Shown: positions 1 through 64,000 of the stretch, piece by piece
How the letters are laid out: every line of letters begins with the position of its first letter
How positions within the stretch are numbered: the first letter of the stretch is position 1
Sequence record: NC_070967.1
Direction: 5' to 3' (one strand)
Length of the DNA stretch: 64,000 nt
Made by a program: the position numbers and the translations under genes
Notes under the pieces: model-generated
Told to the model about the DNA's origin: nothing
What the model saw: only the letters and a program-made list of their open reading frames with translations
Database searches by the model: none

Positions 1-53
1 GAGTCACTTCAATAGTTAGTAACGAGTTGATGCGTTTGAGTATTTGAATAAGT

Positions 54-95
54 GGCTCTAGGCGAATCATTGTGCCTAGAGCCTTCCTTTTTATT
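54..95 (+). terminator. Intrinsic terminator-like hairpin overlapping a copy of the bipartite motif
   Basis: GGCTCTAGGC (54-63) and GCCTAGAGCC (74-83) form a perfect 10-bp inverted repeat followed by TTCCTTTTTATT. Confidence 0.65.
62..88 (+). promoter_or_regulatory. Bipartite motif copy (GCGAA-N13-AGCCTTCCT), putative phage promoter
   Basis: Exact consensus 29 nt upstream of ATG 118; one of about 16 copies. Confidence 0.65.
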
Positions 96-117
96 AGAAT
101 AACATTGAAAGTTTAAA

Positions 118-636
118 ATGCAGTCTTTTGGATATACAATACTAGCTCTCGTAGTAATTCTTATTCTCTACAAGATCATCAGATCACTTATCGTTCATGA
201 GCAGAAAGCATCTGAATCAACCATTGACAATGGATACAATCTTCCGATCAAAGAAGCAGTTGATACGTCGATCAGTACGAGGACTACGACGTCTACTGCT
301 ATACGTCGTCAACCTGAGCATCGTAGACAGGAAGTCAAGTCTGAGAAACGTCAGTCATATGACAATGATACGGTTGCCACTTCATACGATGATAATTCGG
401 ATACTGTAACTGCTGCAGTTATCTCAACGATCCTCTCGATTGAATCCAACAATTCTAGCTCGTCTCATTCAGATCATTCAAGTAGCTCGTCGTCTTCTCA
501 CTCAGATACCTCGAGTAGTTGGTCGTCATCTCACTCGGATAGTTCATCTTCTCACTCATCGTCTTACGACTCAGGATCGTCCAGCTCATACGACTCTGGT
601 AGTAGCACGTCAGACTCTGGTGGTGGAGGATGGTAG
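118..636 (+). CDS. Membrane-anchored protein with Ser-rich low-complexity C-terminus
   Basis: N-terminal hydrophobic helix; SSSHSD/SSYDSG repeats ending in GGGGW. Confidence 0.75.
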   Translation: MQSFGYTILALVVILILYKIIRSLIVHEQKASESTIDNGYNLPIKEAVDTSISTRTTTSTAIRRQPEHRRQEVKSEKRQSYDNDTVATSYDDNSDTVTAAVISTILSIESNNSSSSHSDHSSSSSSSHSDTSSSWSSSHSDSSSSHSSSYDSGSSSSYDSGSSTSDSGGGGW

Positions 637-654
637 GCGAATTTATTTTAACGA

Positions 655-688
655 ATAGGTTCACTTGAGGTCGTTAAGGGATTCTTCT
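655..688 (+). promoter_or_regulatory. Second repeated intergenic motif (ATAGGTTCACTT-N9-AAGGGATTCTTCT), copy A
   Basis: Same 12+13 nt blocks and same spacing at 45829-45862. Confidence 0.5.
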
Positions 689-729
689 CTGAAGGGTCGG
701 GTGGTCCGTCCCTCCTAGGAGAATTTAAA

Positions 730-861
730 ATGAAACTCGCTGCTCTTGTTCTGCTTTCAGTTGGTCTCGGTTGGTACTTGATGGGTTCGACTCAGTCGGA
801 TGCAATCAATAAGTGCCTTCAGAAGTTCTCTGAATCGACGTGCATTAATCAATACCGTTAA
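730..861 (+). CDS. Small membrane or secreted protein (43 aa)
   Basis: AGGAG RBS, ATG 730, MKLAALVLLSVGLGWYL..., TAA 859-861; below the ORF-track cutoff. Confidence 0.6.
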   Translation: MKLAALVLLSVGLGWYLMGSTQSDAINKCLQKFSESTCINQYR

Positions 862-890
862 GTTCACTCCATCAAAAGAGGGGAATCAAG

Positions 891-1094
891 ATGGTAATGT
901 TCGGTGTATCGAAAGATCCCATCGTACGTAAAGGATTTGAGGTACTGGCTCATCAAGCTGGTACCTCAGCAGCAAGAGATAATGAGCAGAGGGTAGTACC
1001 TGATCCGTGGATAGGTTTTGAGGACCACTGGAAATCTGGATACGACTCCTTTGTTAAAGGAGTTATGAGTTACGACTTCCTTCGACGTACGTAA
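891..1094 (+). CDS. Hypothetical protein
   Basis: ORF fits the + strand gene packing. Confidence 0.55.
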   Translation: MVMFGVSKDPIVRKGFEVLAHQAGTSAARDNEQRVVPDPWIGFEDHWKSGYDSFVKGVMSYDFLRRT

Positions 1095-1105
1095 CTGGTG
1101 AATTG

Positions 1106-1147
1106 TCTGGGATACTTGCTTAGGTAGGTATCCCAGATTACTTGTTT
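1106..1147 (+). terminator. Intrinsic terminator-like hairpin
   Basis: TCTGGGATAC / GTATCCCAGA 10-bp stem followed by a T-rich run. Confidence 0.55.
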
Positions 1148-1225
1148 CTAGACTAACTCTGAGGATCGTAAGATCCGATGAGGGATGCATTATTATTACA
1201 CGGACCCCTCCCTTGGAGATTGTTA

Positions 1226-1507
1226 ATGACTAAGACATATGAGACTCGAGAGATTAGTCCAGGTCAATCTGTATCTGTTGACAAGGCTAAGTTTACATTC
1301 TACAAGGAATCAGGAAAGTATTACACAGAGGGTGAGGGTATTGCTCCATTGTACTCTCATTATGACAACTCTCGTGAAGCTCTCATGAAGTTGAATGGAG
1401 GTAAGATGCCAGGACTCAGTGGTCCAGGAAATGATTTCTATCTTGTAATCTATCCTCTCAATGACGAGAGCGATATTGTCCCACGTTTACTGAAACCAGG
1501 AGAGTAG
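1226..1507 (+). CDS. Hypothetical protein
   Basis: GGAG RBS before ATG 1226, which is preferred over 1178. Confidence 0.65.
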   Translation: MTKTYETREISPGQSVSVDKAKFTFYKESGKYYTEGEGIAPLYSHYDNSREALMKLNGGKMPGLSGPGNDFYLVIYPLNDESDIVPRLLKPGE

Positions 1508-1508
1508 T

Positions 1509-1805
1509 ATGAGTGACGTGCGTCTTCAGGAATTGGATGAGATAGTTGAAGTTTCTCGTCAATCGAACACTCTGGATATCACATATCCAGTTTCACATAT
1601 TCTGAGATACTATCATGAAGACTCAGATAAATATGATGTGGATCAGATGCTCGAGATCTTCAACAAATGGCTTGATAGTTATCTGCGCACTCATATAAAT
1701 TCTGAAATGCACATACTCTCGATTGATGCTATTCTTGTGAAATTCTTTGAAGATCACAAGGTAGAATTTCCATCGTACCTCATTTCTAACAAGGACCTTG
1801 ACTAG
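1509..1805 (+). CDS. Hypothetical protein
   Basis: Tightly packed ORF, GGAG upstream. Confidence 0.65.
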   Translation: MSDVRLQELDEIVEVSRQSNTLDITYPVSHILRYYHEDSDKYDVDQMLEIFNKWLDSYLRTHINSEMHILSIDAILVKFFEDHKVEFPSYLISNKDLD

Positions 1806-1806
1806 C

Positions 1807-2259
1807 ATGAGAGACTATAATCTTAGATATGATCAGGATGCACTGGTATCGGTAAAATTGAAGAAGGGTAACGATCGTAGAGATCGTAATTCTAGATCTC
1901 TTAAAGAACTGACTGGTAAGATTAAACTAGTCATTCCATCTGGTGCAGATGAGTACACTTATCTGAGATATAAAGGTTTAGTAAAGAGGCCTCGGAGGAA
2001 TACTAAGTCATTAAAATCTGCACCTAAGACATCGATACGATACGCTATTGTTACTAGAAATGGTAATACAATATGTAATCACACTCGACTGAGATCAACT
2101 AAAGAAGAAACTGAGCGACGAAAACGGATTCGTGAGTTAGCTAATCGAGCTCGTGAGATGTTTGATGACATGGACTGTGATGTGTTCGCAGATAATGTCT
2201 GGAAGCTACTCAATGGAGACGAATCAGGTAAGATGTACTTTGGAGTGAATGAACAATGA
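1807..2259 (+). CDS. Hypothetical basic protein
   Basis: Tightly packed ORF; ATGA overlap with the next gene. Confidence 0.6.
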   Translation: MRDYNLRYDQDALVSVKLKKGNDRRDRNSRSLKELTGKIKLVIPSGADEYTYLRYKGLVKRPRRNTKSLKSAPKTSIRYAIVTRNGNTICNHTRLRSTKEETERRKRIRELANRAREMFDDMDCDVFADNVWKLLNGDESGKMYFGVNEQ

Positions 2260-2693
2260 ACTGGTCAGATCTTACAATTGCATTTCAGTACATCGTTAGT
2301 AATGTACCAGAACCTATGGGCAAGTCTAGTGATGGGATTCTGAAAGTCGAGTTTGGTAATGAGAGTCTGTGGGATAAAGAATTCCACATCAAACCTCTAG
2401 TCTCAGTTGAACTCGGAGGTTATCAAATAGGTACCTGGAATAGACATACAGTTATCGGACCATTCGATACTGAAGAAGATGCTATGGAAGGTACACGTAA
2501 GAAGATTCTTGAAGCATTCGATATTGTTAATCAAGAAATTTTCGAACATCTTCGACCTGAGTACTATCATCTTGAGGATGATCAGATCCCTCGATGGAAC
2601 AATGAAGTTAGTAGATTCTCGGACTCAGAGAAGTCTAAGATGATGAGTCTTGAGAACGAATTTCTCTCTGTATTAAGCGATCGGAAGGCTTGA
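2256..2693 (+). CDS. Hypothetical protein
   Basis: ATGA overlap, 145 aa. Confidence 0.7.
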   Translation: MNWSDLTIAFQYIVSNVPEPMGKSSDGILKVEFGNESLWDKEFHIKPLVSVELGGYQIGTWNRHTVIGPFDTEEDAMEGTRKKILEAFDIVNQEIFEHLRPEYYHLEDDQIPRWNNEVSRFSDSEKSKMMSLENEFLSVLSDRKA

Positions 2694-2703
2694 TAGCCTT
2701 CCT
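2677..2703 (+). promoter_or_regulatory. Bipartite motif copy (GCGAT-N13-AGCCTTCCT)
   Basis: One mismatch in the upstream box; 29 nt before ATG 2733. Confidence 0.6.
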
Positions 2704-2732
2704 TTCTTGATAAGAATAATATAGAGATTATT

Positions 2733-3005
2733 ATGAATAATACTATATCTACCCAATTGATTTGGGAAGAAGTAGATGAGGACCAGTGGTTTCTTTACTA
2801 TAATCCTACTGATAATTCTTCTAAGATTTTCATCGGAGAAGTGTACTGGTCTATTTCAGGATCTATCAGATGGATTAATAAATTGACAGACTGGAGAGAT
2901 TCATCATCTTCAATCGAACAAGCACGAGATGACTTGTTCACTAGTTGTCTGGAAGAACTTAGTAGACTCGATAAGTCATATCAAAGGATAGAGTATGCCA
3001 ACTGA
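2733..3005 (+). CDS. Hypothetical protein
   Basis: ORF following a motif copy. Confidence 0.65.
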   Translation: MNNTISTQLIWEEVDEDQWFLYYNPTDNSSKIFIGEVYWSISGSIRWINKLTDWRDSSSSIEQARDDLFTSCLEELSRLDKSYQRIEYAN

Positions 3006-3423
3006 AATCGTAGATGGTAAAATTGATGGGATCGATATAAACGATCCTCATTTTACTCTAAAACATATGTATCGAATCATTCCAGAGAGTGAAGCTGGAC
3101 AAGGACATGTTGATCGTATGCTTGACTTCTTCGTTGAGCATCCATATATTCCTGAGCAAGATACATATACTAAATATGAATTTGCTAATATTCTGACTAA
3201 ACATGATCATCGACTAGAGATGACAGGATTTTACTTCAATCCTGATGAAGAATTTAGTAACCTGGAAGTCGAGGATGACGAAAAGGCTATTCTACAACCT
3301 TATGCACTGATGCTTGCATGCCTACAAGGTAATGCATTCCCTGACCTTATCGAACAATACATGAAGGAAGCTAAATGGTTTCTCATGTCTAACGGTTGGT
3401 GGGATAAAGTACGTCAGGCATAA
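2995..3423 (+). CDS. Hypothetical protein
   Basis: Overlapping packed ORF, 142 aa. Confidence 0.7.
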   Translation: MPTEIVDGKIDGIDINDPHFTLKHMYRIIPESEAGQGHVDRMLDFFVEHPYIPEQDTYTKYEFANILTKHDHRLEMTGFYFNPDEEFSNLEVEDDEKAILQPYALMLACLQGNAFPDLIEQYMKEAKWFLMSNGWWDKVRQA

Positions 3424-3438
3424 TCTGAAAGGATATGC

Positions 3439-3684
3439 ATGAGTATAGAATACTTTATCAAACTAGGGATCAATCTTACATTATCATTATCCTGTATAGG
3501 TATGCTGATAATTATGAGGCAGATTCTCCATAAGGAGAGTTTTACTCAGAAAAGATTGATCATGTTGTTCACGAGTATACTGATTGTAGTCATTCTGGCC
3601 ATGATCTGGACTGACTACTCATTTGTCGTCTACCGTTACTTGCATCCAGCTGAGAAATCAGACTTGATCCTTAACGGTAATTAA
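3439..3684 (+). CDS. Small two-helix membrane protein
   Basis: Two hydrophobic segments; AAGGA RBS. Confidence 0.65.
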   Translation: MSIEYFIKLGINLTLSLSCIGMLIIMRQILHKESFTQKRLIMLFTSILIVVILAMIWTDYSFVVYRYLHPAEKSDLILNGN

Positions 3685-3698
3685 TCACTCTAGAATCG

Positions 3699-3725
3699 GC
3701 GAACCTAACGTCGGATAGCCTTCCT
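3699..3725 (+). promoter_or_regulatory. Bipartite motif copy (GCGAA-N13-AGCCTTCCT)
   Basis: Exact consensus, intergenic. Confidence 0.65.
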
Positions 3726-3732
3726 TAATGTC

Positions 3733-3803
3733 AGACGTTCGATCGTCTTTCAGGTTGCCTTAGCCAGTATCTTAGTCTTCGGATTGAGATACTGGCTCTT
3801 TTT
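3733..3803 (+). ncRNA. Candidate sRNA of about 70 nt between the motif and a strong terminator
   Basis: No credible ORF; AGACG/CGTCT 5' hairpin, unpaired linker, then a terminator. Confidence 0.35.
3762..3803 (+). terminator. Strong intrinsic terminator with a cUUCGg loop
   Basis: AGCCAGTATCTTAGTC-TTCG-GATTGAGATACTGGCT, 16 bp with 2 G-U pairs, then CTTTTT. Confidence 0.8.
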
Positions 3804-3831
3804 CTGTTTCTACTGAAATTTGTGGTGTGAC

Positions 3832-4017
3832 ATGAGTATTAAAGATCGTGAGATGAAATCTCTGTGCAATCAACTCAAAACTCTGTTTTGTGGTGGTAAA
3901 GTAGATGATCTCACTCGATTAATAATTTCAAATGAACTAGCGATCTTCAATCGGAAGTATAAGAGTAATCTCACAATGGACATTTCCAATGATGGAATAT
4001 TGTTCGAGGAACGTTAA
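3832..4017 (+). CDS. Hypothetical protein
   Basis: TAATG overlap with the helicase gene. Confidence 0.5.
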   Translation: MSIKDREMKSLCNQLKTLFCGGKVDDLTRLIISNELAIFNRKYKSNLTMDISNDGILFEER

Positions 4018-6281
4018 TGTCAATTGTAGTCGTCAATGGTCAAGAATTTGAGACAGATAGTCTTGATTTTAGTGACAAGTCTAAAAGATTAAATTGGCAT
4101 ACGGATGAAGGTAAATTTATTCGTTCATTGAAGCAAGATATCTATCTAACTGCTAAGATGGTTGAATATTGTACCGATCATGTAGATAATTTGGCCACTG
4201 ATTACAAGTCACCGGACGGTCTCGGGTTCAAGTATGTCAAAGCCTCATTTATGGCTGAGCTACGTGATAAATCTAATAAAACACCTGAGAATTTCGTTAA
4301 TAACCTATTTATCCCGTATTATACTGTAATGATCAATGCGATCAAGGCACTATCTCAAGTTGTTGATACGGACGAGAAAGAGGATACATGGGTATGGACG
4401 TACAATGAGCAAGGTAAGATCATTTATGATTATTCACCTGAAGCTCTTCAACGTCGTAAAACATTCCTAGAGAATTTTGACAAGTCGATCCTACCTCTAG
4501 ACTACAAGAAGTTAGAGGAGATTTTTACTAAGCCTGAATACACGACAGAGACTAACAAACGAGTAGTCTGTTGGTCGTGTGGTTCTTATAAGACGACACT
4601 GATTCGTCAGTTTATCGTAAAGAACTGGCTTAAAGGCATATTGTATGCTTGTACAACGATCGAAGAAGTCGACATGTTGTCATACGATATCGCGTGCTTC
4701 ATAGGTGAGCAGAATGTATTCAAGCTCCACTCTCAGATCGATGAGAGTATCTATGATCAGTACCATAAGGACCCAGAGTTCCTATTCTCCAAGCCTGTCG
4801 TCGTGACGACGCATTACAGACTTATGATGGACCCTCCGACTATCTTCATCTCTCAGATTAATAAACCTGGAGGTCAAGATCCTCGTCGACAGTACGTCCT
4901 CATCGATGAGAAACCACAATTCTTTGATTCGATCAGTATTTCAAGTGATCAGATTAAGAATGTGATGAGTCTTGTTACTAGCATCGATGATCCTGATGCT
5001 CCAGATGAAGCATTTAGATCATTCAGAAATTCAGTGATGAATTCTACAGGACTTCAGAAGTCATTAAATCACAATTCTGTTGAGATCTTCAGTAAATCGA
5101 TTGTTAATAAGTCTACTCAGATGGTAACAACTTATACGACTCCGTCTGGTTCGATTAAAGAAGTACCTAATATTCATATGTTGAGAGCAGAATTCTCAAT
5201 TTATATGATTGTTAAGCAGATTCAGAAGAAATTGAAGCAGGATCCTCAGTATTATCCTAAGACTAAGGATAATGTGTTCTATTATAATCTTGGTGATCTT
5301 GGATTCAAGAATCTGATTATCTTTGATGGCACAGGTGATCTTATTCTAGGTTCTGAGGACCCTGACTGGAAGAATCCAGATTGGATGATTGTTAAGACTC
5401 CAGAGACTAGCTTTAGATTCAAGGGATCATTCAATGAGATCGAATGTGATATTCGCAGACGTCTCGTTGGTAATCAACTTGAGCATTACTCTCGTGAGTT
5501 TGATAAGATTATTCAGTATTTGATTGATCTCGCAGATAAGCATGAGAAGATCTTTGTAGTGTCATGGAAGGATCTTAAGAATGGAGAAGAAGATATATCT
5601 CCGAGTCCTATCCTGGAACATAATGTACTAGCTAAGCTAACAGATCAAAGGATTGTTCAAGCGACTGATGATCTAAATTCTTACATTAAGTATCGTATTC
5701 CTGTATCCATTCGTCACAAGTTCGACTTCACATATTACATGTCAGGTAGAACGAGAGGTACGAATCAATTCATGAATTGTGATGCTGCTGTTCTATTAGG
5801 TAGTTTTCATATTCCTAATAGTGTGATTGCTCGTATGAATGAGCAAAACAATGCTAAGATGACCAACAAGATGCACTCTATGGCAGAAGTCGTTCAAGCT
5901 ATCTATCGTACTAGAGCTCGAAAGATGAAGCCTGTCGATGTTTACTATACTTCTGATTGGAGTAAAGAATTTATCGTAGATGTGATGAAATATATCAATG
6001 CTACAGTTTCTGATGAGTTTAATGTTGACCTACAGACTTCAATGAGGTTATTCTCAATGACGTATGGAGTAAATATTACTCCGACGACAACTAAGTTGAT
6101 AAAACTGTTATCTTCTAGATATACAGATTTGACTTCAGGTAAAAGTGTTGAATTTAGAATACCTGATGGTGAAGATAGTAGAGAATACAAATCTGCTATC
6201 AAGAACTTATTGAATAAGGTGGATGAATTACGATTTGAAGATAAGAAGTATTCTCGATTCTTCAGCGTAGTACCCGTCTAA
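4017..6281 (+). CDS. SF2-like helicase/ATPase with a degenerate Walker A
   Basis: CGSYKTT (motif I-like), LIDEKP (motif II), GRTRGTN (motif V-like), VQAIYRTRAR (motif VI-like). Confidence 0.55.
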   Translation: MSIVVVNGQEFETDSLDFSDKSKRLNWHTDEGKFIRSLKQDIYLTAKMVEYCTDHVDNLATDYKSPDGLGFKYVKASFMAELRDKSNKTPENFVNNLFIPYYTVMINAIKALSQVVDTDEKEDTWVWTYNEQGKIIYDYSPEALQRRKTFLENFDKSILPLDYKKLEEIFTKPEYTTETNKRVVCWSCGSYKTTLIRQFIVKNWLKGILYACTTIEEVDMLSYDIACFIGEQNVFKLHSQIDESIYDQYHKDPEFLFSKPVVVTTHYRLMMDPPTIFISQINKPGGQDPRRQYVLIDEKPQFFDSISISSDQIKNVMSLVTSIDDPDAPDEAFRSFRNSVMNSTGLQKSLNHNSVEIFSKSIVNKSTQMVTTYTTPSGSIKEVPNIHMLRAEFSIYMIVKQIQKKLKQDPQYYPKTKDNVFYYNLGDLGFKNLIIFDGTGDLILGSEDPDWKNPDWMIVKTPETSFRFKGSFNEIECDIRRRLVGNQLEHYSREFDKIIQYLIDLADKHEKIFVVSWKDLKNGEEDISPSPILEHNVLAKLTDQRIVQATDDLNSYIKYRIPVSIRHKFDFTYYMSGRTRGTNQFMNCDAAVLLGSFHIPNSVIARMNEQNNAKMTNKMHSMAEVVQAIYRTRARKMKPVDVYYTSDWSKEFIVDVMKYINATVSDEFNVDLQTSMRLFSMTYGVNITPTTTKLIKLLSSRYTDLTSGKSVEFRIPDGEDSREYKSAIKNLLNKVDELRFEDKKYSRFFSVVPV

Positions 6282-6291
6282 GACCCTTCCC
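6265..6291 (+). promoter_or_regulatory. Variant bipartite motif (GCGTA-N13-ACCCTTCCC)
   Basis: Same 13-nt spacing, degenerate boxes. Confidence 0.4.
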
Positions 6292-6366
6292 GCTTAAGGA
6301 GGCTGAATATCCCGGTTTGTACTGGACCGGGGAATTGACCTTTCTTAAGTAACTTATAATAAGATA

Positions 6367-6915
6367 ATGATTTATATTCATAATAAGTCTTGTAGAGAAG
6401 ACATTTTGACGACCATTTTAGGGATGTCTTTACAATACTGTAAAGAGTCATCTAAGAAATTTTTAGATAGAATGGAATCTAGTGAAGAGATTATCAATAT
6501 TCATCTTCACAAGAGGTATCCAGATGGAGACTGTAAAATCTGTCCTGATATCGTTATTGAAACAGAGAGTACGGTTTATATTGGTGAAAGTAAATTAAAA
6601 TATGAACCTGATGCTCTGAATCAAGTCGAAGATTACGTGAGAAGACTTTCTTCCTTAGAAGAATTTTATTACAAGAATAAAATACCTCTTTTGATTATTC
6701 CAGATCGAAAGAATCTCAATGAGTGGATTTATCACTGTGAGGACAATTACTGTTTTGACATGGATAAACAAACTGATCGTAAGGGTAAACTACTTAAACG
6801 AATCGGTAACGACTATAACAGTCTATCGGACAAAATAACTATGGGATTCATTGATATTGAGCATATCGTCAATGGGTCACCGTATGATGCAATTCTAAGG
6901 GAAATGATGAAATGA
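6367..6915 (+). CDS. PD-(D/E)XK nuclease-like protein
   Basis: CPDIVIE...IGESK matches PD...ExK. Confidence 0.55.
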   Translation: MIYIHNKSCREDILTTILGMSLQYCKESSKKFLDRMESSEEIINIHLHKRYPDGDCKICPDIVIETESTVYIGESKLKYEPDALNQVEDYVRRLSSLEEFYYKNKIPLLIIPDRKNLNEWIYHCEDNYCFDMDKQTDRKGKLLKRIGNDYNSLSDKITMGFIDIEHIVNGSPYDAILREMMK

Positions 6916-7199
6916 AACTCACGAGGACTGAAGTTTATCAAATCAACGGTAAAGAGACAGCTCATATCGTAGCTAGTAAGTTTGCTATAGATGGATCACT
7001 CTTCAACAAGTTCTATCTTGAAGTCAATGACAAAGTGAGTGCTCCTAGATTGATTAGAGATTATATTGATACTCTACAATTGACAATCCCTGATAAGGTT
7101 GTCTATATTCTTAGCTTAGAGAAAACTGAAATTAGAACTACAGATTTCCGAAAGAAGAATAATGAGCAAGGTAGGAGACCTACTCCAAAATCTGAATGA
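6912..7199 (+). CDS. Hypothetical protein
   Basis: ATGA overlap. Confidence 0.55.
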   Translation: MKLTRTEVYQINGKETAHIVASKFAIDGSLFNKFYLEVNDKVSAPRLIRDYIDTLQLTIPDKVVYILSLEKTEIRTTDFRKKNNEQGRRPTPKSE

Positions 7200-7374
7200 T
7201 AAGTATGTAGCAAGTGATGAACTTAGACAATCTCGTCTAGACATTTGTAATACTTGTCCATTCAGTGTGATGAAGAAATTCACTATTGAATTGAATATAT
7301 GTAACAAATGTGGATGTGTCATTAGTCAAAAGACTAAGATCAAGTCCTCAGAGTGTCCAATTGGTAATTGGTGA
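7162..7374 (+). CDS. Small Cys-rich putative metal-binding protein
   Basis: CxxC...CxxCGC...CPxGxW pattern common in phage proteins. Confidence 0.65.
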   Translation: MSKVGDLLQNLNDKYVASDELRQSRLDICNTCPFSVMKKFTIELNICNKCGCVISQKTKIKSSECPIGNW

Positions 7375-7488
7375 TCATGTTAATGGAACGTTCCATGGAT
7401 GGAGGATCCACGATATACTATGGGAGACCAGAGATCGGACAACTGAGAGATCCTCAGAGTCCATTCATTTTAGATAAAAGTGTGAGTT

Positions 7489-7899
7489 ATGACAAAAGTA
7501 GCAATAGCAGGAGTCATCGTAAAAGATGGCAGAGAAATCCTTCTAGGTAAGAGAATTGGTGGTATCATCGATGGATTCTACGTATTACCTGGAGGTAAGC
7601 TTGAAGATGATGAAAGCTTACAAGAATGTCTGAAACGAGAAATTCTTGAAGAGACAAATCTCGAACTTAAGAATATCTCGACACACATTGCTTATCGTGA
7701 ACCAGACATTAAGGGATTCAGATTCCTTATGATCTACTTTAGAGCTGACGTAGTCGATGAATCACTACTTCAGAATACTGAGCCTGACAAGTGCGAAGGA
7801 TGGGGATGGTATGATATCCATGACCTTCCGACTCCATGTTGGGATCTCGATCCGATCAAACAATTCTATCCTTCAGCCATCATCAAGAGAGCTATCTAA
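7489..7899 (+). CDS. Nudix hydrolase (MutT/NUDT15-like)
   Basis: Nudix box GGKLEDDESLQECLKREILEET; EPDKCEGWGW. Confidence 0.9.
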   Translation: MTKVAIAGVIVKDGREILLGKRIGGIIDGFYVLPGGKLEDDESLQECLKREILEETNLELKNISTHIAYREPDIKGFRFLMIYFRADVVDESLLQNTEPDKCEGWGWYDIHDLPTPCWDLDPIKQFYPSAIIKRAI

Positions 7900-8111
7900 T
7901 GTCTGACAATTTCTTTGAGTATGCTAAGTCCCATAACAATAAAACTGTAATGACGATTAAGGATTTCAAAGGAAAGAAGTACTTAGATATCCGTGAGAAA
8001 TTCTTTGATGGTACCAATTGGCACTATACCAAGAAAGGTGTCAGTATTCCAATCGAGGAGATGGAACAACTGTCGAAGGATCTAGAGGAACTTAAGAGAA
8101 ACACAGCATGA
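7899..8111 (+). CDS. PC4/YdbC-like ssDNA-binding protein
   Basis: FKGKKYLDIRE...W..TKKGVSI signature; TAATG start at 7899. Confidence 0.8.
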   Translation: MSDNFFEYAKSHNNKTVMTIKDFKGKKYLDIREKFFDGTNWHYTKKGVSIPIEEMEQLSKDLEELKRNTA

Positions 8112-8350
8112 ATTACTTTACAGATATAAGCAGTGTCAGAGAAATGCTAGGTAAGCTAGCTGAAGCTCCTGATTCTCAGATTGATGATAAGTTTCGTAAG
8201 GAGCTATCTCATCTCGTTACAATTGAGACTCTAGGTTCACAAGATGTTAAGCGAGCATTAGACATGTGTGTACATTCGTCTCTCGCATCTGACTTTGTAG
8301 TCAATGTTCTAGATATTATCTACAAACAATTGAAGACGTGGAATGAGTGA
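8108..8350 (+). CDS. Hypothetical protein
   Basis: Packed ORF. Confidence 0.6.
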   Translation: MNYFTDISSVREMLGKLAEAPDSQIDDKFRKELSHLVTIETLGSQDVKRALDMCVHSSLASDFVVNVLDIIYKQLKTWNE

Positions 8351-8567
8351 AATCACTTTAGGTCAAGCTGATAAAATCCAACAGATCTGCAAGGATGTTC
8401 AAGTCGAAGGAGCTCACTTTATCTTTAGACTCGCTACTGCCCTTGCAGCAGATGTAGGTTATAGTTTATACCCTGAGTCAGATTATAACTACGGTGCAGA
8501 ATCTGATACGATTCGAAATCTTAGAAGTCTTGCTCAGTCTATGGGTTACAAATTGGAACCTCTTTAA
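8343..8567 (+). CDS. Hypothetical protein
   Basis: Packed ORF. Confidence 0.6.
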   Translation: MSEITLGQADKIQQICKDVQVEGAHFIFRLATALAADVGYSLYPESDYNYGAESDTIRNLRSLAQSMGYKLEPL

Positions 8568-8947
8568 TGGGTAAGATTAATAAATTAGATCGATTCAAAA
8601 TTGTTGAGTCGATCGCAGGCAAGAAGCCTGAGAGACAATACAAGAACTTCAGTCACTACATTTTGACTACCAGAGGAGAGTGCCAGAATTGTTATGGTGC
8701 AGGTAGAGTAGTGGCTCCAGGGGAGAGACCTGACGTTTATGAGGGACATAAAATGTCAAGGAGAATTAACTGTCCTAAGTGTGAAGGTACAGGTCGTGCT
8801 ACTAGTAAAATGCTGACCTCGTACTATGCTAAGACTGTTAGTAATTTTAATACGAGAATGCATAAGTGGAGGGAAGACAGAGCGAAGATCGAGAAAGCGA
8901 TTCTATCTCTATCTCGAGAAGATGCGAAAGTCTTAAAGCTGCTATGA
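8567..8947 (+). CDS. Protein with a DnaJ-type CxxCxGxG zinc finger
   Basis: CQNCYGAG and CPKCEGTG. Confidence 0.65.
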   Translation: MGKINKLDRFKIVESIAGKKPERQYKNFSHYILTTRGECQNCYGAGRVVAPGERPDVYEGHKMSRRINCPKCEGTGRATSKMLTSYYAKTVSNFNTRMHKWREDRAKIEKAILSLSREDAKVLKLL

Positions 8948-8964
8948 TTTAGCGGAATGTTTCA

Positions 8965-9207
8965 ATGAGTTTTATCAAGAAAATTGTTAGTTTTCTATTA
9001 AAGCTATTCTATCGAGACTACATTTTCCTTAGATATAAGCCTCTGAAGAATATCACTAGTTCAGAAGTATCGAGATGTATAGATTTGGTACCTATGACAA
9101 CAATCGACAATCCTCTTGATGAGGATGTCCGTATCAAGATTAGTCGAGCTCAGTACGATGAGCTTCCCTATGAGATTTCTAGACACTTTGAGGACTACTA
9201 TGGTTAA
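8965..9207 (+). CDS. Hypothetical protein
   Basis: Packed ORF. Confidence 0.55.
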   Translation: MSFIKKIVSFLLKLFYRDYIFLRYKPLKNITSSEVSRCIDLVPMTTIDNPLDEDVRIKISRAQYDELPYEISRHFEDYYG

Positions 9208-9562
9208 ATTCGGATCAGAACCATTTCTTGAATGTTCGTCGAAAGGAGATAAGAGATTCAGTGCATTCTACGCTCGAATCAAGTCTCGTGACAACAAGTC
9301 GATTGAAGATATTTATCAGTCTTCTAAGATCTTCGAAGATGGTTCTACTGGATTGTCATGGAAAGAGGCTAAAGGTCGTAAGTGTGTTAATCAGACTGAG
9401 GTCAGGAACCTCTACCGTAGACTCTGGATTGAATATCTAGATGAAAATCCTGACCTCGTCGAATTCCTTAAGAGATTTAACGGTTATTCAGATATCTTCG
9501 GTCAAGACGGTCATGCATGTCAAGCTGAAGAGATCTATGATTATATGGCTATGAGATCATGA
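9200..9562 (+). CDS. NADAR-like protein (tentative)
   Basis: FSAFY...SIEDIYQSSK...ENPDL resembles NADAR FSNFY...EHYYQAQK...QNP. Confidence 0.45.
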   Translation: MVKFGSEPFLECSSKGDKRFSAFYARIKSRDNKSIEDIYQSSKIFEDGSTGLSWKEAKGRKCVNQTEVRNLYRRLWIEYLDENPDLVEFLKRFNGYSDIFGQDGHACQAEEIYDYMAMRS

Positions 9563-9804
9563 CAATAAATAGTAATGTATTGCATGCAATTAATGATTTC
9601 AAGAACTATATCATTGAACTTGATAATGGTGTACCGTATCGTCGAGCAGTTCAGATAAGAGATCAAGCTAGTATCTGCAATGATCTGATGAACTATACGA
9701 GTGCCAGTATGTGGGATTCTAATCCTCCTGAGTGGCAGGAATTAGATTCACTAGTGACAATGGTATTTCAAAAGACAAATAAATTGATCTACAAGAGCGA
9801 ATGA
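9559..9804 (+). CDS. Hypothetical protein
   Basis: ATGA overlap. Confidence 0.55.
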   Translation: MTINSNVLHAINDFKNYIIELDNGVPYRRAVQIRDQASICNDLMNYTSASMWDSNPPEWQELDSLVTMVFQKTNKLIYKSE

Positions 9805-9823
9805 GAGGTCGATTAACCTTCCT
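9797..9823 (+). promoter_or_regulatory. Bipartite motif copy (GCGAA-N13-AACCTTCCT)
   Basis: 33 nt upstream of the oxidoreductase ATG. Confidence 0.6.
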
Positions 9824-9856
9824 CTTTACAACAACGAATCCAGGTATTTTTAGATA

Positions 9857-10819
9857 ATGATTATTTTAGGAGCAGGTCTGGCTGGTACATTAGCTGGACT
9901 AATTAATCCTCAGGCTTTGATCCTAGAAGGATCAAAGTCCGTTGACGATATGAGAATGCATAAAGCTGTTCTCAGATTCAGAGACGATAAGATCGGTAAA
10001 TTGACTGGCGTACCTTTTACTAAGATCAAGGTCCGTAAGTCAATTCATATCGACAATAAAGACTATTTGGAATGCACTCCTCGACTAGCGAATATGTATT
10101 CGAAGAAAGTCACTGAAGGATATTCAGATCGTTCGATCTGGAATCTAGAGACTAGCGATCGATTCATTGCTCCTACGAATTTCCATGAGATTCTTATGAG
10201 CTACTGTGGTGATCGTATCAAGTTCAATCATAGTGTCACTGCAATCAAGTCAGATATGATTTATGCAAAAGACGATGTAACGATTGAACGAGATGATGCT
10301 CCTATCGTTAGCACACTACCAATGCCTCTTCTAGGTCGTGTCATTGGTAAGCCATTCGACATCAAGTTCGAATCTAAGCAGATCAAGGTCTCTCGCTACA
10401 AGGTGAAAGGTGCCAAGATCAATCAAACGATCTATTTCCCAGGAACTGAGACACTTGCATATCGTGCATCGATGGTTCAAGATATTCTGATTATCGAGAA
10501 GATTGAAGACGATAATGGAGCAATTAACGATCGAGTTGATGATGCGTATATTATCAATGCGTTCGGTCTAGATACTCTTGATGTTGAATTCATTGAAGAT
10601 GCATCTCAGCTTGGTAAGATCACAGCAATTGATGAGAAGGTTCGTAAGAATTTCATCTTCAATGTGACACGTGATCTGAATGTATACTCATTAGGTAAAT
10701 TTGCATTATGGAAGAATCATATACTGCTCGATGATGTCTATGATGATCTGTTTAAGATCAAGGCATACATGGGTGGTACTGATTATGACCGTATGAAGAG
10801 TAGTTTTGGTAATGCATAG
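9857..10819 (+). CDS. FAD/NAD-dependent oxidoreductase-like protein
   Basis: N-terminal Rossmann IILGAGLAG; C-terminal YSLGKFALW resembles flavoprotein G-R-F-x-W motifs. Confidence 0.7.
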   Translation: MIILGAGLAGTLAGLINPQALILEGSKSVDDMRMHKAVLRFRDDKIGKLTGVPFTKIKVRKSIHIDNKDYLECTPRLANMYSKKVTEGYSDRSIWNLETSDRFIAPTNFHEILMSYCGDRIKFNHSVTAIKSDMIYAKDDVTIERDDAPIVSTLPMPLLGRVIGKPFDIKFESKQIKVSRYKVKGAKINQTIYFPGTETLAYRASMVQDILIIEKIEDDNGAINDRVDDAYIINAFGLDTLDVEFIEDASQLGKITAIDEKVRKNFIFNVTRDLNVYSLGKFALWKNHILLDDVYDDLFKIKAYMGGTDYDRMKSSFGNA

Positions 10820-11093
10820 AAACGTTGAAGAGATCGTTAGATCATCCTTCGACGGATCGAAATGTCCAGTATTTCTGGAGAGACATATGAGAGTCTCTCC
10901 AGATGGTCAAAGACTTGCTCGAATTATTATGAACAAGTTTGATATTTTCGATACGAACGAAGTCTCTTATAATCTCGTAGAATATTACAATCCAGAAGAT
11001 GGTGAGGAATCATTTCTCATTCATATTAAAGATGACAAGGATGTCTATTTTGATATCCAGGTACCTTCTAAGGCTATTTCTAGTTATATCTGA
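10812..11093 (+). CDS. Hypothetical protein
   Basis: Packed ORF. Confidence 0.55.
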   Translation: MHRNVEEIVRSSFDGSKCPVFLERHMRVSPDGQRLARIIMNKFDIFDTNEVSYNLVEYYNPEDGEESFLIHIKDDKDVYFDIQVPSKAISSYI

Positions 11094-11101
11094 AAGTCAT
11101 T

Positions 11102-11674
11102 ATGAACCATATTATGTTAGACTTTGAGACACTCGACACTAAACCTAGTGCAGTCGTGATGTCCGTAGGTATCGTTGCATTTGACCCTCTAGCTAACGAT
11201 ACCATTGAAACCCTCCGTAATGATCCTCACAGAAAATTGTATCTAAATCTGCAATTCGATGATCAGATCAAAAATGGTCGTACTATATCAGAAGATACGA
11301 TCAGATGGTGGTTTGAGGATAAACTTGCAGAAGCTCGATCCAAACTCAAAAGTACTGATCTTGTAAGTACTCCATTAGCTCTGACTCTAATCGATAATTT
11401 TATCCTGAAACATGATATCAGATACAGTTGGGGTAATGGATCTGACTTTGATAATGCGATCTATGACGATCTTCATCGTACGTTTAATCGTCTTAATCGC
11501 ATTAAGTATAAGAACAAGAGATGTGCTCGTACGATCTTCGGTATGACTAATAAAAAGTACAATCCTAAGGATTTTAACATCCTTGAACATGATGCAATTG
11601 AAGACTGTTACTTTCAAATCCTTCGTCTTCAAGACATGTTCAGAAATCATCTCACAGGAATCGATTTCTCATGA
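11102..11674 (+). CDS. DEDD 3'-5' exo(ribo)nuclease, Rv2179c/RNase AS-like
   Basis: MLDFETL, WGNGSDFDNAI, HDAIEDC. Confidence 0.85.
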   Translation: MNHIMLDFETLDTKPSAVVMSVGIVAFDPLANDTIETLRNDPHRKLYLNLQFDDQIKNGRTISEDTIRWWFEDKLAEARSKLKSTDLVSTPLALTLIDNFILKHDIRYSWGNGSDFDNAIYDDLHRTFNRLNRIKYKNKRCARTIFGMTNKKYNPKDFNILEHDAIEDCYFQILRLQDMFRNHLTGIDFS

Positions 11675-12045
11675 TACTATTCATGCATGAAGATGGATCC
11701 TACTACAGTAGTGAAGAGATCTTCCAAGACATTCATACTAATATAGATACTTCAGATGAGGGATCTTTTCTGCTCAAATATCTCGAGAGAGGATTTGAAC
11801 CTCCAGTAGATGCTACGTCTGAGACAAAGTATGAGTATCATCTTGCCAAAATTGGATTTGGTCGATGGATCCGTAACTCGTACGGTCTATGGCAAGAAGA
11901 TAATCCTCATGTTGTACTGAATCCTACTCCGAACGATGAAGGCATTATTGATCATCCACTATTTCCAGACAATCTTAGTGGAACTATAATCAATAGATTG
12001 ATCCAGCACTATCAGTCTAAACTCCCGCAGGTGGAAAATGTATGA
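11671..12045 (+). CDS. Hypothetical protein
   Basis: ATGA overlap. Confidence 0.6.
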   Translation: MILFMHEDGSYYSSEEIFQDIHTNIDTSDEGSFLLKYLERGFEPPVDATSETKYEYHLAKIGFGRWIRNSYGLWQEDNPHVVLNPTPNDEGIIDHPLFPDNLSGTIINRLIQHYQSKLPQVENV

Positions 12046-12340
12046 TGAAGTCTACTCTCGAGTGAGATGTACAAAGTACATTATTCGATATGTTACAGAA
12101 GGATATCCTTCGAGTATTCATCTTGACTATACTGTAGTTCCAGTCGAAGGTGATCTCGTTCATGCTGAGGTTCATACGTCTCACTCTTTTGATATTAAAG
12201 AATTCGTAGTAGGTGCGAGTACATATAATATGTCTCAAATTTTCGATACTCATGAAGGAGCTGAGACTGCAGCTAAGAAGAGAATTCGTAACGACTACGA
12301 AAAGACGAAATCTCTATTAGAACGCTTCAATCTGGCATAA
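12038..12340 (+). CDS. Hypothetical protein
   Basis: Packed ORF. Confidence 0.6.
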   Translation: MYDEVYSRVRCTKYIIRYVTEGYPSSIHLDYTVVPVEGDLVHAEVHTSHSFDIKEFVVGASTYNMSQIFDTHEGAETAAKKRIRNDYEKTKSLLERFNLA

Positions 12341-12378
12341 GCCTTTCTAATTGTCCAGCACCAAATAGGTAATTTATA

Positions 12379-13179
12379 ATGGTAAATAGAGCCGTAGCTA
12401 AAGTACGACTTATTAACAATACTAAGTTCGCAGATTCACTTCTCGTCTTTAGTAAGAATACTCGACTGACAATGTCTCCTGATATGTATGATCAGATTGT
12501 TAATCGAGAAGGTCAATGGACTGATGAAAAGATCAGTGAAGAACTTGACTACATGGCTAACACTATTCCTAGCAGCTGGGAATTTTGCGACTACTACTTC
12601 TTGATCTCAGGTGTGTCAAGAGCATTCACGCATCAGTTTGTTAGGAATCGTACAAACTCTTATGCACAACAGACAATGAGAGTTCTGGATATGTGCGAGT
12701 TTGATTATGTCTTTACTCGACCATATACTGATCTTCCGACGGATCGAGAACCGACTAAGGAAGAATTCATTAATATGTCTTATGACTTCCATACTAATAA
12801 AGCATTGGAAGAAGTCCAGAAGAGATATAATGCTATGATTGAGGATGGAGTACCTGCAGAAGATGCACGAGGCATTCTCCCTACAAACATCGCTACCAAC
12901 ATTCTTGCGAAGATCAATCTTCGTACGTTTGCTGATATGGCTAAGTCTCGTACAGGTGGACGTACTCAAGGTGAGTACCAGATGATCATGAATCAGATGG
13001 TTGATGAAGTTTTGAAGGTACATCCATGGGCTGAGAAATTCTTCTTTAAGCAGGGTCGCGATTACTTCAAGGATCTCGAAGATCTATGTGCTGAAATCTT
13101 TGGGTCTGGTACAACCAAAGAGAATCTGCATACCAAGGGTCGATTCTTGAAAATTATCGACAAGATGCGTAAAGGTTAA
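12379..13179 (+). CDS. thyX: Divergent ThyX-family flavin-dependent thymidylate synthase-like protein
   Basis: ISGVSRAFTHQFVR, EDARGILP and NLR are typical of ThyX; RHRx7S reads RNRx7T. Confidence 0.8.
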   Translation: MVNRAVAKVRLINNTKFADSLLVFSKNTRLTMSPDMYDQIVNREGQWTDEKISEELDYMANTIPSSWEFCDYYFLISGVSRAFTHQFVRNRTNSYAQQTMRVLDMCEFDYVFTRPYTDLPTDREPTKEEFINMSYDFHTNKALEEVQKRYNAMIEDGVPAEDARGILPTNIATNILAKINLRTFADMAKSRTGGRTQGEYQMIMNQMVDEVLKVHPWAEKFFFKQGRDYFKDLEDLCAEIFGSGTTKENLHTKGRFLKIIDKMRKG

Positions 13180-13181
13180 TA

Positions 13182-13367
13182 ATGACAGAGAGATTTTATC
13201 GTACTAAACCTTCATCTGCTATCACACGTCATGGTCGAGTAGTCTACAAACTTGTAAAAGTCTCTGTGAGTGATGACTTTGATTATGCTAAGTTTGAATC
13301 AGATACTCCTGATTTTTCATCGTGGGTCGATGAATCTAAGTCGACTCCTATATTTGGAACTAACTGA
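13182..13367 (+). CDS. Hypothetical protein
   Basis: Packed ORF. Confidence 0.5.
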   Translation: MTERFYRTKPSSAITRHGRVVYKLVKVSVSDDFDYAKFESDTPDFSSWVDESKSTPIFGTN

Positions 13368-13600
13368 TGAAAGCGACTGAATTCTGTTATTGGCTTCAAG
13401 GTTATTTTGAGATTAATGATCAGTCATCTACTTCAACTCCTCCAACTCTAAATTCATCTCAAGTCGAGGTGATTAAACGTCATCTTCAACTCGTATTCGT
13501 TCATGATATTGATCCTAGTTATCCTGCAGAACAGCAGAGTAAGTTAAATTCAATTCATAACGATACGCAAAAGACGACAGGTCCTCTCATGAGGTGCTAA
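13367..13600 (+). CDS. Hypothetical protein (FCYWLQGYFE motif)
   Basis: Packed ORF; the motif is familiar from large-phage hypotheticals. Confidence 0.65.
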   Translation: MKATEFCYWLQGYFEINDQSSTSTPPTLNSSQVEVIKRHLQLVFVHDIDPSYPAEQQSKLNSIHNDTQKTTGPLMRC

Positions 13601-13912
13601 ATGCGTTACAGTTATAATCTTGGTGAGACGTTTGACCGTGCTCGCAAGAGACGTAAATTTGAAGACGAGGTTATGGCTATTGCAGGACCTCGTCAGTATC
13701 GAACTAAAAAATTGACTCCTTGTGAGCAGTATATCTGTAGAGTATGTAATGGTACCAATCAAGTCGAAGAGACAGGTGACTTACATCGATCTGCAGGAAT
13801 TATTCCTTGTCCTCATATGCACTGTGTAGGAGGCATTGTCGTAGCTGAAACTATTGAAATCAAACGTAGAGTTAGAGTAAAAGCTATCTCTCGGAGATCT
13901 GAAGATGAATAA
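13601..13912 (+). CDS. Hypothetical Cys-containing protein
   Basis: CRVCNG...CPHMHC. Confidence 0.55.
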   Translation: MRYSYNLGETFDRARKRRKFEDEVMAIAGPRQYRTKKLTPCEQYICRVCNGTNQVEETGDLHRSAGIIPCPHMHCVGGIVVAETIEIKRRVRVKAISRRSEDE

Positions 13913-14129
13913 AGCTAATCAAGTCCTCAAAAGATTGAGTGAAGACTATGATGTTCTGGAACCTTGTACTAAGGACCAGTTCTATACTGCAGTTAATACT
14001 GCTCATGGAGAAGGGTCGTATACGTCCGTCGAAGATGAGTACGGTAACATTGACTGTAAAAGAGATGACCTCGTGATTGCATCTTATGCAAAGGGTCAAG
14101 AGAAGTACCTTGGGTACATCTATAAGTGA
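13905..14129 (+). CDS. Hypothetical protein
   Basis: Packed ORF. Confidence 0.6.
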   Translation: MNKANQVLKRLSEDYDVLEPCTKDQFYTAVNTAHGEGSYTSVEDEYGNIDCKRDDLVIASYAKGQEKYLGYIYK

Positions 14130-14133
14130 CATC

Positions 14134-14361
14134 ATGACAAATGTTGATCAGAGTAAGATTGTAGTTATTGACTACACTAATTGGGAAGGTAAGAGATCAG
14201 TTCGAGAGATTATCCCGACTGGTGAACTCAAGTTCAAGAGTACTCTTTATCATCCAGAAATGCAATGGATTCTAGAAGCAATCGATGTGCGTAAAGGTGA
14301 AATTCGTCACTTTGCACTGACAGACATCCATTCTATTAACGCTTATAAGGAATCGAAATAA
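14134..14361 (+). CDS. Stand-alone WYL-like domain protein
   Basis: IDYTNWEG..S.R.I.P...QWILEAID..KGEIRHFAL pattern. Confidence 0.7.
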   Translation: MTNVDQSKIVVIDYTNWEGKRSVREIIPTGELKFKSTLYHPEMQWILEAIDVRKGEIRHFALTDIHSINAYKESK

Positions 14362-14630
14362 TGAGCAGAGCTCAACAAGTCATTAAGACTCTTACTGAGA
14401 ATGAAAATCCACTGTACAAGAATATCGTTATGCATGTTCGTGACGGTGACTTCGATAAGTTTCAGTCAGCACTAGGTCTTCCTCTTGACCCTTCAAGTGA
14501 AGGTTATGCTAAGGGTAAGGAACTCTATGACCTACTCTCTAATGGCGCAGCTGATGATACGACTTATTCTACGACAGCAGAAGTCGTTGACAAGTTCATG
14601 ACTGACAATACTGGACTGTTCAATAAGTGA
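14361..14630 (+). CDS. Hypothetical protein
   Basis: TAATG overlap; N-terminus resembles that of ORF 13905 (A.QV.K.L.E). Confidence 0.6.
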   Translation: MSRAQQVIKTLTENENPLYKNIVMHVRDGDFDKFQSALGLPLDPSSEGYAKGKELYDLLSNGAADDTTYSTTAEVVDKFMTDNTGLFNK

Positions 14631-14905
14631 TCTACGTCTTTGTCAAGACTCCAATGCATGCATGGCTTCAGGTACCTACTGAGTCTGTCGTAGGTGCAGT
14701 AGGTTCACTCTCTAAGATTGGACCTACATGGAGCTATCTTGAGAAGGAGAATGATGCTGATATGTTTATTAAAGCATATCAGCTCACCATCGATAATCTT
14801 CATTACTATATTTTTGATCATGAACTCATGTTCTGGAATGAAGATGATTTTGAACTATTCCAACAGATGCATACTACATTAAATACTAAAGAGAACATTG
14901 CGTGA
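14627..14905 (+). CDS. Hypothetical protein
   Basis: GTGA overlap. Confidence 0.5.
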   Translation: MIYVFVKTPMHAWLQVPTESVVGAVGSLSKIGPTWSYLEKENDADMFIKAYQLTIDNLHYYIFDHELMFWNEDDFELFQQMHTTLNTKENIA

Positions 14906-15084
14906 AGTTATCAGATAATGAGATCGCAGAGTTGAACGCTCTGATTCGTAAATTTGTCCTCCCTATTAATAAGAAGGAGGTCACTAGGCATAACTCAAAT
15001 TACGAGTGGCTTAGAAAGAATATCAGGATTAAGAATTCTGATAGATTGACTCCACGTATTATCGAACTATTGAAATTGAATTAA
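14902..15084 (+). CDS. Hypothetical protein
   Basis: GTGA overlap. Confidence 0.5.
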   Translation: MKLSDNEIAELNALIRKFVLPINKKEVTRHNSNYEWLRKNIRIKNSDRLTPRIIELLKLN

Positions 15085-15093
15085 TTTGATTCA

Positions 15094-15132
15094 GCCGTAC
15101 AGGAGTAAGGATAGCCTTCTCTCTTGTACGGC
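15094..15132 (+). promoter_or_regulatory. Hairpin containing a variant motif (CCGTA-N13-AGCCTTCTC)
   Basis: GCCGTACAGGAG / CTCTTGTACGGC stem enclosing the downstream box. Confidence 0.45.
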
Positions 15133-15149
15133 AATTCTTAGGCATGTAA

Positions 15150-15872
15150 ATGACAACGAATACTAGTGAGAAATCTCTGAAGAATGACATTGCTGTTAGT
15201 TCTCCAGATAAGAAGAGACTGACATTCGCTATCGACTTCGATGGCGTTATTTATCCATACAAGAATGGATATAACAATGGGCTCATGTCTGAAGATCCCA
15301 TTCCAGGTGCTCGAGATGCACTGATTCACCTTCGCAATGAAGGTCATAAGATCATAATCAACACCTGTCGAGGTGCTGTAGAAGATCTTAAATCTTACTT
15401 CAATCTCCATGACATTCCATTCGATGAAATCAATGAGAACTCAGATAACTATGAGGACTCAAATAAGGGTAAACCTTTTGCTGATTATTACATCGATGAT
15501 CGAGCTATTCGATTCGAAGGCGATTGGTCCCTCACATTAGATGAGGTACGTCGCAAGAGATTCCCATGGTTCATTAAGTCTGAGAATAAGATTGCAGCAG
15601 ATCTTATGAATGACTCAGCAGAACTGTATCGACAGCGTAATCTTGTTTATGGCGACTCATACCGTCGTCACGGTGAGATTATGGCTAAACTATTTCCTAA
15701 TGGCGTAACCTTGAAGACAGCCGAAGATTTTAATCGATTCGGTATCGTTAACATGAAGATTTCTAAGGTTACAAGATATTGTCAGAATTTTGAGAAGGGT
15801 GGTCATCTTGACTCAGTGATCGATGATGGTGTTTATACCTTCATGCTTGCTGAGCTTGATATGTCCAAGTAG
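15150..15872 (+). CDS. HAD phosphatase fused to a helical DUF6378/Nmad1-like domain
   Basis: N-terminal IDFDGVI...YIDDRA (HAD motifs I and IV); C-terminal RN..YGDSY...K..RY...H.DS..D..VY. Confidence 0.65.
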   Translation: MTTNTSEKSLKNDIAVSSPDKKRLTFAIDFDGVIYPYKNGYNNGLMSEDPIPGARDALIHLRNEGHKIIINTCRGAVEDLKSYFNLHDIPFDEINENSDNYEDSNKGKPFADYYIDDRAIRFEGDWSLTLDEVRRKRFPWFIKSENKIAADLMNDSAELYRQRNLVYGDSYRRHGEIMAKLFPNGVTLKTAEDFNRFGIVNMKISKVTRYCQNFEKGGHLDSVIDDGVYTFMLAELDMSK

Positions 15873-15882
15873 TGGAAGTTAT

Positions 15883-16245
15883 ATGCATACTGAAACTGAA
15901 TTCACTCCTGAGGTACCTGAAGGATCTATTCAAGCTCTCACGATCTACATTCACGATAATGGTGTCTACGTCAAGCTTTCTGATGAGATGAAAGAGAAGT
16001 CGAAGGACGATCTAAGGAATGCAATTCATACATCTACGGATGTACTCATGCAATTATGTGGAGATAATCCTTTAATCTCAATCTTCTCTATCGACAATAA
16101 TGTCGCAGTGAGTCCTCTCCATAACTTTCGTCAATTGAACTCTAAGAGTAAGCTCTCTTATATTCAAGATCTTATTAACATCCTGCAAAGGATGAGATTT
16201 AACATTGAGAATCAGGTTTCAGCATTACCTGAGACAGTCAACTAG
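15883..16245 (+). CDS. Hypothetical protein
   Basis: ATG 15883 preferred. Confidence 0.6.
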
Positions 16246-16253
16246 GCACAATA

Positions 16254-16751
16254 ATGACTAAATCAATTAAAGTTAAAGTAATTAATGAATCTACTACCAA
16301 TGCTCTTCCAGCTTATGAGACTGAAGGTTCCGCAGGTATGGACCTCAGAGCTCATATCAATGGCGACAGTCCATTCTCGAAGATTGTTAAGATCGAGAAC
16401 AAAGAAGAGCATGTAATTGATATCGCTCCAGGTGAGCTACGTCTCATCTCTACAGGACTCAAAGTTGAAATCCCTGTAGGTTATGAACTTCAAATTCGTC
16501 CACGTAGTGGACTAGCTTATAAGAATATGGTAACAGTACTGAATAGTCCTGGTACCATTGACTCTGATTATCGAGGAGTAGTCGGAGTACTTTTATTCAA
16601 TCATCATCCTAGTACAGTTTTCAGAGTCAGGAATGGTGAGCGTATCGCTCAGGCAGTTTTTGCTGAGTATGTACGTGCTGAATATGATAATGTAACTGAT
16701 CTGAGTGCCACTGATCGAGGAGAAGGTGGATTCGGAAGTACTGGTAAATAA
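16254..16751 (+). CDS. dut: Trimeric dUTPase
   Basis: [36 protein letters not shown]. Confidence 0.97.
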
Positions 16752-16764
16752 TTTAGGAAATATT

Positions 16765-17748
16765 ATGCGTAATATCTTTGAACCAAGAACTGCTCCTAAG
16801 CCATACGAGTATCCTGACGTTATGGGCTTCAAGGATGCAATCCGTCATAGTTACTGGTTGCATACTGAGTGGAACTTTGAAGCTGATAAACAAGACTTCC
16901 ATGTCAAGTTAAATGACGTAGAACGTTCACTCGCTAAGAATGGTCTACTCACTATCTCTCAGATCGAAATAGCTGTTAAGAAGTTCTGGGGACGACTTGG
17001 TGATAGATTTCCTAAGCCTGAGATTGAAGCAGTAGGTGCTACATTCGCTGAATCTGAAGTCAGACACTTTGACGCCTATTCGCATCTTCTAGAAATTCTA
17101 GGTCTGAATAGTGATTTCGATCAACTACTTCAGAATCCTGTAATCCAAGGTCGAGTTGATTATCTCGAGAAATACATCAAGGGTGGATCCAAGAATTCGG
17201 ATCAGAACTTTACGATGACCTTGGCACTATTCTCGATCTTTATCGAGAATGTAAGTCTCTTCTCGCAGTTCCTGATTATCAAGTCGATTCATAAGCACCG
17301 TCAGGTACTTAAGGATATTGACAATGTTATCCAGGCTACTCAGCAAGAGGAAGTGATCCATGCTCTGTTTGGCATGCAGATCATCCAGTATGTTAAAGAC
17401 GAGAATCCTGATTGGTTTAATGAGGATTTTTATGTCAAACTTTATGAAGCATCCAGAAAAGCTTATGACTCTGAGTGCAAGATTATTGATTGGATCTTCG
17501 AGAACGGTGAGACTACCTATCTGAAGAAGGATACTGTCAAGGAATTCATCAAGGATAGATTCAATGAGAGTCTGACCATGATTGGAGGAAAGGAAATATT
17601 CCCAGTCGATAAGTCTGTACTATCGAGTATCCAGTGGTTCAAGGATGAGATCGTAGCTGAAATTCAGGTTGACCAATTTAATAAGAAGTCAATTAATTAC
17701 GCTAAGAAAATGCAATCTATTACAGCAGAAGATCTTTTCAATGACTAA
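16765..17748 (+). CDS. nrdB: Class I ribonucleotide reductase beta subunit
   Basis: Di-metal ligands (ESEVRH, FIENVSLFSQF, EEVIH); radical Tyr in HFDAY. Confidence 0.93.
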   Translation: MRNIFEPRTAPKPYEYPDVMGFKDAIRHSYWLHTEWNFEADKQDFHVKLNDVERSLAKNGLLTISQIEIAVKKFWGRLGDRFPKPEIEAVGATFAESEVRHFDAYSHLLEILGLNSDFDQLLQNPVIQGRVDYLEKYIKGGSKNSDQNFTMTLALFSIFIENVSLFSQFLIIKSIHKHRQVLKDIDNVIQATQQEEVIHALFGMQIIQYVKDENPDWFNEDFYVKLYEASRKAYDSECKIIDWIFENGETTYLKKDTVKEFIKDRFNESLTMIGGKEIFPVDKSVLSSIQWFKDEIVAEIQVDQFNKKSINYAKKMQSITAEDLFND

Positions 17749-19405
17749 TGAGTACGCTGAATACAGATGGCTCAACGAGATAGGATACGAATTCCTATCT
17801 CGTGACTATCTGCTTGAGAATGAAACGTGGGACGACAAGGTAAATGTTATCGTAGGTCGTGCTGCTGAAATCCTAGGTGATAAGGTACCCGACTTCTTCG
17901 AGAAGTTTAAGGGATATTATCAGAAGGGATACTATTCTTGGTCCAGTCCGATTATCTCGAACTTTGGGACCTCCAGAGGTCTTCCGATTAGCTGCTTCGG
18001 TAGTTATATTGAAGACTCAATGGAATCGATTCTGTACACGTTTGCAGAAGTAGGAATGATGTCTAAGATTGGTGGAGGTACGTCTGGTACCTTTGACCAA
18101 CTTAGACATAAGGGTGCTGAGATCCGTGGAAACGGTAAGAGCTCAGGTCCAGTTCACTTTATGAGACTGTTTGATACGAATATCAATGTCGTCAGTCAAG
18201 GTAAGACTCGTAGAGGTAGCTTTGCTGCTTATATGAGTGTTTCTCATCCAGACATTATGGAACATCTCACTCTACGTAGTGAAGGCAGTCCAATTCAAGA
18301 TCTTTCATTCGGTGTCACTATTCCTGAAGGATGGATGCAGTCCATGCTTGATGGTGACAAGGATAAGAGAAAGATCTGGGCTCGTATCCTAGAGGTACGT
18401 GCAAATACTGGTTATCCTTACATCATGTTCTTGGATAACGTTCAGAACGGTAGACCAGACGTTTACAAAGATTACGATATGAGAATCACTCATTCGAATC
18501 TATGTTCTGAGATCATGCTTCCAGATAGTCCAGATGAGTCATTCGTCTGTGATCTATCTTCGATGAATATTCTTTACTACGATGAGTGGAAAGATACTGA
18601 TGCAGTTGAGTATCTGACTTACTTCCTCGATGCAGTTATGACTGACTTCATTGAGAAAGCTAGAAATATTAAATTCATGGAACGTGCAGTAAGATTTGCT
18701 GAACGTCACCGTGCTCTAGGTATTGGTCAGTTTGGATGGCATAGCTATCTTCAGAGCAAGATGATTCCATATGAATCTATTGAAGCTAAGATGCATGTCA
18801 TTCAGATCGCTCGTAGAATCAAGGAGAAGGCTTATGCAGGATCAGCTAATCTAGCCACATGGTTCGGTGAGCCTGAACTCCTTAAGGGATATGGTCGACG
18901 TAACACTACGCTGATCGCTATTGCTCCTACGAAGTCCTCAGCATTCATCCATGGTCAAGCATCAGAAGGTATTGAACCTTATCAATCCAATGCTTATATC
19001 AAGGATCTTCAGAAGGGTAAGTATACCTTTAAGAATCCTTATCTGAAGAAGCTACTAGCTGAGAAGGGATACGATAACGATCAGGTTTGGTCAGGTATCC
19101 TCAAGAATCGTGGATCTGTCCAGAATCTAGAGTTCTTGACTCCAGAAGAGAAGAGTGTCTTCAAGACATTCTCTGAAATCTCTGCTCGTGATGTTATCAT
19201 CATGGTAGCTCAACGCCAGAAGTACGTTGATCAAGGTCAGTCTACGAACATCATGATCCATCCTAAGACTCCAATCAAGGATGTTCATGAACTGTATGTT
19301 GAAGGATGGAAGCTTGGTATCAAGTCATTCTATTATCAGTACAGTATCAATGCTGCTCAGGAATTTTCGAGAGATCTAGTTATCTGCTCGAGTTGTGAGG
19401 GTTAA
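17741..19405 (+). CDS. nrdA: Class I ribonucleotide reductase alpha subunit, no ATP cone
   Basis: PISCF, GGGT, SNLCSE, IAPTKSS, QKYVDQGQS, KSFYY, C-terminal CSSC. Confidence 0.95.
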   Translation: MTNEYAEYRWLNEIGYEFLSRDYLLENETWDDKVNVIVGRAAEILGDKVPDFFEKFKGYYQKGYYSWSSPIISNFGTSRGLPISCFGSYIEDSMESILYTFAEVGMMSKIGGGTSGTFDQLRHKGAEIRGNGKSSGPVHFMRLFDTNINVVSQGKTRRGSFAAYMSVSHPDIMEHLTLRSEGSPIQDLSFGVTIPEGWMQSMLDGDKDKRKIWARILEVRANTGYPYIMFLDNVQNGRPDVYKDYDMRITHSNLCSEIMLPDSPDESFVCDLSSMNILYYDEWKDTDAVEYLTYFLDAVMTDFIEKARNIKFMERAVRFAERHRALGIGQFGWHSYLQSKMIPYESIEAKMHVIQIARRIKEKAYAGSANLATWFGEPELLKGYGRRNTTLIAIAPTKSSAFIHGQASEGIEPYQSNAYIKDLQKGKYTFKNPYLKKLLAEKGYDNDQVWSGILKNRGSVQNLEFLTPEEKSVFKTFSEISARDVIIMVAQRQKYVDQGQSTNIMIHPKTPIKDVHELYVEGWKLGIKSFYYQYSINAAQEFSRDLVICSSCEG

Positions 19406-19668
19406 TGAATAAGCTCGACTATTGTCACGATTGTGCGAGAGCTCATCTACAATCAGTAGTCGAGCGTATTGCTATTAAGAAGAATCTGAAATTAGAAGTA
19501 ATAAATGCAGGCATACCTTGGCAGACTTTCATTGTTATGAATCGAGATAGTCAGTACTGGGTTCAGATTGACATGAAAATCGATCAGATCTCTTATCATG
19601 ACATCAAAGAAGACTTAATGTTTTCGTATGTGGACCTAGATGCAACCTTAAGTGAGATTCTTAAATGA
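19405..19668 (+). CDS. Hypothetical protein with an N-terminal CxxC
   Basis: CHDC motif, translationally coupled to nrdA; a redoxin role is unproven. Confidence 0.5.
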   Translation: MNKLDYCHDCARAHLQSVVERIAIKKNLKLEVINAGIPWQTFIVMNRDSQYWVQIDMKIDQISYHDIKEDLMFSYVDLDATLSEILK

Positions 19669-20123
19669 AAATCCGGACATCTCTTTCAATCCTGTTACTA
19701 TCTTCATCCGTTGCATATGCTGATCCTAAGGTCAGTGAAGTTGATAAGATGACTCATGTCCCTTCATGGAAGATTCTGAGAGTTGTAGATGGAGATACTG
19801 TCAAGGTTATTCTTCCAGAGTCTCCAGATATTCCTGCACAGCTTCGAGAGATGAGCATTCGTATCTACGGTGTAGATACTCCTGAGAAGGGTGGTCGTGC
19901 TAAATGTGCTCAAGAAGCTGCACTAGGTCGTAAGTCTACACAATTCGCTAAAGATATCGTCGACCCTAGTTCTGCACAGATCTATGTTCTTCAACATGAT
20001 AAATTTGGTGGAAGAGTAGATGGAGATATCGTAGTTAATGGAGTACCACTGTCCAAGATTCTTATTGACAATGGATTAGCTCATGAATACTACGGTGATA
20101 CCAAGAAGTCCTGGTGTGATTGA
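19665..20123 (+). CDS. SNase/thermonuclease-family nuclease with a signal peptide
   Basis: VVDGDT, IRIYGVDTPE, DKFGGR. Confidence 0.9.
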   Translation: MKIRTSLSILLLSSSVAYADPKVSEVDKMTHVPSWKILRVVDGDTVKVILPESPDIPAQLREMSIRIYGVDTPEKGGRAKCAQEAALGRKSTQFAKDIVDPSSAQIYVLQHDKFGGRVDGDIVVNGVPLSKILIDNGLAHEYYGDTKKSWCD

Positions 20124-20180
20124 ACGAATTTGAGGTCCTAAAGCCTTCCTTGTCAGGTCGGTTTTAGGACCTTTTATTTT
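20124..20180 (+). terminator. Terminator hairpin with a bipartite motif copy (ACGAA-N13-AGCCTTCCT) in its stem and loop
   Basis: AGGTCCTAAA / TTTAGGACCT stem, then TTTATTTT. Confidence 0.65.
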
Positions 20181-20191
20181 AGAGGTTAGCT

Positions 20192-20554
20192 ATGGAATTC
20201 GGATTACTTCTATTTAAGCTACTCGTAGGTCATGCTATATGGGACTATCCTGGACAAGGATTTCTAGCCGATCTTAAGAATTGTAATAAAGACTGTAAGT
20301 CTCTTTTGAAGAGCAACTTCGCAGTTGATAAGCATGCATGGATGTTCGGACTATTCTTTCATGTCCTACTTCATTGTGGAGCAGTTGCTTTTATTACTCA
20401 ATCTGTCACTGCTACTATACTAGAATTCGTAGTGCATATTATTACGGATCACGTTAAATGTAAGGATAAGATCTCGTTTGTAACGGATCAGATTATTCAT
20501 ATCCTCACTAAAGTAGTTATCTGCATTATTGTACTCCACGGAGGATTTCCATGA
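20192..20554 (+). CDS. DUF3307-like membrane protein
   Basis: GHAIWDYPGQ, HVLLH, HIITDHVK, DQIIH. Confidence 0.75.
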   Translation: MEFGLLLFKLLVGHAIWDYPGQGFLADLKNCNKDCKSLLKSNFAVDKHAWMFGLFFHVLLHCGAVAFITQSVTATILEFVVHIITDHVKCKDKISFVTDQIIHILTKVVICIIVLHGGFP

Positions 20555-20730
20555 GTAGAGCAGACGATATTATTAACATTGTAAATTATATTACTCATGA
20601 AGATTCGATTCACAAGAAGGCTGCTCAAGCAGCTGATAAGATTAAATCTGATCGTAAATCTGCATGGGATAAAGATCTTGAACGTCTGAAAGACTCAGGA
20701 TCTACAGGTACCAAATATTAAGAGAAATCA

Positions 20731-20913
20731 ATGACCACAGCTTCAAGTCTAGAAGATATTGTCTATAGTATCAACAAAGTCTTGAGTTCTCCTATCGAAT
20801 CGAGTGTTGCTCCTAGAATAACGAGCACTCTGTCTTCTTTACTGAAGCTACAAGAGTCTCATATGAAAACTCTCAAGGATATTAAATCCAAGATGGAAAG
20901 CTCAGAGAGTTAA
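20731..20913 (+). CDS. Hypothetical protein
   Basis: Packed ORF. Confidence 0.5.
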   Translation: MTTASSLEDIVYSINKVLSSPIESSVAPRITSTLSSLLKLQESHMKTLKDIKSKMESSES

Positions 20914-20915
20914 CC

Positions 20916-21158
20916 ATGAGAAAAACATTGACTGATATTCCTATCCCTGCAGAGCGTAGATGTGCGACTCTGAAGGTAGTTACTAAAGTCCCTACTAAAT
21001 ACATCTTGATCGATTCTGAGACAGGTCATGTTTACAGAGGAAATTCTTCTCACGATCAAGAGATTCATGGATATGATTGGAGATCACATAAAGTTGATCG
21101 AGATTTAGTACAGAAGGTGATCTCAGAAGTCATCAAAGAAGAAGAGAATGTACTGTAA
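20916..21158 (+). CDS. Hypothetical protein
   Basis: Packed ORF. Confidence 0.6.
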   Translation: MRKTLTDIPIPAERRCATLKVVTKVPTKYILIDSETGHVYRGNSSHDQEIHGYDWRSHKVDRDLVQKVISEVIKEEENVL

Positions 21159-21585
21159 TCATTTCAAGAATCCTATCACCTGCTTGCAATGTACTCCTGA
21201 AGAACGTGATCAAGCAGTGGAAGTTGCTAAACAATTAATTAGATCAAGACCTGTAGTCTCTGAAATTCAAGAGTCTGAGGTACTTGATAAAATCGAACCT
21301 GTAGTTATTGTTGAAGAACCTGAGTCTCTGACTCCGCAGAATGAAACGATACCGTTAAATATCGTAATTTCACCTGCACCACTTCCCGTAGATAAGAATC
21401 CTGTCATGTCTGAGAATACAATTACTGTTAATCTTGAGACTGTAACTGGAGAATCCATCAGATTCGAGTGTTCCGTATGTGAAGATACTCAAGATCTGTT
21501 GTCAGCAATATCTCGTAACATTAGTGCTAAGAATCCATCTCTCAAGAAGATGGTTATTCATAATCCTCGGAAAAATTCTGTATGA
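21148..21585 (+). CDS. Hypothetical protein
   Basis: Packed ORF. Confidence 0.6.
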   Translation: MYCNHFKNPITCLQCTPEERDQAVEVAKQLIRSRPVVSEIQESEVLDKIEPVVIVEEPESLTPQNETIPLNIVISPAPLPVDKNPVMSENTITVNLETVTGESIRFECSVCEDTQDLLSAISRNISAKNPSLKKMVIHNPRKNSV

Positions 21586-21917
21586 ACACTTCTAATCTAG
21601 AAGGTACTCTCTTAGTAAATGCTAAAGAGATAACTATGATTAAAGGATCTAAAGGATCTGGAAAATCTCACTGTGCCCATCTCCTCTTCAAAGATGCTAC
21701 GGATAAGTGGGAATCTGTGCTACTTATCGATGGTCCTAATAGTAAGCAACACATTCAAGTCAATCAGACTACTCGTGTTATTGACGTGGCTGCAGCTACT
21801 GTTGGTAAATCTTATGACAAAGTCATCTATGTCGATAATGACGAGAAGGACTTTAAAGTCGTCTCACTTAATAGTGATCTCAGAATCCGTCAAATCAGTG
21901 TCGGAGACGTCGACTAA
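21582..21917 (+). CDS. Small protein with a P-loop-like GSKGSGKS
   Basis: Walker A-like motif in only 111 aa. Confidence 0.5.
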   Translation: MNTSNLEGTLLVNAKEITMIKGSKGSGKSHCAHLLFKDATDKWESVLLIDGPNSKQHIQVNQTTRVIDVAAATVGKSYDKVIYVDNDEKDFKVVSLNSDLRIRQISVGDVD

Positions 21918-21918
21918 T

Positions 21919-22314
21919 ATGATTAATTTGAATAAAGTAAGTACTCCGATCTGCAAGAGTGGATTTGAGATTATAATTCACTCAGATTCTCTGAGTAAAC
22001 GAGAACGTGAAGCAGTAGCACTGAGCTTACTCAAACAAGTCAAGAGACTTGATAAACGTACTCGTGTTGAGACGATCGAGCTTCAATTCGCTGAGATGCT
22101 TCATCCGAACATCTACGAGTGTTTGAAGACTCTAGTCCTAGATTCTACAGGTAGTATTGAATATTTTGATTCTGACCGTGTAGGAGATATCGATCGTTTG
22201 ACTTGTGACTTGTACAAGTTTAATGATTTCGATGATGTCACTATGATTTCTCGTCGTGATGTTGAATGTGATGATGTAGCAACTATTGTTTTAACTATGA
22301 AAGTGAATGTATAA
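21919..22314 (+). CDS. Hypothetical protein
   Basis: ATG 21919 follows the stop of the previous gene. Confidence 0.6.
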   Translation: MINLNKVSTPICKSGFEIIIHSDSLSKREREAVALSLLKQVKRLDKRTRVETIELQFAEMLHPNIYECLKTLVLDSTGSIEYFDSDRVGDIDRLTCDLYKFNDFDDVTMISRRDVECDDVATIVLTMKVNV

Positions 22315-22413
22315 TGGGTAGTCCCGCACGTATTCTTAATGAAGTAGTCGCTGATTCTTCCAAGGATCGTAAGCTTAATGAGTCTCCTGAGAAGAAGGCT
22401 GAGAAGAAATCAC

Positions 22414-22743
22414 ATGAAGTTGGTATTTGATCGAGATAATCCAAACAATATGAGTGTTGGAGGTACGATTACTGTCGAGCCTTCATTCTCTTCTATGTAT
22501 CCTCCATACAACATTCCATCTACTAGTCCATATATTAAACCATATGATCTGACTCCTATGAGTCCGAATGTAGCTCCAATTCCATCATTCACACCTGCTA
22601 CTACCATTCCAGGTATTGGAGTGTATTATACCAAGCGTGAAGATATCTTCTTTAAGATTCTGAACTTGCCTCGATTTGATGATAAGTCAATCGAAGAAGT
22701 ATGGGAAGCATCTGGGAAAATGGAGCAGATGTTTAAATCTTAA
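22414..22743 (+). CDS. Hypothetical Pro-rich protein
   Basis: Packed ORF. Confidence 0.55.
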   Translation: MKLVFDRDNPNNMSVGGTITVEPSFSSMYPPYNIPSTSPYIKPYDLTPMSPNVAPIPSFTPATTIPGIGVYYTKREDIFFKILNLPRFDDKSIEEVWEASGKMEQMFKS

Positions 22744-22753
22744 GGAGAATTCC

Positions 22754-24247
22754 ATGAGTCAGGTGAGCACCATCAAGTTGGAGTTTGCTGATTTCTACAA
22801 GATCGCTCTATCATCTGACAGTCAATTTATTCTTGATTATTTCAGGAAATCTCTTTCAACTGAGTATGAAACATCTTATACTATTAACCTCAGAGGTGGT
22901 GGTAAAAAGAAGATAACTCAGAAGAAGGATATGAAAATCTATCAAGATCTGAAGTCATGCTTGCTAATCGATGCTGGTCTTGTGGACTACATCATAGCAA
23001 GCATTTCTACTCTATTGCGAGAGAACGGACCTGAGAATTTCAAGATTGAATCCTTGTTACCTAAGATCCAACCTCTCGTACTGAGTGAGAAGTGGTTTAA
23101 GATTTTTAATAGTCATCCTCGTGGTGAAGAATTTGCTAAGAATCAGTTAACTGATTTTCCTAAGATCACTTCTTCATTCGGCGGTACTGCAGAACTATTT
23201 ACAGGATACGGTAAGACAGAATTGCAATTATCTATTGCTGAATGTTTTACTGAACAATATCCAGGTAATGTCCTTATTCTTGCTCCAGATAATGCGATTA
23301 AAGATGAAATCTATCTTCGATCTAAAAGATGGGAAGTTGATGTCGGAGATCGTGATTGGAGTAAAAGGATCAATGTAATCAATCCTGTAGGATTCATGAG
23401 ATCCAAGGCATTGAGTAGTGAATCGAGAGAGTGGCACTCTGACGTCAAGATGGTTTTAACTGATGAGTCTCATCACTTAACTGCAGAATCTTGGCATAAG
23501 ATCTTTGGATTAATTTGTCATCTTGATAGATCATACGGCTTCTCCGCATCTGTTGACGTTGGTGAAGGTCAGATTATGCTACCAGGTAGTACTACTCTGA
23601 AGAGTCTAGGACCTCGAAATATGAAGATCGTAGGTTTGTCAGGTAGTCTTAAGGTACGTCGTAGACTTCCAGTTCCAGTATCTGTTCTTAGAGTTTATCA
23701 TCGTGTAGCTGATCCTACAAAATGTAGAGATCAAGACGGTTGGATGATCGCTTATGATCAAACAATTACGCAGATGAAATTTGCTGCAGATATGTTGAAT
23801 ACAATGGTAGAAACGGATCGAATATTCTTCGTTCCGATTTATAAGAAGGAATCAGGATTCCAATTGTACAAGAATTTGATCTCGTTAGGGTCAAGTTCGA
23901 TCTTTTGGACTTCAGATGAACTTCATGTTAATGGTGAGAAAGTCACCACGGACAACCCTCTTGCATACGTTAAAGAATTTATGCGTAAAACTCCTGCAAG
24001 AACTCTAATATCGACACGATTTGAAGGTATCGATATTCCTAATCTTGACGGGATTGTACCACTTACAGGTACGAGTCATCGAATGACGATTCAGCCTGTA
24101 GGACGATCAGCACGTAATCAAGACGTGTTGGTTATTTTAATGTATGACAAGAATAATCCTATTGTTATGTATCAATCTAAAATACGCAGAAATAGAATCG
24201 AGAATGAATATAACATCGTGAGTTCGCGATCTAGAACAATTGATTAA
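22754..24247 (+). CDS. UvsW-like SF2 DNA helicase
   Basis: TGYGKT, TDESHH, EGIDIPNL, QPVGRSAR; AAGGAG RBS. Confidence 0.85.
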   Translation: MSQVSTIKLEFADFYKIALSSDSQFILDYFRKSLSTEYETSYTINLRGGGKKKITQKKDMKIYQDLKSCLLIDAGLVDYIIASISTLLRENGPENFKIESLLPKIQPLVLSEKWFKIFNSHPRGEEFAKNQLTDFPKITSSFGGTAELFTGYGKTELQLSIAECFTEQYPGNVLILAPDNAIKDEIYLRSKRWEVDVGDRDWSKRINVINPVGFMRSKALSSESREWHSDVKMVLTDESHHLTAESWHKIFGLICHLDRSYGFSASVDVGEGQIMLPGSTTLKSLGPRNMKIVGLSGSLKVRRRLPVPVSVLRVYHRVADPTKCRDQDGWMIAYDQTITQMKFAADMLNTMVETDRIFFVPIYKKESGFQLYKNLISLGSSSIFWTSDELHVNGEKVTTDNPLAYVKEFMRKTPARTLISTRFEGIDIPNLDGIVPLTGTSHRMTIQPVGRSARNQDVLVILMYDKNNPIVMYQSKIRRNRIENEYNIVSSRSRTID

Positions 24248-24265
24248 CCTCTAGAGAGGTTAATA

Positions 24266-24274
24266 AGCCTTCCT
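24266..24274 (+). promoter_or_regulatory. AGCCTTCCT box without the upstream box, preceded by a palindrome
   Basis: TTAACCTCT-AG-AGAGGTTAA palindrome immediately upstream; lies ahead of the DnaB-like gene. Confidence 0.4.
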
Positions 24275-24335
24275 TATTGAGGAGGATTTCTTAGATATCC
24301 CTATCAATTAGAAATTTTAAGTTGACGAGAATTAA

Positions 24336-25580
24336 ATGTCTGAAATAACTTTTGCATGCGCACTATCCAATCCTACCGTACGTTCAGCAATTAGAGGTCA
24401 CGTATCGGAACTGAATTGGAAATCTAAGCTTGCACAACAGATTGTAAATTTCTTTCTGAGTAAGACTGAAGCTAATGTTAATCCAGGATCTTTGAGAGCA
24501 TTTCTAGGAAATGTATGTTTGGAGAATGAGATTGATAATCTTCTTGTCAAGATGAAGGATTATATGGATGCAGGAGAGAATGTCAATGACATCTTGCAAT
24601 CCTTCGGAGACTTCTATGCTAATAAGAGACTCACAGAGATTCTTGAAAGTAACAGAGGTACTGGTGCATCTGAAATCATTAAACGTGTTAATGAGATTAA
24701 GAAGATCGAATCATTCTCGACTCCAATTGATTGTCTAGGTGAACTAGATATCGATAAAGTTATGGAGGCAGAACTAGGTGGAACAGCAATCCTACCTAGT
24801 AAGTTCGATCTGATTAAAAGAGCTACGCCATGGGCTGGATATCTTCGTGGTCAGGTAGTTCAGGTAGTTGCACCTCCAGGCGTTGGTAAGTCACTATTCC
24901 TAGCAAATGAGTCAGTCGAAATGGCTCGAGCTGGTGCAGAAGGTTACTTCGTAGCACTAGGCGATATGATGAAAATCGACTTCATTGTCCGATTTACTTC
25001 AATCGTTACAGGAGTAGATTATTATGACGTATCACTTGCTCCAAAGAAATATTATAGTGATGAAGTTAAGAATCTTCTGAAGAAGCTTCGAATCACAGTT
25101 CTACCTTCAGGTCAAATTGATCCTGTAGCACTAGGTGAATTTATTGAGAATAAAGTCCAGCCAGCTAAATCACTGGACTATGTATGTGTTGACTACGATT
25201 CTAACTTTGCGAAGACAAGCGATAGTATGTATGAAGAAGGTGGTATTGTTTACGATTCACTTTCTCGTATCTCTCGTCCTATGCATGCTCCGTATCGCCT
25301 AGTATTCGTAGCATCTCAGCCTAAGACTGCATTCTGGAATAATGAAGAACTTCCAATGGAGTGTGCAGCTGAATCATCACGTAAGCAAGCTATTATCGAC
25401 TTGCAAATCACGATTGGTAGATCTCCTCAGATCAAACAGTGTAAAGCTGGTGTTATGAAGGTAGGTAAGGCTCGTCGTGGTAAGGTGAATGAGAAGTCCT
25501 GGTACAAAGTTGAAGATTGTGGACGTCTCAAAGAAATTGAACAGTCGGACTACGCTCTCTTGAAATCTCATGAGGGTTGA
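24336..25580 (+). CDS. DnaB/gp41-like replicative helicase
   Basis: APPGVGKS, CVDYD, VASQP, KARRG. Confidence 0.8.
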   Translation: MSEITFACALSNPTVRSAIRGHVSELNWKSKLAQQIVNFFLSKTEANVNPGSLRAFLGNVCLENEIDNLLVKMKDYMDAGENVNDILQSFGDFYANKRLTEILESNRGTGASEIIKRVNEIKKIESFSTPIDCLGELDIDKVMEAELGGTAILPSKFDLIKRATPWAGYLRGQVVQVVAPPGVGKSLFLANESVEMARAGAEGYFVALGDMMKIDFIVRFTSIVTGVDYYDVSLAPKKYYSDEVKNLLKKLRITVLPSGQIDPVALGEFIENKVQPAKSLDYVCVDYDSNFAKTSDSMYEEGGIVYDSLSRISRPMHAPYRLVFVASQPKTAFWNNEELPMECAAESSRKQAIIDLQITIGRSPQIKQCKAGVMKVGKARRGKVNEKSWYKVEDCGRLKEIEQSDYALLKSHEG

Positions 25581-25613
25581 TATTAATAACTACCATAATT
25601 TATTCCATCTTAG

Positions 25614-26063
25614 ATGAATGTGGAAATTTTATGGAATAAGCATTTGAGTGAATGGATTGAATTTGAAGGGATGATCCGATTTAAAACTAGGAGCATTCCC
25701 TCTGAGAATGATTTGTATAAACCTAATTATCGTAGCAAGCATATGTACAAGAATCCTGAGATCGGTGGATATCAGGATGACTTTATCGAGCTTGGTAAGA
25801 AGACAGATTTAATTAAAGTAAGAGATTACGTTGACAAGTGGAGTGAGATTCGAGTTGAATTTCACTTCTACTTGCGATCTAATAGAAAGATTTGGGGTCT
25901 CGATGTAACTAATATGGTTAAGGCAACGGAAGATGCTCTTAAAGATATTACTAAAATTGATGACTCGAAGCATAAATCTGTAACATCTGAAAAGTATGAA
26001 TCTGAAGACGAATACGAGTCTGTGAAAGTCGTATATCGAATGAAGTTAAAAGATGAAGCATAA
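25614..26063 (+). CDS. RusA-like Holliday junction resolvase
   Basis: DVTNMVKATEDAL...IDD. Confidence 0.7.
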   Translation: MNVEILWNKHLSEWIEFEGMIRFKTRSIPSENDLYKPNYRSKHMYKNPEIGGYQDDFIELGKKTDLIKVRDYVDKWSEIRVEFHFYLRSNRKIWGLDVTNMVKATEDALKDITKIDDSKHKSVTSEKYESEDEYESVKVVYRMKLKDEA

Positions 26064-26286
26064 TCTTTCTACATTAAAAACACTTTATAGTATCGACAAG
26101 AAGTCAGCAGCATCATTAATGGCGATGTTGTGCAGTTTAAATGAAGGTGAGGAGTTCCACTCTAATCTTGGTCGTATCAAGAAAGACGGTGAGAATTCCT
26201 TCAAGATTATATTTAACAACAATACGATTAATAATATCGTAGATGAGTTAACAGATGACGGAAACATCAGTAAAATCTTTGATTGA
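26053..26286 (+). CDS. Hypothetical protein
   Basis: Packed ORF. Confidence 0.55.
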   Translation: MKHNLSTLKTLYSIDKKSAASLMAMLCSLNEGEEFHSNLGRIKKDGENSFKIIFNNNTINNIVDELTDDGNISKIFD

Positions 26287-27403
26287 CGTTATGTCAGATA
26301 AGGTTTTAGAGCTCGTAGTAATTTATCGTCAGACGAAGAGTTCTACTGATCTAAAGAATTTGTTAGATACAACAATTCTACTAGTGAAGTCTGTAAGAAT
26401 TATCATATTGAATCTTCGTAATGTGAGCAATGAAGATTTTGATCAGGATGTATGTCTTGATTTTATCTCCATGATTCTTACAGGACGAGACATTCAAAAT
26501 CCTACCTATAAAATCAAGTCGATCATCGAGTTCAGGATTAGAAATAATTCTCGGACGTATCGACTTGATGACGGTGACATGGACGTACTTGAAGATATGG
26601 AATCTTCAGACTATGTCGACAATCGTCTATTGATCGATGAGATTATTAGACGAGAGACTGAAGGACTACCAGACCGTGTTGTAGTGCAGATTCTTTATTA
26701 TGTATCTAATCCTGCCTACATTAAGAACTATATAAAAATGGCTCCTGAGTGTCCTGAGAAATATGTTATTGTTCTCAAGACGTATTACATTCGAAGAAAG
26801 ATCATGGACGATAAGTCTAAAGAACTAAACATTACAGTATCAAAGGATAGAGTTGCTAATCTACTTTTGATGTCAGGCTTGTACAATACCAGCCCACCAG
26901 CCTTCGTGCTACTTTCACTGATGAAAGATTTTAAGAATCTTCTTCAATTCCTAGTCTTGTTCGAAGGTCAATCTATCAAAATACCTACTATTGAGCAGAT
27001 TAATCATATCTTCTCGGATAGTAGTCATGTCTCGACAGCATTCGAGAATGATACATTGACGATCAATAACAAAGAGATGCTCGCATCACTTGTTACAGAT
27101 ACAGATCTTTCTCAGATCGACGCAGATACTAAATTGAATAGGTTCATTGATGAATATCTATCTGAGCTTATCAACGTAGCTACTAAGAACTACGATGTGA
27201 TTCAGACTAGACTTCTCAAGAATATCGACTACACTGATACCAAGCGTGTCAGTGAAGCTTACAAGATTATCAATCAAGAGATGACTGCTCAGATTAAGTT
27301 GATGGGAGAAATCGTATCAACTCTTAGTACGATCAAAGATATCAGATCTGCGATTGAGATGATCAAATCAAACAAAGAAGATAATTCTTCTAATAGTGTT
27401 TAG
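26255..27403 (+). CDS. Hypothetical protein with an ECF-sigma-like N-terminal half
   Basis: EDFDQDVCL resembles EDLxQEVFL; IEFRIRNNSR resembles region 2.4; GLPDRVVVQILYY resembles region 4.1. Confidence 0.35.
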   Translation: MTETSVKSLIDVMSDKVLELVVIYRQTKSSTDLKNLLDTTILLVKSVRIIILNLRNVSNEDFDQDVCLDFISMILTGRDIQNPTYKIKSIIEFRIRNNSRTYRLDDGDMDVLEDMESSDYVDNRLLIDEIIRRETEGLPDRVVVQILYYVSNPAYIKNYIKMAPECPEKYVIVLKTYYIRRKIMDDKSKELNITVSKDRVANLLLMSGLYNTSPPAFVLLSLMKDFKNLLQFLVLFEGQSIKIPTIEQINHIFSDSSHVSTAFENDTLTINNKEMLASLVTDTDLSQIDADTKLNRFIDEYLSELINVATKNYDVIQTRLLKNIDYTDTKRVSEAYKIINQEMTAQIKLMGEIVSTLSTIKDIRSAIEMIKSNKEDNSSNSV

Positions 27404-27408
27404 TTCGA

Positions 27409-27435
27409 GCGAAGTTAGGTGCGATAAACCTTCCT
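27409..27435 (+). promoter_or_regulatory. Bipartite motif copy (GCGAA-N13-AACCTTCCT)
   Basis: Upstream of the SSB gene. Confidence 0.6.
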
Positions 27436-27489
27436 TCTTCGTTGAGCGGATTCGAGTTATTGAATTCGTTCATTTAATGTGAGAGAAAT

Positions 27490-28623
27490 ATGCAGAAGAT
27501 TAGTTTTAATATTGATAAACTCCAGAGTATCATTGGTGCTGCGAAAGCTTCGGCAAACAGTGGTCAAAGACGTGAGTTCACAAATACTGCGTTCCTTCCA
27601 GATGGTACGCATAAAATGCGATTCTTCCTAGGTCCAGATAATGAACTGTTCCGTGATGTGAAGATGTATCAATTCAAGGGTAAGAAGACTCTGTCTCCTC
27701 AAGTCTTGAATCGTGAGAATGAGAAGAATCCTGAATGGCCTAAGATTGTACAGGCTATGAAGCCTGAATGGAAAGAACAAGAGGTTACGAAGATTCCTCT
27801 TGAAGATACCATTGACAAGGCTGCTAAGGAAATTAATAACTGGAAGTCTGGTCTATCTCTGAAGGGTCGTACCATGGTTTATGCCAAGGTATATGCGACT
27901 AACAAGGAAGATCAGTACTGGAAGCCAGATAATGTGTATGCCGTCATTGGTAAGAAGAAGCTGAAGGATGCTATTCTTGCTATGCTTGAATCTCTTGCAG
28001 CAGATTCGCCTGACTACATTATCTCGATGCTTAATCCTTCGCTATCTGGTGGTATGGTAACGGTTAACGTTACTGGTGGTACTCAAGGTGCAGTTACGAT
28101 TACTCCGATCCCTGGATCAACCAAGGATCCGATCCTTACTCTCGACGAGGCTGGTAAGGGTCCAGAATGGTGGAGACCTCTTGATGAAGTCTTCATTGGT
28201 AAAGATTTTAATCTCAAGGCATGGGAAGAAGCTGAAGCAGAAGCTCAGAAGATTCTTGCTGAATGGCGTGAGAAGAAGGCTAATGGCACTGCTCCATCAG
28301 GTGATGGAGATGGTGACGGAGAAGGCAGCTCTGATGATAAGGAGGGCGAGAGGTCTAGTACCTCTCAGTCCTCTCAATCTGAATCTCAGCAGTCATCTGA
28401 AGTAAAGGATTCTCCTAAAGAGGATCCTAAGCCTGAAGTGAAGACAGAGGTCAAGTCTGAACCTGACCTAGCTTCTAATCAGCGCAAGTGTCATACAGGT
28501 AGAGTAGTGACTCTACCTGATATCGCTATCCAGGATAATTGCTGGAAGGGATATGACGCTGGTAATATCAAGTGCATCTCATGTCCTGTGAACATTGAGT
28601 GCATGTCTGAGCAGGCTTTTTAA
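27490..28623 (+). CDS. gp32-like single-stranded DNA-binding protein with acidic linker and C-terminal Cys cluster
   Basis: FLPDG...MRFF N-terminus, acidic Ser-rich linker, position in the replication cluster. Confidence 0.55.
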   Translation: MQKISFNIDKLQSIIGAAKASANSGQRREFTNTAFLPDGTHKMRFFLGPDNELFRDVKMYQFKGKKTLSPQVLNRENEKNPEWPKIVQAMKPEWKEQEVTKIPLEDTIDKAAKEINNWKSGLSLKGRTMVYAKVYATNKEDQYWKPDNVYAVIGKKKLKDAILAMLESLAADSPDYIISMLNPSLSGGMVTVNVTGGTQGAVTITPIPGSTKDPILTLDEAGKGPEWWRPLDEVFIGKDFNLKAWEEAEAEAQKILAEWREKKANGTAPSGDGDGDGEGSSDDKEGERSSTSQSSQSESQQSSEVKDSPKEDPKPEVKTEVKSEPDLASNQRKCHTGRVVTLPDIAIQDNCWKGYDAGNIKCISCPVNIECMSEQAF

Positions 28624-28629
28624 GTCATA

Positions 28630-28668
28630 TGGGTGGGATTCAGAAATGGATTCCACCCAATTCTTTTG
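28630..28668 (+). terminator. Intrinsic terminator
   Basis: TGGGTGGGATTC / GGATTCCACCCA stem, then TTCTTTT. Confidence 0.7.
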
Positions 28669-28683
28669 TCTTCAGGATTATAA

Positions 28684-28974
28684 ATGTACGAACATTATAC
28701 TACCAGATTTAAACTGTTCGATGAGGTAGAAATCTCTGATAATTATCAATATGCAGGTGATTATAAAGGAGAGAAATTCCTCGTTACAGGTATCAAATAT
28801 GATCGTCCTCTTGGTATGACATTTAATTCTCATAGAAATGGTTATAGGATTAGTGACTTGAATCTTAACATTCAACTTACTCAGATAAGTAGAGATACAG
28901 GTCGAATGTACGATGCTCCGACTGATGAGTGGAAAGAGGAAGATTTGACTCTAATTAAGAGGAACGTACCGTGA
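28684..28974 (+). CDS. Hypothetical protein
   Basis: AGGA RBS. Confidence 0.6.
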   Translation: MYEHYTTRFKLFDEVEISDNYQYAGDYKGEKFLVTGIKYDRPLGMTFNSHRNGYRISDLNLNIQLTQISRDTGRMYDAPTDEWKEEDLTLIKRNVP

Positions 28975-29291
28975 AGTCTAGTAATCTATCTGCTGTCATA
29001 GAGCTCATGGATCTGAAAGAGAAGCTTAGACATCTAAGTGACTCAGAACATGGATTCATTAGAGTCGAGGTAGGTCAAGATAGTAGATGTAACTTCTTCA
29101 AAGATGGAAGTGCAAGTGTAGAAAGTGATTACGATGACGACGATGATGATCGTGTGATCCTGTCTAAGTCTAATTCTAAGCACAAGAAGATATCTTTCGA
29201 CATCTACACTCGCATTATACAGGTATTGCAGGACTCTATCTCGGACTGCAACGTGGCTCTCAAACAACTAGGAGTTGAGATTGATGACTAA
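28971..29291 (+). CDS. Hypothetical protein
   Basis: GTGA overlap. Confidence 0.6.
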   Translation: MKSSNLSAVIELMDLKEKLRHLSDSEHGFIRVEVGQDSRCNFFKDGSASVESDYDDDDDDRVILSKSNSKHKKISFDIYTRIIQVLQDSISDCNVALKQLGVEIDD

Positions 29292-30399
29292 TAATTCATT
29301 TGCAGATCGTCTTTCTAAGGTAACTACAGTACCTCCTCCAGCACCTGTAGGTAATCTACCTGTAGCTAAACCAGCAGGGTTCTCAGGGATCAAGTCTAAT
29401 ACCAATTCTGATCTCGTTTACAAGAGTGTTGTTACCAAGGATGACATCGAGAATCTTGGTAAGGATATTGGTCGATCTGTAGGTGAAACTACTGAGAAGA
29501 TCGTTCAGAAGGTTGCTCTCAGTAACTTCGGTGATCTAGGAGCTATCCTAGCTCAAGTTCAAGCTGAAGCTGATAAGCTGGATCCTAATGCACAATTCTC
29601 AGGTGTAGGTGGATGGATTAAGTCCAAATTCAAGGACATTAAATCCGTACTCATTCAACAGTTGAATAGCGCTAGTAAAGTATTTGATGATCTTGAAGTG
29701 AAGATCGCTGACAATATCGCTGTTCATCAAGAGTGGGTAAAGGATTTGGATCTCCTATACAAGGAGAATTACAATCACTTTAAAGCTATTAATGCACTCA
29801 TCGTCAAGGCTACTGAGTGGAAGGCTATGATCGAAACTCAGATCAAGAATCTGCCTCCGATCGATCCTAATGATCCTGAAGCTATGATGAAGGGTGAGCT
29901 CATTCGAGAACTCGAATCTCTGAAGAACCGTGCGGCTATCAAGCTCGACAACTTCACGAGACTTCGTATTATCTCGGAGAGTAATGCTCCTAAGATCAAG
30001 AGTCAGTCTGAGACATCTGAAACGACTATCATGACTCTTCGTGATCTCATGGAACAAGCCATTCCGATGATCAAGATGGAATTTGCACTCTATCTCCAAT
30101 CAATGGCATCTAAGTCTTCGCAAGATCTGATCAAGAATGGTCGTAATCTTGCTAATCAGACGCTGAAGAGATCTGCTGATGCAGCACATGATGCAGCTAT
30201 CACTTCAGCTACTTCTCTGAACGACTCTATCGTTCAGACAGATACTCTGGATCACATCCGTAAGAAGATGCTTGATACTGTGCAGAATGTTCGTAAGATC
30301 CAGAGTGATGCACAGGCTAAACGAGATGCAGATGCTAAGACTCTCAAGGAGAGTTCTGCAGCTTATCTCACTGAATTGCAGAAGAACAACGCTATCTAA
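29284..30399 (+). CDS. telA: TelA/KlaA-family toxic anion resistance protein
   Basis: Helical coiled-coil with DLG.IL.....KLDP...GW; directly precedes Ter genes. Confidence 0.75.
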   Translation: MTNNSFADRLSKVTTVPPPAPVGNLPVAKPAGFSGIKSNTNSDLVYKSVVTKDDIENLGKDIGRSVGETTEKIVQKVALSNFGDLGAILAQVQAEADKLDPNAQFSGVGGWIKSKFKDIKSVLIQQLNSASKVFDDLEVKIADNIAVHQEWVKDLDLLYKENYNHFKAINALIVKATEWKAMIETQIKNLPPIDPNDPEAMMKGELIRELESLKNRAAIKLDNFTRLRIISESNAPKIKSQSETSETTIMTLRDLMEQAIPMIKMEFALYLQSMASKSSQDLIKNGRNLANQTLKRSADAAHDAAITSATSLNDSIVQTDTLDHIRKKMLDTVQNVRKIQSDAQAKRDADAKTLKESSAAYLTELQKNNAI

Positions 30400-30417
30400 C
30401 GAGGATAAATCATAGAT

Positions 30418-31131
30418 ATGACTAACGCTATCACACTCGACCTCACCAAGAAGTTTGAACTCAATCTCGAGAAGGCTGGTATCACTCAGATTCCAGTTCT
30501 AGAGACTCGTCTTGCAGTAGATCGTTCAGGTTCTATGCAGGAAGAATTCGATGCAGGATGGGTTGATAAGACGATCAATCTCTTCATCGTAGCAGCTATG
30601 AAGTTCGATGACAACCAGTCTCTGGAAGTCGGATTCTTCAATACTGAATTCACTCAGACTCCTGAAGCTCAGGCTGGTGATGTAGGTACGTATCTTAAGA
30701 GCAAGGCTCGTAATATTCGTCCGACGTCTGGTACATACTATGCTCCAATCATCGAGAATCTCGAGTCTAAGATGTCAGCCTCTGCTCCTATTCAGGAGAA
30801 GAAGTCTGGATTCTTCGGATTCTTCAAAGGAGACTCTTCTGCTCCAGCATCTAAGGAACGAGTAGCTAAGAACAAGGCATACGTTGGTGTTATCACTGAC
30901 GGTGATCCTGGTGATAAGCGTAGCTTTGAGTCTGCTCTCGCTAATACTTCTGGCGATACGTTCTACCAGTTCATCGCTATCGGTAATCAGATCGATGCCA
31001 ACTATCTGAAGGGACTGTCGAATCAGTACAAGCATGTATCCTTCATTCATCTGAAGGATCCTTACAAGGTGACTGACGACTCCTTCTACGAGAACCTCTG
31101 CAATGAGAAATTCGTAGCCTGGACGAAGTAA
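30418..31131 (+). CDS. vWA domain protein, TerF-C-terminal type
   Basis: MIDAS DRSGSM, T in GTYYAP, VITDGD, FYQFIAIG. Confidence 0.85.
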   Translation: MTNAITLDLTKKFELNLEKAGITQIPVLETRLAVDRSGSMQEEFDAGWVDKTINLFIVAAMKFDDNQSLEVGFFNTEFTQTPEAQAGDVGTYLKSKARNIRPTSGTYYAPIIENLESKMSASAPIQEKKSGFFGFFKGDSSAPASKERVAKNKAYVGVITDGDPGDKRSFESALANTSGDTFYQFIAIGNQIDANYLKGLSNQYKHVSFIHLKDPYKVTDDSFYENLCNEKFVAWTK

Positions 31132-31137
31132 TACTTT

Positions 31138-31174
31138 AAGTAGTAGCTTCGTACCAGCGGAGCTACTACTTTTC
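31138..31174 (+). terminator. Intrinsic terminator
   Basis: AAGTAGTAGCT / AGCTACTACTT stem, then TTT. Confidence 0.75.
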
Positions 31175-31201
31175 ATTAATCTGGTAATCCTAGAGGGTTA
31201 A

Positions 31202-32239
31202 ATGTTTAAATATTTCGGTGGATCGTTCATTTTCGCAGCTGCAGCATTGATTGGACTGTATTTCTTCACAGGCAATCCTGCTGCTCTAGTGACAGCAGTT
31301 GTTCTCTCAATCGTAGAGGTAGCTGTTAGCTTCGACAATGCTATCGTAAATGCATCAATCATGAAGACGATGTCTCCTTTCTGGAAGAAGATGTTCGTTA
31401 CAGTCGGTATGTTGTTTGCAGTAGGATTCATGAGACTATACTTCCCGATTCAGATCGTATCAGCGATTGGAGGTATCTCACTCCACGAAGCTGGTCATCT
31501 AGCTCTTGCTGAGCCTGATCAATTCTCTCACATTCTTATCGAATCTCATCACATCGTAGCTGGATTTGGTGGTGCATTCCTTATGCTCGTAGCTTTGAAG
31601 TACTTTATCAATGCTGAGAAGGATGTCCACTGGGTACATGCTATTGAAGCACCTCTAGCATCTCTCGGTAAGCTTGATGAAGTCCAAGTTCTGATCGTAG
31701 CAGTTGTATCGTATATCCTTTCTCGCTATCTCGGAGATCATGGTACAGAGTTCTTCTATGCTGCTTTGATCGGTATCGGTACACATATTGTAGTTGATCT
31801 GATCAAAGAAACTCTGAGTCATATCGATACGTTTCTTGCTAAGGGAGCAGATGTAGCAGTCAAGGGAGGTCTTGGTGCATTCATCTATCTTGAAGTACTT
31901 GATGCATCCTTCTCGTTCGATGGAGTCATCGCTGCATTCGCTATCACCAATCAGATTGCAGTCGTAGCTGCAGGTCTTGGTATCGGTGCTATGTTCGTAC
32001 GTAGTCTGACTCTCATGCTTGACGACAAGGATACTCTCACGACTTTCCGATATCTTGAGAGTGGTGCATTCTGGGCTATTGGTGGACTTGCTGCATTCAT
32101 GTACATCAGCACACTTGTACATGTCTCAGAGTGGATTATCGCAGGATTCTCTGCTGTAGTCATTCTCGTATCGTTCCTACATTCGATTAAGGCTAACAAG
32201 GATGAAGAACTCCTACAGCCTGTCCTCGAAATTCATTAA
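31202..32239 (+). CDS. DUF475 (TerC-like) integral membrane protein
   Basis: EVAVSFDNAIVNA and LEVLDASFSFDGVIAAFAIT signatures. Confidence 0.92.
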   Translation: MFKYFGGSFIFAAAALIGLYFFTGNPAALVTAVVLSIVEVAVSFDNAIVNASIMKTMSPFWKKMFVTVGMLFAVGFMRLYFPIQIVSAIGGISLHEAGHLALAEPDQFSHILIESHHIVAGFGGAFLMLVALKYFINAEKDVHWVHAIEAPLASLGKLDEVQVLIVAVVSYILSRYLGDHGTEFFYAALIGIGTHIVVDLIKETLSHIDTFLAKGADVAVKGGLGAFIYLEVLDASFSFDGVIAAFAITNQIAVVAAGLGIGAMFVRSLTLMLDDKDTLTTFRYLESGAFWAIGGLAAFMYISTLVHVSEWIIAGFSAVVILVSFLHSIKANKDEELLQPVLEIH

Positions 32240-32268
32240 CATTAACTCCTAGATAAGGATTTGGAGAA

Positions 32269-32853
32269 ATGATCGTGCTCGACCTCAATAAAGACGCAGG
32301 TATCGTACTGGATCTCAGCAAGGAAGATCCGACCCTTGAGACTCTCAAGATCAAGCTGGACTGGAATCCTCATCCAGTTCACGGCGCTAGCCTGACAGAT
32401 GGCTTCGACTTGGATATCTTCGCATATGTTCTCAATGAACAAGGCAAGATCACTAGTGGTTCTGATGTTGTATTCTTCAATAATAAGAATTTCGCTAATG
32501 GTGCTATTGTTCTTCCTAAGGACAACCGTACTGGTGAAGGTGACGACGATGAAGAATTGCTCATCACCACGTCTAAGATTCCTGCAGACAAGAAGTCTGT
32601 AGCTATCTATGTGACCATTCACAAGGCTACAGAACGTGGTCATCACTTCGGTATGGTATCTGGAGCATCTCTCCAGTTCATCAATGCTGACTCTGGTAAG
32701 ATTATTGCCAAGTATGACCTGACTGCTAACTACTCTGGTAATACTGCATTCTTTGGTGGTATCCTTTCTGTCGAGAATGGTAAGGGTAAGTTCCAATCGA
32801 ATGGTGAAGCAGCAGACGCAGATCCTAACCAGATCGCTCAGCTGTACGTTTAA
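32269..32853 (+). CDS. terD: TerD-family protein
   Basis: DLDIFAY, VFFNN, DNRTGEGDDDEE. Confidence 0.92.
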   Translation: MIVLDLNKDAGIVLDLSKEDPTLETLKIKLDWNPHPVHGASLTDGFDLDIFAYVLNEQGKITSGSDVVFFNNKNFANGAIVLPKDNRTGEGDDDEELLITTSKIPADKKSVAIYVTIHKATERGHHFGMVSGASLQFINADSGKIIAKYDLTANYSGNTAFFGGILSVENGKGKFQSNGEAADADPNQIAQLYV

Positions 32854-32860
32854 CATTATC

Positions 32861-32898
32861 GGGCTGGTATCTCATTCGAGGTACTGGCCCTTCTTTTT
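32861..32898 (+). terminator. Intrinsic terminator
   Basis: GGGCTGGTATCTC-ATTC-GAGGTACTGGCCC, then TTCTTTTT. Confidence 0.8.
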
Positions 32899-32909
32899 GG
32901 AGAAATTTC

Positions 32910-33542
32910 ATGGATATTGCATTATTTGGTCTAATTGACTATACACTCTTCAGCTGGGTACTTTTCGCAGTGCTCATCGGATTTGTAGGTATCATTGAAG
33001 AGAATGAACTACCTATTCCAGCATTCATTGTATTTATTGTAGGTCTTACCGCACTTCAGTACTATACAGATCTGAAAGCTTGGACATACGTCTACGAGAA
33101 TCCTTGGTACTTCCTCTTGTATGTAGTTATCTACATCATAGCTGGTATCGTATGGTCTCATGTTAAATGGGTACTTTATCTTCAAGAGATCAAGCGTTAT
33201 CATCCTACGAGCATCAAAGAAGCAGAGGCTCACGCACTCGTAGTTGAAAAACGTAATGAAGAGTATCGTAGTACTCATCCTGAGTACAAATGTCAGTCTG
33301 TTGATGTTAATAAAGAAGCGATCGAATATACTACTAAGAGATTCCGATTGAAGTCTCTTCCTCCGAAGGCTTCTGAAAAGAAGGTAGCTATCACATCATG
33401 GTTGATGTACTGGCCTATCTCTGCACTATGGACAGTTGTTGATAATTTCGTACTTAATCTATTCAACAATTTGTTCGAACTGATTCGTGCTAGCTATCAG
33501 CAGGTATCGGATCGTATATTCGCTGATTTTACGACCAAGTGA
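32910..33542 (+). CDS. Multi-pass membrane protein
   Basis: Several hydrophobic segments; GGAG RBS. Confidence 0.75.
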   Translation: MDIALFGLIDYTLFSWVLFAVLIGFVGIIEENELPIPAFIVFIVGLTALQYYTDLKAWTYVYENPWYFLLYVVIYIIAGIVWSHVKWVLYLQEIKRYHPTSIKEAEAHALVVEKRNEEYRSTHPEYKCQSVDVNKEAIEYTTKRFRLKSLPPKASEKKVAITSWLMYWPISALWTVVDNFVLNLFNNLFELIRASYQQVSDRIFADFTTK

Positions 33543-33560
33543 GGCTCGATTAGCCTTCCT
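33534..33560 (+). promoter_or_regulatory. Bipartite motif copy (ACCAA-N13-AGCCTTCCT)
   Basis: 29 nt upstream of the FEN gene. Confidence 0.55.
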
Positions 33561-33589
33561 CTTTATCGAGAGAACGAAGTGAGATATTT

Positions 33590-34495
33590 ATGACTGTTCT
33601 AATATTTGATGGATCACATCTGCTACAACGGATGAAGTTCGTAGCTGTTAAAGAGAATCGTATATCCTCAAAGTATATGTCATGGCTCTTATTTCGTTCT
33701 CTCATTAAGAAGTGTGTTGAGAATCAACCTTCTCGTATTTATGTACTATGGGATGAAGGAGCTTGTACATATAGGCATAAGATTGTTGAAGGCTATAAAG
33801 AAAGTCGAATCAACAATAATCCTTCAGAGAAGGACGTTCTCGCATTTAGAGAATTTCTAGATTCACGTAGATATCTCCATGAGATCCTACCTACAATTGG
33901 TGTAGTATCTATCAAAGTACCTGGAGTAGAAGCAGACGATTGGGGACATTATCTCTCTAATAAGTTTGATACGGGTGTTCTCGTAAGTGAGGATAAGGAC
34001 TGGCTTCTTAATCTCCGCCCAGGATGGAAGTTGATTCGTCCCATTATCAAAGAAGAGTATACATGGGAATCGTTCGACAAAATGATGAACGAACGCTACT
34101 ATAAGAATCCCACTGAGTACACTCACTATGACCCTCTCAAGAAGTATCTGATCATGAAGGCAGTTTATGGAGACAAGGACGAGGTTCCTCGTATCACAAC
34201 TCCTGCTCCTGCTAAGAAGATTATTGATTACTTGACTGGTCAAATCAAGTCGTTGGATCCTAAGGAGAAGAGCACTTTAGACAATAGTCGTAAAGAGCTA
34301 GCTCGTAATCTTAGACTAGCGGCTACTGACTGGCTGACAGTTCATCCTGAACTTATTGATAGTGAAGGAATCCATCAGTCAGAACTAAATAGGGTAACGT
34401 ACAAGAGTAAAGAGAATTTCTTAAAAGTCGCATCTGAGTTAAATCTCTTTCAATACATTAATAAATGGCATAAAATATCGGAGAGACTAAGTTGA
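33590..34495 (+). CDS. 5'-3' exonuclease / T4 RNase H-like FEN
   Basis: FDGSH, WDEG, YKESR, EADD, SEDKD, GDKD. Confidence 0.88.
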   Translation: MTVLIFDGSHLLQRMKFVAVKENRISSKYMSWLLFRSLIKKCVENQPSRIYVLWDEGACTYRHKIVEGYKESRINNNPSEKDVLAFREFLDSRRYLHEILPTIGVVSIKVPGVEADDWGHYLSNKFDTGVLVSEDKDWLLNLRPGWKLIRPIIKEEYTWESFDKMMNERYYKNPTEYTHYDPLKKYLIMKAVYGDKDEVPRITTPAPAKKIIDYLTGQIKSLDPKEKSTLDNSRKELARNLRLAATDWLTVHPELIDSEGIHQSELNRVTYKSKENFLKVASELNLFQYINKWHKISERLS

Positions 34496-34694
34496 CAGTT
34501 AAGTCTATCAATGAAGTCATAAACAACCTGACGAATCTTGTAGAACAGGGTGGTATTCAGGCTATCAAGAATGCATCTGATGAAGATCTATACGCACTGT
34601 TCAGATCTTATATTATGATGAATGATCTTCTCAAAATTAGACAGTCACGCATTGCTAACTTAGAGCGTGGCATCAAATAATCTTAGGGTATATT

Positions 34695-35564
34695 ATGAAC
34701 TTAGAATCTATGAAGGCTGCTCTCGAAGAATCAGGTAAATACATGATTCTCGATGTCTATAAGTATCAAGACAAATATAATGAGAATATAGATAATAGAC
34801 CCTTGCGACTGGTCTCTGTTATCGATACTGAAACGACTGGTCTAGATTCTAAGAAAGACTCTATTATAAATCTCGGAATAGTGAACATCGAAGTTGATGA
34901 CGATGGTAATATCTATCGAGTAGTGGAAGGATATAATGGATTTGAGCAACCTCGCTATCCTATCCCTCCACACATTACAGATATCACAGGAATCACCGAT
35001 GATCTAGTCAAAGGTCATAAATTTGATTATGACAAAGTGAATAAAATGTTGGATGCATCGGATCTTGTCATTGCTCACAATGCTGGATTCGATCGTCCAT
35101 TCGTAGATGATAAGTTTACATCATCTAAAGAAAAGATATGGGCATGTTCGTTAGAAGATGTTCCATGGAAAGCTTATAATTTTGGTAGTAAGCGATTAAT
35201 TGATATTGCAATCCACTTTGGATTCTACTATAATGCCCATCGTGCAATCAGTGACGTAATGGCTCTTGTTCATATCTTGAGCAAGAAGCTAGACGGTACC
35301 ACGATGATGAGCCATATGCTCGATTCTATAAGTAAATCGTACGTGATGATCTATGCATTAGAAGCTCCGTTCGAAACAAAGGATCTGTTGAAGGCTAAGA
35401 GATATAAATGGGATTTTGTCAGAAAGTCCTGGTACAAGATTGTACCTACATCGGTATCTATGTTTGAGAAAGAATTTCTTGAAAGAGAGATCTACGATGG
35501 ATCTCCGAGATATCAAATCACACCATTACCACGAAATACGGTATATAGTACTCTGGTCAAATAA
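34695..35564 (+). CDS. DnaQ/Pol III epsilon-like DEDDh exonuclease
   Basis: IDTETTG, HNAGFD, HRAISD. Confidence 0.9.
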   Translation: MNLESMKAALEESGKYMILDVYKYQDKYNENIDNRPLRLVSVIDTETTGLDSKKDSIINLGIVNIEVDDDGNIYRVVEGYNGFEQPRYPIPPHITDITGITDDLVKGHKFDYDKVNKMLDASDLVIAHNAGFDRPFVDDKFTSSKEKIWACSLEDVPWKAYNFGSKRLIDIAIHFGFYYNAHRAISDVMALVHILSKKLDGTTMMSHMLDSISKSYVMIYALEAPFETKDLLKAKRYKWDFVRKSWYKIVPTSVSMFEKEFLEREIYDGSPRYQITPLPRNTVYSTLVK

Positions 35565-36019
35565 TGAAGAAGAATGTATTAGTAGGATTAGATCATAGGA
35601 TCCTTACAGGTCTAGATAGTCTTGTCCTACTCTTATGCACCAGACTACAAATCAAGAAAATCCATCTTCAGAGACTCCTGGTTTGTATTTATTGTGTCTT
35701 ATTGCATAAAATTGGATTTTCTGTTATAGGCATCCTTGTTCTACAAGGTTTACAAGAATTGTCCCTGTTAAATATGGGGACGAAATCATACAACAATTAC
35801 ATCGAGGGAACTCGATTTGAGCCATTCAATATTTATGTCAGGCTCATCTCCTTCCTATTCTGTATATATTATACTGCATATTCATTCGCTCTTCATGAGA
35901 TCACTACAATTAATGTACTTCAGAAGATTATTCTGGAAGTGTACGTGTATAGTGTATTCTGTCGAGACTACAACGGTACGACGCAAGTAGAGTACTGGGA
36001 CGAGACGAAGTTCGCCTGA
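35564..36019 (+). CDS. Hydrophobic hypothetical protein
   Basis: TAATG-coupled ORF filling the gap. Confidence 0.45.
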   Translation: MKKNVLVGLDHRILTGLDSLVLLLCTRLQIKKIHLQRLLVCIYCVLLHKIGFSVIGILVLQGLQELSLLNMGTKSYNNYIEGTRFEPFNIYVRLISFLFCIYYTAYSFALHEITTINVLQKIILEVYVYSVFCRDYNGTTQVEYWDETKFA

Positions 36020-36031
36020 ATAAGCCTTCTC
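36005..36031 (+). promoter_or_regulatory. Bipartite motif variant (ACGAA-N13-AGCCTTCTC)
   Basis: Same spacing. Confidence 0.5.
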
Positions 36032-36096
36032 TTCTTAGAGAATCAAGAATTTTCTACTTAGATATAAATTTAATTTAACATAACATTAGGTATAAA

Positions 36097-36552
36097 ATGC
36101 CTCTACTATTCAGAGAAAATATCTGGAGAGTCGATCTTCAACTTAATCGCAATATTCTATTCCTCTTTGGTGACAATGAGGCTAGATATGGCTTAGGTGG
36201 TCAAGCTAGAGAGTGCAGAGGAGAGCCTAACGCTGTAGGCGTCAGAACTAAGAAGAAACCTTCTCGAGATAATGACGCTTACTGGTCTGATAATAAGTAC
36301 GATAAATATGTTGAAATGATCGATGAAGATTTTAAACGTGCATTCGATCATATCTTAGCAGGAGGTACAGTAGTCTGTCCTATGGCTAAGCTAGGATCTG
36401 GTATGTCTGAGCTCCCTACAAGAGCACCTAAACTTTATCGATATATTGAATATAAAATTAGCGAACTCGGTCGTCTGGGCAACATGATCCGAGAAGTCGA
36501 TACTGAGATTAGTGATAGATACCTTGCTCAGAAGGGTATCTTGAAAACATAA
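36097..36552 (+). CDS. Conserved phage protein (FGDN/GGQA motif), possibly macro-like fold
   Basis: LFGDN..R.G.GGQA...RGEPNAVG..TK. Confidence 0.6.
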   Translation: MPLLFRENIWRVDLQLNRNILFLFGDNEARYGLGGQARECRGEPNAVGVRTKKKPSRDNDAYWSDNKYDKYVEMIDEDFKRAFDHILAGGTVVCPMAKLGSGMSELPTRAPKLYRYIEYKISELGRLGNMIREVDTEISDRYLAQKGILKT

Positions 36553-36561
36553 GAGTTCAAA

Positions 36562-36825
36562 ATGAACAAACTAGGTATTTCATGCTATGAAGTGCTATGG
36601 ATTGTTATCCAATTATCTCTCATTACCATTAGTATATTAGGTAATGTAAATTGGGATTGGTTTACAGTTCTAACTCCAGTTTGGACACATCTTTTCTTAA
36701 CAATGATGACATTCCTATACGTTAGTCGTTATCGTAATTCGTCATTCAGTTACAGAAAAGATAGATCCTACTTGATGAACAAGTTCTTCAGCATATCTAT
36801 CAAACTGTTATCCACAGAGAGATAA
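36562..36825 (+). CDS. Small membrane protein
   Basis: Two hydrophobic segments. Confidence 0.55.
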   Translation: MNKLGISCYEVLWIVIQLSLITISILGNVNWDWFTVLTPVWTHLFLTMMTFLYVSRYRNSSFSYRKDRSYLMNKFFSISIKLLSTER

Positions 36826-36985
36826 ATGAATCTGCAAGTTAAAGAGTGCCAGTCTTCTTTGACGATTCGGAGAGCTATACAGACGTTGGTCCGGAGATAT
36901 GAAAATGCTCAGACTTACGTAATGAAGAAATCTGACGACAAAGTAGGCAAAGAATTAGTAGTCCAATAACGGGGTATCGTATAAG

Positions 36986-37231
36986 ATGGCGCATGGGGAT
37001 GCAGTTGTTCAACTCAAGCCTTTGTCTACTACAGAATCTTTGTCTAGTATCTTGAATCTTTTGGACGCATCTAGTCGTGTAGAAGATATCAGTAATATGA
37101 CCGTAGAAGTTTTAGATAAGTGGGCTAATAATTTAGCTGGCTTCGTAGGTCTGAAAGTGACAAGTGTCACTGAAGACGCAATTGAATTTATTCCAAGTCC
37201 TGGACATAGAATTATTTTAGACGTCGCATAA
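36986..37231 (+). CDS. Hypothetical protein
   Basis: Packed ORF. Confidence 0.55.
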   Translation: MAHGDAVVQLKPLSTTESLSSILNLLDASSRVEDISNMTVEVLDKWANNLAGFVGLKVTSVTEDAIEFIPSPGHRIILDVA

Positions 37232-37243
37232 TCAGGAAATATT

Positions 37244-40123
37244 ATGAAAGTACTTATTACTGGAGACATCCATCTCCATGATTTTAGAGTACACAATCTA
37301 TTTGGAAATCCCTATTTTAGACTAGGTCAATACAGTAAATTAGCTGATCGACTGGTCCAAATTATTAAAGAGCATAACGTCGGAGCGATGGCTATTGCTG
37401 GAGATTTTCTCCACGTAGCCTCGCCACGTCCATACATTACGAATGCTGCTGGTAAGTTCCTAGATAAGATTGCTGCTCATGTACCTCTATACGTCACTCA
37501 CGGTCAACATGACTATGACTCTCGTACGGAGATGAGTTCTGATAATACTCTGTTGAGTATGTACAATGGTCGTCCTAATATTAGGTATCTCCATAAAGAG
37601 TCTGTCACACTAGACGGTAGAAAGTTCTACTTCCAAGGATGGACTAGTCAACAGGATTTCTCTCATATCAAGCATGATGAATATGATGTCTTGATTGGTC
37701 ATGCTACCATTCAAGACTCTATCATTAATCAATATGGGACAACGATGGAACATGGACAGTCGATCGAGAACGATAAGTTCAAGATCTGCTTCTTTGGTGA
37801 TATTCATCGACATCAAGTTAAAGGTAATCAAGTTATTCCTGGAGTACCGATTCAGGCTAACTTCGGTGACCATCCTGATGTAGGAGTGATTATTCTTGAT
37901 ACAGAGACTCTTGAATGGACTCGTGTCAAGACAATTACAGAAGAATTCCCATTCCTACGATTCCTTGTTACAGATAAAGTTTTTGACGATCCATATATAG
38001 TCACTAAACTACCTGCCAGTAACTCTAATGCTACTAAGCGTGAGAAGTTACATAAATCGATTGACATCATGGAAGTCATCGACAAGTCTGTACTAGGTGC
38101 GGATGTGCTTGACATTCATGATTTAGCACTAGCTGCAATCTCTAAGCTTGAGTCTGATGAAGTTAATCTGAACTTCTCGATCACTTCTCTGAAGATTAGA
38201 AATTTCAGATCCATTGATAAGGTCGAGTGGATTCCTAAAGACGGAGTCATGCTGATCAATGGTATCAATGGTGCAGGTAAGTCTACACTTATTCGAGCTA
38301 TCTCGTTTGCTCTCCATGGATCACGTAGTGGCAAGTCACTCGTCCGTAAAGAGCAGACTGAAATGAGTGTTGACCTCGAACTAACGTACAATGGTATTAA
38401 CTATCGTATCTACAGAGGTCTCTCTGACGGTAAGGGATGGTTAAACTATTTCATTGACTCCAAACAGATCGAGACTGAGAATCAAACTGCGACTAATGAT
38501 AGAATCTCCAAAGATTTGAAGTTTCTATCGATGTGGCAGTTACTGTACCATGTTCAGGGTAAGCCTAGATTCCTATCAGCATTCAATTATGGATCTCGAG
38601 TTGAACTCGTATCCAATGTTGTTGGACTATCAATTGTTGAACGATTGAAGCAAGCTGCTGAGTCCATTAAGTCTAAGTCAGATAAAGAGTATTCATCTTT
38701 GTCGTCAGAGACTGATGGTATCAATATGTATCTCGAAACTATGAAGTCTGTCGATTTCTCGGAGATGCAGAGTGACTATAGCGACTTGATAGGATGGGCT
38801 GACAGGATCATCAAGGATTTGAATGATCTTATCAATCTTGAAAGAGACCTCGCTAGCGCTCAAAGTGAAATGAGATCTTCAGAGAATGCTCTATCTCAGT
38901 ACAAGGATATCGACTTCAGTCGAGCATCTATGGACACTGAACAGATGACTGCTCGTATTACTAGTTTGAGTGATACGATCAATTCTAAGAATAAGAGCAT
39001 CTCTGAGTACGAACGTGAGATCTCCGAAATCCGTAATAAAATGGGTCTCAAACAACAAGAGATTCAGTCTAAGAAAGTTGATATCTCTTCGATTGAGACT
39101 AAAATGCACTCTCTGCAAGCTAGCACATGTTATGCTTGTGATCAAATTGTTGGAGAAGACAAGGTCTTTCAGATGAAAGGTCAGTTTGAATCTAGCAAAA
39201 TGAATATCGAGGAGATCATCAAGTCTCTTCAGACAGAGATACCGGACCTCCTACAAGCTGCTACTAAATACATGGCAGACATCGAGACAGTACGTAAAGA
39301 TATCAATGTCTACGTTGAAGAGAAGTCCAGTTTGAGTACAGATTTGTCGAACATTACAAATCTTCGTAATCAATATGCAAGATTTAATAATGTGAAGGCA
39401 GTGCTGAATAAGAATATCGACGATGTAGCTGCACTTAATTCTAGAGTCGATCTTCAGAAAATTCGAATCAAAGAACGATTCGGTACCATAATCAGTCACG
39501 AGAATACATCGAACGATGTCCTAATGAAGACGAGAGAACAACTCGCCATTCTGAAGGAGAAGCAGTCGAATGTTCAGAGACTGACTGATTTGCATAAAGA
39601 CATGACTGCTAAGATCGAGAGACTCTCAGCTGTTAAGGTCTTGATGGAAGAAATTGTAGCTTCCAGATCTAAGTATGACAAGTACATCAGTTTGATGGAT
39701 CCAAAGGGTATTGTAACGAGATCAGTTCTTACGGCTATCTCTGAACAATTGTCAAATGAGAAGATTAAGGTCGTTGCTCATAAGACTCTAGCAAATGGTG
39801 AGACAAGACCTGACTTTAATCTACTGCTCAATGTCCACGGTAAGTGGATTGAGTATGATGAATTGTCAGGTGGTCAGATGATTGTCTGTGATTTATATAT
39901 TCTTTCTCACTTAATTTCTATCTGCGGAGGAGCAGGATTACTTATCTTCGACGAGACATTCGGAGAGCTAGATCCTACAAATCTTGAGTATACTGTTGAT
40001 ATGATCAAGTCGATCAACGTTCAGAACATTCTTATCGTGAGTCATCACGAGGCGTTCCCGTACTACGATCATCATACAGTAGCGAGACTCCAGGATGGAG
40101 TGACCAATTATACATTCTCTTAG
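37244..40123 (+). CDS. Single-chain Mre11/SbcD-Rad50/SbcC fusion
   Basis: GDIH, AGD, HGQHD, GH, GDIH nuclease motifs; GINGAGKST, coiled coil with CYAC hook, LSGGQ, IFDE, VSHH. Confidence 0.92.
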   Translation: MKVLITGDIHLHDFRVHNLFGNPYFRLGQYSKLADRLVQIIKEHNVGAMAIAGDFLHVASPRPYITNAAGKFLDKIAAHVPLYVTHGQHDYDSRTEMSSDNTLLSMYNGRPNIRYLHKESVTLDGRKFYFQGWTSQQDFSHIKHDEYDVLIGHATIQDSIINQYGTTMEHGQSIENDKFKICFFGDIHRHQVKGNQVIPGVPIQANFGDHPDVGVIILDTETLEWTRVKTITEEFPFLRFLVTDKVFDDPYIVTKLPASNSNATKREKLHKSIDIMEVIDKSVLGADVLDIHDLALAAISKLESDEVNLNFSITSLKIRNFRSIDKVEWIPKDGVMLINGINGAGKSTLIRAISFALHGSRSGKSLVRKEQTEMSVDLELTYNGINYRIYRGLSDGKGWLNYFIDSKQIETENQTATNDRISKDLKFLSMWQLLYHVQGKPRFLSAFNYGSRVELVSNVVGLSIVERLKQAAESIKSKSDKEYSSLSSETDGINMYLETMKSVDFSEMQSDYSDLIGWADRIIKDLNDLINLERDLASAQSEMRSSENALSQYKDIDFSRASMDTEQMTARITSLSDTINSKNKSISEYEREISEIRNKMGLKQQEIQSKKVDISSIETKMHSLQASTCYACDQIVGEDKVFQMKGQFESSKMNIEEIIKSLQTEIPDLLQAATKYMADIETVRKDINVYVEEKSSLSTDLSNITNLRNQYARFNNVKAVLNKNIDDVAALNSRVDLQKIRIKERFGTIISHENTSNDVLMKTREQLAILKEKQSNVQRLTDLHKDMTAKIERLSAVKVLMEEIVASRSKYDKYISLMDPKGIVTRSVLTAISEQLSNEKIKVVAHKTLANGETRPDFNLLLNVHGKWIEYDELSGGQMIVCDLYILSHLISICGGAGLLIFDETFGELDPTNLEYTVDMIKSINVQNILIVSHHEAFPYYDHHTVARLQDGVTNYTFS

Positions 40124-40155
40124 ATGTAGAAAAACAAGAGAATGAACAAAGAGTA

Positions 40156-40377
40156 ATGTCTGATATGTTCAACGAACTAAACATTGAAGTAGCTCAACGA
40201 GTTACGGATAACCATATTAATACTGCTATTAAACGTGCATCTGCAGCATGTGCTCCTCAGTCGAGTTCGAGATTCGATGGTATTCATTGCATCACATGTA
40301 ATGAAGCTATCCCTGCGAGAAGACTGGAACTTGGACGTATCAGATGTATTGATTGTCAATACGATCTGGAAAACTAA
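40156..40377 (+). CDS. DksA/TraR C4-type zinc finger protein
   Basis: CITCNEAIPARR...RCIDCQ. Confidence 0.85.
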   Translation: MSDMFNELNIEVAQRVTDNHINTAIKRASAACAPQSSSRFDGIHCITCNEAIPARRLELGRIRCIDCQYDLEN

Positions 40378-40386
40378 GAGAAGTAA

Positions 40387-40836
40387 ATGTCACTTGTAGC
40401 ATATAAGAGTAAGCTAAACATTTTCGAGAGATTTCTTAGATATGTAGATAATATCTTCTATGCTGACGAATACGGAGACAAGAGACCTTCTTCACAGGAG
40501 GTCCTTGATCTAAGTAATACGTCTTTAAAAGAGATCATTCTACCTGCCAACATTGTTATTAAGTCTCCTGGGAATATCTTTATCAAATCAGAACGACATA
40601 TTGTTCTTGACTCAGGACATAGAAATGACAACGATGGGAAGGTATGGCTTAATAGCGATCAGCTTGTATTTGATATTGATACATTCGATAGCTACGCTTA
40701 TAGAAAGATTCATGGAGTCATCGATTCTATGGATCATTCGGATTATCATAACGTGAAGCAAGATGATCATCTTCAGCTTGAGTTTGATTTCTGCAATCAT
40801 AAGGAGACTTGTGGATGCCAGGAGCAGCACGCTTAG
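40387..40836 (+). CDS. Hypothetical protein, possibly baseplate or spike associated
   Basis: Beta-rich IVIKS/IFIKS segments; overlaps the PAAR gene. Confidence 0.5.
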   Translation: MSLVAYKSKLNIFERFLRYVDNIFYADEYGDKRPSSQEVLDLSNTSLKEIILPANIVIKSPGNIFIKSERHIVLDSGHRNDNDGKVWLNSDQLVFDIDTFDSYAYRKIHGVIDSMDHSDYHNVKQDDHLQLEFDFCNHKETCGCQEQHA

Positions 40837-41108
40837 CTGATATATGTACAGGACATGGATGTTGGCCACCTAGAGCTAATTCGAGTGCATCATCAGATGT
40901 ATTCATAAATGGTCGAGGAGCTCATCGTCAAGGTGATACATGGTTACCTCATACATGTCCTGATATACCTGAAACTCATGCATCTGTATTAGCATCAGGG
41001 TCAAGTACCGTTTATACTAACGGTAAACAACAAGGTCGAATAGGAGATCCAGTAGCTTGTGGAAGTACTGTAGCTACTGGATCTGGCAATGTCATAGTCG
41101 GTGGATAA
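40815..41108 (+). CDS. PAAR / T4 gp5.4-like spike-tip protein
   Basis: AARLAD.C.GH, VFING, HTC, RIGD..CGS...GS.NV..GG. Confidence 0.93.
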   Translation: MPGAARLADICTGHGCWPPRANSSASSDVFINGRGAHRQGDTWLPHTCPDIPETHASVLASGSSTVYTNGKQQGRIGDPVACGSTVATGSGNVIVGG

Positions 41109-41114
41109 TTTATA

Positions 41115-41483
41115 ATGTTAGATGAAGATACGATTTCGATGGCAGGTCTTCAGTCTTCTACGACGATGGAAATCGTCAAGAAGGTACTGAGAGCTGAAGA
41201 TGTCGAAACTCGAGATTTGAGAGCAGCTATCATCTCAGTTTATGGTGCTGTTAACCAGTTGTACGATATGGGTAAGAAGATTACCAATAGTAAGATGACA
41301 ACTGCTAAGATCCGTAAGGATTTTGAGAGAGCACTGAAAGGCGTCGAGGTAGGATTTAATATTCCTATCGAAGTACGTCTACCTAATCACCTTCGAGGTG
41401 ATACTGACGTCACTGAAGCAGTTAAGTCTGTAGGTGGTGTAATTGATCTAGGACCTGTAGTAAGTGAGACTAATCTACAGTGA
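41115..41483 (+). CDS. Hypothetical protein
   Basis: ORF followed by a terminator. Confidence 0.65.
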   Translation: MLDEDTISMAGLQSSTTMEIVKKVLRAEDVETRDLRAAIISVYGAVNQLYDMGKKITNSKMTTAKIRKDFERALKGVEVGFNIPIEVRLPNHLRGDTDVTEAVKSVGGVIDLGPVVSETNLQ

Positions 41484-41492
41484 TCTAATATC

Positions 41493-41535
41493 GCGTAATT
41501 CTTCTAAATAAACGGAAGAATTACGCTTTATTTTT
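41493..41535 (+). terminator. Intrinsic terminator
   Basis: GCGTAATTCTTC / GAAGAATTACGC perfect 12-bp stem, then TTTATTTTT. Confidence 0.8.
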
Positions 41536-41546
41536 GTCCATATGAA

Positions 41547-41573
41547 GCGAAGGAGCGTCCCTTAAGCCTTCCT
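41547..41573 (+). promoter_or_regulatory. Bipartite motif copy (GCGAA-N13-AGCCTTCCT)
   Basis: Exact consensus right after a terminator, ahead of the vWA gene. Confidence 0.65.
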
Positions 41574-41673
41574 CTCTCGTAAGACGTTAATTCTAGAAAT
41601 TCCAATACGGAGTATGTAATGTCTTGTATTAAAAACTCCGATCCTAAAACCATCTCCTGAAAGGAAAATTCTC

Positions 41674-43929
41674 ATGGATCTCAATAAGTTCAAAGTAACT
41701 ATCGGTGGTAAGTCTGTCAATGTGACCGCATTCACTCCTGACACTACAGCTACCAAGGCTGCAGGTAAGACTCACCATGTCCTTCTCATCGACCGTTCCG
41801 GTTCGATGTACTCCTCGATCAGTTATCTGATTGATCAGGTTCAGAATACAGTTAAGCTCATCGGTCAAGACGATCTGATTAGCATTCTCTGGTTCTCTGG
41901 TCAGGGTAGTAAGGGAGTTATCTGCCAAGGTGTTAAGGGATCTGAGGACATTACTACTGTTCTCAATAAGTTCCGTAGCGTTCTTGGTACGACATGCTTC
42001 TCTGAACCTCTCGCAGAGTCGACTAATGTTGTTGCTATGTACAAGGACGTTGTTGATCAGTCCGTTATCACTCTCTTCACGGACGGTTGCCCAGTAGTCA
42101 GCTGGTCTACTAAGGAAGAGACTGAACGTTGCCTCGAGATCATTAAAGATCTCGTTGATGATCTCAATGTCTCGGCAGTCAATACCGTAGGTTATGGTAA
42201 CTACTACAATCGTGACTTCTTGCAGACTCTCTCCGAGGCATCGGATCAGGGTATGTTCGTTCACAGTAGTAAGATTGAACAATTTACTGACGTCTTCACC
42301 TCAGCAGTGGAGGTCGCCAGTGGTCTGGTACTTCAGTCTCTGGATATTGAGGTATCGGATGACGACGCTGATATTCTTTACGTAGGTAATGGTACCAGTG
42401 GTCTTCACAAGTCTGATCTCAGCATGCGTCGTCTTGACAAGTCTCGTAACCTTGTCTTCATCGTATCTGAGAATTCCAAGTACGATCTGACGATCAACGG
42501 TGTTACGGATCACAAGATTGAGTCTATGACTCAGTCCTCGAATCCTGAATTCGTTGAGAACTTCCTCTATTCGTATGCAGATTCTCTCTACTATCGAGGA
42601 GAACGTCAGAAGGCTCTTGACATTATTGTCAACAATCTTCGTGACAAGCATCTCGCAGATCTGATGATGAATGCATTCACCATCGACGAAGTAGCTGATG
42701 TTCAGAAAGCTCTGAACATTGCATGTGAGTTCAAGTCTGAACGTTACATCAGTGGTAAGTGTGGAGTAGGATACCTTCCCAAGAAGGATGCATTCTGCTT
42801 GATGGATCTCTTCAATCTGTTCTTCAAGAAGGATGTAACCGCATATTATGTCCCATTCTCGAAGAATGTTGAAGAATATCAGCGTATCGGTCGTAAGGTA
42901 ACCGATGAATTCAATCTGTTCACTAAGTCTCCTGAAGAAGTTATCGTTCCTCTGAACGATTTCGTCTGGAACAAGGACAAGCTGAATCTCTCGATCCGTA
43001 TTCTGATCCCTGGTACAGTAACTCTCAATCCGAAGGCTGCTAAGACGGTAGGTCTTGCTTCTACTTATCCATCCAAGATTTACCGTAACCATACGTTTAT
43101 CAAGGACGGTCAGTTGAACATTAAGACTGCAGAATTCCTCCTGTCGTCTGATGTACTTGAAGTACTCAATGCGAATAAGATCGGTAACCGTATCCTGTCT
43201 ACGGACGAGGATGTTGGTGGGATCCTTCTGAATCGAGTAGTAGTCGATCTCACGAAGCTTCCTGTTATCAATCGTCTTTACATTGATAACTCCGACTCTC
43301 TGGATGATCTGAAGGATATTGTCGTCAATATCTCTAAGGCTGAGGCTTCCATCAAGGTAGCTAAGGATGCTCTGGCAACCGTTCTGGCATCGAATGTGAA
43401 TCTGACGAAGGTCGGAGCATATAAGGGTCTTACGGCTGATCAGATCACTGTACTCGAAAATCATGGTATCTCCAAGGATGGAGTCTACGGAGGTATCGAT
43501 AATGTCAAGCCTAAGGCTGCGGATTCAGATAGTTACGAAGTACGTACTCTCGAATTCTATCTGAAGGGATTCTCGTCGCTTCCTTCCATCGCTGACTTCA
43601 ACAAGATGCTCAATGGTGAGAAGAGAGTGAATGCTCCTGGACAAATGATGATCGACTATCTGAAGGATCTTGAATTCCGACTGAAGGCCGAGAATCTTAG
43701 TCTGAATCAGCCGAATGCAGCTGTTAGAGACTTCCTTAATGAGGAACTCGAAGAGCTTAAGGCTGGCCTAGCTACTGCTCGTAATCATCTCAATGCTGTC
43801 AAGATGGCTAAGGTGCTTACACATGACTTCTTCCATGGTCTAGTTGCTGACGACAAGGGTAACTACTCTTATGGAGATGAGAATCATACTATGATTCTTC
43901 GTAATGATCGTACTGTAGAGTACGTTTAA
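41674..43929 (+). CDS. Large vWA-domain protein (751 aa)
   Basis: MIDAS DRSGS, T in GTTCF, FTDG, VGYG; long C-terminal region of unknown function. Confidence 0.85.
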   Translation: MDLNKFKVTIGGKSVNVTAFTPDTTATKAAGKTHHVLLIDRSGSMYSSISYLIDQVQNTVKLIGQDDLISILWFSGQGSKGVICQGVKGSEDITTVLNKFRSVLGTTCFSEPLAESTNVVAMYKDVVDQSVITLFTDGCPVVSWSTKEETERCLEIIKDLVDDLNVSAVNTVGYGNYYNRDFLQTLSEASDQGMFVHSSKIEQFTDVFTSAVEVASGLVLQSLDIEVSDDDADILYVGNGTSGLHKSDLSMRRLDKSRNLVFIVSENSKYDLTINGVTDHKIESMTQSSNPEFVENFLYSYADSLYYRGERQKALDIIVNNLRDKHLADLMMNAFTIDEVADVQKALNIACEFKSERYISGKCGVGYLPKKDAFCLMDLFNLFFKKDVTAYYVPFSKNVEEYQRIGRKVTDEFNLFTKSPEEVIVPLNDFVWNKDKLNLSIRILIPGTVTLNPKAAKTVGLASTYPSKIYRNHTFIKDGQLNIKTAEFLLSSDVLEVLNANKIGNRILSTDEDVGGILLNRVVVDLTKLPVINRLYIDNSDSLDDLKDIVVNISKAEASIKVAKDALATVLASNVNLTKVGAYKGLTADQITVLENHGISKDGVYGGIDNVKPKAADSDSYEVRTLEFYLKGFSSLPSIADFNKMLNGEKRVNAPGQMMIDYLKDLEFRLKAENLSLNQPNAAVRDFLNEELEELKAGLATARNHLNAVKMAKVLTHDFFHGLVADDKGNYSYGDENHTMILRNDRTVEYV

Positions 43930-43935
43930 AAATCT

Positions 43936-43985
43936 AGGCTCCATTATTCTTCTCGCAAGGGATGAGTAATGGAGCCTTTTCTTTT
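43936..43985 (+). terminator. Intrinsic terminator with a GCAA loop
   Basis: AGGCTCCATTATTC...GAGTAATGGAGCCT, then TTTCTTTT. Confidence 0.8.
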
Positions 43986-44003
43986 GTCTTATTGAGAGGT
44001 AAT

Positions 44004-44582
44004 ATGCATACCGCTGATCTAGAGAATATGCCATCTCTGGTTCTCAATGCTGATATGTTACCCTTATCTTCTTCACCATTAAGCTTGTATCATTGGCACG
44101 ATACGATCAAGGCAGTGACTGAAAATAAGGCTAGTGTAATAGCTGAGTACGACAGAGTTATTCGATCTCCTACATTTGAGATGAAGCTACCATCCGTGAT
44201 AGCCTTGAACAACTATGTCGGAATCTATACCGAGATTAAATTTACACGTTACAATCTATTTCTAAGAGATAAATTCACTTGTCAGTATTGTATGGAGAAG
44301 TTTGCTTACAAGAATCTTACGTTTGATCATGTCGTACCTGCATCTAGAGGTGGTAAGACAGTTTGGACTAATATCGTAGCAGCATGTCATCCTTGCAATA
44401 TTAAGAAACGTGATAGAACTCCTGAAGAAGCAGGTTTGCATCTCCATTACAAGCCATATGCTCCTAACTATGAGCAATTTAAACGTTTAGGTCGTCAAGA
44501 TCCTGGTAAGAATCATTACGGTAATCTCCATAAGACCATTATAGACTGGTTGTACTGGGACACAGAATTGGAATCAAAATAA
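44004..44582 (+). CDS. HNH endonuclease (McrA-like bacterial type)
   Basis: RDKFTCQYC, TFDHVVPASRGG, NIVAACHPCN; GAGGT RBS before ATG 44004. Confidence 0.9.
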   Translation: MHTADLENMPSLVLNADMLPLSSSPLSLYHWHDTIKAVTENKASVIAEYDRVIRSPTFEMKLPSVIALNNYVGIYTEIKFTRYNLFLRDKFTCQYCMEKFAYKNLTFDHVVPASRGGKTVWTNIVAACHPCNIKKRDRTPEEAGLHLHYKPYAPNYEQFKRLGRQDPGKNHYGNLHKTIIDWLYWDTELESK

Positions 44583-44584
44583 CA

Positions 44585-44908
44585 ATGGCACACGCCTGTA
44601 TCCTACTGATCGGCAAGTACAAGAAGTCACTTGTCAACTATCTTGACCAAGATCCTATTTACTACAGTCAAGTCGAAGAAGGTACTGAGGTCATAGCTCA
44701 TTACTTCAACGTACATAATGTCATTGATGTTCAGAGACTAGGTGAACTAGTCGGCATCGATGATTACAAAGACATGAGTCAGTCCGTAATCAATAAGGCA
44801 CGGATTGACCATGAGGAGCTCGAAGAATTTGGTAGTCCTGCAAAGGTAAATGGATTTATCAAACTCCTTGATAATGGATTTAAACCATATTTTGAGGTGA
44901 GCTTCTGA
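44585..44908 (+). CDS. Hypothetical protein
   Basis: Packed ORF. Confidence 0.6.
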   Translation: MAHACILLIGKYKKSLVNYLDQDPIYYSQVEEGTEVIAHYFNVHNVIDVQRLGELVGIDDYKDMSQSVINKARIDHEELEEFGSPAKVNGFIKLLDNGFKPYFEVSF

Positions 44909-45135
44909 TGACAAATCCTGACACTCCTGTAACATCTTCCTTTTCTGGTCGACGTCTGTATGATATAACGGACGATCAGTTGAAGATTGTCAAAGCATTC
45001 AGACAAGTTTTATCTAAAGAACTAAAATTTTGTTCAATGATAGACTGTGCATATGCTTTGAAAGAATCTAACTGGGATGTTGATAAGGCTAGGGTACTTA
45101 TGATTGAATTGAGTAGATACAGAGTTGTTCTTTAG
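44908..45135 (+). CDS. Hypothetical protein (UBA/EF-Ts-N-like helical C-terminus)
   Basis: SMIDC..ALKESNWDVDKA. Confidence 0.5.
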   Translation: MTNPDTPVTSSFSGRRLYDITDDQLKIVKAFRQVLSKELKFCSMIDCAYALKESNWDVDKARVLMIELSRYRVVL

Positions 45136-45170
45136 TGTGAGTACAACGGTTCTACTTAAAGGATGAAAAA

Positions 45171-45581
45171 TTGAAGATCTACACTGTAATTGTCAGCATT
45201 ATGTTGGCTCTCATCTCTACTTCAGTTTACGGAGGAGAAGTGATAACACGTAAAGTTGGTTATTCCAGCAGATCGCTCATTGTGAGTGAGGCAGCTAAAT
45301 ACGGAATAAGCAAAGCAGTCATCGAACATGTCGCACGTAAGGAGAGTACATTTAGATGTACGACTGGAGGTCGATATAAAGGTCCACTTCAAATCAGCCC
45401 AAGGAGCGCTCGTGCTCTAGGGTATCAAGGTAAAGGTGGTCTAGATAATTGCGGAGACGGTCTGAAATACGGACTGAGACACTTAGCAATCTGTGTTAAG
45501 AAAGTAGGTCAGAATCCAAAGAAGGCAGCTTCATGTCATGCGTCCCCAGGTGCGTATGGTGTGAGAGTAGTATGGAGATAG
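45171..45581 (+). CDS. Lytic transglycosylase (SLT-like) with a signal peptide
   Basis: VARKESTF (catalytic Glu), GPLQI, N...G..Y. Confidence 0.75.
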   Translation: MKIYTVIVSIMLALISTSVYGGEVITRKVGYSSRSLIVSEAAKYGISKAVIEHVARKESTFRCTTGGRYKGPLQISPRSARALGYQGKGGLDNCGDGLKYGLRHLAICVKKVGQNPKKAASCHASPGAYGVRVVWR

Positions 45582-45832
45582 TTCCATCAAAATGGACGGT
45601 TTATATCGTAGAGTGTAGAGATAAATCCTTGTATACAGGAATCACTACTGATATAAACCGTCGTCTACTCCAGCACAATAATGGTACTGGAGCCAAGTAT
45701 ACAAGAAGCAGAAGACCTGTTAATCTCGTTTATACCGAGAAGTTACCAGACAGGTCTTCTGCTCTCAAACGTGAATATGCTATTAAGCAATTGTCTCGTA
45801 AGGAGAAGTTGCAATTAGTAAATTTTGGATAG
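45572..45832 (+). CDS. GIY-YIG nuclease (YhbQ/UPF0213-like)
   Basis: VYIVEC.D.SLYTGIT.D..RR..QHN.G.GAKYTR..RP, ALKREY.IK. Confidence 0.9.
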   Translation: MEIVPSKWTVYIVECRDKSLYTGITTDINRRLLQHNNGTGAKYTRSRRPVNLVYTEKLPDRSSALKREYAIKQLSRKEKLQLVNFG

Positions 45833-45882
45833 GTTCACTTAACGTCTCCAAGGGATTCTTCTTTAGGAAGGGACCTTGGAGA
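45829..45882 (+). promoter_or_regulatory. Second repeated motif, copy B, within the hairpin TCTCCAAGG/CCTTGGAGA
   Basis: ATAGGTTCACTT-N9-AAGGGATTCTTCT is shared with 655-688. Confidence 0.5.
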
Positions 45883-45900
45883 TTCTTAGAGGTAATTTAA

Positions 45901-46137
45901 ATGGGCACTAGTGCTCCTGATATTACAATTAGTAATCCCCACTTAGATCCTGCTCATAGTGTAAGTAATCTTCCATTCATTAGGAAGACTCCTCCACATG
46001 TCCTTGGAGAATCCAAGGAAGATTTTCTAGGTAGAATGGCTCTCGCTACTCATGACCGAGTGAATAACTTAGATTTCACTATTGTCAGTCGTAGAGATTG
46101 GGACCATCTGCTCTACCTAGCGAGTAGATCTGTCTAA
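45901..46137 (+). CDS. Hypothetical protein
   Basis: GAGGT RBS. Confidence 0.55.
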   Translation: MGTSAPDITISNPHLDPAHSVSNLPFIRKTPPHVLGESKEDFLGRMALATHDRVNNLDFTIVSRRDWDHLLYLASRSV

Positions 46138-46194
46138 TCACTTAACAATTTGTCTTAGAGAATCGTCTGCTTTAATGGCAGATAGGAGTGAATA

Positions 46195-46410
46195 ATGCCT
46201 GAATATAATACTGCAGGTAGTGAAGAGCTATTCAATAAATTCAAGCAATTGGAATTTCGTCTAGGAATGCTTAGTGCGATTGTTCAGAATCCTTTGAAGA
46301 TCAAGCATGAAGAGCTTGTCCAGTTCAAGAAGGACATGGATGAGCTCTCGCTTAGATTCATTATCCTCAAGGATGATGTAATGGATTTCGTCACTGAGTC
46401 GCCACAATGA
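46195..46410 (+). CDS. Hypothetical protein
   Basis: AGGAG RBS. Confidence 0.6.
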   Translation: MPEYNTAGSEELFNKFKQLEFRLGMLSAIVQNPLKIKHEELVQFKKDMDELSLRFIILKDDVMDFVTESPQ

Positions 46411-46991
46411 ATCTAATATTCTTAGATTTCGATGGAGTTCTGAATTCTCAGGACTCCTATCTTGTCCGCCACCATTTATGGAATAGTAGTCAACGAGTAG
46501 AATCGATAGCTTGTCCAGATATTACTTCTGTCAGACTTGTAGAGATCCTAGTTGATGCTATTGATGCAAGAATCGTAATTTCGTCATCCTGGAGGAGTGG
46601 AACATCGATTGAAGATCTAAGATTAATTCTTAGAAATGAGTTCTCATTTAATTACTCAAATAAAGTGATTGGTAAGACTAGACCTCATTTCTACGACAAA
46701 CCTAATGAGATCAGAGGTGACCAGATTCAGCACTGGATGAAAATGTATGAGTCTGGAAATTTCATCTTAGATCTTATTGATCTTGATAATAATTATCTAT
46801 ATAATGATAATAAGAATTATAATAATATAGATAATTATATTATTCTTGACGACGATTCAGATATGCTTGAATGTCAGATGGATCACTTTGTAAGAACTGA
46901 TTTTACATCAGGATTCAATTTCAAGTCTCTACAAGCTGGATTACGGATTGTAGGGATGTCTGAACAGGACTTATTCAAGTCAGCGAAGTAG
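46407..46991 (+). CDS. HAD-superfamily protein, Swiss-Army-Knife RNA-repair type
   Basis: FLDFDGVL, ISSSWR, RGDQI..W, YIILDD. Confidence 0.85.
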   Translation: MNLIFLDFDGVLNSQDSYLVRHHLWNSSQRVESIACPDITSVRLVEILVDAIDARIVISSSWRSGTSIEDLRLILRNEFSFNYSNKVIGKTRPHFYDKPNEIRGDQIQHWMKMYESGNFILDLIDLDNNYLYNDNKNYNNIDNYIILDDDSDMLECQMDHFVRTDFTSGFNFKSLQAGLRIVGMSEQDLFKSAK

Positions 46992-47009
46992 AGGCCGGAG
47001 AGCCTTCCT
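46983..47009 (+). promoter_or_regulatory. Bipartite motif copy (GCGAA-N13-AGCCTTCCT)
   Basis: Exact consensus heading the unit that contains the topoisomerase genes. Confidence 0.65.
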
Positions 47010-47022
47010 TGTTAGACGTCAA

Positions 47023-47346
47023 TTGGTGATGAATATGAAAATAAAGCGTATATTTAGATCATTATTCTTTAGACGTAAGCATGTGATTGATAAATTAGTT
47101 CTCATCGGTAGAGCATCTGATTATGTAAGTGATCCTTTTATGGTTGGATCATATGCATGGAAGTCACTCTATGGTACCTACAAGTTACAAGTTGATTCTG
47201 TTGATGTAGCACAAGACAAAGTTGTCTTTTATTCATACTACATTGATCCTCATGGTAGCGAATTCATTCAAGGTAACTATCGAGTAACAACAATCACTGA
47301 AATCGTTCGAAGAGTTAGAAGTTTAAGATTGTTGGTAGATATCTAA
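47023..47346 (+). CDS. Hypothetical protein
   Basis: Packed ORF; start uncertain. Confidence 0.55.
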   Translation: MVMNMKIKRIFRSLFFRRKHVIDKLVLIGRASDYVSDPFMVGSYAWKSLYGTYKLQVDSVDVAQDKVVFYSYYIDPHGSEFIQGNYRVTTITEIVRRVRSLRLLVDI

Positions 47347-47534
47347 TGAATCCTTTTATAAAAGTAGAAACTGTCGATTGTAATTGTGACAAGATTATGT
47401 ACCTTGTTCAAATATCAGACGGTCAAGAAGTGCATGAAGTACAGATTGAATCTCCTGATTTAATCCCTGTACTAGGTCGTGGTATTGAGTTATTGAATGC
47501 GGCTAGACGTGCAGAGAGTAATGCTAAGACATGA
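47346..47534 (+). CDS. Hypothetical protein
   Basis: TAATG overlap. Confidence 0.55.
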   Translation: MNPFIKVETVDCNCDKIMYLVQISDGQEVHEVQIESPDLIPVLGRGIELLNAARRAESNAKT

Positions 47535-47549
47535 CAAAGGAGATACGAA

Positions 47550-47750
47550 ATGTCGAGCACCAGAGCTAAGAAAGAAGACTTGACTCCAGAGCAAATCATG
47601 GAGCTAAAGGAGACTCACGTTATCCTTCACGAGGATGATGTTTATATCGAGTTCGTTCCCAATATTGTGGAAACGATTATGCTCGATAAGTTTTTCAGTG
47701 CAATCAACCCAGAAGAAGAGAATAATGGCGACAACAACCTCACAACCTAG
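47550..47750 (+). CDS. Hypothetical protein
   Basis: AAGGAG RBS. Confidence 0.55.
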   Translation: MSSTRAKKEDLTPEQIMELKETHVILHEDDVYIEFVPNIVETIMLDKFFSAINPEEENNGDNNLTT

Positions 47751-49050
47751 TGCAGCTCCGATCGCACAGATTGAAGCTCGTAATCTTATCGAGGCTGATT
47801 ATCTCGAGTACGGTGCATATGTGAACACGACTCGATCTGTTCCAGGCTATGATGGTCTGAAGTCAGGTCAACGTCGTGTTCTCTTTGCATTAAGAGATGT
47901 AGATGATGGATCTGATGAAATTCCTTCTCTGGAAGTAGTTACTCAGACTCTGAAGAAGTACCATCCTCACGGTGATGCCTCTATCTACGATACGATGTGT
48001 CGACATATCCACAAGGGATTTATCGAAGGTCGTAGTAACTTTGGTACCAATCACTTGATGGAAGAAATCGGTGCAGCCGCATACCGATATACCTATGTGA
48101 AGCCTCATAAGCAATTCACTGATGGTGCGTTTCGATTCATCGATCAGGTACCGACTGTTGAGAATGAATATGGTCTCAATGAACCTACGTATCTACCAGT
48201 ACCGATTCCTCTAGGACTAACAACTGGTGCAAAAGGTATCGGTATTGGTCTTCTCTGCAACATTCCTGCATTTTCTCCTAAGTCTCTTTTTGATGCACTT
48301 ATGGCAGATGATCCTTCTCGTCTGAAAGCACCTGCTGGTACTTTCATTGTAAGTGGCGATATGGATAAGCTCTGGAAGACAGGTGAAGGCTGGATCCAAT
48401 ATGGTCTCAAGTGCTATCAGACTTGGCATGATCTGGACGGTAAGACCGTATCAGTTATTGAAGGATCTGGTCGTATCTTCAAGCCTCGTATTTGGGATAC
48501 TTTCTCTACATTGATTGAAGATGAGAGTGTTTATACTCGAGACGAATCTGGTGAAAAGATCAAGATGATCATCACTCGAGTCAAGGGTCTTAAGCGTATT
48601 ACTGATGAACAAGTTCACCAGATGGCTCAGCAAGCAGCTGTCGAGAAGATGTTCTTCCGTATCTACGTTACTGAGAACAAGGTCGTTTATCGTAAGTCGA
48701 TGAAGGACTGGATGCAAGAATTGTGGGCTCGTTACGAGAAAGTAGTTGATACTTACAAGACCACTCAGGTTAACGATTTGAATCATCGAATCAGAATTCT
48801 GAATCTAATTCCTGTAGCAGCACCTGGCATTCTTCAGGATCTTCCGATCTCTGAAATTGCTAAGACAACTGGAGCTAGTGAGGCTGATCTTCGAGAAGTC
48901 GAAGGTAAGTCGATCAAAATGCTCCGTAAGTCAGACTTTGGTGCTCAGATTACTGATCTCAATAAGAAGATTACCAATGTCCAGAAGATCAGTGCTAAGG
49001 CTCTAGCAGTTGACTTCGTTGATATGCTTGAGAAGGCTCAGGCTATCTAA
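47725..49050 (+). CDS. Type IIA topoisomerase A subunit (GyrA/ParC/gp52-like, no CTD)
   Basis: DGLKSGQRR, KYHPHGDASIY, AAAYRYT catalytic Tyr. Confidence 0.92.
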   Translation: MATTTSQPSAAPIAQIEARNLIEADYLEYGAYVNTTRSVPGYDGLKSGQRRVLFALRDVDDGSDEIPSLEVVTQTLKKYHPHGDASIYDTMCRHIHKGFIEGRSNFGTNHLMEEIGAAAYRYTYVKPHKQFTDGAFRFIDQVPTVENEYGLNEPTYLPVPIPLGLTTGAKGIGIGLLCNIPAFSPKSLFDALMADDPSRLKAPAGTFIVSGDMDKLWKTGEGWIQYGLKCYQTWHDLDGKTVSVIEGSGRIFKPRIWDTFSTLIEDESVYTRDESGEKIKMIITRVKGLKRITDEQVHQMAQQAAVEKMFFRIYVTENKVVYRKSMKDWMQELWARYEKVVDTYKTTQVNDLNHRIRILNLIPVAAPGILQDLPISEIAKTTGASEADLREVEGKSIKMLRKSDFGAQITDLNKKITNVQKISAKALAVDFVDMLEKAQAI

Positions 49051-49076
49051 ACTCATTTATAAATCGAGGAGTCAAT

Positions 49077-51023
49077 ATGACTGAATCAATTTCGATTATG
49101 ACGCCACTCCAGCAGATGTTCCATCGTCGTGGTATGTACATCGGTGGCGCTGAGAATCCTGAAATCCTAGCTAAGGAACTTATCGATAACGCACTCGATG
49201 AACTCCTCTGCGGTTATGCCGATCGAATTGAATTCGATTGGGATCTCAAAGAAGGATGGTTCAGGATTCGAGATAATGGTAGAGGCATGCCTCTATCTCA
49301 GTTCCATACTGAAGATCAGGACATGTCTGGATTGAATGGAGCTATTCAGGCTCGTCTTCTCTTCACTCGACCATTCTCGTCTGGTAAGTACGACAAGAAT
49401 AACTACAAGTATTCGTCCGGTACGAATGGTGTAGGTATCAAGGCAGTCAACGTTTTCAGTACGAAGACTGAAGTACGTGTCAAGGATAAGAAGCTCGTTC
49501 ATAATGGCGATCTGTATCATCTCACTCTTGGATGGACTGAGCCAGAACGTGTCCAGACAATTGATGAGCAGTGGATTGATGCTAGCACGATTGAAGACTT
49601 CTGGTGGTCTACTGAAGTCAAATGCTATCCGAATATGGAAGTCTTTAAGACGATCAAGTGCAAGATTCGTGAGACTCAGCTTCAGCTAGCTAAGACTTCG
49701 AAGCCTACCTGTAAGATCGTTGTCAATGGTGAAGAGATCAAGCCATTCTCATTCCGTGAGAGTGTTACTAATGATCTCCTTCTGAATAAGACTTTCAAAG
49801 TCAATGTCACGGTTGGATATACCAACTTCGAGATTGAACTTGGATGGTCCTCTAAAGATTTCAATTCCTACTATCGTGGAGCAGTCAATCTTGGTTCATG
49901 TAATGAAGGTTGGCATATCAAGGAGACCAAGTATGCAGTAGGTCGAGTACTTGCTGGATATGATGATCTGTTGACTAACTCGGATGCCGAGTACGGTCTC
50001 CGTATGTTTATCAACTGCCTGATCTCTGAACCGATCTACACTTCTCAGACCAAGGAGAAGTTAGCTGGTGTGACTGACTTCGATGTATTCAATGAAGCAT
50101 TGATGCGTAAGAAGTATGCCGATCTTATCGAGAAGGATGAGAACGGTAGAGAGAATGTCGTCAAGGCTAAGGAAGCAGTCAAGAATGATCCTGAATTCCT
50201 GAAACCTGAGTTGCTCTATGCTGCTATTCAGAAAGCTGTCAAGAAAGAACTTGACCAGGATGAATCGTTCAAGACAGTTCTTGTTAAGAGAATTGTTGAG
50301 TACAAGAAATCTGTCCAGAAACTATCTGAGCAGAGCTTCATCAATTCTATCGTTAAGACTGGCAATCATAAGATCGCTAGAAATTCGGTAGTAGGTATCA
50401 AGGAAGCAGGGTCTGCTGATCGTGCTAAGTGCGAACTCTTCATCTGCGAAGGTAAGTCTGCAGAAGGTAATCTTCTTCAGAAGAGAGATCGTATGTTCCA
50501 GGCAGTCTTCCCTCTTCGTGGTAAGCCATTGAATGCTGCCAATGTGAGTGACATCAAACAGATTCTTGAGAATCGTGAGATGAAGACTCTGGTCAACGGT
50601 ATCGGTGCAGGTATTCTTCCTCAGGTCGATCTTACTCATGCTCGTTACGGTAAGTTGATCATCCTTACAGACGCTGACCCAGACGGTAAGAATATTGAAG
50701 CTCTCATTATCGGAGCTCTCTTGTTCTTGAATCCTAAGGTCATTGAAGCAGGTATGCTATATACAGTAGCTGCTCCTCTGTACAAGCAGGATGGTAAGCT
50801 TCTATATTCAGAGAAGGATCTGAATATGAAGAAGAAATTCAAGAGATTCAAAGGTCTCGGATCGATGATGGCTGATGAACTTGAAGCTAGTGCTCTGAAG
50901 TCAACTACACGTAAGCTACGTCAAATCACATTAACTGAAGCTCGTGAGAAAGCTCTCGAAATCATTACTTCTTCTCACGAGAAGAAGCGTATTATGACAA
51001 CCAATAAAATCCTAGTCGAGTAA
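49077..51023 (+). CDS. Type IIA topoisomerase B subunit (GyrB/ParE-like)
   Basis: ELIDNALDE, DNGRGMP, GTNGVG, EGKSA, PLRGK, TDADPDG, RFKGLG. Confidence 0.95.
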   Translation: MTESISIMTPLQQMFHRRGMYIGGAENPEILAKELIDNALDELLCGYADRIEFDWDLKEGWFRIRDNGRGMPLSQFHTEDQDMSGLNGAIQARLLFTRPFSSGKYDKNNYKYSSGTNGVGIKAVNVFSTKTEVRVKDKKLVHNGDLYHLTLGWTEPERVQTIDEQWIDASTIEDFWWSTEVKCYPNMEVFKTIKCKIRETQLQLAKTSKPTCKIVVNGEEIKPFSFRESVTNDLLLNKTFKVNVTVGYTNFEIELGWSSKDFNSYYRGAVNLGSCNEGWHIKETKYAVGRVLAGYDDLLTNSDAEYGLRMFINCLISEPIYTSQTKEKLAGVTDFDVFNEALMRKKYADLIEKDENGRENVVKAKEAVKNDPEFLKPELLYAAIQKAVKKELDQDESFKTVLVKRIVEYKKSVQKLSEQSFINSIVKTGNHKIARNSVVGIKEAGSADRAKCELFICEGKSAEGNLLQKRDRMFQAVFPLRGKPLNAANVSDIKQILENREMKTLVNGIGAGILPQVDLTHARYGKLIILTDADPDGKNIEALIIGALLFLNPKVIEAGMLYTVAAPLYKQDGKLLYSEKDLNMKKKFKRFKGLGSMMADELEASALKSTTRKLRQITLTEAREKALEIITSSHEKKRIMTTNKILVE

Positions 51024-51025
51024 CA

Positions 51026-51925
51026 ATGAACGATTTTAATGTAATCCTTACAGGTTCTGCTGGTTACATTGGAAGCATCGTTGGCGATCGTCTACTGAAA
51101 TCCAATTCGATTGATTTGGAGACAGTAGACGTCGTCTCTGACGTTCTTCCAGTAGATACTATCTTAACTGAAGTTGGTAATCTATCCAACAAGTCATCTG
51201 ATGTCCTTGTTCATCTTGCTGCAAAGATCTCAGTAGTCGAATCTCATAAGCAAGCTCGTCAGTACTACGAGAACAATTGTAGTCAATTCCATGAGATGTT
51301 GAATGATCGTGGTAACTATTTCAAGCATGTTATCTATGCATCCTCTTTCTCGATTTATGATTCTGATTTGAGTATCTATCCTCAGTCTGTCTATGCATCC
51401 ACCAAATACGAAGGTGAATGGATTCTCAAGAGATGGGCTCAGATGACGAATCGAGATTATTCAATCCTACGATTTGCCAATCCAATTGGCGTTAGTCAAT
51501 CACTTCACTCTCATATTGCAGACCGTATTCAATCGAGCTATGCTAATGTTATGTGGAGACTTGCTCGATGCAAATTACTAGGTGAGATGTTCTACATTCA
51601 TGATCTACCTGGTATGACACGTGATTTTTATCCCGTTGAATGGATTGGATACGCTATCGATTGGATCGCGAAGAATGGTCCCGTAGGTACTGTAAATCTA
51701 GGTAGTGGTAAGCCTGTATCGGTTATGGATCTTCTTCAGCATATCTGTGAGAAGTATAATATCAGTTACAAATATGTTCTACCACCTGAAGGTACTGCTC
51801 TAGGTATTACCAAGAAGGTTGATGTATTCAAAGAAGGTATTCCTGATTTTGATACATACGATCCAGTTGTATATTGTGAGAAGTCGTTTTTAGATTATCT
51901 ATCGTTGATTCAGAACGCGAACTAA
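51026..51925 (+). CDS. NAD-dependent epimerase/dehydratase (GalE-like extended SDR)
   Basis: TGSAGYIGS, HLAA, YASTK, LRFANPIG. Confidence 0.88.
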   Translation: MNDFNVILTGSAGYIGSIVGDRLLKSNSIDLETVDVVSDVLPVDTILTEVGNLSNKSSDVLVHLAAKISVVESHKQARQYYENNCSQFHEMLNDRGNYFKHVIYASSFSIYDSDLSIYPQSVYASTKYEGEWILKRWAQMTNRDYSILRFANPIGVSQSLHSHIADRIQSSYANVMWRLARCKLLGEMFYIHDLPGMTRDFYPVEWIGYAIDWIAKNGPVGTVNLGSGKPVSVMDLLQHICEKYNISYKYVLPPEGTALGITKKVDVFKEGIPDFDTYDPVVYCEKSFLDYLSLIQNAN

Positions 51926-51943
51926 CGCTAGATTAGCCTTCCT
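51917..51943 (+). promoter_or_regulatory. Bipartite motif copy (GCGAA-N13-AGCCTTCCT)
   Basis: Exact consensus heading the glycosyltransferase unit. Confidence 0.65.
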
Positions 51944-51970
51944 TCTCGTAGAATGAATAAGAGGATCACC

Positions 51971-52153
51971 ATGAAAGATCTACGTGAATTCAAATCTAAG
52001 CTTGATGCTAAGTTCGATACTCAGACATCTTGGGGTAAGAATCAGATCAAGCAAGTCATCAATGATACTTATATTGAAATCATTGAAAGTAAAGTAGAAG
52101 GTACTATCGAGCAGTCGACTCCTTCTAATCGTATCGACGAAGACTCTAAGTAA
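51971..52153 (+). CDS. Hypothetical protein
   Basis: GAGG RBS before ATG 51971. Confidence 0.6.
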   Translation: MKDLREFKSKLDAKFDTQTSWGKNQIKQVINDTYIEIIESKVEGTIEQSTPSNRIDEDSK

Positions 52154-52175
52154 TTTTCTAGTCAAGGTTAACAAT

Positions 52176-53363
52176 ATGAATTTTCTTTATATCACAAGAA
52201 GCATTGATCCGCTAGCTGCTGATCATCGTCCTGAAGCATATGATCGTTATCGATTCTATGCTCCGATGATGTCACGACTAGCTGAGATCGGTGGAGGTGA
52301 CGTCTACCTTCAGACTCGTTATAATCCTAAGGATTATCGTCCTGGTGGTACGATTGAAAGAATGGAAAGAAATTTCCGTCTTCCTAAGAAGTACAAGACT
52401 GGTGATAAGATTGATATGATCGTATGTGCCATCTTCTGCCCAGACGATGACATTACATTCAATGAGGATCTGAACAAGTTTCGTCAGACTCTTGAAGATA
52501 CAGGTGCTCCGTATATCTATCATGACTCTGACAAAGAATTCTCTACTCAGGACGATCAGCAAGATCTTTTCCATCCAGGAAATAAGAACTATTTCCTTCA
52601 GACAATATCTAAGCTTCCAGAGGATGATATTCTCCGATCCCGACTACGCTGCGTGGCTACGTCGGTTCCGGATGCAGATTATCATCAGATTCTGAAGGAT
52701 AATCTCAAGGTCGATGTAACGTATCTACCTGCTACGTTCTGGGGAGACTGGAAAGATAAGTTTGGATACACTCCTCTTTCAGATCGTAAGTACGATCTGA
52801 CATTCCTTCGTGACTTCTATCTGAATCCGAAGCGTTCAGTCATTTTGAAGAATCTTGGTACTGGTGTATCGGATATCAGTGTTCTTCTTGGATCTCGTAG
52901 TGGCGACCCTTCTAGTCGTGGAGGATACATCAGCCATAAGGTTCCGACGATTGATTTTGATCAGATGCGTCAAGGAGCTACGTACAATGATCTATCGAAG
53001 TACATGTCTAAGTCTCGTCTGACTCCGTCTACGAGTATTTATATGCGTGTCACTTCTAAGCTATTCGAAGCAGCTGAGAGTCGTACTCTAGCACTACTCT
53101 TCTCTCCGTGCTTCTATTCAGACGTAGTTGATCATCCTTCTGAGGCAGATGCTTATCTGAGTCAACTTGCTCTTGTAATTCCAGGATCCACTACTGTAAG
53201 TCAGTTGATTACACGTATTCGTAGTCTGACTGATGAAGAATACTTGAAGCTTGTTGAGGTTCAGGATAAGCTCGTTGAGACTGTATTCAGTATCAAATCT
53301 GATTACATCACAGGCAAGCTGACCAAGATCATCACGGATTATGTAGGTAATGTGAATGGCTAA
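52176..53363 (+). CDS. Putative GT-B glycosyltransferase (CgeB/T4 BGT-like C-terminal motif)
   Basis: YDLTFL...R...L and TSKLFEAA resemble the R.FEA/RVWET motifs; sugar-enzyme context. Confidence 0.45.
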   Translation: MNFLYITRSIDPLAADHRPEAYDRYRFYAPMMSRLAEIGGGDVYLQTRYNPKDYRPGGTIERMERNFRLPKKYKTGDKIDMIVCAIFCPDDDITFNEDLNKFRQTLEDTGAPYIYHDSDKEFSTQDDQQDLFHPGNKNYFLQTISKLPEDDILRSRLRCVATSVPDADYHQILKDNLKVDVTYLPATFWGDWKDKFGYTPLSDRKYDLTFLRDFYLNPKRSVILKNLGTGVSDISVLLGSRSGDPSSRGGYISHKVPTIDFDQMRQGATYNDLSKYMSKSRLTPSTSIYMRVTSKLFEAAESRTLALLFSPCFYSDVVDHPSEADAYLSQLALVIPGSTTVSQLITRIRSLTDEEYLKLVEVQDKLVETVFSIKSDYITGKLTKIITDYVGNVNG

Positions 53364-54234
53364 TGTTCTAGTTACTCTCATTACCAATCGACCAGATATT
53401 TCTTCGGAACGATGGATCGGTACCATCGGAAAGCTATCTAAGCTTTCCGAGTACCATGATATGACCTACTCGATTCTTCTACAACCTCCTTTTACAGTAG
53501 AAGACTGTGATAAAGTTCGTTCTCGAGTAGTTGAAGCACTCGGTCCTAAGAATCAGGTAGTCGTAGAGCATTTTATTAATCCTCCAGGTCCATTCAATTT
53601 TAGAACTGCTCGAAATCAGGCTATGTTGAATGTACCGTATCTGAATACTTTTGATTACGTTCTTATCACTGACGATGACTTCAAGTTCAGTGGTCCTACT
53701 CCTAAGGGATATGACTCATGGGAACGTTATCATCAGGCTATTAAGTATCTCGATGAGAACCGTCGATGTGGTGGTGTATTAATCAAAGGTATGTTTGGAT
53801 CTCCTCCAGTCGATAAGGGTGGAAATGAGGTATCAAAAGTACATGACGAGTACTACTCAACCAATCGAGGCATTCTTCATCGTAATGTGATGAAGTACGA
53901 TAACGTAGATTGGATCTACTCAAATGAATGCTTCGATTATCCTTCTGCTCTCGAGGATGCAGCAGCTTGTTTCTCTCGAATTGAGCTCGGCTACTATTAT
54001 GCTCGTATCTGGAAGTCACCCACCACACCTCTTCCTGTGAAGCAGACATGTGCTGATGACATCCCTGATGACAATATTTACTCGCGACATATGGTCAATG
54101 AAGTAGGTATTGGTAAAGCTATTCGTGAACGTTATGACGATCCTACATGGGAAGTCGATCAGAAGCGTATGCCTAAGAAACTCAACAATCTTAAACTCGA
54201 AGCCATGAACAATCGTGGATGGGTTGTAACCTAA
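53356..54234 (+). CDS. Putative GT-A glycosyltransferase
   Basis: TARNQAM...VLITDDDFKF (DxD), EDAA acceptor-side acidic motif. Confidence 0.55.
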   Translation: MANVLVTLITNRPDISSERWIGTIGKLSKLSEYHDMTYSILLQPPFTVEDCDKVRSRVVEALGPKNQVVVEHFINPPGPFNFRTARNQAMLNVPYLNTFDYVLITDDDFKFSGPTPKGYDSWERYHQAIKYLDENRRCGGVLIKGMFGSPPVDKGGNEVSKVHDEYYSTNRGILHRNVMKYDNVDWIYSNECFDYPSALEDAAACFSRIELGYYYARIWKSPTTPLPVKQTCADDIPDDNIYSRHMVNEVGIGKAIRERYDDPTWEVDQKRMPKKLNNLKLEAMNNRGWVVT

Positions 54235-54245
54235 GGAGTCTCGAC

Positions 54246-54485
54246 ATGAAACATCTTCTTGAGAAAGCAACGACTCTCATCAAGCAGTCTAATAAACTGA
54301 CTCTGGAATACCGTAAGTCTCCAGATGAATTGAAATCTAAGACTCAAGAGATCGTCAAGCACTTTCTCGAATTCAACGAGATCGAATCGAAAGAAGATTT
54401 CATTGATCAATTGTCGTCCAAATCTGAGGAGACAGGTAATATGGATTACCTGTCTGCAGCTGAGATTATCCGAGAGTACTCTTAA
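54246..54485 (+). CDS. Hypothetical protein
   Basis: AAGGAG RBS. Confidence 0.6.
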   Translation: MKHLLEKATTLIKQSNKLTLEYRKSPDELKSKTQEIVKHFLEFNEIESKEDFIDQLSSKSEETGNMDYLSAAEIIREYS

Positions 54486-54790
54486 TGTTTAAAATTACTG
54501 TAGAGTCGTCTCAACCTGTTAAGAGTATCAACATTGAGTTCGGTGAAACTCAGGAGACGAAGGCTGAATTCTATCCTGTACCGACCTTTGAGACTAGAGG
54601 TGTAGAAAGTCTTAAATACGAGACTCCTCCTTCATCTGAGTCATATGAAGACGTTCTAGCAAGACGAGCATCGACTGTATCGACTACTCCTGTAAAGCCT
54701 AAAGAGACTGAGACTGCTCCAGAAGTAGTCGAGGATCTCACTAATCGACCTGCACTTGTTGATCAATCCTTTGCAGGATCTACTTTCTAA
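54485..54790 (+). CDS. Hypothetical acidic, likely disordered protein upstream of the actin-like gene
   Basis: TAATG overlap; Glu/Thr/Pro-rich. Confidence 0.6.
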   Translation: MFKITVESSQPVKSINIEFGETQETKAEFYPVPTFETRGVESLKYETPPSSESYEDVLARRASTVSTTPVKPKETETAPEVVEDLTNRPALVDQSFAGSTF

Positions 54791-54798
54791 GAGGTAAT

Positions 54799-55764
54799 AT
54801 GAAAACTGTATTAGGTCTTGATCCTGGGTACGGAGACTTCAAGGTATGCTTCGGTAATTCTAAAGGGATTATCTCTAAGCTATACAAGTTCAACTCCGTA
54901 CTAGGTCGTGTTGATGTCAGTCAACATATCAACGATACTCGAGTTTATGGATATAAAGGTACGACCTACTATGTAGGTGAGATGGCCTTGAAACTTGAGT
55001 CATCTCGAATCATCGACTTGATGTCTTACAACAATCTGGAGACATTCTCTCCTCTCCTGATTGAACATGTCATCAATGAACTAGGAGAAGTTCCAGATAT
55101 CGTCGTATGTGGTCTTTCGATCGCTCACGTTGACTATTCAGGATACTATCGAGATGCGATTCTTAACTATCTTGTTAAGGAGAAGAATCTTCCAATCAAG
55201 GATGTCCGCATCATCCCACAAGGTGTAGGTGGTAAGTTAACGTATGACAAGTATGGTCGTACATTCCCTGCCCTCACATCAGAATTCAGTGATGACAACA
55301 ACTATGTAGGTTGTGATATTGGATTCAATACACTCGATGTATTCCATGTCATTCAGAACAAGGTATCTCCTAACTTGATTAGAGGTATTGAGAGTCAAGG
55401 TGTAGTCAAGATCGTAACTCGACTTCTTGAGTATATCAAGAATGACTACAGTCTGGAGTTCTCTGTTAAGGAAGGTAAGAACATCCTTGATAATGGTCAA
55501 TTTAAGATCCGTGGACGTGAATTTGATGTCACCAAACAGATTGAAGTGATCAAACGTTCTTATCTTGAAGAAGTCAAGGAACTCATCGAGAATGAATTCG
55601 GAGCAGTACTTGACAAGGTCGAGAAGATCAAGATGTTTGGAGGAGGTTCATATCTCTTCAATACGATGAATGACTCCTTCATCGAAACTCCAGAATCTCG
55701 TGCTGAATACTATAATTCCATCGGGAATTATCTACATGGCTTGACAATTGTCGAGAAAGATTAA
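54799..55764 (+). CDS. ParM/StbA-like actin-fold ATPase
   Basis: GLDPGYGDFK (phosphate 1), IPQGVG (connect 1), CDIGFNTLD (phosphate 2), FGGGS (adenosine), N..G (connect 2). Confidence 0.88.
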   Translation: MKTVLGLDPGYGDFKVCFGNSKGIISKLYKFNSVLGRVDVSQHINDTRVYGYKGTTYYVGEMALKLESSRIIDLMSYNNLETFSPLLIEHVINELGEVPDIVVCGLSIAHVDYSGYYRDAILNYLVKEKNLPIKDVRIIPQGVGGKLTYDKYGRTFPALTSEFSDDNNYVGCDIGFNTLDVFHVIQNKVSPNLIRGIESQGVVKIVTRLLEYIKNDYSLEFSVKEGKNILDNGQFKIRGREFDVTKQIEVIKRSYLEEVKELIENEFGAVLDKVEKIKMFGGGSYLFNTMNDSFIETPESRAEYYNSIGNYLHGLTIVEKD

Positions 55765-55768
55765 TCTT

Positions 55769-55807
55769 AAGGTCTACTAGAAGAGATTCTAGTAGACCTT
55801 TTCTTTT
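55769..55807 (+). terminator. Intrinsic terminator
   Basis: AAGGTCTACTAGAA / TTCTAGTAGACCTT perfect 14-bp stem, then TTCTTTT. Confidence 0.85.
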
Positions 55808-55817
55808 TGAGGATAAA

Positions 55818-56177
55818 ATGCTCAAATTAGATAGAAGTGTCAAAGAGTCTGAGTGTCTACACTACGAATTTGATATTAATGGTGGTTATAGCATTACACT
55901 AAAAATCGTCTTTGATGATACTGAAGAGAATGCGATTCACTTTGATTCTCATGATCACGATGTTCAGATTAATGGATTTAAATATTATATTTTAGACTCA
56001 GATACATACAGTAATGGGACATCAATGAGGATTATGAAGATATCGTCTACAAATGATGATAGTGCTAAATACCTGATGTCTTATATTGAAGGTTTTATAA
56101 TCAAAAATAAATTAGGAAACTCTAGCGGACTTCGATATAGATCTTATATACGATCAGATCAACATTCACTCAAGTGA
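55818..56177 (+). CDS. Hypothetical protein
   Basis: GAGG RBS. Confidence 0.6.
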   Translation: MLKLDRSVKESECLHYEFDINGGYSITLKIVFDDTEENAIHFDSHDHDVQINGFKYYILDSDTYSNGTSMRIMKISSTNDDSAKYLMSYIEGFIIKNKLGNSSGLRYRSYIRSDQHSLK

Positions 56178-56186
56178 GGACAGAAG

Positions 56187-56915
56187 ATGGCTCGTTGCTA
56201 TGTAGGATGTAGTGGATTCTCGTATAATCATTGGAATGATAACTTCTACCCTGCAGGAGTAGAGCGGTTTTCATTTTATACGAGTCAATTTGATTCATTA
56301 GAGATCAATAGTTCATTCTACAGATTACCTAGTGCAAGCGTATTCTACTCATGGTATCGACGATCACCTGCTCATATGACATTCACTGTGAAAGCTCCTC
56401 AGACGATTACTCATCGTAAGAAGCTAAAGGATGCTGACGATATAGTTCAGAGATTCTATGAGAATACTCTTGAGCTAGGTGACAAGATGAAATGTGTCTT
56501 ATGGCAGTTACCTCCTAATTTCTCCATAAGAATGTATGATCGTGTCAAGAAATTCTGTGACAGTATTCATAACAGATTTCCTAATTCAGCATTCGAGTTC
56601 AGACATCCTTCATGGATGCAGACTCACGTACCTCAACTTCTATCTGCATACGACTTTGAGTTTGTACGTACAGATTTTCATAAATACGTAAATGTATCCA
56701 TGGATGGATCCTCGTCTAAATTCCAGTACTATCGATTACATGGACCTACAGGTCAGTATCACGGTCGCTACACTGATGAGTTTCTTGAGAATATAGCTGA
56801 TCGTCTAACGGATGGATCATTCGTATTCTTCGATAATGATAGTGGAGGTCAAGCTCCTAGGGATGCTAAAAGATTAATCAAAATTCTAGAGACAAGAAAT
56901 GAAATTAAATTATAG
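56187..56915 (+). CDS. DUF72 (YecE-like) TIM-barrel protein
   Basis: GCSGFSY..W...FYP, EINSSFYRLP, FTVKAP..ITH, LWQLPP, EFRHPSW, RLHG, FFDND. Confidence 0.92.
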   Translation: MARCYVGCSGFSYNHWNDNFYPAGVERFSFYTSQFDSLEINSSFYRLPSASVFYSWYRRSPAHMTFTVKAPQTITHRKKLKDADDIVQRFYENTLELGDKMKCVLWQLPPNFSIRMYDRVKKFCDSIHNRFPNSAFEFRHPSWMQTHVPQLLSAYDFEFVRTDFHKYVNVSMDGSSSKFQYYRLHGPTGQYHGRYTDEFLENIADRLTDGSFVFFDNDSGGQAPRDAKRLIKILETRNEIKL

Positions 56916-57444
56916 AGCATATGCAGGAATTGGATCAAGAAGTACTCCTCCACATATTCTTGAATTTATGAGAATTCTAGCATTCAAGCTTGGATCTCAA
57001 GAAGATCCGTGGACTGGTCGATCAGGTCACGCTGATGGTGCAGATGATGCATTCGAAGTAGGTATGGAACAAGCTAATGGACCTATGGAGATCTTTCTAC
57101 CGTGGAGAGGTATGGCTAACAGTCGATGTAAGAGTGATTCTCCATACTATGAAATCAAAACAATTGCTTACGATCTAGCTTCTAGGATTCACCCTAAGTG
57201 GTACGGATTAACTCATGGAGCTAAGAAACTTCATGCTAGGAATACTTATCAAGTCCTAGGTTACGATCATCAGACTTGGAGTAAAGCTGTTGTATGCTAT
57301 ACATCTGACGGTCTACCAATTGGAGGTACTCGTACAGCGATTAAGATCGCAGAGATGCACGGTATTCCGGTTATCAATCTAGGTGATCCTGAGTGTAAAT
57401 ACGAAACTCCTGATCAAGTTGTGGAATATTTAAACTCTCTATAG
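56899..57444 (+). CDS. SLOG-superfamily (DprA/Smf-like) protein
   Basis: YAGIGSR, SGHADGAD, LHARN, GGTRTAI. Confidence 0.8.
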   Translation: MKLNYRAYAGIGSRSTPPHILEFMRILAFKLGSQEDPWTGRSGHADGADDAFEVGMEQANGPMEIFLPWRGMANSRCKSDSPYYEIKTIAYDLASRIHPKWYGLTHGAKKLHARNTYQVLGYDHQTWSKAVVCYTSDGLPIGGTRTAIKIAEMHGIPVINLGDPECKYETPDQVVEYLNSL

Positions 57445-57445
57445 A

Positions 57446-57472
57446 GCGAATCTAGCGTGGGAAAGCCTTCCT
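57446..57472 (+). promoter_or_regulatory. Bipartite motif copy (GCGAA-N13-AGCCTTCCT)
   Basis: Exact consensus 30 nt before the pyruvyl transferase ATG. Confidence 0.65.
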
Positions 57473-57502
57473 TCTTAGTCAGAATAATATGAGATCTTAG
57501 AA

Positions 57503-58405
57503 ATGTTTGACATTAATGTTGATAATCCTAACCTTGCTGCGATCCTGGAATCGTATCGTGGAAAGAAGATTGACTACTTTCATAATAATGGTAACGCAGG
57601 TGATGCGATCATCGCAGTAGGTACGTATCAGACTTTTGATAAGTTTGGTATTGACTACTCTGCTTACAATAAACCTCGTGCTCATAAGCAAACGAGCGAT
57701 ACTGTTTTCATCGCAGGTGGTGGTAATCTCGTAAGTTATTATCCTGATTGTGAGAAGGCTATCAAGGAAGCTATGAAGAAGTACGATAGAATCATCGTTC
57801 TCCCTCATTCTATCCGAGGTAAAGAAGATCTTCTGAAGTCAATGGATAAGCGTTTCACGATTTTTACTCGTGAGGTACCTTCTGATAATTATGTAAGATC
57901 AGTGGTCAATTCAGATGTGACTGTTCATCTGGAACATGATATGGCATTCTTTATGGATGTCAAAGCTATCTTTGAAGATAATTCTATTAAAGATAAAGTC
58001 GAGAAATTCTATCGTAACAAGCTCCGATCTGTTAATCGTCTACCTGATGACATTATCGGTAAAGACAACTACTGCTTCCGTGAAGATGTTGAGGCAGTTG
58101 TTAATGTGAAGTCTTCTCAGAACGTAGATATTTCCTACGTATTCGAACGAGGACTTGATCGTACTAATGCTTTTATTGCAGCAGCAGCATTCTTGAAATA
58201 TATTGATGCTTCAAAGTCAATTACTACAAGTCGTCTTCATACAGGCATTGGTGCAGCTATGTGCGGTACTCCTGCTACGGTATTTGATAATTCATATGGC
58301 AAGATTTCTAGTATCTACGAATTCTCAATGAAGGATCGTGGATACAACTTCCGTGTAGGTCTCATTGATGAAATGAGATCAATTATCGAACGAATTGAGG
58401 ACTGA
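57503..58405 (+). CDS. Polysaccharide pyruvyl transferase-like protein (EpsI/EpsO type)
   Basis: GNAGD, GGGNL, PHSI, TRE, HDMAF, TSRLH, DNSYGK. Confidence 0.85.
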   Translation: MFDINVDNPNLAAILESYRGKKIDYFHNNGNAGDAIIAVGTYQTFDKFGIDYSAYNKPRAHKQTSDTVFIAGGGNLVSYYPDCEKAIKEAMKKYDRIIVLPHSIRGKEDLLKSMDKRFTIFTREVPSDNYVRSVVNSDVTVHLEHDMAFFMDVKAIFEDNSIKDKVEKFYRNKLRSVNRLPDDIIGKDNYCFREDVEAVVNVKSSQNVDISYVFERGLDRTNAFIAAAAFLKYIDASKSITTSRLHTGIGAAMCGTPATVFDNSYGKISSIYEFSMKDRGYNFRVGLIDEMRSIIERIED

Positions 58406-58996
58406 ATGAACATCTTCATCTTGGATCCAGATCCGATCAAGTCTGCTAGATCATACGTCGCGAGTCATCAGAAGATTATTCTGGAGGCTACTCAGATGTT
58501 ATGCACTAACGTAAGACTAACAAATGGTAAGCTTAGAGTCCCTATTCATCCATTTACAGGTCGTAAGAGAAAATTCTGGGTCCTCGATGGAGAGGAGTTA
58601 ATGTACAAGGAGAATCCTGAGAATCCTTCTAAGGGATTCTTCTGGATCAAGTCTTCTAACAAGATTTATGGTGCATGTCATGCTAATCATCCTTGGACTG
58701 TATGGGGTCGTAAGTCTAGGGAAAATTTCGTATGGATGCAAAACTTTGTTGAGATACTTAACAATGAATTTATGAGTCGAGGATATAGATCCCATGGATC
58801 AGCCTCTATAGCTAAGTCTCTAATCGTACCTGATTTACCTGAGACTGGACTGACTCCGATGCCTCACTGCGTTGATCCTGGATCTAAATCGGATGACGTA
58901 GTTGAAAGCTATAGAAATTATTATCGTAGAAGCAAGAAGCACTTACATGTATGGAAATCCGTTCCTATACCTGATTGGATAAATAATGAAGAATAG
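58406..58996 (+). CDS. Pyrimidine-dimer DNA glycosylase / endonuclease V-like protein
   Basis: MNIFILD.DP..SA, KIILEATQML, H.NHPW..W, YRNYY. Confidence 0.85.
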   Translation: MNIFILDPDPIKSARSYVASHQKIILEATQMLCTNVRLTNGKLRVPIHPFTGRKRKFWVLDGEELMYKENPENPSKGFFWIKSSNKIYGACHANHPWTVWGRKSRENFVWMQNFVEILNNEFMSRGYRSHGSASIAKSLIVPDLPETGLTPMPHCVDPGSKSDDVVESYRNYYRRSKKHLHVWKSVPIPDWINNEE

Positions 58997-59145
58997 ATAT
59001 CTAATGTTAGAATCTAGTAAGAAAAACAAGAATAAGGTTAAGTCTAAGCTTCTCGAATCTGTTACAGAGAAGACTGTGAAGAAGGAAGATAATCCTAATT
59101 CTAATCGTGCTCTGAAATTGCTGAGTTTAACTAACGGTAAATAAT

Positions 59146-59463
59146 ATGACCGAATCTGATATTTTCTCTAAGTTTAGACAAGGTCGTAACGATATTGATC
59201 GTGATGCCTGCTTGCATATGTTGCTGGCTAATTGCTGGAATCGTAATTCTTTGGTTTCAGTAGAATTTCCTGTAAGACCTAATATTAATTTATGTGTTGA
59301 TTTTGTGATTTCTCCGTCTCTACGATCGATTGATGTTAAGAGGAAAGAATACAAGTCATTCATAGGTGGTAATGAAACATTATCTACCAGTCTCGATCTA
59401 GCTAAAGATGCTCTCGAGAAATTGGAAGAAGTGTTCTACGCATCGATGTTTGGAGCCCACTAA
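59146..59463 (+). CDS. Hypothetical protein
   Basis: Packed ORF upstream of the AAA+ gene. Confidence 0.6.
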   Translation: MTESDIFSKFRQGRNDIDRDACLHMLLANCWNRNSLVSVEFPVRPNINLCVDFVISPSLRSIDVKRKEYKSFIGGNETLSTSLDLAKDALEKLEEVFYASMFGAH

Positions 59464-59465
59464 AT

Positions 59466-62400
59466 ATGTCAATTAATTCCAGAGACTACGCTCCGTTATT
59501 ATCTTATGCTAAGATGCTAACGTCAAGACTGTCTACTATTCCAGACGTCACGATGATTGGTAACTTTGCTAAGACTCCTCCTAATCTTAATGTCTTTCAA
59601 ATTAAGCCTACTCTGATCCGATTCGGTACTGATCTTCTCATTCAAGGTGACAAGTCAGATATCGTACTCGGATCTAATTATCTTGCTGCTCATCCTAAGG
59701 ATGAATACGAAATCCTCGAATATGAGGATCCTAGCATCGCTGCACGTCGATTCGAGAGTACATGGGGTATGACTCTTGAAGAGTATGATGACCATGTTAA
59801 AGTTCTGAATACGCAAGTAGCTACTGTCAATAACGAAAGTTATGTCCTAGATGAGGAGACGAAAGCTAAGATGTCAGATGCATCAGACTTTCTCACACGA
59901 TGGATTAGAATGTTCAGTTCTAAGACCAACAAAGCACCACTGCTAGTTGGTCATTCAGGTATCTCGAAATCTGCATTCGTTAAGGAAGTTATATCTCGTC
60001 TAGATGCTCAGTCGACTGAATGGGGATATCGCCTCGTTGACATTCGTGCTGCTTATCTTGATAAGACTGACCTCATGGGTTACATCTCTGTCGAGAGTTT
60101 CAAGGGTAATGATGTATGGACTGACTCTCCTAAGATTGAATTCTTGACATCTACATCTGAGTTCATCAAGGAGTGCCGTAAGTTCGTTACGACTACTCCT
60201 CGTGATGATGACAACGGTGAGATGTGGGATATCGTCAAGGAATATTCCAAGACACCTGTCCTCTTCTTCGATGAAATCAATCGTGCACCTGCTTATATTC
60301 AAGCTCAGGTCATGATCATCATCAACCAGCATCGTCTGAACGACTACTCGCTGGATCTCGCTCCTAAGATCGCTGCTGCTAACGTACCGATTGATATGGA
60401 AGATCTTGATGATACGCAGAAAGAACTGATCAAGTACGTTCTGCAGGATGAGATCACCGATAAGGCAATCATTGACCGATTCATTCCTATAGAAATCAAA
60501 GGTAAGGATAAATCTGTTATTGATGCTACGTATTCATATCTCACCAGAAGATATGCTACGAGTGGTGCCAGTATGGACCTTCTTGAGTCTGTCTACAAGA
60601 AGGGTAAACCTCTTCATGACATCACGACAATCGATAAGTATGGTAAGTTCAGATCACACCGTGGTCTAGAATTTGTATGTACGTACCTGTCAGGTTGTGA
60701 AGGCGCTAAAGAGAAACCTATGCTATCAGTGATCAAGTCACTGATTGGTGAGAATGCTACGGATGATTATGTAAGTTATCTTGCTGAGAAATTCAAGACG
60801 ACTAAAGAAAATCTCTCTAAGAAGATCTTTGATCTGAATGAGTCAACTTCCAAGTTTACAGCTCATTGCATCAAGTTCAATATTCCTACGATGCTACTAG
60901 GTCGTATGGGTATTGGTAAGACTGCTAAGATCAATGCTGCTACGAAAGAATTGGATGCTGATGTTATCAACATCGATCTTTCCTCGAGAGATCGTACTGA
61001 TATCAGTGGATTCCCGAGTCAGTATTCCTTTGCTCAGTATATCTTCAGCAAGGGTGGTCAGAATGATGATCTAACAACATCCTCCGCATTCAGACAATTT
61101 GAAGCTCAACTAGTTAACAATCCTAATGTTCCTAAGAAGACAACTGGATTCGTAGGTAGTGGTACTCTTACTCGTCGTCTGGATGAAGCTAGAGCATCTG
61201 GTAAGAAACTAGTTATTGTATTCGATGAGATCAATCGTGCATCTCCTATCGTCCAGTCAGCCGTCTTTGAAGCAATCTCTGATAAGCGATTCATGGGTGT
61301 ATCTCTAGAAGGTATCGACTACTCTGTCGTATCTGCTGGTAATTGGGAAGATCCTAACGAGTCTTCAGGTAACTATCAGGTTACACCTCTTGATACTGCT
61401 ACTCTTCACCGATTTGCATCTCGAGTCATCGATAAGATGACAGAAGACGATATCGGAGAAATGAGAGACTTCATCAAGACAACGTATCCGAATACTTACT
61501 CTGCTCTCAATATGGGTCAGATGAGTAACAACGATATCGTTCAACTCCTGAATACTTCTTCAGATGAAGATGATAACGCTGAGCCAGGTACTGAATGGGC
61601 TAGACCCTCATTCTCGATGCGTACATTCCAGTCTCTGAACGAGATCCTGGATATGTATAAGTTCGTCTGGACTCAAGAGATGACGGTAGATGAATCGGAC
61701 GATATCGTCAAGGTACTCGAATCACCTAACTACATTCTCCGTGATCGTGCAGGTGAAGAAGTTACTCTGAGAACATCAGGTATAAAGAAGTACTTCCCGA
61801 GTCTAGTAGTTGAAGACTTTATCGCTAAAGCTGCTCAGATGCTGGGTGACGATAATGTTTCAGTCCTCGATAAAAGTATGATTCTTGCAGAGCTTCAATA
61901 CAATGAAGTCACTGCATATCAGTCACTTGAGAAGGCTGTCCGAGGAGTCATTCCTGGATCAATGCTTAAGCATATGGGATCAGGTCTTCGTGTATACTAT
62001 ACGGATCTGAGTAAGGCTTCAGTAGGTGCTGTTGATCTTGATCAATTAGTTATGGAACTCTCGGATAATGAAATCCGTAAGGTTCTAAACAAGATGATCT
62101 CAAGATCTGAGGCTTCGAAGACTAATGACGTTATCAAGAGTGCTATCATTGCTCTTGGTCAGGCTAATGAGATCTCTGTCGATTATATTAACAAGATTCT
62201 CAGTCTGTACAAGTCAGTAGTTCCAACATCTACGATCAGTCTTGTTGATATCTTGAATCAGATTCCAGACGAGAATATCGTAAGTGGAGGGTCTGAGATT
62301 GTATTCAACTTCATAGATCTTGCTGCATTCCCTGAACGTGATGTCATCTTACAGTCAGGTTCTGTCTCAGTAGGTACACCAGTTTCGACTAATCCTACTG

Positions 62401-62990
62401 ATTATAAGTTCCTAGGCTACTTGAAGGTTCCACTTGAATTTGGGTCTGTTAATCTTGGATCTAAATATGAAAAGGATCAGAGACTTTACATTCGAAATAT
62501 CATTCCTAACTGCTTCAGAATCATCTGTAATGCTGATGCATTACAAGCGTACTATCGTTATGAGTTTACGATTTCTGATGCATTCTGGAAGATCGACACT
62601 ATCAAACCTTCGACTAAACGATTTGAATACAATGTCGAATACGTAGCGAAGATTAAAGGTGTCAGCTTCAGAATGAAGATTGATAATATTCGTCATCCTG
62701 TAGCTCATAAGGATGGTGATCTGACTAAGCCTCTGACTAAGGATACAATTATCCAACGTGATACGACAGTCTTGTCAGGTATGCTGGCTACACAAGCAGT
62801 AGTATCTGACTCTTCTGTTAGTAACTTGACTAAGAATCTATCAGACGTTCTGACGGATGATGATATCACAATCATCAAAAGTACAGTGATGAAGAAGAAG
62901 GCAGATACTGCCAAGATGTCACTCACTAATGACTATATGCAACTCATCCTTGTCGGATGGCGTAAAGTCGAGCCTAAGTTCTCATTCTAA
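59466..62990 (+). CDS. Tandem (two-module) MoxR/dynein-like AAA+ ATPase
   Basis: Module 1: GHSGISKS, FFDEINRA, AAN, DRF. Module 2: GRMGIGKT, VFDEINRA, AGN, HRF. Confidence 0.85.
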   Translation: MSINSRDYAPLLSYAKMLTSRLSTIPDVTMIGNFAKTPPNLNVFQIKPTLIRFGTDLLIQGDKSDIVLGSNYLAAHPKDEYEILEYEDPSIAARRFESTWGMTLEEYDDHVKVLNTQVATVNNESYVLDEETKAKMSDASDFLTRWIRMFSSKTNKAPLLVGHSGISKSAFVKEVISRLDAQSTEWGYRLVDIRAAYLDKTDLMGYISVESFKGNDVWTDSPKIEFLTSTSEFIKECRKFVTTTPRDDDNGEMWDIVKEYSKTPVLFFDEINRAPAYIQAQVMIIINQHRLNDYSLDLAPKIAAANVPIDMEDLDDTQKELIKYVLQDEITDKAIIDRFIPIEIKGKDKSVIDATYSYLTRRYATSGASMDLLESVYKKGKPLHDITTIDKYGKFRSHRGLEFVCTYLSGCEGAKEKPMLSVIKSLIGENATDDYVSYLAEKFKTTKENLSKKIFDLNESTSKFTAHCIKFNIPTMLLGRMGIGKTAKINAATKELDADVINIDLSSRDRTDISGFPSQYSFAQYIFSKGGQNDDLTTSSAFRQFEAQLVNNPNVPKKTTGFVGSGTLTRRLDEARASGKKLVIVFDEINRASPIVQSAVFEAISDKRFMGVSLEGIDYSVVSAGNWEDPNESSGNYQVTPLDTATLHRFASRVIDKMTEDDIGEMRDFIKTTYPNTYSALNMGQMSNNDIVQLLNTSSDEDDNAEPGTEWARPSFSMRTFQSLNEILDMYKFVWTQEMTVDESDDIVKVLESPNYILRDRAGEEVTLRTSGIKKYFPSLVVEDFIAKAAQMLGDDNVSVLDKSMILAELQYNEVTAYQSLEKAVRGVIPGSMLKHMGSGLRVYYTDLSKASVGAVDLDQLVMELSDNEIRKVLNKMISRSEASKTNDVIKSAIIALGQANEISVDYINKILSLYKSVVPTSTISLVDILNQIPDENIVSGGSEIVFNFIDLAAFPERDVILQSGSVSVGTPVSTNPTDYKFLGYLKVPLEFGSVNLGSKYEKDQRLYIRNIIPNCFRIICNADALQAYYRYEFTISDAFWKIDTIKPSTKRFEYNVEYVAKIKGVSFRMKIDNIRHPVAHKDGDLTKPLTKDTIIQRDTTVLSGMLATQAVVSDSSVSNLTKNLSDVLTDDDITIIKSTVMKKKADTAKMSLTNDYMQLILVGWRKVEPKFSF

Positions 62991-62999
62991 GGTGCAACC

Positions 63000-63701
63000 A
63001 TGCTTGTTTATTCTTACATCTTATACGGATGGGCACAATCCACTATCACAGGTGGAGATGGCAGTAGTGCTAAGCGTCTGACTCTGATCAGAAAGCTTAA
63101 TCAGGAGTTCAATCTGCTACCCGACTCTCTCAGAGGGAAGGGTGGCAAGAATGACTTTGATACAGCTAGAGCATTGACGACATATCTATGTCAAATGTTG
63201 AAGGTACCTCCTATCAAGTTTCCTGATCCTGCTAGTTCTATCAAGTCTATGGATCAGGCTGTACTTGTTTCTGATAAACTCAGTATCGATGTCATCAACA
63301 AAGGTAGTCCTGTCTACTTTACGATGAGTAAAGTAATGCAGACGATTCAGAGTTCAGGTACAGATGCTCACAGAGCATATTTCTTGTCAGCTATCATCAA
63401 TATGATGTTGGCAGGTAGTAGAATGTTCTTCACACTTGCAGCATCTCAAGGTAGTTATAACTACGATGAGTCGACTGCAATAACGTCGTATATCAATCGA
63501 TTTACGAAGATGAAGATCAGTACTTTTGGTAAGTCAATGACGTTCATGGAATTGAATTTCACTTCTATGACTGAACAGTTCAATAACTGCTACAGAGCTC
63601 TTGTCAGAGACTATCCGAATCTTCAAATAAGCGATCCTAATGCGTTGATTGCATCAATTCGTCAGAATATCATTCTGTACCGTATGCAGGAGATCAAATG
63701 A
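63000..63701 (+). CDS. Hypothetical protein
   Basis: 233-aa ORF coupled to the next gene. Confidence 0.7.
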   Translation: MLVYSYILYGWAQSTITGGDGSSAKRLTLIRKLNQEFNLLPDSLRGKGGKNDFDTARALTTYLCQMLKVPPIKFPDPASSIKSMDQAVLVSDKLSIDVINKGSPVYFTMSKVMQTIQSSGTDAHRAYFLSAIINMMLAGSRMFFTLAASQGSYNYDESTAITSYINRFTKMKISTFGKSMTFMELNFTSMTEQFNNCYRALVRDYPNLQISDPNALIASIRQNIILYRMQEIK

Positions 63702-64000
63702 CTGAAACTATTTCATTGAATGAAGTAGATCACTGGGTCGAGACTAATCTTGAGGTCGAGAGCATCGTTGATGCTCTCGGTCTTAGATACAAAGAGCCTG
63801 TTGAGAAGGACTATGGATACAGCTCAAAAGTTGAATTCACAGTAAATATCTCTCTGAACTCTGAAGGTCAAGATCTCATGATCATTGACGGTGGGTATTC
63901 ATACAATAAACTCAAAATCCATGATCTACCTGACAATGCTCCTGTTCAACTACAAGGTGCTACGAGAGCAGTATCAACAGATACTGACTTCAGACTGAAG
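63698..64000 (+). CDS. Hypothetical protein, truncated by the window end
   Basis: ATGA overlap, AGGAG RBS, open for 101 codons to the edge. Confidence 0.65.
   Translation, partial: MTETISLNEVDHWVETNLEVESIVDALGLRYKEPVEKDYGYSSKVEFTVNISLNSEGQDLMIIDGGYSYNKLKIHDLPDNAPVQLQGATRAVSTDTDFRLK

Follow-up and report, generated by a model that had tools for sequence, protein, structure and literature searches.

A two-box signal that probably marks a phage-specific promoter class in Rhizobium phage RHph_Y65

Rhizobium phage RHph_Y65 carries a 27-base signal, GCGAA followed after 13 bases by AGCCTTCCT, which precedes about 12 gene groups and several tRNA genes. The DNA analysed (the window) comprises 64,000 nucleotides, record positions 62001-126000 of the 206.8 kb genome. 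Judged from its sequence, the motif RCGAA-N13-ARCCTTCCT, here termed class B, is probably the core of a phage-specific promoter class. Most likely it would belong to a pair of related, phage-only promoter types that a polymerase with a phage beta-prime subunit reads. The core idea of the initial annotation, a phage-specific promoter class distinct from sigma-70, is supported: over-representation, orientation, intergenic placing, the copies at tRNA genes and in a divergent region, and conservation all point the same way.

In class B, the upstream box (GCGAA, 5 bp) and the downstream box (9 bp) are exactly 13 bp apart. The constant spacer length had been reported before; the spacer sequence, described there as variable, is not free, since a t-t-A-G-G-n-g-T-C is partly conserved. 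A loosely conserved stretch, y-n-T-T-G-T-c-A-G-A, lies 3' of the downstream box. Nine exact matches are present in the window, all on the + strand (starting at 62, 3699, 9797, 20124, 27409, 41547, 46983, 51917 and 57446), and none in 100 dinucleotide-preserving shuffles. When up to three mismatches were allowed, 17 matches were found in the window (3.25 expected), and the near matches previously noted at 2677, 6265, 33534 and 36005 were recovered. CCTTCCT alone occurs there 13 times on the + and twice on the - strand against 5.8 expected, both strands summed; the lone downstream box described earlier is present at 24266-24274. Among the 8-mers of the + strand transcribed region, AGCCTTCC is the most over-represented (23 copies against 0.63 expected). 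With a weight matrix 29 sites of at least 10 bits were detected in the genome, 28 of these on the + strand, compared with at most one in Markov-shuffled genomes. The window contains 11 strong sites (29-45 bits; Table 1). The weak sites at 12322, 15095 and 24248, none of them individually significant, have their next start codons at 30, 28 and 61 nt; the modal distance is 28-30 nt. On these scores, the roughly 16 transcription units initially claimed for the window become 11 firm and two moderate ones, and the other three (2.6-6.4 bits) are doubtful.

Table 1. Class B sites, class A sites and a putative small RNA (window coordinates)
Feature	Position	Strand	Score (bits)	Context
Class B	62..88	+	33.5	box end 29 nt 5' of gp169
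Class A (TAGGTTCACTT...GGGATTCTTCTCTGAAGG)	656..695	+		upstream of gp170
Class B, GCGAT variant	2677..2703	+	29.1	gp176 29 nt downstream
Class B	3699..3725	+	37.4	gp179 start 291 nt downstream
Putative small RNA, 3' of site 3699	3731..3806	+		about 75 nt; two hairpins
Class B, degenerate (GCGTA / ACCCTTCCC)	6265..6291	+	17.0	gp180 75 nt downstream
Class B (AACCTTCCT)	9797..9823	+	38.8	polysaccharide deacetylase gene gp191 33 nt downstream
Doubtful class B-like	12322..12348	+	4.6	ThyX 30 nt downstream
Doubtful class B-like	15095..15121	+	2.6	phosphoheptose isomerase gene 28 nt downstream
Class B (ACGAA)	20124..20150	+	38.3	gp212 41 nt downstream
Lone downstream box AAGCCTTCCT (24265-24274), no GCGAA box	24248..24274	+	6.4	DnaB-like helicase gene 61 nt downstream
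Class B (AACCTTCCT)	27409..27435	+	37.9	gp225 54 nt downstream
Class B, ACCAA variant	33534..33560	+	33.1	exonuclease gene gp233 29 nt downstream
Class B, degenerate (ACGAA / AGCCTTCTC)	36005..36031	+	11.9	gp237 65 nt downstream
Class B	41547..41573	+	35.0	vWA protein gene gp245 100 nt downstream
Class A	45830..45869	+		upstream of gp251
Class B, top score	46983..47009	+	44.9	gp254 19 nt downstream
Class B	51917..51943	+	33.8	gp260 27 nt downstream
Class B	57446..57472	+	40.3	polysaccharide pyruvyl transferase gene gp269 30 nt downstream

Class B is always oriented along the transcription of the downstream genes. Comparison of the two strands of the genome gave 17 exact matches, 16 on the + and one on the - strand. 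This sole - strand copy (record 159895-159921) has a - strand gene on either side and precedes the prohead core gene. High-scoring sites are either intergenic or located at the 3' end of a gene. When coding and non-coding DNA were compared, the box of 20 of the 28 + strand matches was in non-ORF DNA, which makes up 6% of the genome (binomial P 1.5e-18). By our reading of the gene tables, four matches are deep within genes, each with about 20 bits or less. The distance from box to ATG clusters at 27-33 nt; one copy ends 10 nt before tRNA-Ser, another 18 nt before tRNA-Asn.

Since genes are separated by short intergenic regions, the motif is in most cases equally near the upstream stop codon and the downstream start, and most copies begin within about 20 nt of the stop. 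Conceivably, the motif is chiefly a terminator or RNA 3'-end signal, with AGCCTTCC as the 3' hairpin arm and TTCTT as its U-rich tail. Site 62 overlaps an 11-bp terminator-like hairpin at 54-83, and at 2677 an 8-bp hairpin is made up of spacer and box, with a T-rich run behind it. At 20124 the upstream gene has a terminator hairpin whose loop contains the box. Five of 20 copies (record 62062, 64677, 128636, 133225 and 159921) are far more stably folded than shuffled sequences (z -3 to -6), yet the other 15 have no significant hairpin and the mean z is -1.0. The location of the 5' arm varies, upstream of GCGAA at 62 and within the spacer at 2677, so that a terminator has no use for a GCGAA conserved at a fixed distance. 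At record 206556 a copy is in a divergent control region where no co-oriented (+) gene is upstream to be terminated, and the copy at 62 is 202 nt past the preceding stop codon, with the next start 29 nt away. Furthermore, copies in the relative L122 lie within gene 3' ends, about 22-36 nt before the next ATG. Termination as the main function is thus decidedly unlikely. The initial description mentioned only the proximity of copies to terminators; in addition, five to six copies form terminator-like hairpins with the box as 3' arm. In some copies, the box and the T/C run behind it have probably been recruited to serve as stem arm and tail of a terminator, which would create compact terminator-promoter junctions. 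The putative small RNA 3' of site 3699 folds with a dG of -31.6 (z -6.2); its second hairpin, a 16-bp stem with a U run, is predicted to be a strong terminator. It is 98.4% identical to phage TM30, the flanks 82-96%.

Between RHph_Y65 and TM30, a member of the same genus, 0 of 140 box positions and 1 of 130 spacer positions are changed, compared with 16 of 587 flanking positions. Class B sites are kept where the neighbouring genes differ; site 46983 is present in TM30 although the upstream gene is absent there. Site 6265 is missing in TM30, where the segment is replaced. In L112, with a beta-prime of 55% identity, an exact GCGAA-N13-AGCCTTCCT is located upstream of a YfbR-like gene, the orthologue of the RHph_Y65 site at 148290. 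L122, with a topoisomerase of 40% identity, has four + strand copies of ACTYAAW-N11-GAAAGCCTTCCC at the distance from start codons given above, one of them at the YfbR-like gene. L116 and L114/L118 retain A-R-C-C-T-T-C 5' of genes. In uncultured relatives (40-55% protein identity) the AGCCTTCC box is found 5' of orthologous genes and the upstream box differs. A constant downstream and a changing upstream box is the pattern expected of a promoter of the -10/-35 type.

These comparisons bear on two further explanations. The motif may act at the RNA level, as a signal for processing, stability or translation of polycistronic transcripts; it is strand-specific, located between genes and adjoins tRNAs, which need processing. 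However, there is no consensus secondary structure, no Rfam family matched in the window, and RNA elements are not usually constrained by a strict 13-nt spacer that lacks base-pairing covariation. The exchange of the upstream box with retention of the downstream box resembles -35/-10 evolution. We consider an RNA signal very improbable. Even less credible is a junction repeat for recombination or homing, which would mark exchangeable modules and take no part in transcription. An indel boundary between RHph_Y65 and TM30 (alignment resumes at 46966) is 17 nt from copy 46983, and a TM30-specific gene has its own box-bearing copy. Yet the majority of copies are away from mosaic boundaries, and two properties suggest gene expression: the distance to start codons or tRNA genes is fixed, and distant relatives show conservation at orthologous positions. 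Moreover, promoter repeats of T4-like phages secondarily serve as recombination sites.

The preferred reading, a promoter core, is connected with a second motif. Class A, TAGGTKCASTTA...GGGATTCTTCTTTGAAGG, is present in about 18 copies in the same register as class B. In an offset-3 alignment, nine of 13 downstream positions of the consensus sequences are identical and TTAGG is common in the spacer. Thus, both classes have a common register and a T/C-rich core and differ in specificity positions. Class A heads the early region, ligase, primase, helicase and the operon of the phage beta-prime. This subunit, gp335, is of full bacterial type (E 1e-152 to solved beta-prime structures); zinc-finger cysteines, NADFDGD, bridge helix and trigger loop are retained, and clamp helices, lid and rudder have diverged. 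The same operon encodes gp337, a conserved helical protein of about 215 amino acids; genes of this family are always directly 5' of the beta-prime gene, remote members included. A predicted model of the gp337 family had no fold match to sigma factors or any solved structure. An RpoB (beta) homologue was searched for in RHph_Y65 and not found. No sigma factor or other known specificity factor emerged when about 60 hypothetical proteins were scanned against Pfam and PHROGs, and RpoD, RpoE and T7 RNAP as phmmer/tblastn queries likewise gave negative results.

The lack of a cognate sigma factor in these searches would also fit a site bound by a phage regulator, be it an activator, a repressor or an antitermination loader, beside a separate weak core promoter. 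Bipartite sites with fixed spacing are typical of two-domain DNA-binding proteins as well, and T4 middle promoters do consist of an activator box, the MotA box at -30, and a host sigma-70 -10 element, with AsiA participating. But the motif is asymmetric and strictly co-oriented with genes. In the approximately 30 nt to the start codon no second conserved element exists except the ribosome-binding site, the tRNA-Ser copy leaves 10 nt only, and sigma-70-like matches are at chance (63 vs 64.4 expected, window 1-20000). A regulator site therefore appears rather unlikely. The class B promoter would resemble T4 middle promoters in that its upstream box is about 12-13 bp from the downstream element in place of a -35 and that the class serves middle/DNA-metabolism genes and tRNAs. 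In contrast, T4 has a normal TAnnnT -10 for host sigma-70, the RHph_Y65 box CCTTCCT is not A/T-rich, and MotA or AsiA homologues are absent among the annotations of the record.

Among the closest known systems is Bacillus phage SPO1 with its phage-sigma-dependent promoters (middle class gp28, late gp33/34). Common features are two non-canonical boxes at a fixed, sigma-like distance, high information content and several classes per genome that define temporal sets; in SPO1 phage proteins redirect the host core polymerase, as may be the case in RHph_Y65. Box sequences are unrelated, a sigma-like gene is not detectable in RHph_Y65, and RHph_Y65, unlike SPO1, supplies a catalytic core subunit. With the promoters of T7-family single-subunit polymerases (classes II and III) class B shares length, high conservation, strict orientation and phage-only use, and again two related classes differ at few specificity positions. 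However, a T7 promoter is one continuous block of about 23 bp, not two boxes with a semi-variable spacer, and requires a T7-like polymerase gene, which our search did not find. Beta-prime-type proteins are also encoded by jumbo/T-modified phages such as phiKZ, AR9/PBS1 and YerA41. In these phages both beta-like and beta-prime-like parts are encoded, frequently split and highly divergent, whereas the one beta-prime of RHph_Y65 is close to the bacterial type and a beta was not found. The published promoters of these phages, short and AT-rich, are not known to resemble class B. RHph_TM30 has been grouped with YerA41, RP13 and Carin-5 by a YerA41-type DNA polymerase and predicted hypermodified thymidine (PMC12686479).

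Presumably, transcription starts about 7-10 nt 3' of the class B downstream box. Leaders would then be about 20 nt for most genes and nearly absent for tRNA-Ser, and the boxes would be at about -33 to -29 and -15 to -7. This layout would suit a multisubunit RNA polymerase that carries a specificity factor with two domains. As the downstream box has no A/T-rich -10 character, melting and recognition would differ from known sigma-70-family promoters. Co-occurrence of beta-prime and class B in the same phage group suggests that they are linked, and the reading enzyme may be a phage-modified polymerase.

Class B heads units for DNA metabolism and modification, topoisomerase (topoisomerase II genes in the gp254 unit), PolA and tRNAs, all at record 62-148 kb, and one head gene in addition. 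The genes concerned and their place on the map suggest a 'middle' timing. Nucleotide and DNA-modification genes, topoisomerase and PolA do belong to the proposed middle/replication regulon; because ligase, primase, helicase and the beta-prime operon are headed by class A, 'replication regulon' is only partly right. In the most likely model, class A would be read first and its products would then switch the polymerase to class B, the switched enzyme comprising phage beta-prime, host beta, alpha and omega and a putative specificity factor.

The class B motif, RCGAA-N13-ARCCTTCCT (a GCGAA upstream box and a CCTTCCT-containing downstream box), was recovered where the initial annotation had placed it. 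The window contained nine exact matches, all on the + strand, compared to none in 100 shuffles. With up to three mismatches 17 matches were obtained (3.25 expected), among them the near matches reported earlier with the same 13-nt spacer. The whole genome has 17 exact copies, 16 on the + and one on the - strand. A weight matrix built from these 17 was used for the proposed scan of the full genome. It detected 29 sites of at least 10 bits, and in Markov-shuffled genomes at most one. Of these sites 28 are on the + strand; the sole - strand copy precedes a - strand gene. The 8-mer AGCCTTCC was the most over-represented one in the + strand transcribed region (23 observed vs 0.63 expected). The class B motif is real and highly non-random. 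About 16 transcription units had been assigned to it in the window. This held for 11 strong sites (29-45 bits) and two moderate ones (6265, 17.0 bits; 36005, 11.9 bits); 12322, 15095 and the lone box at 24266 were weak. The spacer had been described as fixed in length and variable in sequence. Indeed, none of the 17 exact copies deviated from 13 nt; the spacer sequence is non-random and carries a partly conserved TTAGG-n-GTC.

Next to strand, placement was as initially described, i.e. intergenic or at gene 3' ends. The box was in non-ORF DNA for 20 of the 28 + strand matches, with non-ORF DNA making up 6% of the genome (P = 1.5e-18). Four matches were located well inside genes according to gene tables read by eye, all of them low-scoring (about 20 bits). 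The single - strand copy (record 159895-159921) lies between two - strand genes, 5' of the prohead core gene. Therefore, orientation tracks transcription and not the replicon strand. Equal frequency in coding DNA or on the - strand, which would have spoken against promoters, was not observed (20/28 in non-ORF DNA, 1/29 on the - strand). Annotated start codons followed the last base of CCTTCCT at a modal distance of 27-33 nt (8 of 16 window cases, including the two weakest sites). Outside the window, tRNA-Ser and tRNA-Asn start 10 and 18 nt, respectively, after a class B copy. On its 3' side the box is followed by a loose y-n-T-T-G-T-c-A-G-A, and tRNA-Ser starts directly after ...TTGTCA. Box placement would fit a start site about 7-10 nt 3' of the box.

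How does class B relate to known promoter classes? Like promoters of the sigma-70 family, phage-sigma and ECF types included, it has two boxes at a fixed distance, co-oriented and shortly upstream of genes. The distance from GCGAA is 16 bp to CTTCCT or 15 bp to CCTTCC, which may be compatible with the sigma-70-family range of 16-18 bp, depending on the hexamer registers. The sigma-70 -10 element is TAnnnT with conserved A(-11) and T(-7), the ECF -10 element is CGT-type, and transcription starts 5-9 nt downstream of the -10 element. In contrast, the class B downstream box, A-R-C-C-T-T-C-C-T, has no A after the first two positions. The initial view that the boxes are unlike sigma70 was thus confirmed: a TAnnnT-type element is missing, and sigma-70-like matches in window 1-20000 were at chance level. 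A T7-family promoter is a continuous 20-23 bp block spanning the start, whereas class B consists of two information-rich boxes and a weaker spacer. Further, the phage differs from T7-family systems in lacking a T7-like RNAP (nothing below E 0.6 in tblastn and phmmer searches of the whole genome with T7 RNAP). T4 MotA/AsiA middle promoters have a similar upstream-box geometry, yet class B is devoid of the TAnnnT element. The RNAP core of phiKZ- and AR9-type jumbo phages comprises phage beta-like and beta-prime-like subunits; in Y65 only beta-prime, and no beta, was found. We know of no jumbo-phage promoter which the class B consensus resembles. A literature search returned no description of these motifs or of transcription in this genus; motif words retrieved primer lists only.

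By k-mer statistics a second promoter-like motif was detected, class A (TAGGTKCASTTAGGGTCCT-nn-AGGGATTCTTCTTTGAAGG), with about 18 + strand copies upstream of genes. Fourteen are located in the first 62 kb, the first one 57 nt before gene 1; class A heads the early region. The consensus sequences were aligned with class B position i against class A position i+3. Common to both were the spacer TTAGG and, in the downstream element, 9 of 13 positions (A-G-x-x-x-T-x-C-T-T-C-T-T). The differences are in the upstream box (GCGAA in B vs GTKCA in A) and in three or four downstream-box positions. The common register and positions indicated that A and B are variants of one promoter architecture. Such a pair would be expected of one kind of enzyme working with two specificities. 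The term replication regulon, initially applied to class B, was only partly right because class A heads the ligase-primase-helicase unit. As to a late class, inspection by eye of the gaps among the - strand structural genes (record 158777-206684) gave no convincing common motif; several TATAAT- and TATAAATA-like strings are present there. The structural genes have one class B copy only and no class A copy.

Y65 and the congeneric phage RHph_TM30 (L124) are 97.6% identical overall and only about 89% over window 1-4100. Between them 0 of 140 box positions, 1 of 130 spacer positions and 16 of 587 flank positions were changed. The copy at 46983 is retained in TM30 despite the absence of the upstream gene there, and a gene specific to TM30 (L124:12332-12844) has a box-bearing copy of its own. 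Whole-gene replacements between both phages were seen at window 4121-6911 and 12031-12438; window 46966-46983 was also compared with L124:47027-47044, where an indel boundary precedes a class B copy by 17 nt. Possibly, promoter repeats may act as module junctions.

Contigs of uncultured relatives were located via beta-prime and topoisomerase proteins. In L112, whose beta-prime is 55% identical, an exact GCGAA-N13-AGCCTTCCT precedes a YfbR-like deoxynucleotidase gene; the orthologous site in Y65 is at 148290. ACTYAAW-N11-GAAAGCCTTCCC is present four times on the + strand of L122 (topoisomerase 40% identical), about 22-36 nt from the following start codon, and the YfbR-like gene is again among the genes headed. 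L116 and the A+T-rich L114/L118 retain A-R-C-C-T-T-C before genes. The look into relatives, proposed at the outset, thus demonstrated that across the clade the downstream box is kept upstream of genes and the upstream box gives way to other sequences, as -10-like and -35-like elements do, respectively. In L355, the most remote contig with a lone beta-prime, no such box was found; a sigma-70-like promoter precedes the beta-prime module. An exact-pattern scan of IMG/VR yielded single, chance-level matches only, and a beta-prime search of IMG/VR no relative. A metagenome scan gave no multi-copy phage contig and the same coding-segment artefact as the genome scan discussed below. The best explanation for class B is that of a phage-specific core promoter class with one sister class. 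The initial proposal of such a class is supported at the sequence level by over-representation, orientation towards genes, and an upstream box swapped and a downstream box kept in relatives.

The record of RHph_Y65 (NC_070967.1 / MN988525.1; 206,821 bp; Kleczkowskaviridae, genus Cuauhnahuacvirus) contains the window at 100% identity. Plus-strand genes run from ~0 to 158.7 kb in the order small early genes, then nucleotide, DNA-modification and replication genes, a 20-tRNA region, and finally PolA and beta-prime. The - strand encodes the structural genes, from 206.7 back to 158.8 kb. An adenylosuccinate-synthetase-like gene, gp019 (record 10186-11436, outside the window), bears a PurZ-style label in the record. 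The phages YerA41, RP13, Carin-5, IME392 and EP_H11 are described as having, or predicted to have, hypermodified thymidine, and RHph_TM30 is counted among the phages with this prediction (PMC12686479). Together with the PurZ-style gene and enzyme genes of the window, this listing suggests base-modified DNA. If so, class B units would include modification genes.

Coordinates of class A copies and of features associated with both putative promoter classes in RHph_Y65 and relatives (window position = record position - 62000)
Feature	Coordinates	Strand	Remarks
Class A	window 656-695	+	second promoter-like class
Class A	window 45830-45869	+	second promoter-like class
Class A, first 62 kb	record 27, 6408, 10111, 13915, 17789, 20634, 26286, 29206, 31425, 34179, 44611, 46421, 46997, 59001	+	
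Class A	record 141881	+	heads ligase-primase-helicase unit
Class A	record 153447	+	heads gp337-gp336-beta-prime operon
Class B copies overlapped by hairpins	window 54-83, 2683-2702, 20133-20175; record 128652-128677, 159890-159915		AGCCTTCC box = 3' arm or loop, T/C run = tail
Predicted structured RNA, ~75 nt	window 3731-3806		starts just after class B copy 3699, ends in 16-bp terminator hairpin; dG -31.6, z -6.2
gp335, beta-prime	record 154425-157808 (L004:42425-45808)		outside window; 1127 aa
gp337 family	record 153520-154176; L112:6163-6819; L114:9312-9959; L116:9335-9988; L353:1363-2031; L355:6001-6753		directly upstream of lone beta-prime
ThyX, polysaccharide deacetylase, heptose isomerase, sugar epimerase, pyruvyl transferase	window 9857-10819, 12379-13179, 15150-15872, 51026-51925, 57503-58405		enzymes and coordinates are separate lists, orders not matched

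What could read the motif? The phage beta-prime, gp335, has Pfam Rpb1 domains 1-5 and matched solved beta-prime chains at E 1e-152. Compared to E. coli beta-prime the zinc-finger cysteines, NADFDGD, bridge helix and trigger loop are intact. The clamp helices, i.e. the sigma-docking surface, the lid and the rudder diverged, and SI3 is mostly missing. By these sequence features gp335 is a genuine, complete bacterial-type beta-prime. A search of the genome with E. coli RpoB identified no beta homologue, and the large hypothetical proteins had no Pfam matches. Similar lone beta-prime genes are present in the Vibrio phages Va2 and 1.031.O, the E. coli phages IME392 and EP_H11 and in metagenomic contigs; beta-prime-like genes are common to YerA41, RP13, Carin-5, IME392 and EP_H11. 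In IME392 (L110) inserted ORFs split the beta-prime gene and one piece is annotated 'beta'. Inteins interrupt PolA in L114 and L355 (L114:4045-8079; L355:387-5911).

The record annotation names no sigma factor. Thirty early or beta-prime-linked hypothetical proteins were negative for sigma in PHROGs, as were 29 further proteins in Pfam. The latter included genes between the capsid and sheath genes, the location of the virion sigma gene in YerA41. Homologues of RpoD and RpoE were absent (phmmer and tblastn; whole genome, six-frame ORFs). The class B reader may be a very divergent or a host-encoded sigma. A different candidate is the gp337 family of all-helical proteins (~215-250 aa; 59 representatives in 1.8 billion proteins). 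Its gene is directly 5' of beta-prime in every contig examined, including members with profile E-values of 1e-26 and 1e-9, and has a UDG-fused family A DNA polymerase as a neighbour. An AlphaFold model of gp337 (pLDDT 84) had no fold match in the PDB, and BFVD returned unnamed phage proteins only. A sigma-like nature of gp337 was dismissed as a profile search against the PDB, too, resulted in a weak MarR match only (E 0.004). Members of the gp337 family are candidates for a partner of the phage beta-prime or for its specificity factor. The lone bacterial-type beta-prime with its conserved partner protein is the most interesting lead.

In a tentative model, class A would be transcribed first and would drive the beta-prime operon. 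A polymerase with the phage beta-prime and a further specificity factor would then read class B. It is conceivable, at a rather low probability, that a hybrid RNAP reads class B and possibly class A. In it the near-bacterial phage beta-prime would replace host beta-prime in the host core, and a non-sigma specificity protein, with the gp337 family as candidate, would direct promoter choice. This arrangement would be common to the clade predicted to contain hypermodified thymidine. There, the downstream box (CCTTCCT), rich in T and poor in A, might be recognised in its modified form.

ALTERNATIVES

An intrinsic terminator requires a stable G+C-rich hairpin directly followed by a U run. Terminator-like hairpins overlapped the copies at window 62 and 2677, the two so called in window 1-20000. 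Overall, 15 of 20 copies did not fold far better than shuffles; the 5 that did have AGCCTTCC as 3' arm and a T/C run behind it in each case. Termination as the function of the class was rejected because so few copies fold significantly. In addition, the location of the 5' arm varies between copies and, therefore, the fixed GCGAA would have no role in a terminator. One copy, located between gp001 and the - strand structural genes in the divergent control region, has no + strand gene upstream that it could terminate. The initial annotation had noted copies at or near terminators; actually, hairpins overlap the box itself at several copies. These we read as compact terminator-promoter junctions with the two signals superimposed.

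The structured RNA predicted downstream of one copy is 98.4% identical to TM30 vs 82-96% for the flanking stretches and has no Rfam match. That the motif itself is an RNA element is unlikely; the copies do not share a common fold, the window has no Rfam match and the upstream box is swapped in relatives. Alternatively, the motif may be the site of a regulator beside a separate core promoter, yet the interval between motif and ribosome-binding site leaves no room for this and contains no second conserved element. A host promoter was also considered. A scan of 185,579 genomes with an extended pattern gave 106 matches, enriched in Alphaproteobacteria and Nitrospira. About two thirds traced back to a single conserved coding segment read from the opposite strand; the resemblance is coincidental and does not reflect a host regulon, and the host reading was discarded. 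The segment, GCGAATCGCGGGTSAGGAAGCCTTCCTTCTT (L247-L352), is protein-coding in many Alphaproteobacteria and Nitrospira, the opposite strand reading ...KKEGFLTRDS.... This accounts for the misleading enrichment of motif matches in host-related genomes.

Phage-specific promoter classes as such are a known kind of feature. Unusual are a consensus which resembles none of the compared classes (sigma-70-type, ECF-type, T4 middle, T7-like), a sister class in the same register and the conservation across a clade of mostly uncultured phages. The genome which hosts the motifs has a lone bacterial-type beta-prime and no recognisable sigma factor. The two motifs provide a ready map of transcription units for Cuauhnahuacvirus genomes and precise targets for start-site mapping. 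If a host/phage hybrid core does read these promoters, this would be a new viral route to capture bacterial transcription and would offer a handle on the transcription of hypermodified DNA.

Follow-up and report, generated by a model that had tools for sequence, protein, structure and literature searches.

A phage cassette of a UGM-like flavoprotein, a divergent ThyX and a phosphatase/helical protein as a candidate thymidine hypermodification module in Rhizobium phage RHph_Y65

The three genes and their surroundings in Y65

The analysed window is a stretch of 64,000 nucleotides from sequence record NC_070967.1, which belongs to Rhizobium phage RHph_Y65 (hereafter Y65); record coordinates equal window positions plus 62000. 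The three genes considered here, gp191 (9857..10819), gp196 (12379..13179) and gp205 (15150..15872), are all on the plus strand at the coordinates assigned to them in an earlier note on this DNA, and are spread across 6 kb with ten other ORFs in between. One of these, gp193 (11102..11674, plus strand), encodes a DEDD-type 3'-5' exonuclease (Rv2179c-like; PF16473, 1.3e-26) and is given as context only. Further downstream, a trimeric dUTPase (dUMP supply; 16254..16751, plus strand; Pfam 2.2e-24), intact as previously described, is followed by the small and large subunits of RNR. Y65 has a G+C content of ~39% and encodes its own dCMP deaminase, dUTPase, RNR and DHFR, while no second thymidylate synthase besides gp196 is found among its annotations.

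The three genes had been linked by a motif shared upstream of each. The element, GCGAA-N14-GCCTTC, is real, with 27 matches in the window vs. 6.95 expected at up to two mismatches, and copies do precede all three genes on the plus strand: one at 9797..9821 (ACCTTC, 1 mismatch), 36 nt before the start codon of the flavoprotein gene, one at 15095..15119 before gp205 (2 mismatches) and a degenerate one, ACGCT-N14-GCCTTT, at 12322..12346 before gp196, which the count at up to two mismatches does not include. As an argument for linkage the motif is weaker than had been stated, since the element is genome-wide: it is a general promoter-like element, of which the window has ~14 intergenic copies, and hence not peculiar to these genes.

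The first cassette gene, gp191, encodes a 320-residue FAD-type Rossmann flavoprotein with a UDP-galactopyranose mutase (UGM)-like fold, which bears out the stand-alone flavoprotein proposed at this position. Its GxGxxG dinucleotide-binding motif (GAGLAG, aa 5-10) is accompanied by a conserved acidic residue, Glu24, and by a two-domain GR2-type fold in the AF2 model (pLDDT 87.5). UDP-galactopyranose mutases are the top structural matches of the model (Z 22, 308 of 320 residues), ahead of protoporphyrinogen oxidase (Z 19-20) and MAO (Z 18); MnmC is a generic fold match only. Besides the Rossmann motif, gp191 and the UGMs have in common a C-terminal GRF..W/Y...D-type motif, but gp191 is only ~13-16% identical to them and 150-190 residues shorter. 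No Pfam or NCBIfam family, including GLF, Amino_oxidase and NAD_binding_8, matches gp191, which is assigned only to phrog_4828 (1.5e-75), a group of "unknown function". The gp191 family comprises at least 773 clusters, in which G5, G7, G10, E24, H35, R40 and a SLGRF..W.N.LLDD motif are invariant. In UGMs the N5 of the reduced flavin is a covalent catalyst acting on the sugar, and in ThyX it acts likewise with methylene. TrmFO, RlmFO and MnmEG, cited as folate/FAD-dependent nucleic-acid uracil methylases in PMC8989533, are also Rossmann-type flavoproteins that pass a one-carbon unit to uracil C5 via a flavin N5 iminium, but they are larger than gp191 and have RNA as their substrate, and no specific sequence or structural match of gp191 to any of the three was found.

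The 266-residue product of gp196 is a divergent ThyX, referred to here as ThyX*. It matches the whole Pfam Thy1 domain (PF02511; 4.7e-31, 108.5 bits vs. a cut-off of 24.8) and passes the NCBI equivalog model for ThyX (TIGR02170; 103.9 bits, cut-off 87.9). Residue changes were read from a profile alignment of gp196 to Thermotoga maritima ThyX (TM0449), whose numbering is used. The canonical GHETPFEH reads TIPSSWEF in gp196 (aa 62-69; 12562..12585, plus strand), replacing the active-site histidines H53 and H59 with I and F, and RHRIASYNELS reads RNRTNSYAQQT (aa 89-99; 12643..12675, plus strand), replacing H79 with N and S88 with T and thereby removing the RHRx7S signature of ThyX; in addition, Y91 is V in gp196 (V or A in ThyX*) and H178 is R. 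The altered catalytic-region residues noticed earlier are thus confirmed. In contrast, the dUMP-binding arginines R78, R80, R90, R147 and R174 are all retained (R89, R91, R101, R164 and R191 of gp196, invariant clade-wide), as are the equivalents of Q75, Q180 and E182.

These substitutions are not private to Y65; they hardly vary, if at all, across a clade of >3,400 clusters at 90% identity. The signature position across the ThyX* clade reads R[T/S/N]R...T/S/A, with R[N/T/S]Rx7T as the counterpart of the canonical RHRx7S and RHR rare, and at the position of His53, the residue stacking on folate/NADPH in T. maritima ThyX, each of the 107 distinct cassette ThyX sequences has I, V or L. The ThyX proteins of Bacillus phage BCE1 and a Stygiolobus virus retain RHR, and that of BCE1 also retains GH..S..EH; the "ThyX-like" protein of Gordonia phage Suzy reads RTR. 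Unlike canonical ThyX, ThyX* is confined to phages and is always accompanied by the UGM-like flavoprotein. The replacement of several family-hallmark residues might indicate that ThyX* is catalytically dead or repurposed, for example as a regulator that binds dUMP or flavin, or as an inhibitor acting on the thymidylate metabolism of the host. This is very improbable, because thousands of sequences at 57-65% identity show no variation at the replaced positions and the substrate-binding arginines are kept. Such a pattern typifies an enzyme that is active but whose chemistry has changed, and not decay.

The third gene, gp205, encodes a small HAD phosphatase fused to a helical domain. The HAD domain (aa 22-135; 15213..15554, plus strand) is of the capless BT0820/AfhF type and has the motifs (DFDGV motif I at aa 29-33, with D29 and D31; IDD motif IV) and the Rossmannoid fold of the superfamily. 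Curated HMMs score below their cut-offs (Hydrolase_6, E 0.0027, 18.2 bits vs. 27; NCBIfam BT0820 family, 30.4 bits vs. 165), while phrog_1238 matches at 8.9e-27. The structural matches include 9iqw (Z 10.3), which is AfhF, the D-arabinose 1,5-diphosphate phosphatase of phage HY126, 1xpj (Z 9.9), BT0820 (2obb; Z 7.8) and the T4 Pnkp phosphatase (Z 7.8). With AfhF and BT0820-type proteins gp205 has the small capless HAD fold and the DxD motif in common; it differs from them in its low identity (~20%) and in an NCBIfam score far under the cut-off, and the phosphatase of most cassettes is of the PNKP type instead. The C-terminal four-helix domain (aa 149-238; 15594..15863, plus strand), where the model pLDDT exceeds 90, is homologous to the C-terminus of gp59 of Pseudomonas phage PB1 (38% identity, E 2e-10) and to the small ORF located after ThyX* in the majority of cassettes. 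A Pfam search with E values as high as 10 gave no match for it. Of nine stand-alone relatives, seven match the full DUF6378 profile (PF19905) at 17-23 bits, under the cut-off of 27.1, and DUF6378 (0.94) is the domain carried by the closest ESM Atlas clusters, with DUF1599 ranking lower. Of the fusion described earlier, the HAD part is therefore upheld by motifs and fold, while the DUF6378 assignment is weaker than had been stated, being under the Pfam threshold.

Linkage of the cassette genes across phages

The proposed check for co-occurrence of the three genes in other phages was run and proved strongly positive, far beyond Y65. Of the 80 flavoprotein loci fetched from IMG/VR, 75 are followed 0-3 kb downstream by a same-strand ThyX* gene, the stop codon of one gene frequently overlapping the start codon of the next, and ~60 of these 75 then show the helical ORF. 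Conversely, among IMG/VR ThyX* loci whose upstream sequence extends for at least 4 kb, 47 of 47 contain the flavoprotein, the helical ORF is found in 62 of 69 ThyX* loci, and a phosphatase and/or helical protein is usually next after ThyX*. Many instances of neighbouring or fused HAD and helical domains were seen, the Y65 HAD being from a different subfamily. The cultured phages with ThyX relatives and those with the flavoprotein are nearly identical sets, also by host (Pseudomonas, 291 vs. 292; Escherichia, 27 vs. 27; Serratia, 9 vs. 9; Xanthomonas, 6 vs. 6), pairwise distances of flavoprotein and ThyX* are correlated (r 0.69, 107 pairs), and the gene order is conserved in PB1 and two podophages. 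In 185,579 cellular genomes the family is almost absent, occurring on 6 MAG contigs only. The cassette thus exists, its genes being neighbours in thousands of unrelated phages, and ~360 cultured phages as well as >100 distinct environmental phage contigs show a near-obligatory linkage; this linkage is what is new here.

When all ORFs of PB1 and Y65 were compared, clear matches were limited to the flavoprotein (1e-56), ThyX (6e-35) and the helical domain (1e-7), so that the cassette is essentially the sole thing common to Y65 and Pbunavirus. In most loci, it lies between DUF932/helicase genes and genes for an RNase_T exonuclease and PolIII alpha; the RNase_T exonuclease of these modules is not a close homologue of Y65 gp193. 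As most cassettes are in this one conserved replication module, part of the co-occurrence reflects shared ancestry. The genes might therefore be neighbours merely through a widely inherited replication and nucleotide-metabolism module, without any functional link, and in Y65, where they are dispersed among other ORFs, might be three unrelated early genes. We consider this unlikely: the replication apparatus of Y65 differs (PolA), its polymerase and helicases are not shared with PB1 whereas the cassette proteins are, numerous loci show stop-start overlaps, and the phosphatase and helical domain have been fused independently several times. Two observations count against a functional cassette of the kind proposed below, namely two flavoprotein loci (L069 and L074) with ThyX* absent nearby, and Gordonia, where the signature histidine is lost in the ThyX-like protein, yet no flavoprotein is listed.

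Modified thymidine in cassette carriers and possible roles of the cassette

T4 gp42 and SPO1 gp29 are ThyA-family dUMP/dCMP hydroxymethylases. Enzymes of this family initiate the hypermodification pathways known for thymidine and cytidine; those of the 5-hmdU-derived modifications (PMC8989533) proceed through a DNA 5-hmdU kinase and transferases. As proposed here for ThyX*, they are thymidylate synthase relatives turned to the production of a 5-substituted pyrimidine nucleotide for phage DNA, but their fold is unrelated to that of ThyX and they use no flavin. No ThyA-family dUMP hydroxymethylase, DNA 5-hmdU kinase or transferase is found among the annotations of Y65 or PB1, and the kinase and transferases were not found as genes common to the two phages. 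About a quarter of the thymidines in the DNA of Pbunavirus, measured in F8 and 14-1, are hypermodified to nucleosides of 362 and 390 Da in a TG context, and the authors report that these phages are without any known modification genes (bioRxiv 10.1101/2025.03.31.646159). Native nanopore reads of Pbunavirus fail and are rescued by amplification (10.64898/2026.07.08.737226). Wifcevirus phages of Escherichia coli, which also hold the flavoprotein and ThyX, show restriction resistance without a known protection mechanism (PMC11990801). Pbunavirus also has dozens of other unassigned genes, which counts against the cassette as the source of the modification.

Gp191, gp196 and gp205 represent, in Y65, a horizontally mobile cassette specific to phages, which encodes, in order, the UGM-like flavoprotein, ThyX* and the phosphatase with the DUF6378-like helical protein. 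We propose, with a probability of roughly 0.45, that it acts as a flavin-dependent pyrimidine C5 module feeding thymidine hypermodification. As the phosphate- and uracil-binding arginines are all kept, ThyX* probably still binds dUMP, to whose C5 it would transfer a carbon unit by flavin chemistry; as its folate/NADPH site is remodelled (His53, His59, His79 and His178 lost), it may be active only jointly with the UGM-like flavoprotein. The product would be, or would feed into, a 5-substituted deoxyuridine, possibly a 5-hydroxymethyl-dU-type precursor or a polyol or sugar adduct, and the phosphatase and helical protein would act downstream, for example by dephosphorylating a sugar-phosphate or nucleotide intermediate. 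The endpoint would be hypermodified thymidine in virion DNA, such as that measured in F8 and 14-1. The chemistry suggested by the structural matches is consistent with this module: UGMs act on a sugar nucleotide, and the gp205 HAD domain is structurally closest to a phage phosphatase that acts on a sugar diphosphate.

Against the module stand the score of ThyX* above the equivalog cut-off and its intact dUMP-binding residues. Restriction of the modification to TG sites, which leaves three quarters of T canonical, would also need a sequence-specific DNA step, which no cassette protein obviously supplies. For Y65, which is AT-rich and has dCMP deaminase, dUTPase, RNR and DHFR with no other annotated thymidylate synthase, plain dTMP is the simplest need. 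The earlier suggestion that this ThyX may make a product other than dTMP is accordingly supported in part: it fits the modified thymidine and restriction resistance of cassette carriers, but not the need of Y65 for plain dTMP, which may also be made.

The main alternative, itself quite possible, is that ThyX* and the flavoprotein form a two-component thymidylate synthase making dTMP only, in which ThyX*, without the histidines of its NADPH/folate site, relies on the UGM-like protein either as a flavin donor or as a reductase driven by NAD(P)H and dedicated to it. In this view the phosphatase/helical protein would be an independent enzyme of the replication module, serving the nucleotide pool or end healing, and Pbunavirus hypermodification would be due to other genes. 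The equivalog score, the conserved arginines, the complete dUMP supply line of AT-rich Y65 and the canonical state of most T in Pbunavirus DNA all agree with such a synthase. So does the asymmetry of the linkage, in which ThyX* never occurs without the flavoprotein and the flavoprotein occasionally occurs without ThyX*. Eukaryote-type UGMs, moreover, bind NAD(P)H directly, and 5vwt and 5vwu are among the best structural matches of gp191. However, canonical phage ThyX works alone, and a UGM-type fold is odd for a simple reductase. A dTMP-only synthase also leaves unexplained the recurrent phosphatase and DUF6378-like fusion or adjacency right after ThyX* and the movement of exactly these genes between unrelated phages, and it leaves no candidate genes for the Pbunavirus modification or the Wifcevirus restriction resistance.

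Because the cassette is common to Y65 and to Pseudomonas phages whose sugar-decorated thymine has no explained gene basis, its genes are good candidates for a hitherto undescribed pathway of DNA modification. If the hypermodification module is true, both the thymidine modification of Pbunavirus and the restriction resistance of Wifcevirus would gain candidate genes.

A divergent ThyX and its candidate partners

The product of gp196 of the large rhizobiophage RHph_Y65 (Y65), encoded at 12379-13179 and, like all the genes discussed in the gp191, gp196 and gp205 region, on the + strand, is placed in the Thy1/ThyX family by profile (Pfam, 4.7e-31), with a TIGR02170 score of 103.9 bits against a cut-off of 87.9. 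In the profile alignment with T. maritima ThyX, which is numbered here by the PDB chain numbers minus a 12-residue tag, GHETPFEH corresponds to TIPSSWEF of gp196, RHRIASYNELSGRY is paired with RNRTNSYAQQTMRV and RADSHAQWE with RTGGRTQGE. Consequently, gp196 has none of His53, His59, His79 and His178, and Thr and Val replace Ser88 and Tyr91, respectively, while all five arginines that hold dUMP (Arg78, Arg80, Arg90, Arg147 and Arg174) are retained. The alignment bears out the altered catalytic-region residues first described in the earlier note: gp196 is a ThyX by fold and profile, yet it lacks the signature motif and the histidines of the family.

These substitutions are fixed across a large clade of 3,497 clusters (E <= 1e-5), the best of which share 57-60% identity with gp196. 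The position of His53 is occupied by I, V or L in all 107 distinct members, and that of His79 mostly by T, S or N. ThyX of Bacillus phage BCE1 differs from this variant ThyX in retaining both GH..S..EH and RHR, and that of a Stygiolobus virus in retaining RHR. The signature has also been lost outside the clade: the 'ThyX-like' product of gene 70 of Gordonia phage Suzy (L171:202-1263) has RTR in place of RHR and no His at the position of His53. This protein may represent another ThyX variant, independent of the first, and no flavoprotein matches are listed for Gordonia phages. That the variant ThyX is a dead enzyme, as the missing histidines might suggest, is very unlikely in our view; the dUMP-binding arginines are intact. 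The most fitting label for the protein is that of a divergent subfamily of ThyX, one with an obligate partner.

The candidate partner is the flavoprotein gp191 (9857-10819), for which neither Pfam nor NCBIfam gave a family; it falls in phrog_4828, a group of 'unknown function'. Conserved among its relatives are an N-terminal GAGxAG and Glu24, together with numerous invariant Arg, Lys, His and Tyr residues. AlphaFold predicts its structure with confidence (pLDDT 87.5), and the model is matched best along the whole chain by UDP-galactopyranose mutases (UGM; Z 21-22), with protoporphyrinogen oxidases (Z 19-20) second and monoamine oxidases (Z 18) third. Nothing in its sequence or fold supports the RefSeq name 'polysaccharide deacetylase'. 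No informative domain fusions were found among the long stop-to-stop ORFs around the flavoprotein and the variant ThyX.

The third protein, gp205 (15150-15872), combines a phosphatase with a helical domain. It carries the HAD motifs DFDGV and IDD, and its fold is that of small capless HAD phosphatases, with the D-arabinose 1,5-diphosphate phosphatase AfhF of phage HY126 as the top match (Z 10.3), ahead of 1xpj, BT0820 and the phosphatase domain of T4 Pnkp. Residues 149-238 are predicted to form a confident four-helix domain, which gave no match in a Pfam search by itself and only generic helical bundles in a fold search (Z 6-7, the noise level for helices). Its stand-alone relatives score slightly under the threshold for DUF6378; in the ESM Atlas, DUF6378 is found in the nearest clusters and DUF1599 farther off. 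The domain is 38% identical to the C-terminus of gp59 of Pseudomonas phage PB1 (Pbunavirus), whose N-terminus is a PNKP-type HAD phosphatase, a different subfamily from the HAD of gp205. The change of HAD partner suggests that the phosphatase-plus-helical combination is what matters. Neither sequence nor fold agrees with the RefSeq name 'phosphoheptose isomerase' for gp205.

The earlier note had also pointed to an upstream motif common to the three genes. The motif, GCGAA-N14-GCCTTC(CTT), is real, with 27 matches to GCGAA-N14-GCCTTC at <=2 mismatches in the window against 6.95 expected, and is placed 30-60 nt upstream of many + strand genes; it is general rather than specific to gp191, gp196 and gp205. 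About 14 copies across the window are intergenic and on the + strand, which rules out the motif as the mark of a regulon of these three genes. Copies lie at 62-86, 2677-2701, 3699-3723, 9797-9821, 15095-15119, 20124-20148, 27409-27433, 33534-33558, 36005-36029, 41547-41571, 46983-47007, 51917-51941 and 57446-57470; those ahead of gp191 and gp205 are good and that ahead of the ThyX gene is degenerate. The element is probably a phage-specific promoter class of the early/middle region.

Linkage of the genes in other phages

Searches of IMG/VR yielded 80 loci with the flavoprotein profile and 69 further loci with the ThyX profile. A ThyX of the variant clade is encoded 0-3 kb downstream on the same strand in 75 of the 80 flavoprotein loci, often with overlapping stop and start codons, and is then accompanied by a homologue of the gp205 helical domain in about 60 of the 75. 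Conversely, the flavoprotein is found in all 47 ThyX loci with at least 4 kb of upstream sequence, and the helical ORF in 62 of the 69. The co-occurrence by which the earlier note had proposed to test its candidate module is thus found in other phages. Among the five flavoprotein loci without the variant ThyX, two lie at contig ends, in a third a GIY-YIG endonuclease has been inserted directly before the contig end, and the other two (L069 and L074) carry no ThyX within 4-6 kb. L074 is a variant cassette, in which the flavoprotein is directly followed by HAD_PNKP, an RNase_T exonuclease and a large carbamoyltransferase (L074:5655-9280), with no ThyX within 5 kb.

A PNKP-type HAD phosphatase gene is usually situated between the ThyX gene and the helical ORF, or is fused to the latter; at least a dozen HAD-helical fusions are independent. 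The common order is DUF932 or helicase, flavoprotein, variant ThyX, HAD, DUF6378-like protein, RNase_T exonuclease and PolIII alpha. Pairwise distances of ThyX and flavoprotein are correlated (r 0.69). The family is practically absent from cellular genomes: in a set of 185,579 species genomes, it is present in no more than six MAG contigs.

Among cultured phages, the distributions of the flavoprotein and the variant ThyX are almost equal: about 290 Pbunavirus, 27 E. coli Wifcevirus, 9 Serratia and 6 Xanthomonas phages. The PB1 set comprises gp68 and, farther along, gp61, gp59, gp58 and gp57, and the flavoprotein-ThyX order ahead of PolIII alpha is shared by PB1 and the podophages Cronobacter Ss1 and Vibrio VA-RY-3. 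In the latter (vB_ValP_VA-RY-3), the gene after ThyX has only a weak DUF3310 match, and a sulfotransferase-family gene, whose product might activate a hydroxyl group, lies two genes past the ThyX variant (L164:8172-8927). Absence of the flavoprotein from RHph_TM39 (MN988559), near-identical to Y65, was rejected as counter-evidence to the linkage: this partial genome has a run of N (L088:6981-7000) exactly where Y65 has gp188-gp195, so that its gene content is an unreliable guide there. The flavoprotein is apparently also absent from TM21B, another phage near-identical to Y65, and the rejection is made for TM39 alone.

Because the PolIII alpha module is common to most carriers, shared ancestry could account for much of the linkage signal, and the cassette genes might then be merely co-located. 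Y65 itself serves as the decisive control: its replication apparatus is different, with PolA, and a comparison of all ORFs between PB1 and the whole Y65 genome gave no clear matches beyond the flavoprotein (1e-56), ThyX (6e-35) and the helical domain (1e-7). Based on these two observations, we conclude that the flavoprotein-ThyX-helical set has moved between unrelated phages as a functional unit, and we regard mere co-location as improbable. The findings speak for a functional module centred on flavin-dependent chemistry at the C5 position of dUMP.

Modified thymidine in carrier phages and the dTMP demand of Y65

DNA of the Pbunavirus phages F8 and 14-1, long held to be unmodified, is resistant to TG-site enzymes, and about a quarter of its thymidine is replaced by new nucleosides of 362 and 390 Da, which the authors read as derivatives of a tetrose sugar alcohol and of a cyclic aldopentose, respectively (bioRxiv 10.1101/2025.03.31.646159). 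The same authors stress that no genes previously tied to hypermodification occur in Pbunavirus; their text assigns no biosynthetic genes and makes no mention of ThyX (bioRxiv 10.1101/2025.03.31.646159). Native nanopore sequencing of Pbunavirus also fails and is rescued by amplification (2026 preprint, 10.64898/2026.07.08.737226). The flavoprotein and the ThyX variant are present in both Pbunavirus and Wifcevirus; PB1 has the phosphatase-helical protein as well. By our own arithmetic, 362 and 390 Da correspond to 5-hydroxymethyl-dU plus tetritol or pentose minus water, and equally to thymidine plus C4H8O4 or to dU bearing a C-linked sugar unit of five or six carbons. The reported masses equal those of a 5-(tetrahydroxypentyl)-dU nucleoside (C14H22N2O9, 362.3 Da) and of a hexose C-glycoside or pentosyl-oxymethyl-dU (390.3 Da).

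Since the structural affinities of the partner proteins are sugar-related and the Pbunavirus thymidine adducts are of sugar type, a role of the module in thymidine hypermodification is the most attractive reading, to which we give a probability of about 0.45. It is held below one half because the tie between genes and adducts is one that we infer, because the variant ThyX keeps its dUMP-binding set, because Y65 needs much dTMP and because TG specificity needs a step at the DNA level that the cassette does not obviously supply.

The Y65 genome (206.8 kb, Kleczkowskaviridae, NC_070967/MN988525; the 6-kb stretch with the three genes is 100% identical to the record, in which positions are those of the window plus 62000) plainly implies a large need for dTMP, as its G+C content is ~39%, it encodes dCMP deaminase, dUTPase, RNR and DHFR, and no second thymidylate synthase is annotated anywhere in it. 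The main rival is accordingly a two-component dTMP synthase with the UGM-like protein as reductase, a quite possible alternative that is favored by the asymmetry of the linkage: the variant ThyX never occurs without the flavoprotein, while the flavoprotein occurs twice without the variant ThyX. Dihydrofolate is not a product of ThyX, so the DHFR gene of Y65 (record 609-1124, L085:609-1124, outside the window) would make an unusual pairing with a ThyX-type sole thymidylate synthase.

Should hypermodification be the role, one specific route, which we consider unlikely, is a sugar-based reductive C5-alkylation of dUMP. For the variant ThyX and the UGM-like flavoprotein, an aldose or aldose phosphate would substitute for methylene-tetrahydrofolate; flavin N5 would hold the sugar as a ring-opened iminium in the manner of UGM, the activated C5 of dUMP would attack this iminium in the manner of ThyX, and the HAD phosphatase would then strip the sugar phosphate.

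Other Y65 genes touch on nucleotide or sugar metabolism. A divergent PurA-like adenylosuccinate synthetase (record 10186-11436, L085:10186-11436), with best PDB matches of only 1e-17, and an HD-domain YfbR-like 5'-deoxynucleotidase adjoining the PolA gene (record 148349-149020, L087:11350-12021) form a pair that recalls 2-aminoadenine (Z-base) phages; when this hint was checked, the similarity of the PurA-like gene to ordinary adenylosuccinate synthetases was weak. The window also encodes an NAD-dependent sugar epimerase/dehydratase (51026-51925), a DUF72 protein (56187-56915) and a polysaccharide pyruvyl transferase (57503-58405), sugar-handling genes with a possible role in surface glycans or, as a speculation, in sugar modification of DNA. 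Close to the cassette genes are two small ORFs (9116-9562 and 14077-14361), one with a partial match to NADAR, a DarT1-associated antitoxin (4.6e-10), and the other with a WYL-like domain (phrog_3715). No public sequencing runs are listed for the gp191-gp205 region or for ThyX alone.

Implications for phage DNA modification

No prior description of the flavoprotein-ThyX cassette was found in the searchable literature, nor anything specific on DUF6378/DUF1599, phage ThyX with hydroxymethyl products or Y65 itself. There is a realistic chance that a new hypermodification pathway starts with this cassette. Pbunavirus phages rank among those most widely used in therapy against Pseudomonas aeruginosa, and their thymidine hypermodification was found only in 2025; PB1 gp68, gp61 and gp59, the counterparts of Y65 gp191, gp196 and gp205, are candidate biosynthetic genes for it. 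The same set, or at least its flavoprotein-ThyX part, is carried by E. coli Wifcevirus, in which restriction resistance is unexplained, by Xanthomonas, Serratia, Vibrio and Cronobacter phages, by a family of large rhizobiophages and by more than 100 distinct environmental phage contigs. If sugar alkylation is the route, an entire class of sugar-alkylated thymidines would arise at the nucleotide level through a flavoenzyme pair of a new type, which thousands of environmental phages, among them Y65, carry. If the cassette makes dTMP only, it would still be an unrecognised two-component ThyX with an obligate flavoprotein partner. If a modified thymidine is made, the cassette would provide DNA hypermodification with its first flavin-dependent entry by way of ThyX, and it could be a genomic marker for predicting modified genomes.

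Follow-up and report, generated by a model that had tools for sequence, protein, structure and literature searches.

Glycosylation of DNA, a major counter-defence of bacteriophages, stops both restriction enzymes and CRISPR nucleases and has consequences for the sequencing and cloning of phage genomes as well. The well-understood routes all begin with a ThyA-type hydroxymethylase or hydroxylase, or with a TET/JBP dioxygenase. Among 5hmC clusters, subclass I uses two successive glycosyltransferases (GTs) and subclass II a GT together with a sugar epimerase (Pyle et al., bioRxiv 10.1101/2023.12.21.572611 / Cell Rep 2024); the JGT-like GT-A enzymes acting on phage DNA show an R...DDD...ED(Y/F) pattern and have TarP as top PDB match (bioRxiv 10.1101/2023.12.21.572611). 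Pootjesviridae of Rhizobium and Agrobacterium, e.g. RL38J1, carry 5-hydroxycytosine glycosylated with Gal-Glc (Lee et al., NAR 2026, PMC13326640). For Pbunaviruses, the consulted part of a preprint reports sugar-derived thymidine hypermodifications (sugar-alcohol or pentose derivatives in a TG context) and names no modification genes (bioRxiv 10.1101/2025.03.31.646159). Thymidine hypermodification clusters combine a 5-hmdU DNA kinase and an amino-acid:DNA transferase (AADT) with PLP and acetyltransferase enzymes; the word glycosyltransferase is absent from the text of the paper on them, in which we accordingly found no GT assigned to these clusters (Lee et al., NAR 2021, PMC8989533).

Rhizobium phage RHph_Y65 (Kleczkowskaviridae) contains the sugar-adding half of such a pathway, while the known acceptor-making enzymes are absent. 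The window analysed here comprises 64,000 nucleotides (NC_070967.1, bases 62001-126000), and the locus is organised as follows (positions within the window):

46983-47009, + strand: exact motif copy heading the topoisomerase and epimerase unit
47725-49050, + strand: gp257, topoisomerase II / gyrase A-like subunit (RefSeq annotation)
49077-51023, + strand: gp258, topoisomerase II / gyrase B-like subunit (RefSeq annotation)
51026-51925, + strand: gp259, divergent GalE-like NAD-dependent NDP-sugar epimerase, 299 aa (Pfam, PHROG, NCBIfam and PDB matches)
51917-51943, + strand: exact motif copy overlapping the epimerase stop codon and heading gp260-gp261-gp262-gp263-gp264-ParM-like gene
51971-52153, + strand: gp260, small acidic ORF, 60 aa (sub-threshold DUF6137 match only)
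52176-53363, + strand: gp261, soluble near-orphan, putative GT-B-like (Glyco_trans_1_2-like) transferase, 395 aa (language-model similarity, motif)
53356-54234, + strand: gp262, predicted soluble GT-A-fold glycosyltransferase, 292 aa (AF2 model, Foldseek, residues)
54246-54790, + strand: gp263 and gp264, two small acidic ORFs of the gp260-led unit (annotation)
54799-55764, + strand: ParM/Alp7A-like actin homologue, final gene of the gp260-led unit (Pfam, PHROG)
55769-55800, + strand: strong intrinsic-terminator-like hairpin (14-bp stem and T-run) ending the ParM-like unit (hairpin prediction)
57503-58405, + strand: polysaccharide pyruvyl-transferase family gene (Pfam), preceded by a motif copy at 57446-57472

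The original prediction for this locus, made from the DNA sequence, had placed both transferase genes in a motif-led unit behind the epimerase gene, and this unit proved to be real. The motif GCGAA-N14-RCCTTCCT occurs in eight exact copies, all on the plus strand, versus 0.01 expected, and the helicase and exonuclease units of Y65 carry the same promoter-like element. Transcription of the epimerase, gp261 and gp262 genes together with replication genes under copies of a common promoter-like motif is supported by the sequence. The reading frames of gp261 and gp262 overlap by 8 nt and are translationally coupled. All genes of the module lie in the replication operon, and the structural genes occupy the opposite strand.

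The predicted coupling of a GalE-like epimerase to the topoisomerase B gene was found as well: the ATG of gp259 follows the TAA of gp258 after 2 nt, and the two genes are translationally coupled. The product belongs to the extended-SDR NDP-sugar epimerase-like proteins (Pfam Epimerase, 2.1e-15; PHROG 540, 2.3e-25), with GalE as best NCBIfam model and epimerases as best solved-structure matches. It contains the NAD-binding GxxGxxG (G10-S-A-G13-Y-I-G16), a Ser-rich ASSFS (105-109) aligning with SSSAV of PDB 6dnt and a YxxxK (Y123-A-S-T-K127) aligning with YAAQK of the same structure. The catalytic Ser...YxxxK triad is therefore present, without the dehydratase-type Asp-Glu pair that tells 4,6-dehydratases from epimerases. 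The protein is divergent, however; its TIGR01179 score of 65 bits lies below the curated GalE equivalog cut-off of 262.3, which is too far for its substrate to be named. Between Y65 and phage TM61 it is 82% identical at the amino acid level and far more diverged than the neighbouring genes. From the presence of an epimerase, a donor sugar other than glucose may fairly be inferred.

The GT-A-like character assigned to gp262 on account of its ITDDDF motif (aa 104-109) was borne out by structure prediction. With the AF2 model (pLDDT 81, pTM 0.83), Foldseek returned 76 PDB matches at E<=1e-3, the best 50 of which are all GT-A glycosyltransferases, and the top 30 matches among Swiss-Prot structures are all GT2 enzymes; in BFVD, the self-model was recovered with a TM of 0.92. 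The DDD triplet directly follows a strand formed by residues 101-105. Across a family of 28 homologues, R86, D106, D107 and E200 are invariant, with a conservation of at least 90% for D108; gp262 itself combines R86, D106-D108 and E200-D201 to an R...DDD...E(D/E) pattern. On the basis of this model we are confident that gp262 adopts a GT-A fold. Curated GT models (Pfam Glycos_transf_2, TET-associated GT and others) matched 0 of the 28 family members at E<=1, and a PDB sequence search with gp262 gave no match. Judged by sequence comparison, gp262 is the founding cultured member of an undescribed family that no Pfam model covers.

At the level of patterns, to which this comparison is confined, gp262 resembles the GT-A enzymes of the 5hmC clusters: it is soluble, shows the same residues and has TarP-like matches, with TarP and TarS within its top 16 PDB structures. 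In contrast to these enzymes, it lacks a match to the Pfam model of TET-associated GTs, whose members reach just the 40th and 49th rank among viral structures, a middling position that counts against DNA as the acceptor. The T-even DNA glucosyltransferases had been cited in the prediction as examples of both GT-B and GT-A folds. For T4 this example is wrong, as both of its solved glucosyltransferases are GT-B enzymes; what holds is that GT-A DNA glycosyltransferases are documented in other phages (bioRxiv 10.1101/2023.12.21.572611).

The gene gp261 is real, because 26 synonymous stand against 3 non-synonymous differences to TM61 (pN/pS 0.03). The GT-B fold proposed for it from the motif TSKLFEAA (aa 293-300) fared less well. 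The AF2 model has a pLDDT of 46, and the N-terminal Rossmann-like domain alone was modelled at pLDDT 70-89. No Foldseek match reached E 1e-3, the best being GT-B-like GtfC and Gtf3 (E 8.5e-3, TM 0.23, on the pLDDT-46 model), and no Pfam, PHROG, NCBIfam or PDB match was obtained. Alignment with hhalign gave a probability <1% for T4 beta-GT and alpha-GT and 0.3% for the GT1-like neighbour of the single remote homologue of gp261. By language-model similarity, which we took as a lead and not as a test of fold, the whole protein resembles viral GT-B, T4-Gluco-transf and PF13524 clusters (0.96-0.97, 191-201 shared features), its neighbours include T4 beta-GT-domain families, and 84 of 100 named matches of its C-terminal half are PF13524. 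This similarity and the motif suggest that gp261 is probably a GT-B-like transferase. The Y65 proteins share with the T4 alpha- and beta-glucosyltransferases their solubility and a place among replication and recombination genes, but they have no profile similarity to them, gp262 is a GT-A protein and Y65 lacks a dCMP hydroxymethylase.

One might suspect that gp261 and gp262 are decayed or re-purposed folds, e.g. sugar-nucleotide-binding regulators, rather than active glycosyltransferases, given the low pLDDT of gp261, its lack of a detectable family and the fact that neither protein matches any GT model of Pfam, PHROG or NCBIfam. We consider this highly improbable in view of the strong purifying selection on both genes (pN/pS for gp262 is 0.13 between Y65 and TM61) and of the residues R86, DDD and E200, which are invariant or nearly so in divergent homologues.

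A sequential di-glycosylation by the two transferases with a sugar supplied by the epimerase had been postulated. The donor enzyme, the two overlapping and coupled transferase-like genes among replication genes and the GT-A fold agree with this postulate, whereas a GT-B fold of the second transferase is only suggested. Tentatively, we favour the explanation that gp262 and gp261 glycosylate a modified pyrimidine of Y65 DNA in successive steps. The three genes would form a cytoplasmic glycosylation module expressed alongside the phage replication genes. The epimerase would turn a host UDP-sugar into its 4-epimer, and gp262 (as an inverting-type GT-A with DDD as metal/donor site) and gp261 would then add sugars successively to the pyrimidine in replicated DNA. 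The resulting di- or oligo-glycosylated base could protect the genome against host nucleases. All three products are predicted to be soluble, which we count in favour of a DNA acceptor, as we do their co-transcription with topoisomerase II, the motif in common with the helicase and exonuclease units and the fact that epimerase-dependent and two-GT DNA glycosylation are established kinds of cluster. Like 5hmC clusters, the Y65 locus features a sugar epimerase, two adjacent GTs and a replication/partition neighbourhood; unlike them, it unites the epimerase and both GTs in one place, and the genome encodes no C5-methyltransferase, 5mYOX/TET or ThyA-type synthase. The Y65 GTs also differ from the JGT-like enzymes in having topoisomerase II and ParM-like genes as neighbours instead of a base-hydroxylating enzyme.

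The window had been noted to contain no hydroxymethylase or TET/JBP gene, and our searches extend this to the whole genome. T4 gp42 gave no blastp match below E 0.3 among all 1128 Y65 ORFs and none was listed by phmmer at E<=10; no TET/JBP enzyme was found, and the 2OG oxygenase of Y65 is prolyl-4-hydroxylase-like. Homologues of the 5-hmdU DNA kinase (5-HMUDK) and AADT were likewise not found in Y65, and our literature search yielded no published study of Y65 DNA modification. As Y65 has neither a ThyA-type hydroxymethylase nor a TET/JBP dioxygenase, the acceptor hydroxyl should have another origin, for which a flavoenzyme-ThyX-phosphatase module is a candidate:

9857-10819, + strand: gp191, phrog_4828 flavoprotein with N-terminal GxGxxG, own motif copy at 9797
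12379-13179, + strand: gp196, divergent ThyX (sequence searches)
15150-15872, + strand: gp205, HAD/PNK-phosphatase-like, annotated 'phosphoheptose isomerase' (domain and PHROG matches)

gp196 is the sole thymidylate-synthase-type gene of Y65, gp191 shows weak collinear similarity to UDP-galactopyranose mutase (UGM) and gp205 is the third member of a module common to Y65 and other lineages. As the module lies about 38 kb upstream of the GT genes in the same window, its association with them rests on homology to other phages and not on local linkage. Three other, unrelated phage lineages encode homologues of gp262 within replication or nucleotide modules, where ThyX and gp191-type flavoproteins are recurrent neighbours. 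In one metagenomic contig (L015), the homologue P0029 (33% identity) belongs to an overlapping thymidine-hypermodification operon encoding an amino-acid:DNA transferase (PF18724), a 5-hmdU DNA kinase (PF18748), orf92, the GT-A, a GNAT-like protein and a PLP enzyme; it connects gp262 to the described clusters (PMC8989533), from which Y65 itself differs by lacking 5-HMUDK and AADT. In a second one (L016), the genes of a flavoenzyme, the GT-A and ThyX overlap, and eight contigs of a PolIII-alpha lineage carry flavoenzyme, ThyX, (methyltransferase), HAD phosphatase, GT-A and polymerase genes. The original prediction had named DNA, virion protein and host surface as possible acceptors; these contexts shift the weight towards DNA.

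More specifically, Y65 and the metagenomic phages might make a sugar-bearing pyrimidine without a ThyA homologue or TET/JBP enzyme: the UGM-like flavoenzyme (phrog_4828), divergent ThyX and HAD/PNK-type phosphatase would put a hydroxyl-rich, sugar-derived group on thymidine or uracil, the gp262-family GT-A would extend it with more sugars, and in Y65 gp261 and the epimerase-derived donor would add further ones. We regard this detailed scheme as rather unlikely; if true, it would yield at once a base-modification pathway and a family of DNA glycosyltransferases that are both new. The phrog_4828 flavoenzyme-ThyX-PNK/HAD-phosphatase module of Y65 and the metagenomic phages also occurs in Pbunaviruses, which, given their reported sugar-derived thymidines, we count in favour of a DNA acceptor. 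As Pbunaviruses lack homologues of gp261 and gp262 as well as an epimerase, the module can do without these GTs. Should DNA be the acceptor, Y65 would offer a new family of DNA glycosyltransferases in a cultured, tractable phage and supply candidates for the genes behind the unexplained sugar-derived thymidines in therapeutic Pbunaviruses.

The location of gp262 homologues directly between HAD/PNK-like phosphatase, ThyX and polymerase genes would also suit a pre-replicative role with free nucleotides or nucleosides as substrates, in which gp262, with or without gp261, glycosylates a modified dNMP of the ThyX module or inactivates a nucleoside. AvpGT, the top solved structural match of gp262, 3'-O-glucosylates nucleoside analogues; this match (TM about 0.45) is, however, equalled or surpassed by many others to GT2 enzymes. 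Furthermore, the characterised phage systems in the consulted parts of the cited work add their sugars on DNA after replication (PMC13326640; bioRxiv 10.1101/2023.12.21.572611), and bulky glycosyl-dNTPs are unlikely polymerase substrates. We therefore judge this route improbable.

The main alternative to DNA glycosylation, possible though in our view less likely, is a target outside the DNA, either a virion protein or a glycan of the host envelope (EPS, CPS or LPS). With UDP-Gal or a comparable donor from the epimerase, two sugars would be added by the two GTs and capped by the pyruvyl transferase; a remodelled envelope glycan could block superinfection or keep progeny off debris. The polysaccharide pyruvyl-transferase family gene 3.3 kb downstream with the same motif suits a polysaccharide better than any known DNA chemistry and thus counts against a DNA acceptor; in Rhizobium, EPS typically contains galactose and carries pyruvyl groups. 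The remote gp261 homologue, which adjoins WbqC-like and GT1-like genes, points the same way, as do the structural matches of gp262, mostly polysaccharide and teichoic-acid GT2 enzymes, and the lack of a recognisable acceptor-base pathway in Y65. Kleczkowskaviridae are reported to be unusually rich in carbohydrate-active genes, and with SGNH esterases and a pectin-lyase-fold protein among its tail gene products, Y65 is a phage to which glycans matter. Against such a target speak the absence of membrane segments and of nearby flippase, polymerase or lipid-carrier genes, the position in the replication operon opposite to the structural genes and the fact that every recovered gp262-homologue context is of the nucleotide, replication or hypermodification type, with none beside structural or envelope genes. 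If DNA is not the acceptor, the module would still represent an unusual engineering of envelope or virion glycans run from a replication operon. The pyruvyl-transferase family gene may encode an accessory sugar-tailoring enzyme of the module.

Y65 shares with the Pootjesviridae the host group, the nature of a large T4-like rhizobiophage, several GTs and a flavin-dependent sugar/nucleotide enzyme, and a galactose-type donor chemistry is implied in both. The differences concern the acceptor, which in Pootjesviridae is made by a ThyA homologue (D169N) that Y65 lacks, the UGM, which is a canonical Glf there and only weakly resembled by gp191, and the GTs, in which no sequence similarity to gp261 or gp262 could be detected. 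In OLIVR5, as in Y65, a nucleotide-sugar epimerase gene adjoins the topoisomerase II genes.

The window matched bases 62001-126000 of Rhizobium phage RHph_Y65 (Y65; NC_070967.1; 206,821 bp; Kleczkowskaviridae, genus Cuauhnahuacvirus) with 100% identity. The stretch 51026-54234 was found at 95-100% identity in only eight close relatives, all from Mexican bean-field soils. RefSeq names the product of its first gene a nucleotide-sugar epimerase and those of the remaining three hypothetical proteins.

The last of these, gp262 (53356-54234), showed no sequence match in Pfam, PHROG, NCBIfam or PDB. A profile search revealed 27 metagenomic homologues (24-32% identity), and none of the 28 family proteins matched a Pfam glycosyltransferase (GT) model at E<=1. 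In the family alignment R86, D106, D107 and E200 are invariant, and D108 and E201 almost so. The AlphaFold2 model built from this alignment (pLDDT 81, pTM 0.83) confirmed the originally predicted GT-A fold: of the 76 PDB chains that Foldseek matched at E<=1e-3, the best 50 were all GT-A glycosyltransferases. Matches in PDB included AvpGT, TarS, TarP, GnT-I, RmlT and glycogenin (TM 0.45-0.58), the top 30 in Swiss-Prot were all GT2 enzymes, and the BFVD list was filled by viral GT-A proteins. The DDD triplet directly follows strand 101-105, the position expected for the GT-A DxD. GT-A (JGT-like, R...DDD...EDY/F, TarP-like) and GT-B folds are both described for phage DNA GTs (Pyle et al., bioRxiv 10.1101/2023.12.21.572611). 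Phage DNA glycosylation by such enzymes and by epimerases is already known; a GT-A family beyond every curated model is new, and the gp262 family appears to be so far undescribed.

The most informative line of analysis is the neighbourhoods of the gp262 relatives. One lineage, which has a PolIII-alpha-UDG polymerase, contributed eight contigs; in each, the gp262 homologue shortly precedes the polymerase gene, separated from it by no more than one or two small ORFs. Seven of them encode, upstream of the homologue, ThyX, in many cases a Methyltransf_11 protein, and a small HAD-like protein; the remaining contig starts just before the GT-A gene. Local BLAST of Y65 against four of these contigs (L006, L008-L010) showed that the GT-A, ThyX, gp205 and gp191 (phrog_4828) are common to all, and in L009 the four counterparts are consecutive, three of them overlapping. 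Three consecutive genes of a Pam3-like contig (L016) encode a homologue of gp191 with 40% identity, the GT-A and ThyX, the last two overlapping. Metagenomic contig L015, with gp32 and RecA/UvsX genes, has its GT-A in a tight, mostly overlapping operon (8307-12355) in the order amino-acid:DNA transferase (AADT, PF18724), 5-hmdU DNA kinase (5-HMUDK, PF18748), orf92, GT-A, GNAT-like protein and PLP enzyme. This operon is a thymidine-hypermodification cluster of the type dissected by Lee et al. (PMC8989533); in the literature examined we found no description of such an operon holding a gp262-family GT-A. This recurrent association of the family with ThyX, the flavoenzyme and thymidine-hypermodification enzymes is new. 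Among the contexts recovered, no gp262 homologue adjoined structural or envelope genes.

In Y65 the genes shared with these contigs, besides that of the GT-A, form the following set:

9857-10819, gp191, flavoenzyme of family phrog_4828
12379-13179, gp196, divergent ThyX
15150-15872, gp205, HAD/PNK-phosphatase-like protein

The gp191 protein has an FAD-type GxGxxG at its N terminus, and its six-sequence profile matched fungal and trypanosomal UDP-galactopyranose mutases (UGM) weakly (E 0.002) in three collinear stretches, including YFP...YR and GRF..WR motifs. As this match is weak, we labelled gp191 a UGM/amine-oxidase-like flavoprotein. The RefSeq name "polysaccharide deacetylase" was rejected for lack of Pfam support. 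So was "phosphoheptose isomerase" for gp205, which is merely the name of phrog_1238, matched by the N-terminal half; the protein has the appearance of a HAD phosphatase with a polynucleotide-kinase-like C-terminal part. Members of phrog_4828 occur in 362 phage records, for the most part Pbunavirus. The order flavoenzyme, ThyX, HAD/PNK-phosphatase-like protein is conserved in Y65, Pbunavirus, Myosmarvirus and the metagenomic PolIII-alpha phages; exonuclease and polymerase come next in Pbunavirus Banzai and Serratia phage Hera, and the metagenomic lineage has polymerases with 29-33% identity to that of Banzai. Homologues of gp261 and gp262 were not found in Pbunaviruses. DNA of Pbunavirus F8 and 14-1, long held to be unmodified, was reported in a 2025 preprint to contain thymidine derivatives in TG context with nucleoside masses of 362 and 390, interpreted as derivatives of a sugar alcohol and of a pentose; the accessible text of that report names no biosynthetic genes for them (10.1101/2025.03.31.646159). 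Both masses equal 5-hydroxymethyl-dU (258) plus tetritol (122) or pentose (150) minus water. Since these sugar-derived thymidines are, as far as that text goes, reported without assigned genes, we infer that the flavoenzyme-ThyX module shared with Y65 is a candidate for their source.

The second putative transferase, gp261 (52176-53363), has few relatives. Apart from its own clade, a word-indexed search across 5.8 billion proteins returned a single protein, 45% identical and encoded on a 2.7-kb contig; when 1.84 billion representatives were scanned in full with HMMER, only two proteins, P0032 and P0033, and a spurious repeat protein came up, and scans of IMG/VR and JGI metagenomes gave no homologues. 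P0032 is a credible remote homologue, 20% identical and collinear across residues 69-308, and has the stretch R-x-T-S-K-x-x-E-A-A in common with gp261. The GT-B-like character originally predicted is suggested by language-model features, in which the whole protein scored 0.96-0.97 to viral GT-B, T4-Gluco-transf and Glyco_trans_1_2 clusters, and 84 of the 100 named matches of its C-terminal half were Glyco_trans_1_2 clusters. The fold itself, in contrast, was not established: the model from a four-sequence alignment reached pLDDT 46, with only an N-terminal Rossmann-like domain confident, and its top Foldseek matches, the GT-B-like GtfC and Gtf3, were not significant (E 8.5e-3). None of the profile comparisons, made with T4 beta-GT, T4 alpha-GT, a GT1-like protein and the Y65 pyruvyl transferase, reached significance. 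We regard gp261 as probably a GT-B-like transferase. Between Y65 and the related phage TM61 its gene differs at 26 synonymous and three non-synonymous positions, indicating strong purifying selection. That the two ORFs are inactive folds rather than active transferases seems to us very improbable. The pI was discarded as a hint of DNA binding, T4 alpha-GT being acidic too. Two apparent fusions, epimerase-GT-B in TM39 (L014 2824-4857, annotated as a 677-aa "epimerase") and gyrase-GT-B in TM21B (L013 2055-5071, an enlarged "gyrase B"), are artefacts, as the ORFs cross N-filled assembly gaps of these partial genomes, despite their likeness to Rosetta-stone proteins.

The donor-sugar enzyme is encoded directly downstream of topoisomerase B:

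51026-51925, + strand, gp259, GalE-like epimerase of 299 aa, assigned from Pfam, PHROG, NCBIfam and PDB matches and motifs

It matched Pfam Epimerase (2.1e-15) and PHROG 540 (2.3e-25); the top NCBIfam model was GalE (65 bits, below the curated cut-off of 262), and the nearest solved structures are NAD-dependent epimerases, 6dnt (4e-11) followed by several UDP-glucose 4-epimerases. The protein retains GxxGxxG at aa 10-16, a Ser-rich ASSFS at 105-109 and YxxxK at 123-127, so gp259 was filed as a putative GalE-like 4-epimerase, too divergent for naming a substrate. Its ATG lies 2 nt past the topoisomerase B TAA, in agreement with the coupling proposed originally. Between Y65 and TM61 gp259 is 82% identical (pS 0.44) and the adjoining topoisomerase and GT genes 98-99% at the amino acid level; this excess suggests that the allele was replaced or that the donor-sugar enzyme is under diversifying pressure. 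In the Agrobacterium phage OLIVR5 (Pootjesviridae), too, topoisomerase II genes adjoin the gene of a nucleotide-sugar epimerase, which has 23% identity to that of Y65:

6992-13449 of the OLIVR5 locus (L019), epimerase and two topoisomerase II genes

Pootjesviridae contain glycosylated 5-hydroxycytosine, whose base is the product of a ThyA homologue dependent on flavin and O2 and which involves a phage UGM and three GTs (Lee et al., PMC13326640). DNA of Agrobacterium phage Atu_ph04, which encodes UGM, thymidylate synthase and GT1, resists nine restriction enzymes (PMC6630229). Known clusters may comprise two successive GTs or an epimerase needed for GT activity (Pyle et al., bioRxiv 10.1101/2023.12.21.572611). 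In Y65, gp259 would turn a host UDP-sugar into its 4-epimer, and gp262, as an inverting-type GT-A, and the probably GT-B-like gp261 would add sugars sequentially, after replication, to a hydroxyl-bearing pyrimidine of the phage DNA. This acceptor would probably derive from the flavoenzyme-ThyX-phosphatase module, not from a ThyA or TET enzyme. We hold this mechanism as a whole tentatively, at somewhat short of an even chance.

The absence of hydroxymethylase and TET/JBP genes, noted before for the window, extends to the whole genome. T4 dCMP hydroxymethylase found no blastp match below E 0.3 and no phmmer match at E<=10 among all 1128 Y65 ORFs, and Y65 thus lacks a ThyA-family hydroxymethylase or hydroxylase. 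In the whole genome, whose annotation was read through, no homologues of 5-HMUDK or AADT were found; the sole 2OG oxygenase, gp105, is prolyl-4-hydroxylase-like and was rejected as a TET/JBP candidate. The missing acceptor pathway speaks for a host envelope polysaccharide or virion proteins as the target, as do a pyruvyl-transferase family gene nearby and the polysaccharide-type neighbours of the remote gp261 homologue; we consider such a target rather unlikely, though a serious contender. Nucleotide genes of Y65 comprise divergent ThyX, dUTPase, dCMP deaminase, DHFR, a YfbR-like 5'-deoxynucleotidase and a divergent PurA-like protein; action of the GTs on free nucleotides or nucleosides before replication, instead of on polymer DNA, is improbable. 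If experiments bear out glycosylation of DNA, Y65 would be new as a cultured phage with this GT-A, an epimerase and a second GT and without every known acceptor-making enzyme. A Z-genome is not supported: PHROG labels gp019 PurZ-like, but it scores 36.7 against the NCBIfam PurZ cut-off of 300, and its PDB matches are ordinary PurA. The divergent PurA-like gene adjoins a phrog_2971 gene outside the window (NC_070967.1 9162-11436), and metagenomic locus L008 has this pair too.

The motif GCGAA-N14-RCCTTCCT has eight exact copies in the window, all on the + strand (0.01 expected), each 19-60 nt before the next gene start; its downstream half by itself has 13 (1.2 expected).

62-88, + strand, motif copy
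3699-3725, + strand, motif copy
9797-9823, + strand, motif copy before gp191
24267, downstream half-site alone, before the helicase unit
27409-27435, + strand, motif copy
33553, downstream half-site alone, before the exonuclease unit
41547-41573, + strand, motif copy
46983-47009, + strand, motif copy before the topoisomerase unit
51917-51943, + strand, motif copy before the gp260-led unit, overlapping the epimerase stop
57446-57472, + strand, motif copy before the pyruvyl-transferase gene

The motif is probably a phage-specific promoter class driving replication and sugar-related units alike. The copy at 51917 heads the gp260-led unit, as anticipated, and a 14-bp hairpin with a T-run (55769-55800) lies downstream of a ParM-like gene; the unit therefore runs motif, gp260, gp261, gp262, gp263, gp264, ParM-like gene, terminator. 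The gp261 and gp262 ORFs overlap by 8 nt, which suggests coupled translation. No membrane segments were predicted in any of gp259-gp264. The gene ending the unit, before the strong terminator, encodes a ParM/Alp7A-like actin homologue (54799-55764; Pfam ALP_N, MreB-like_C; PHROG partition protein). The stretch 56187-57444, between this unit and that of the pyruvyl transferase, encodes a DUF72 protein (1.3e-55) and, overlapping it, a DprA-like/Rossmann "recombination mediator" (PHROG 768). The polysaccharide pyruvyl-transferase family gene (57503-58405; Pfam 3.2e-16) has its own motif copy and is directly followed by a PHROG 624 "DNA binding protein" (58406-58996).
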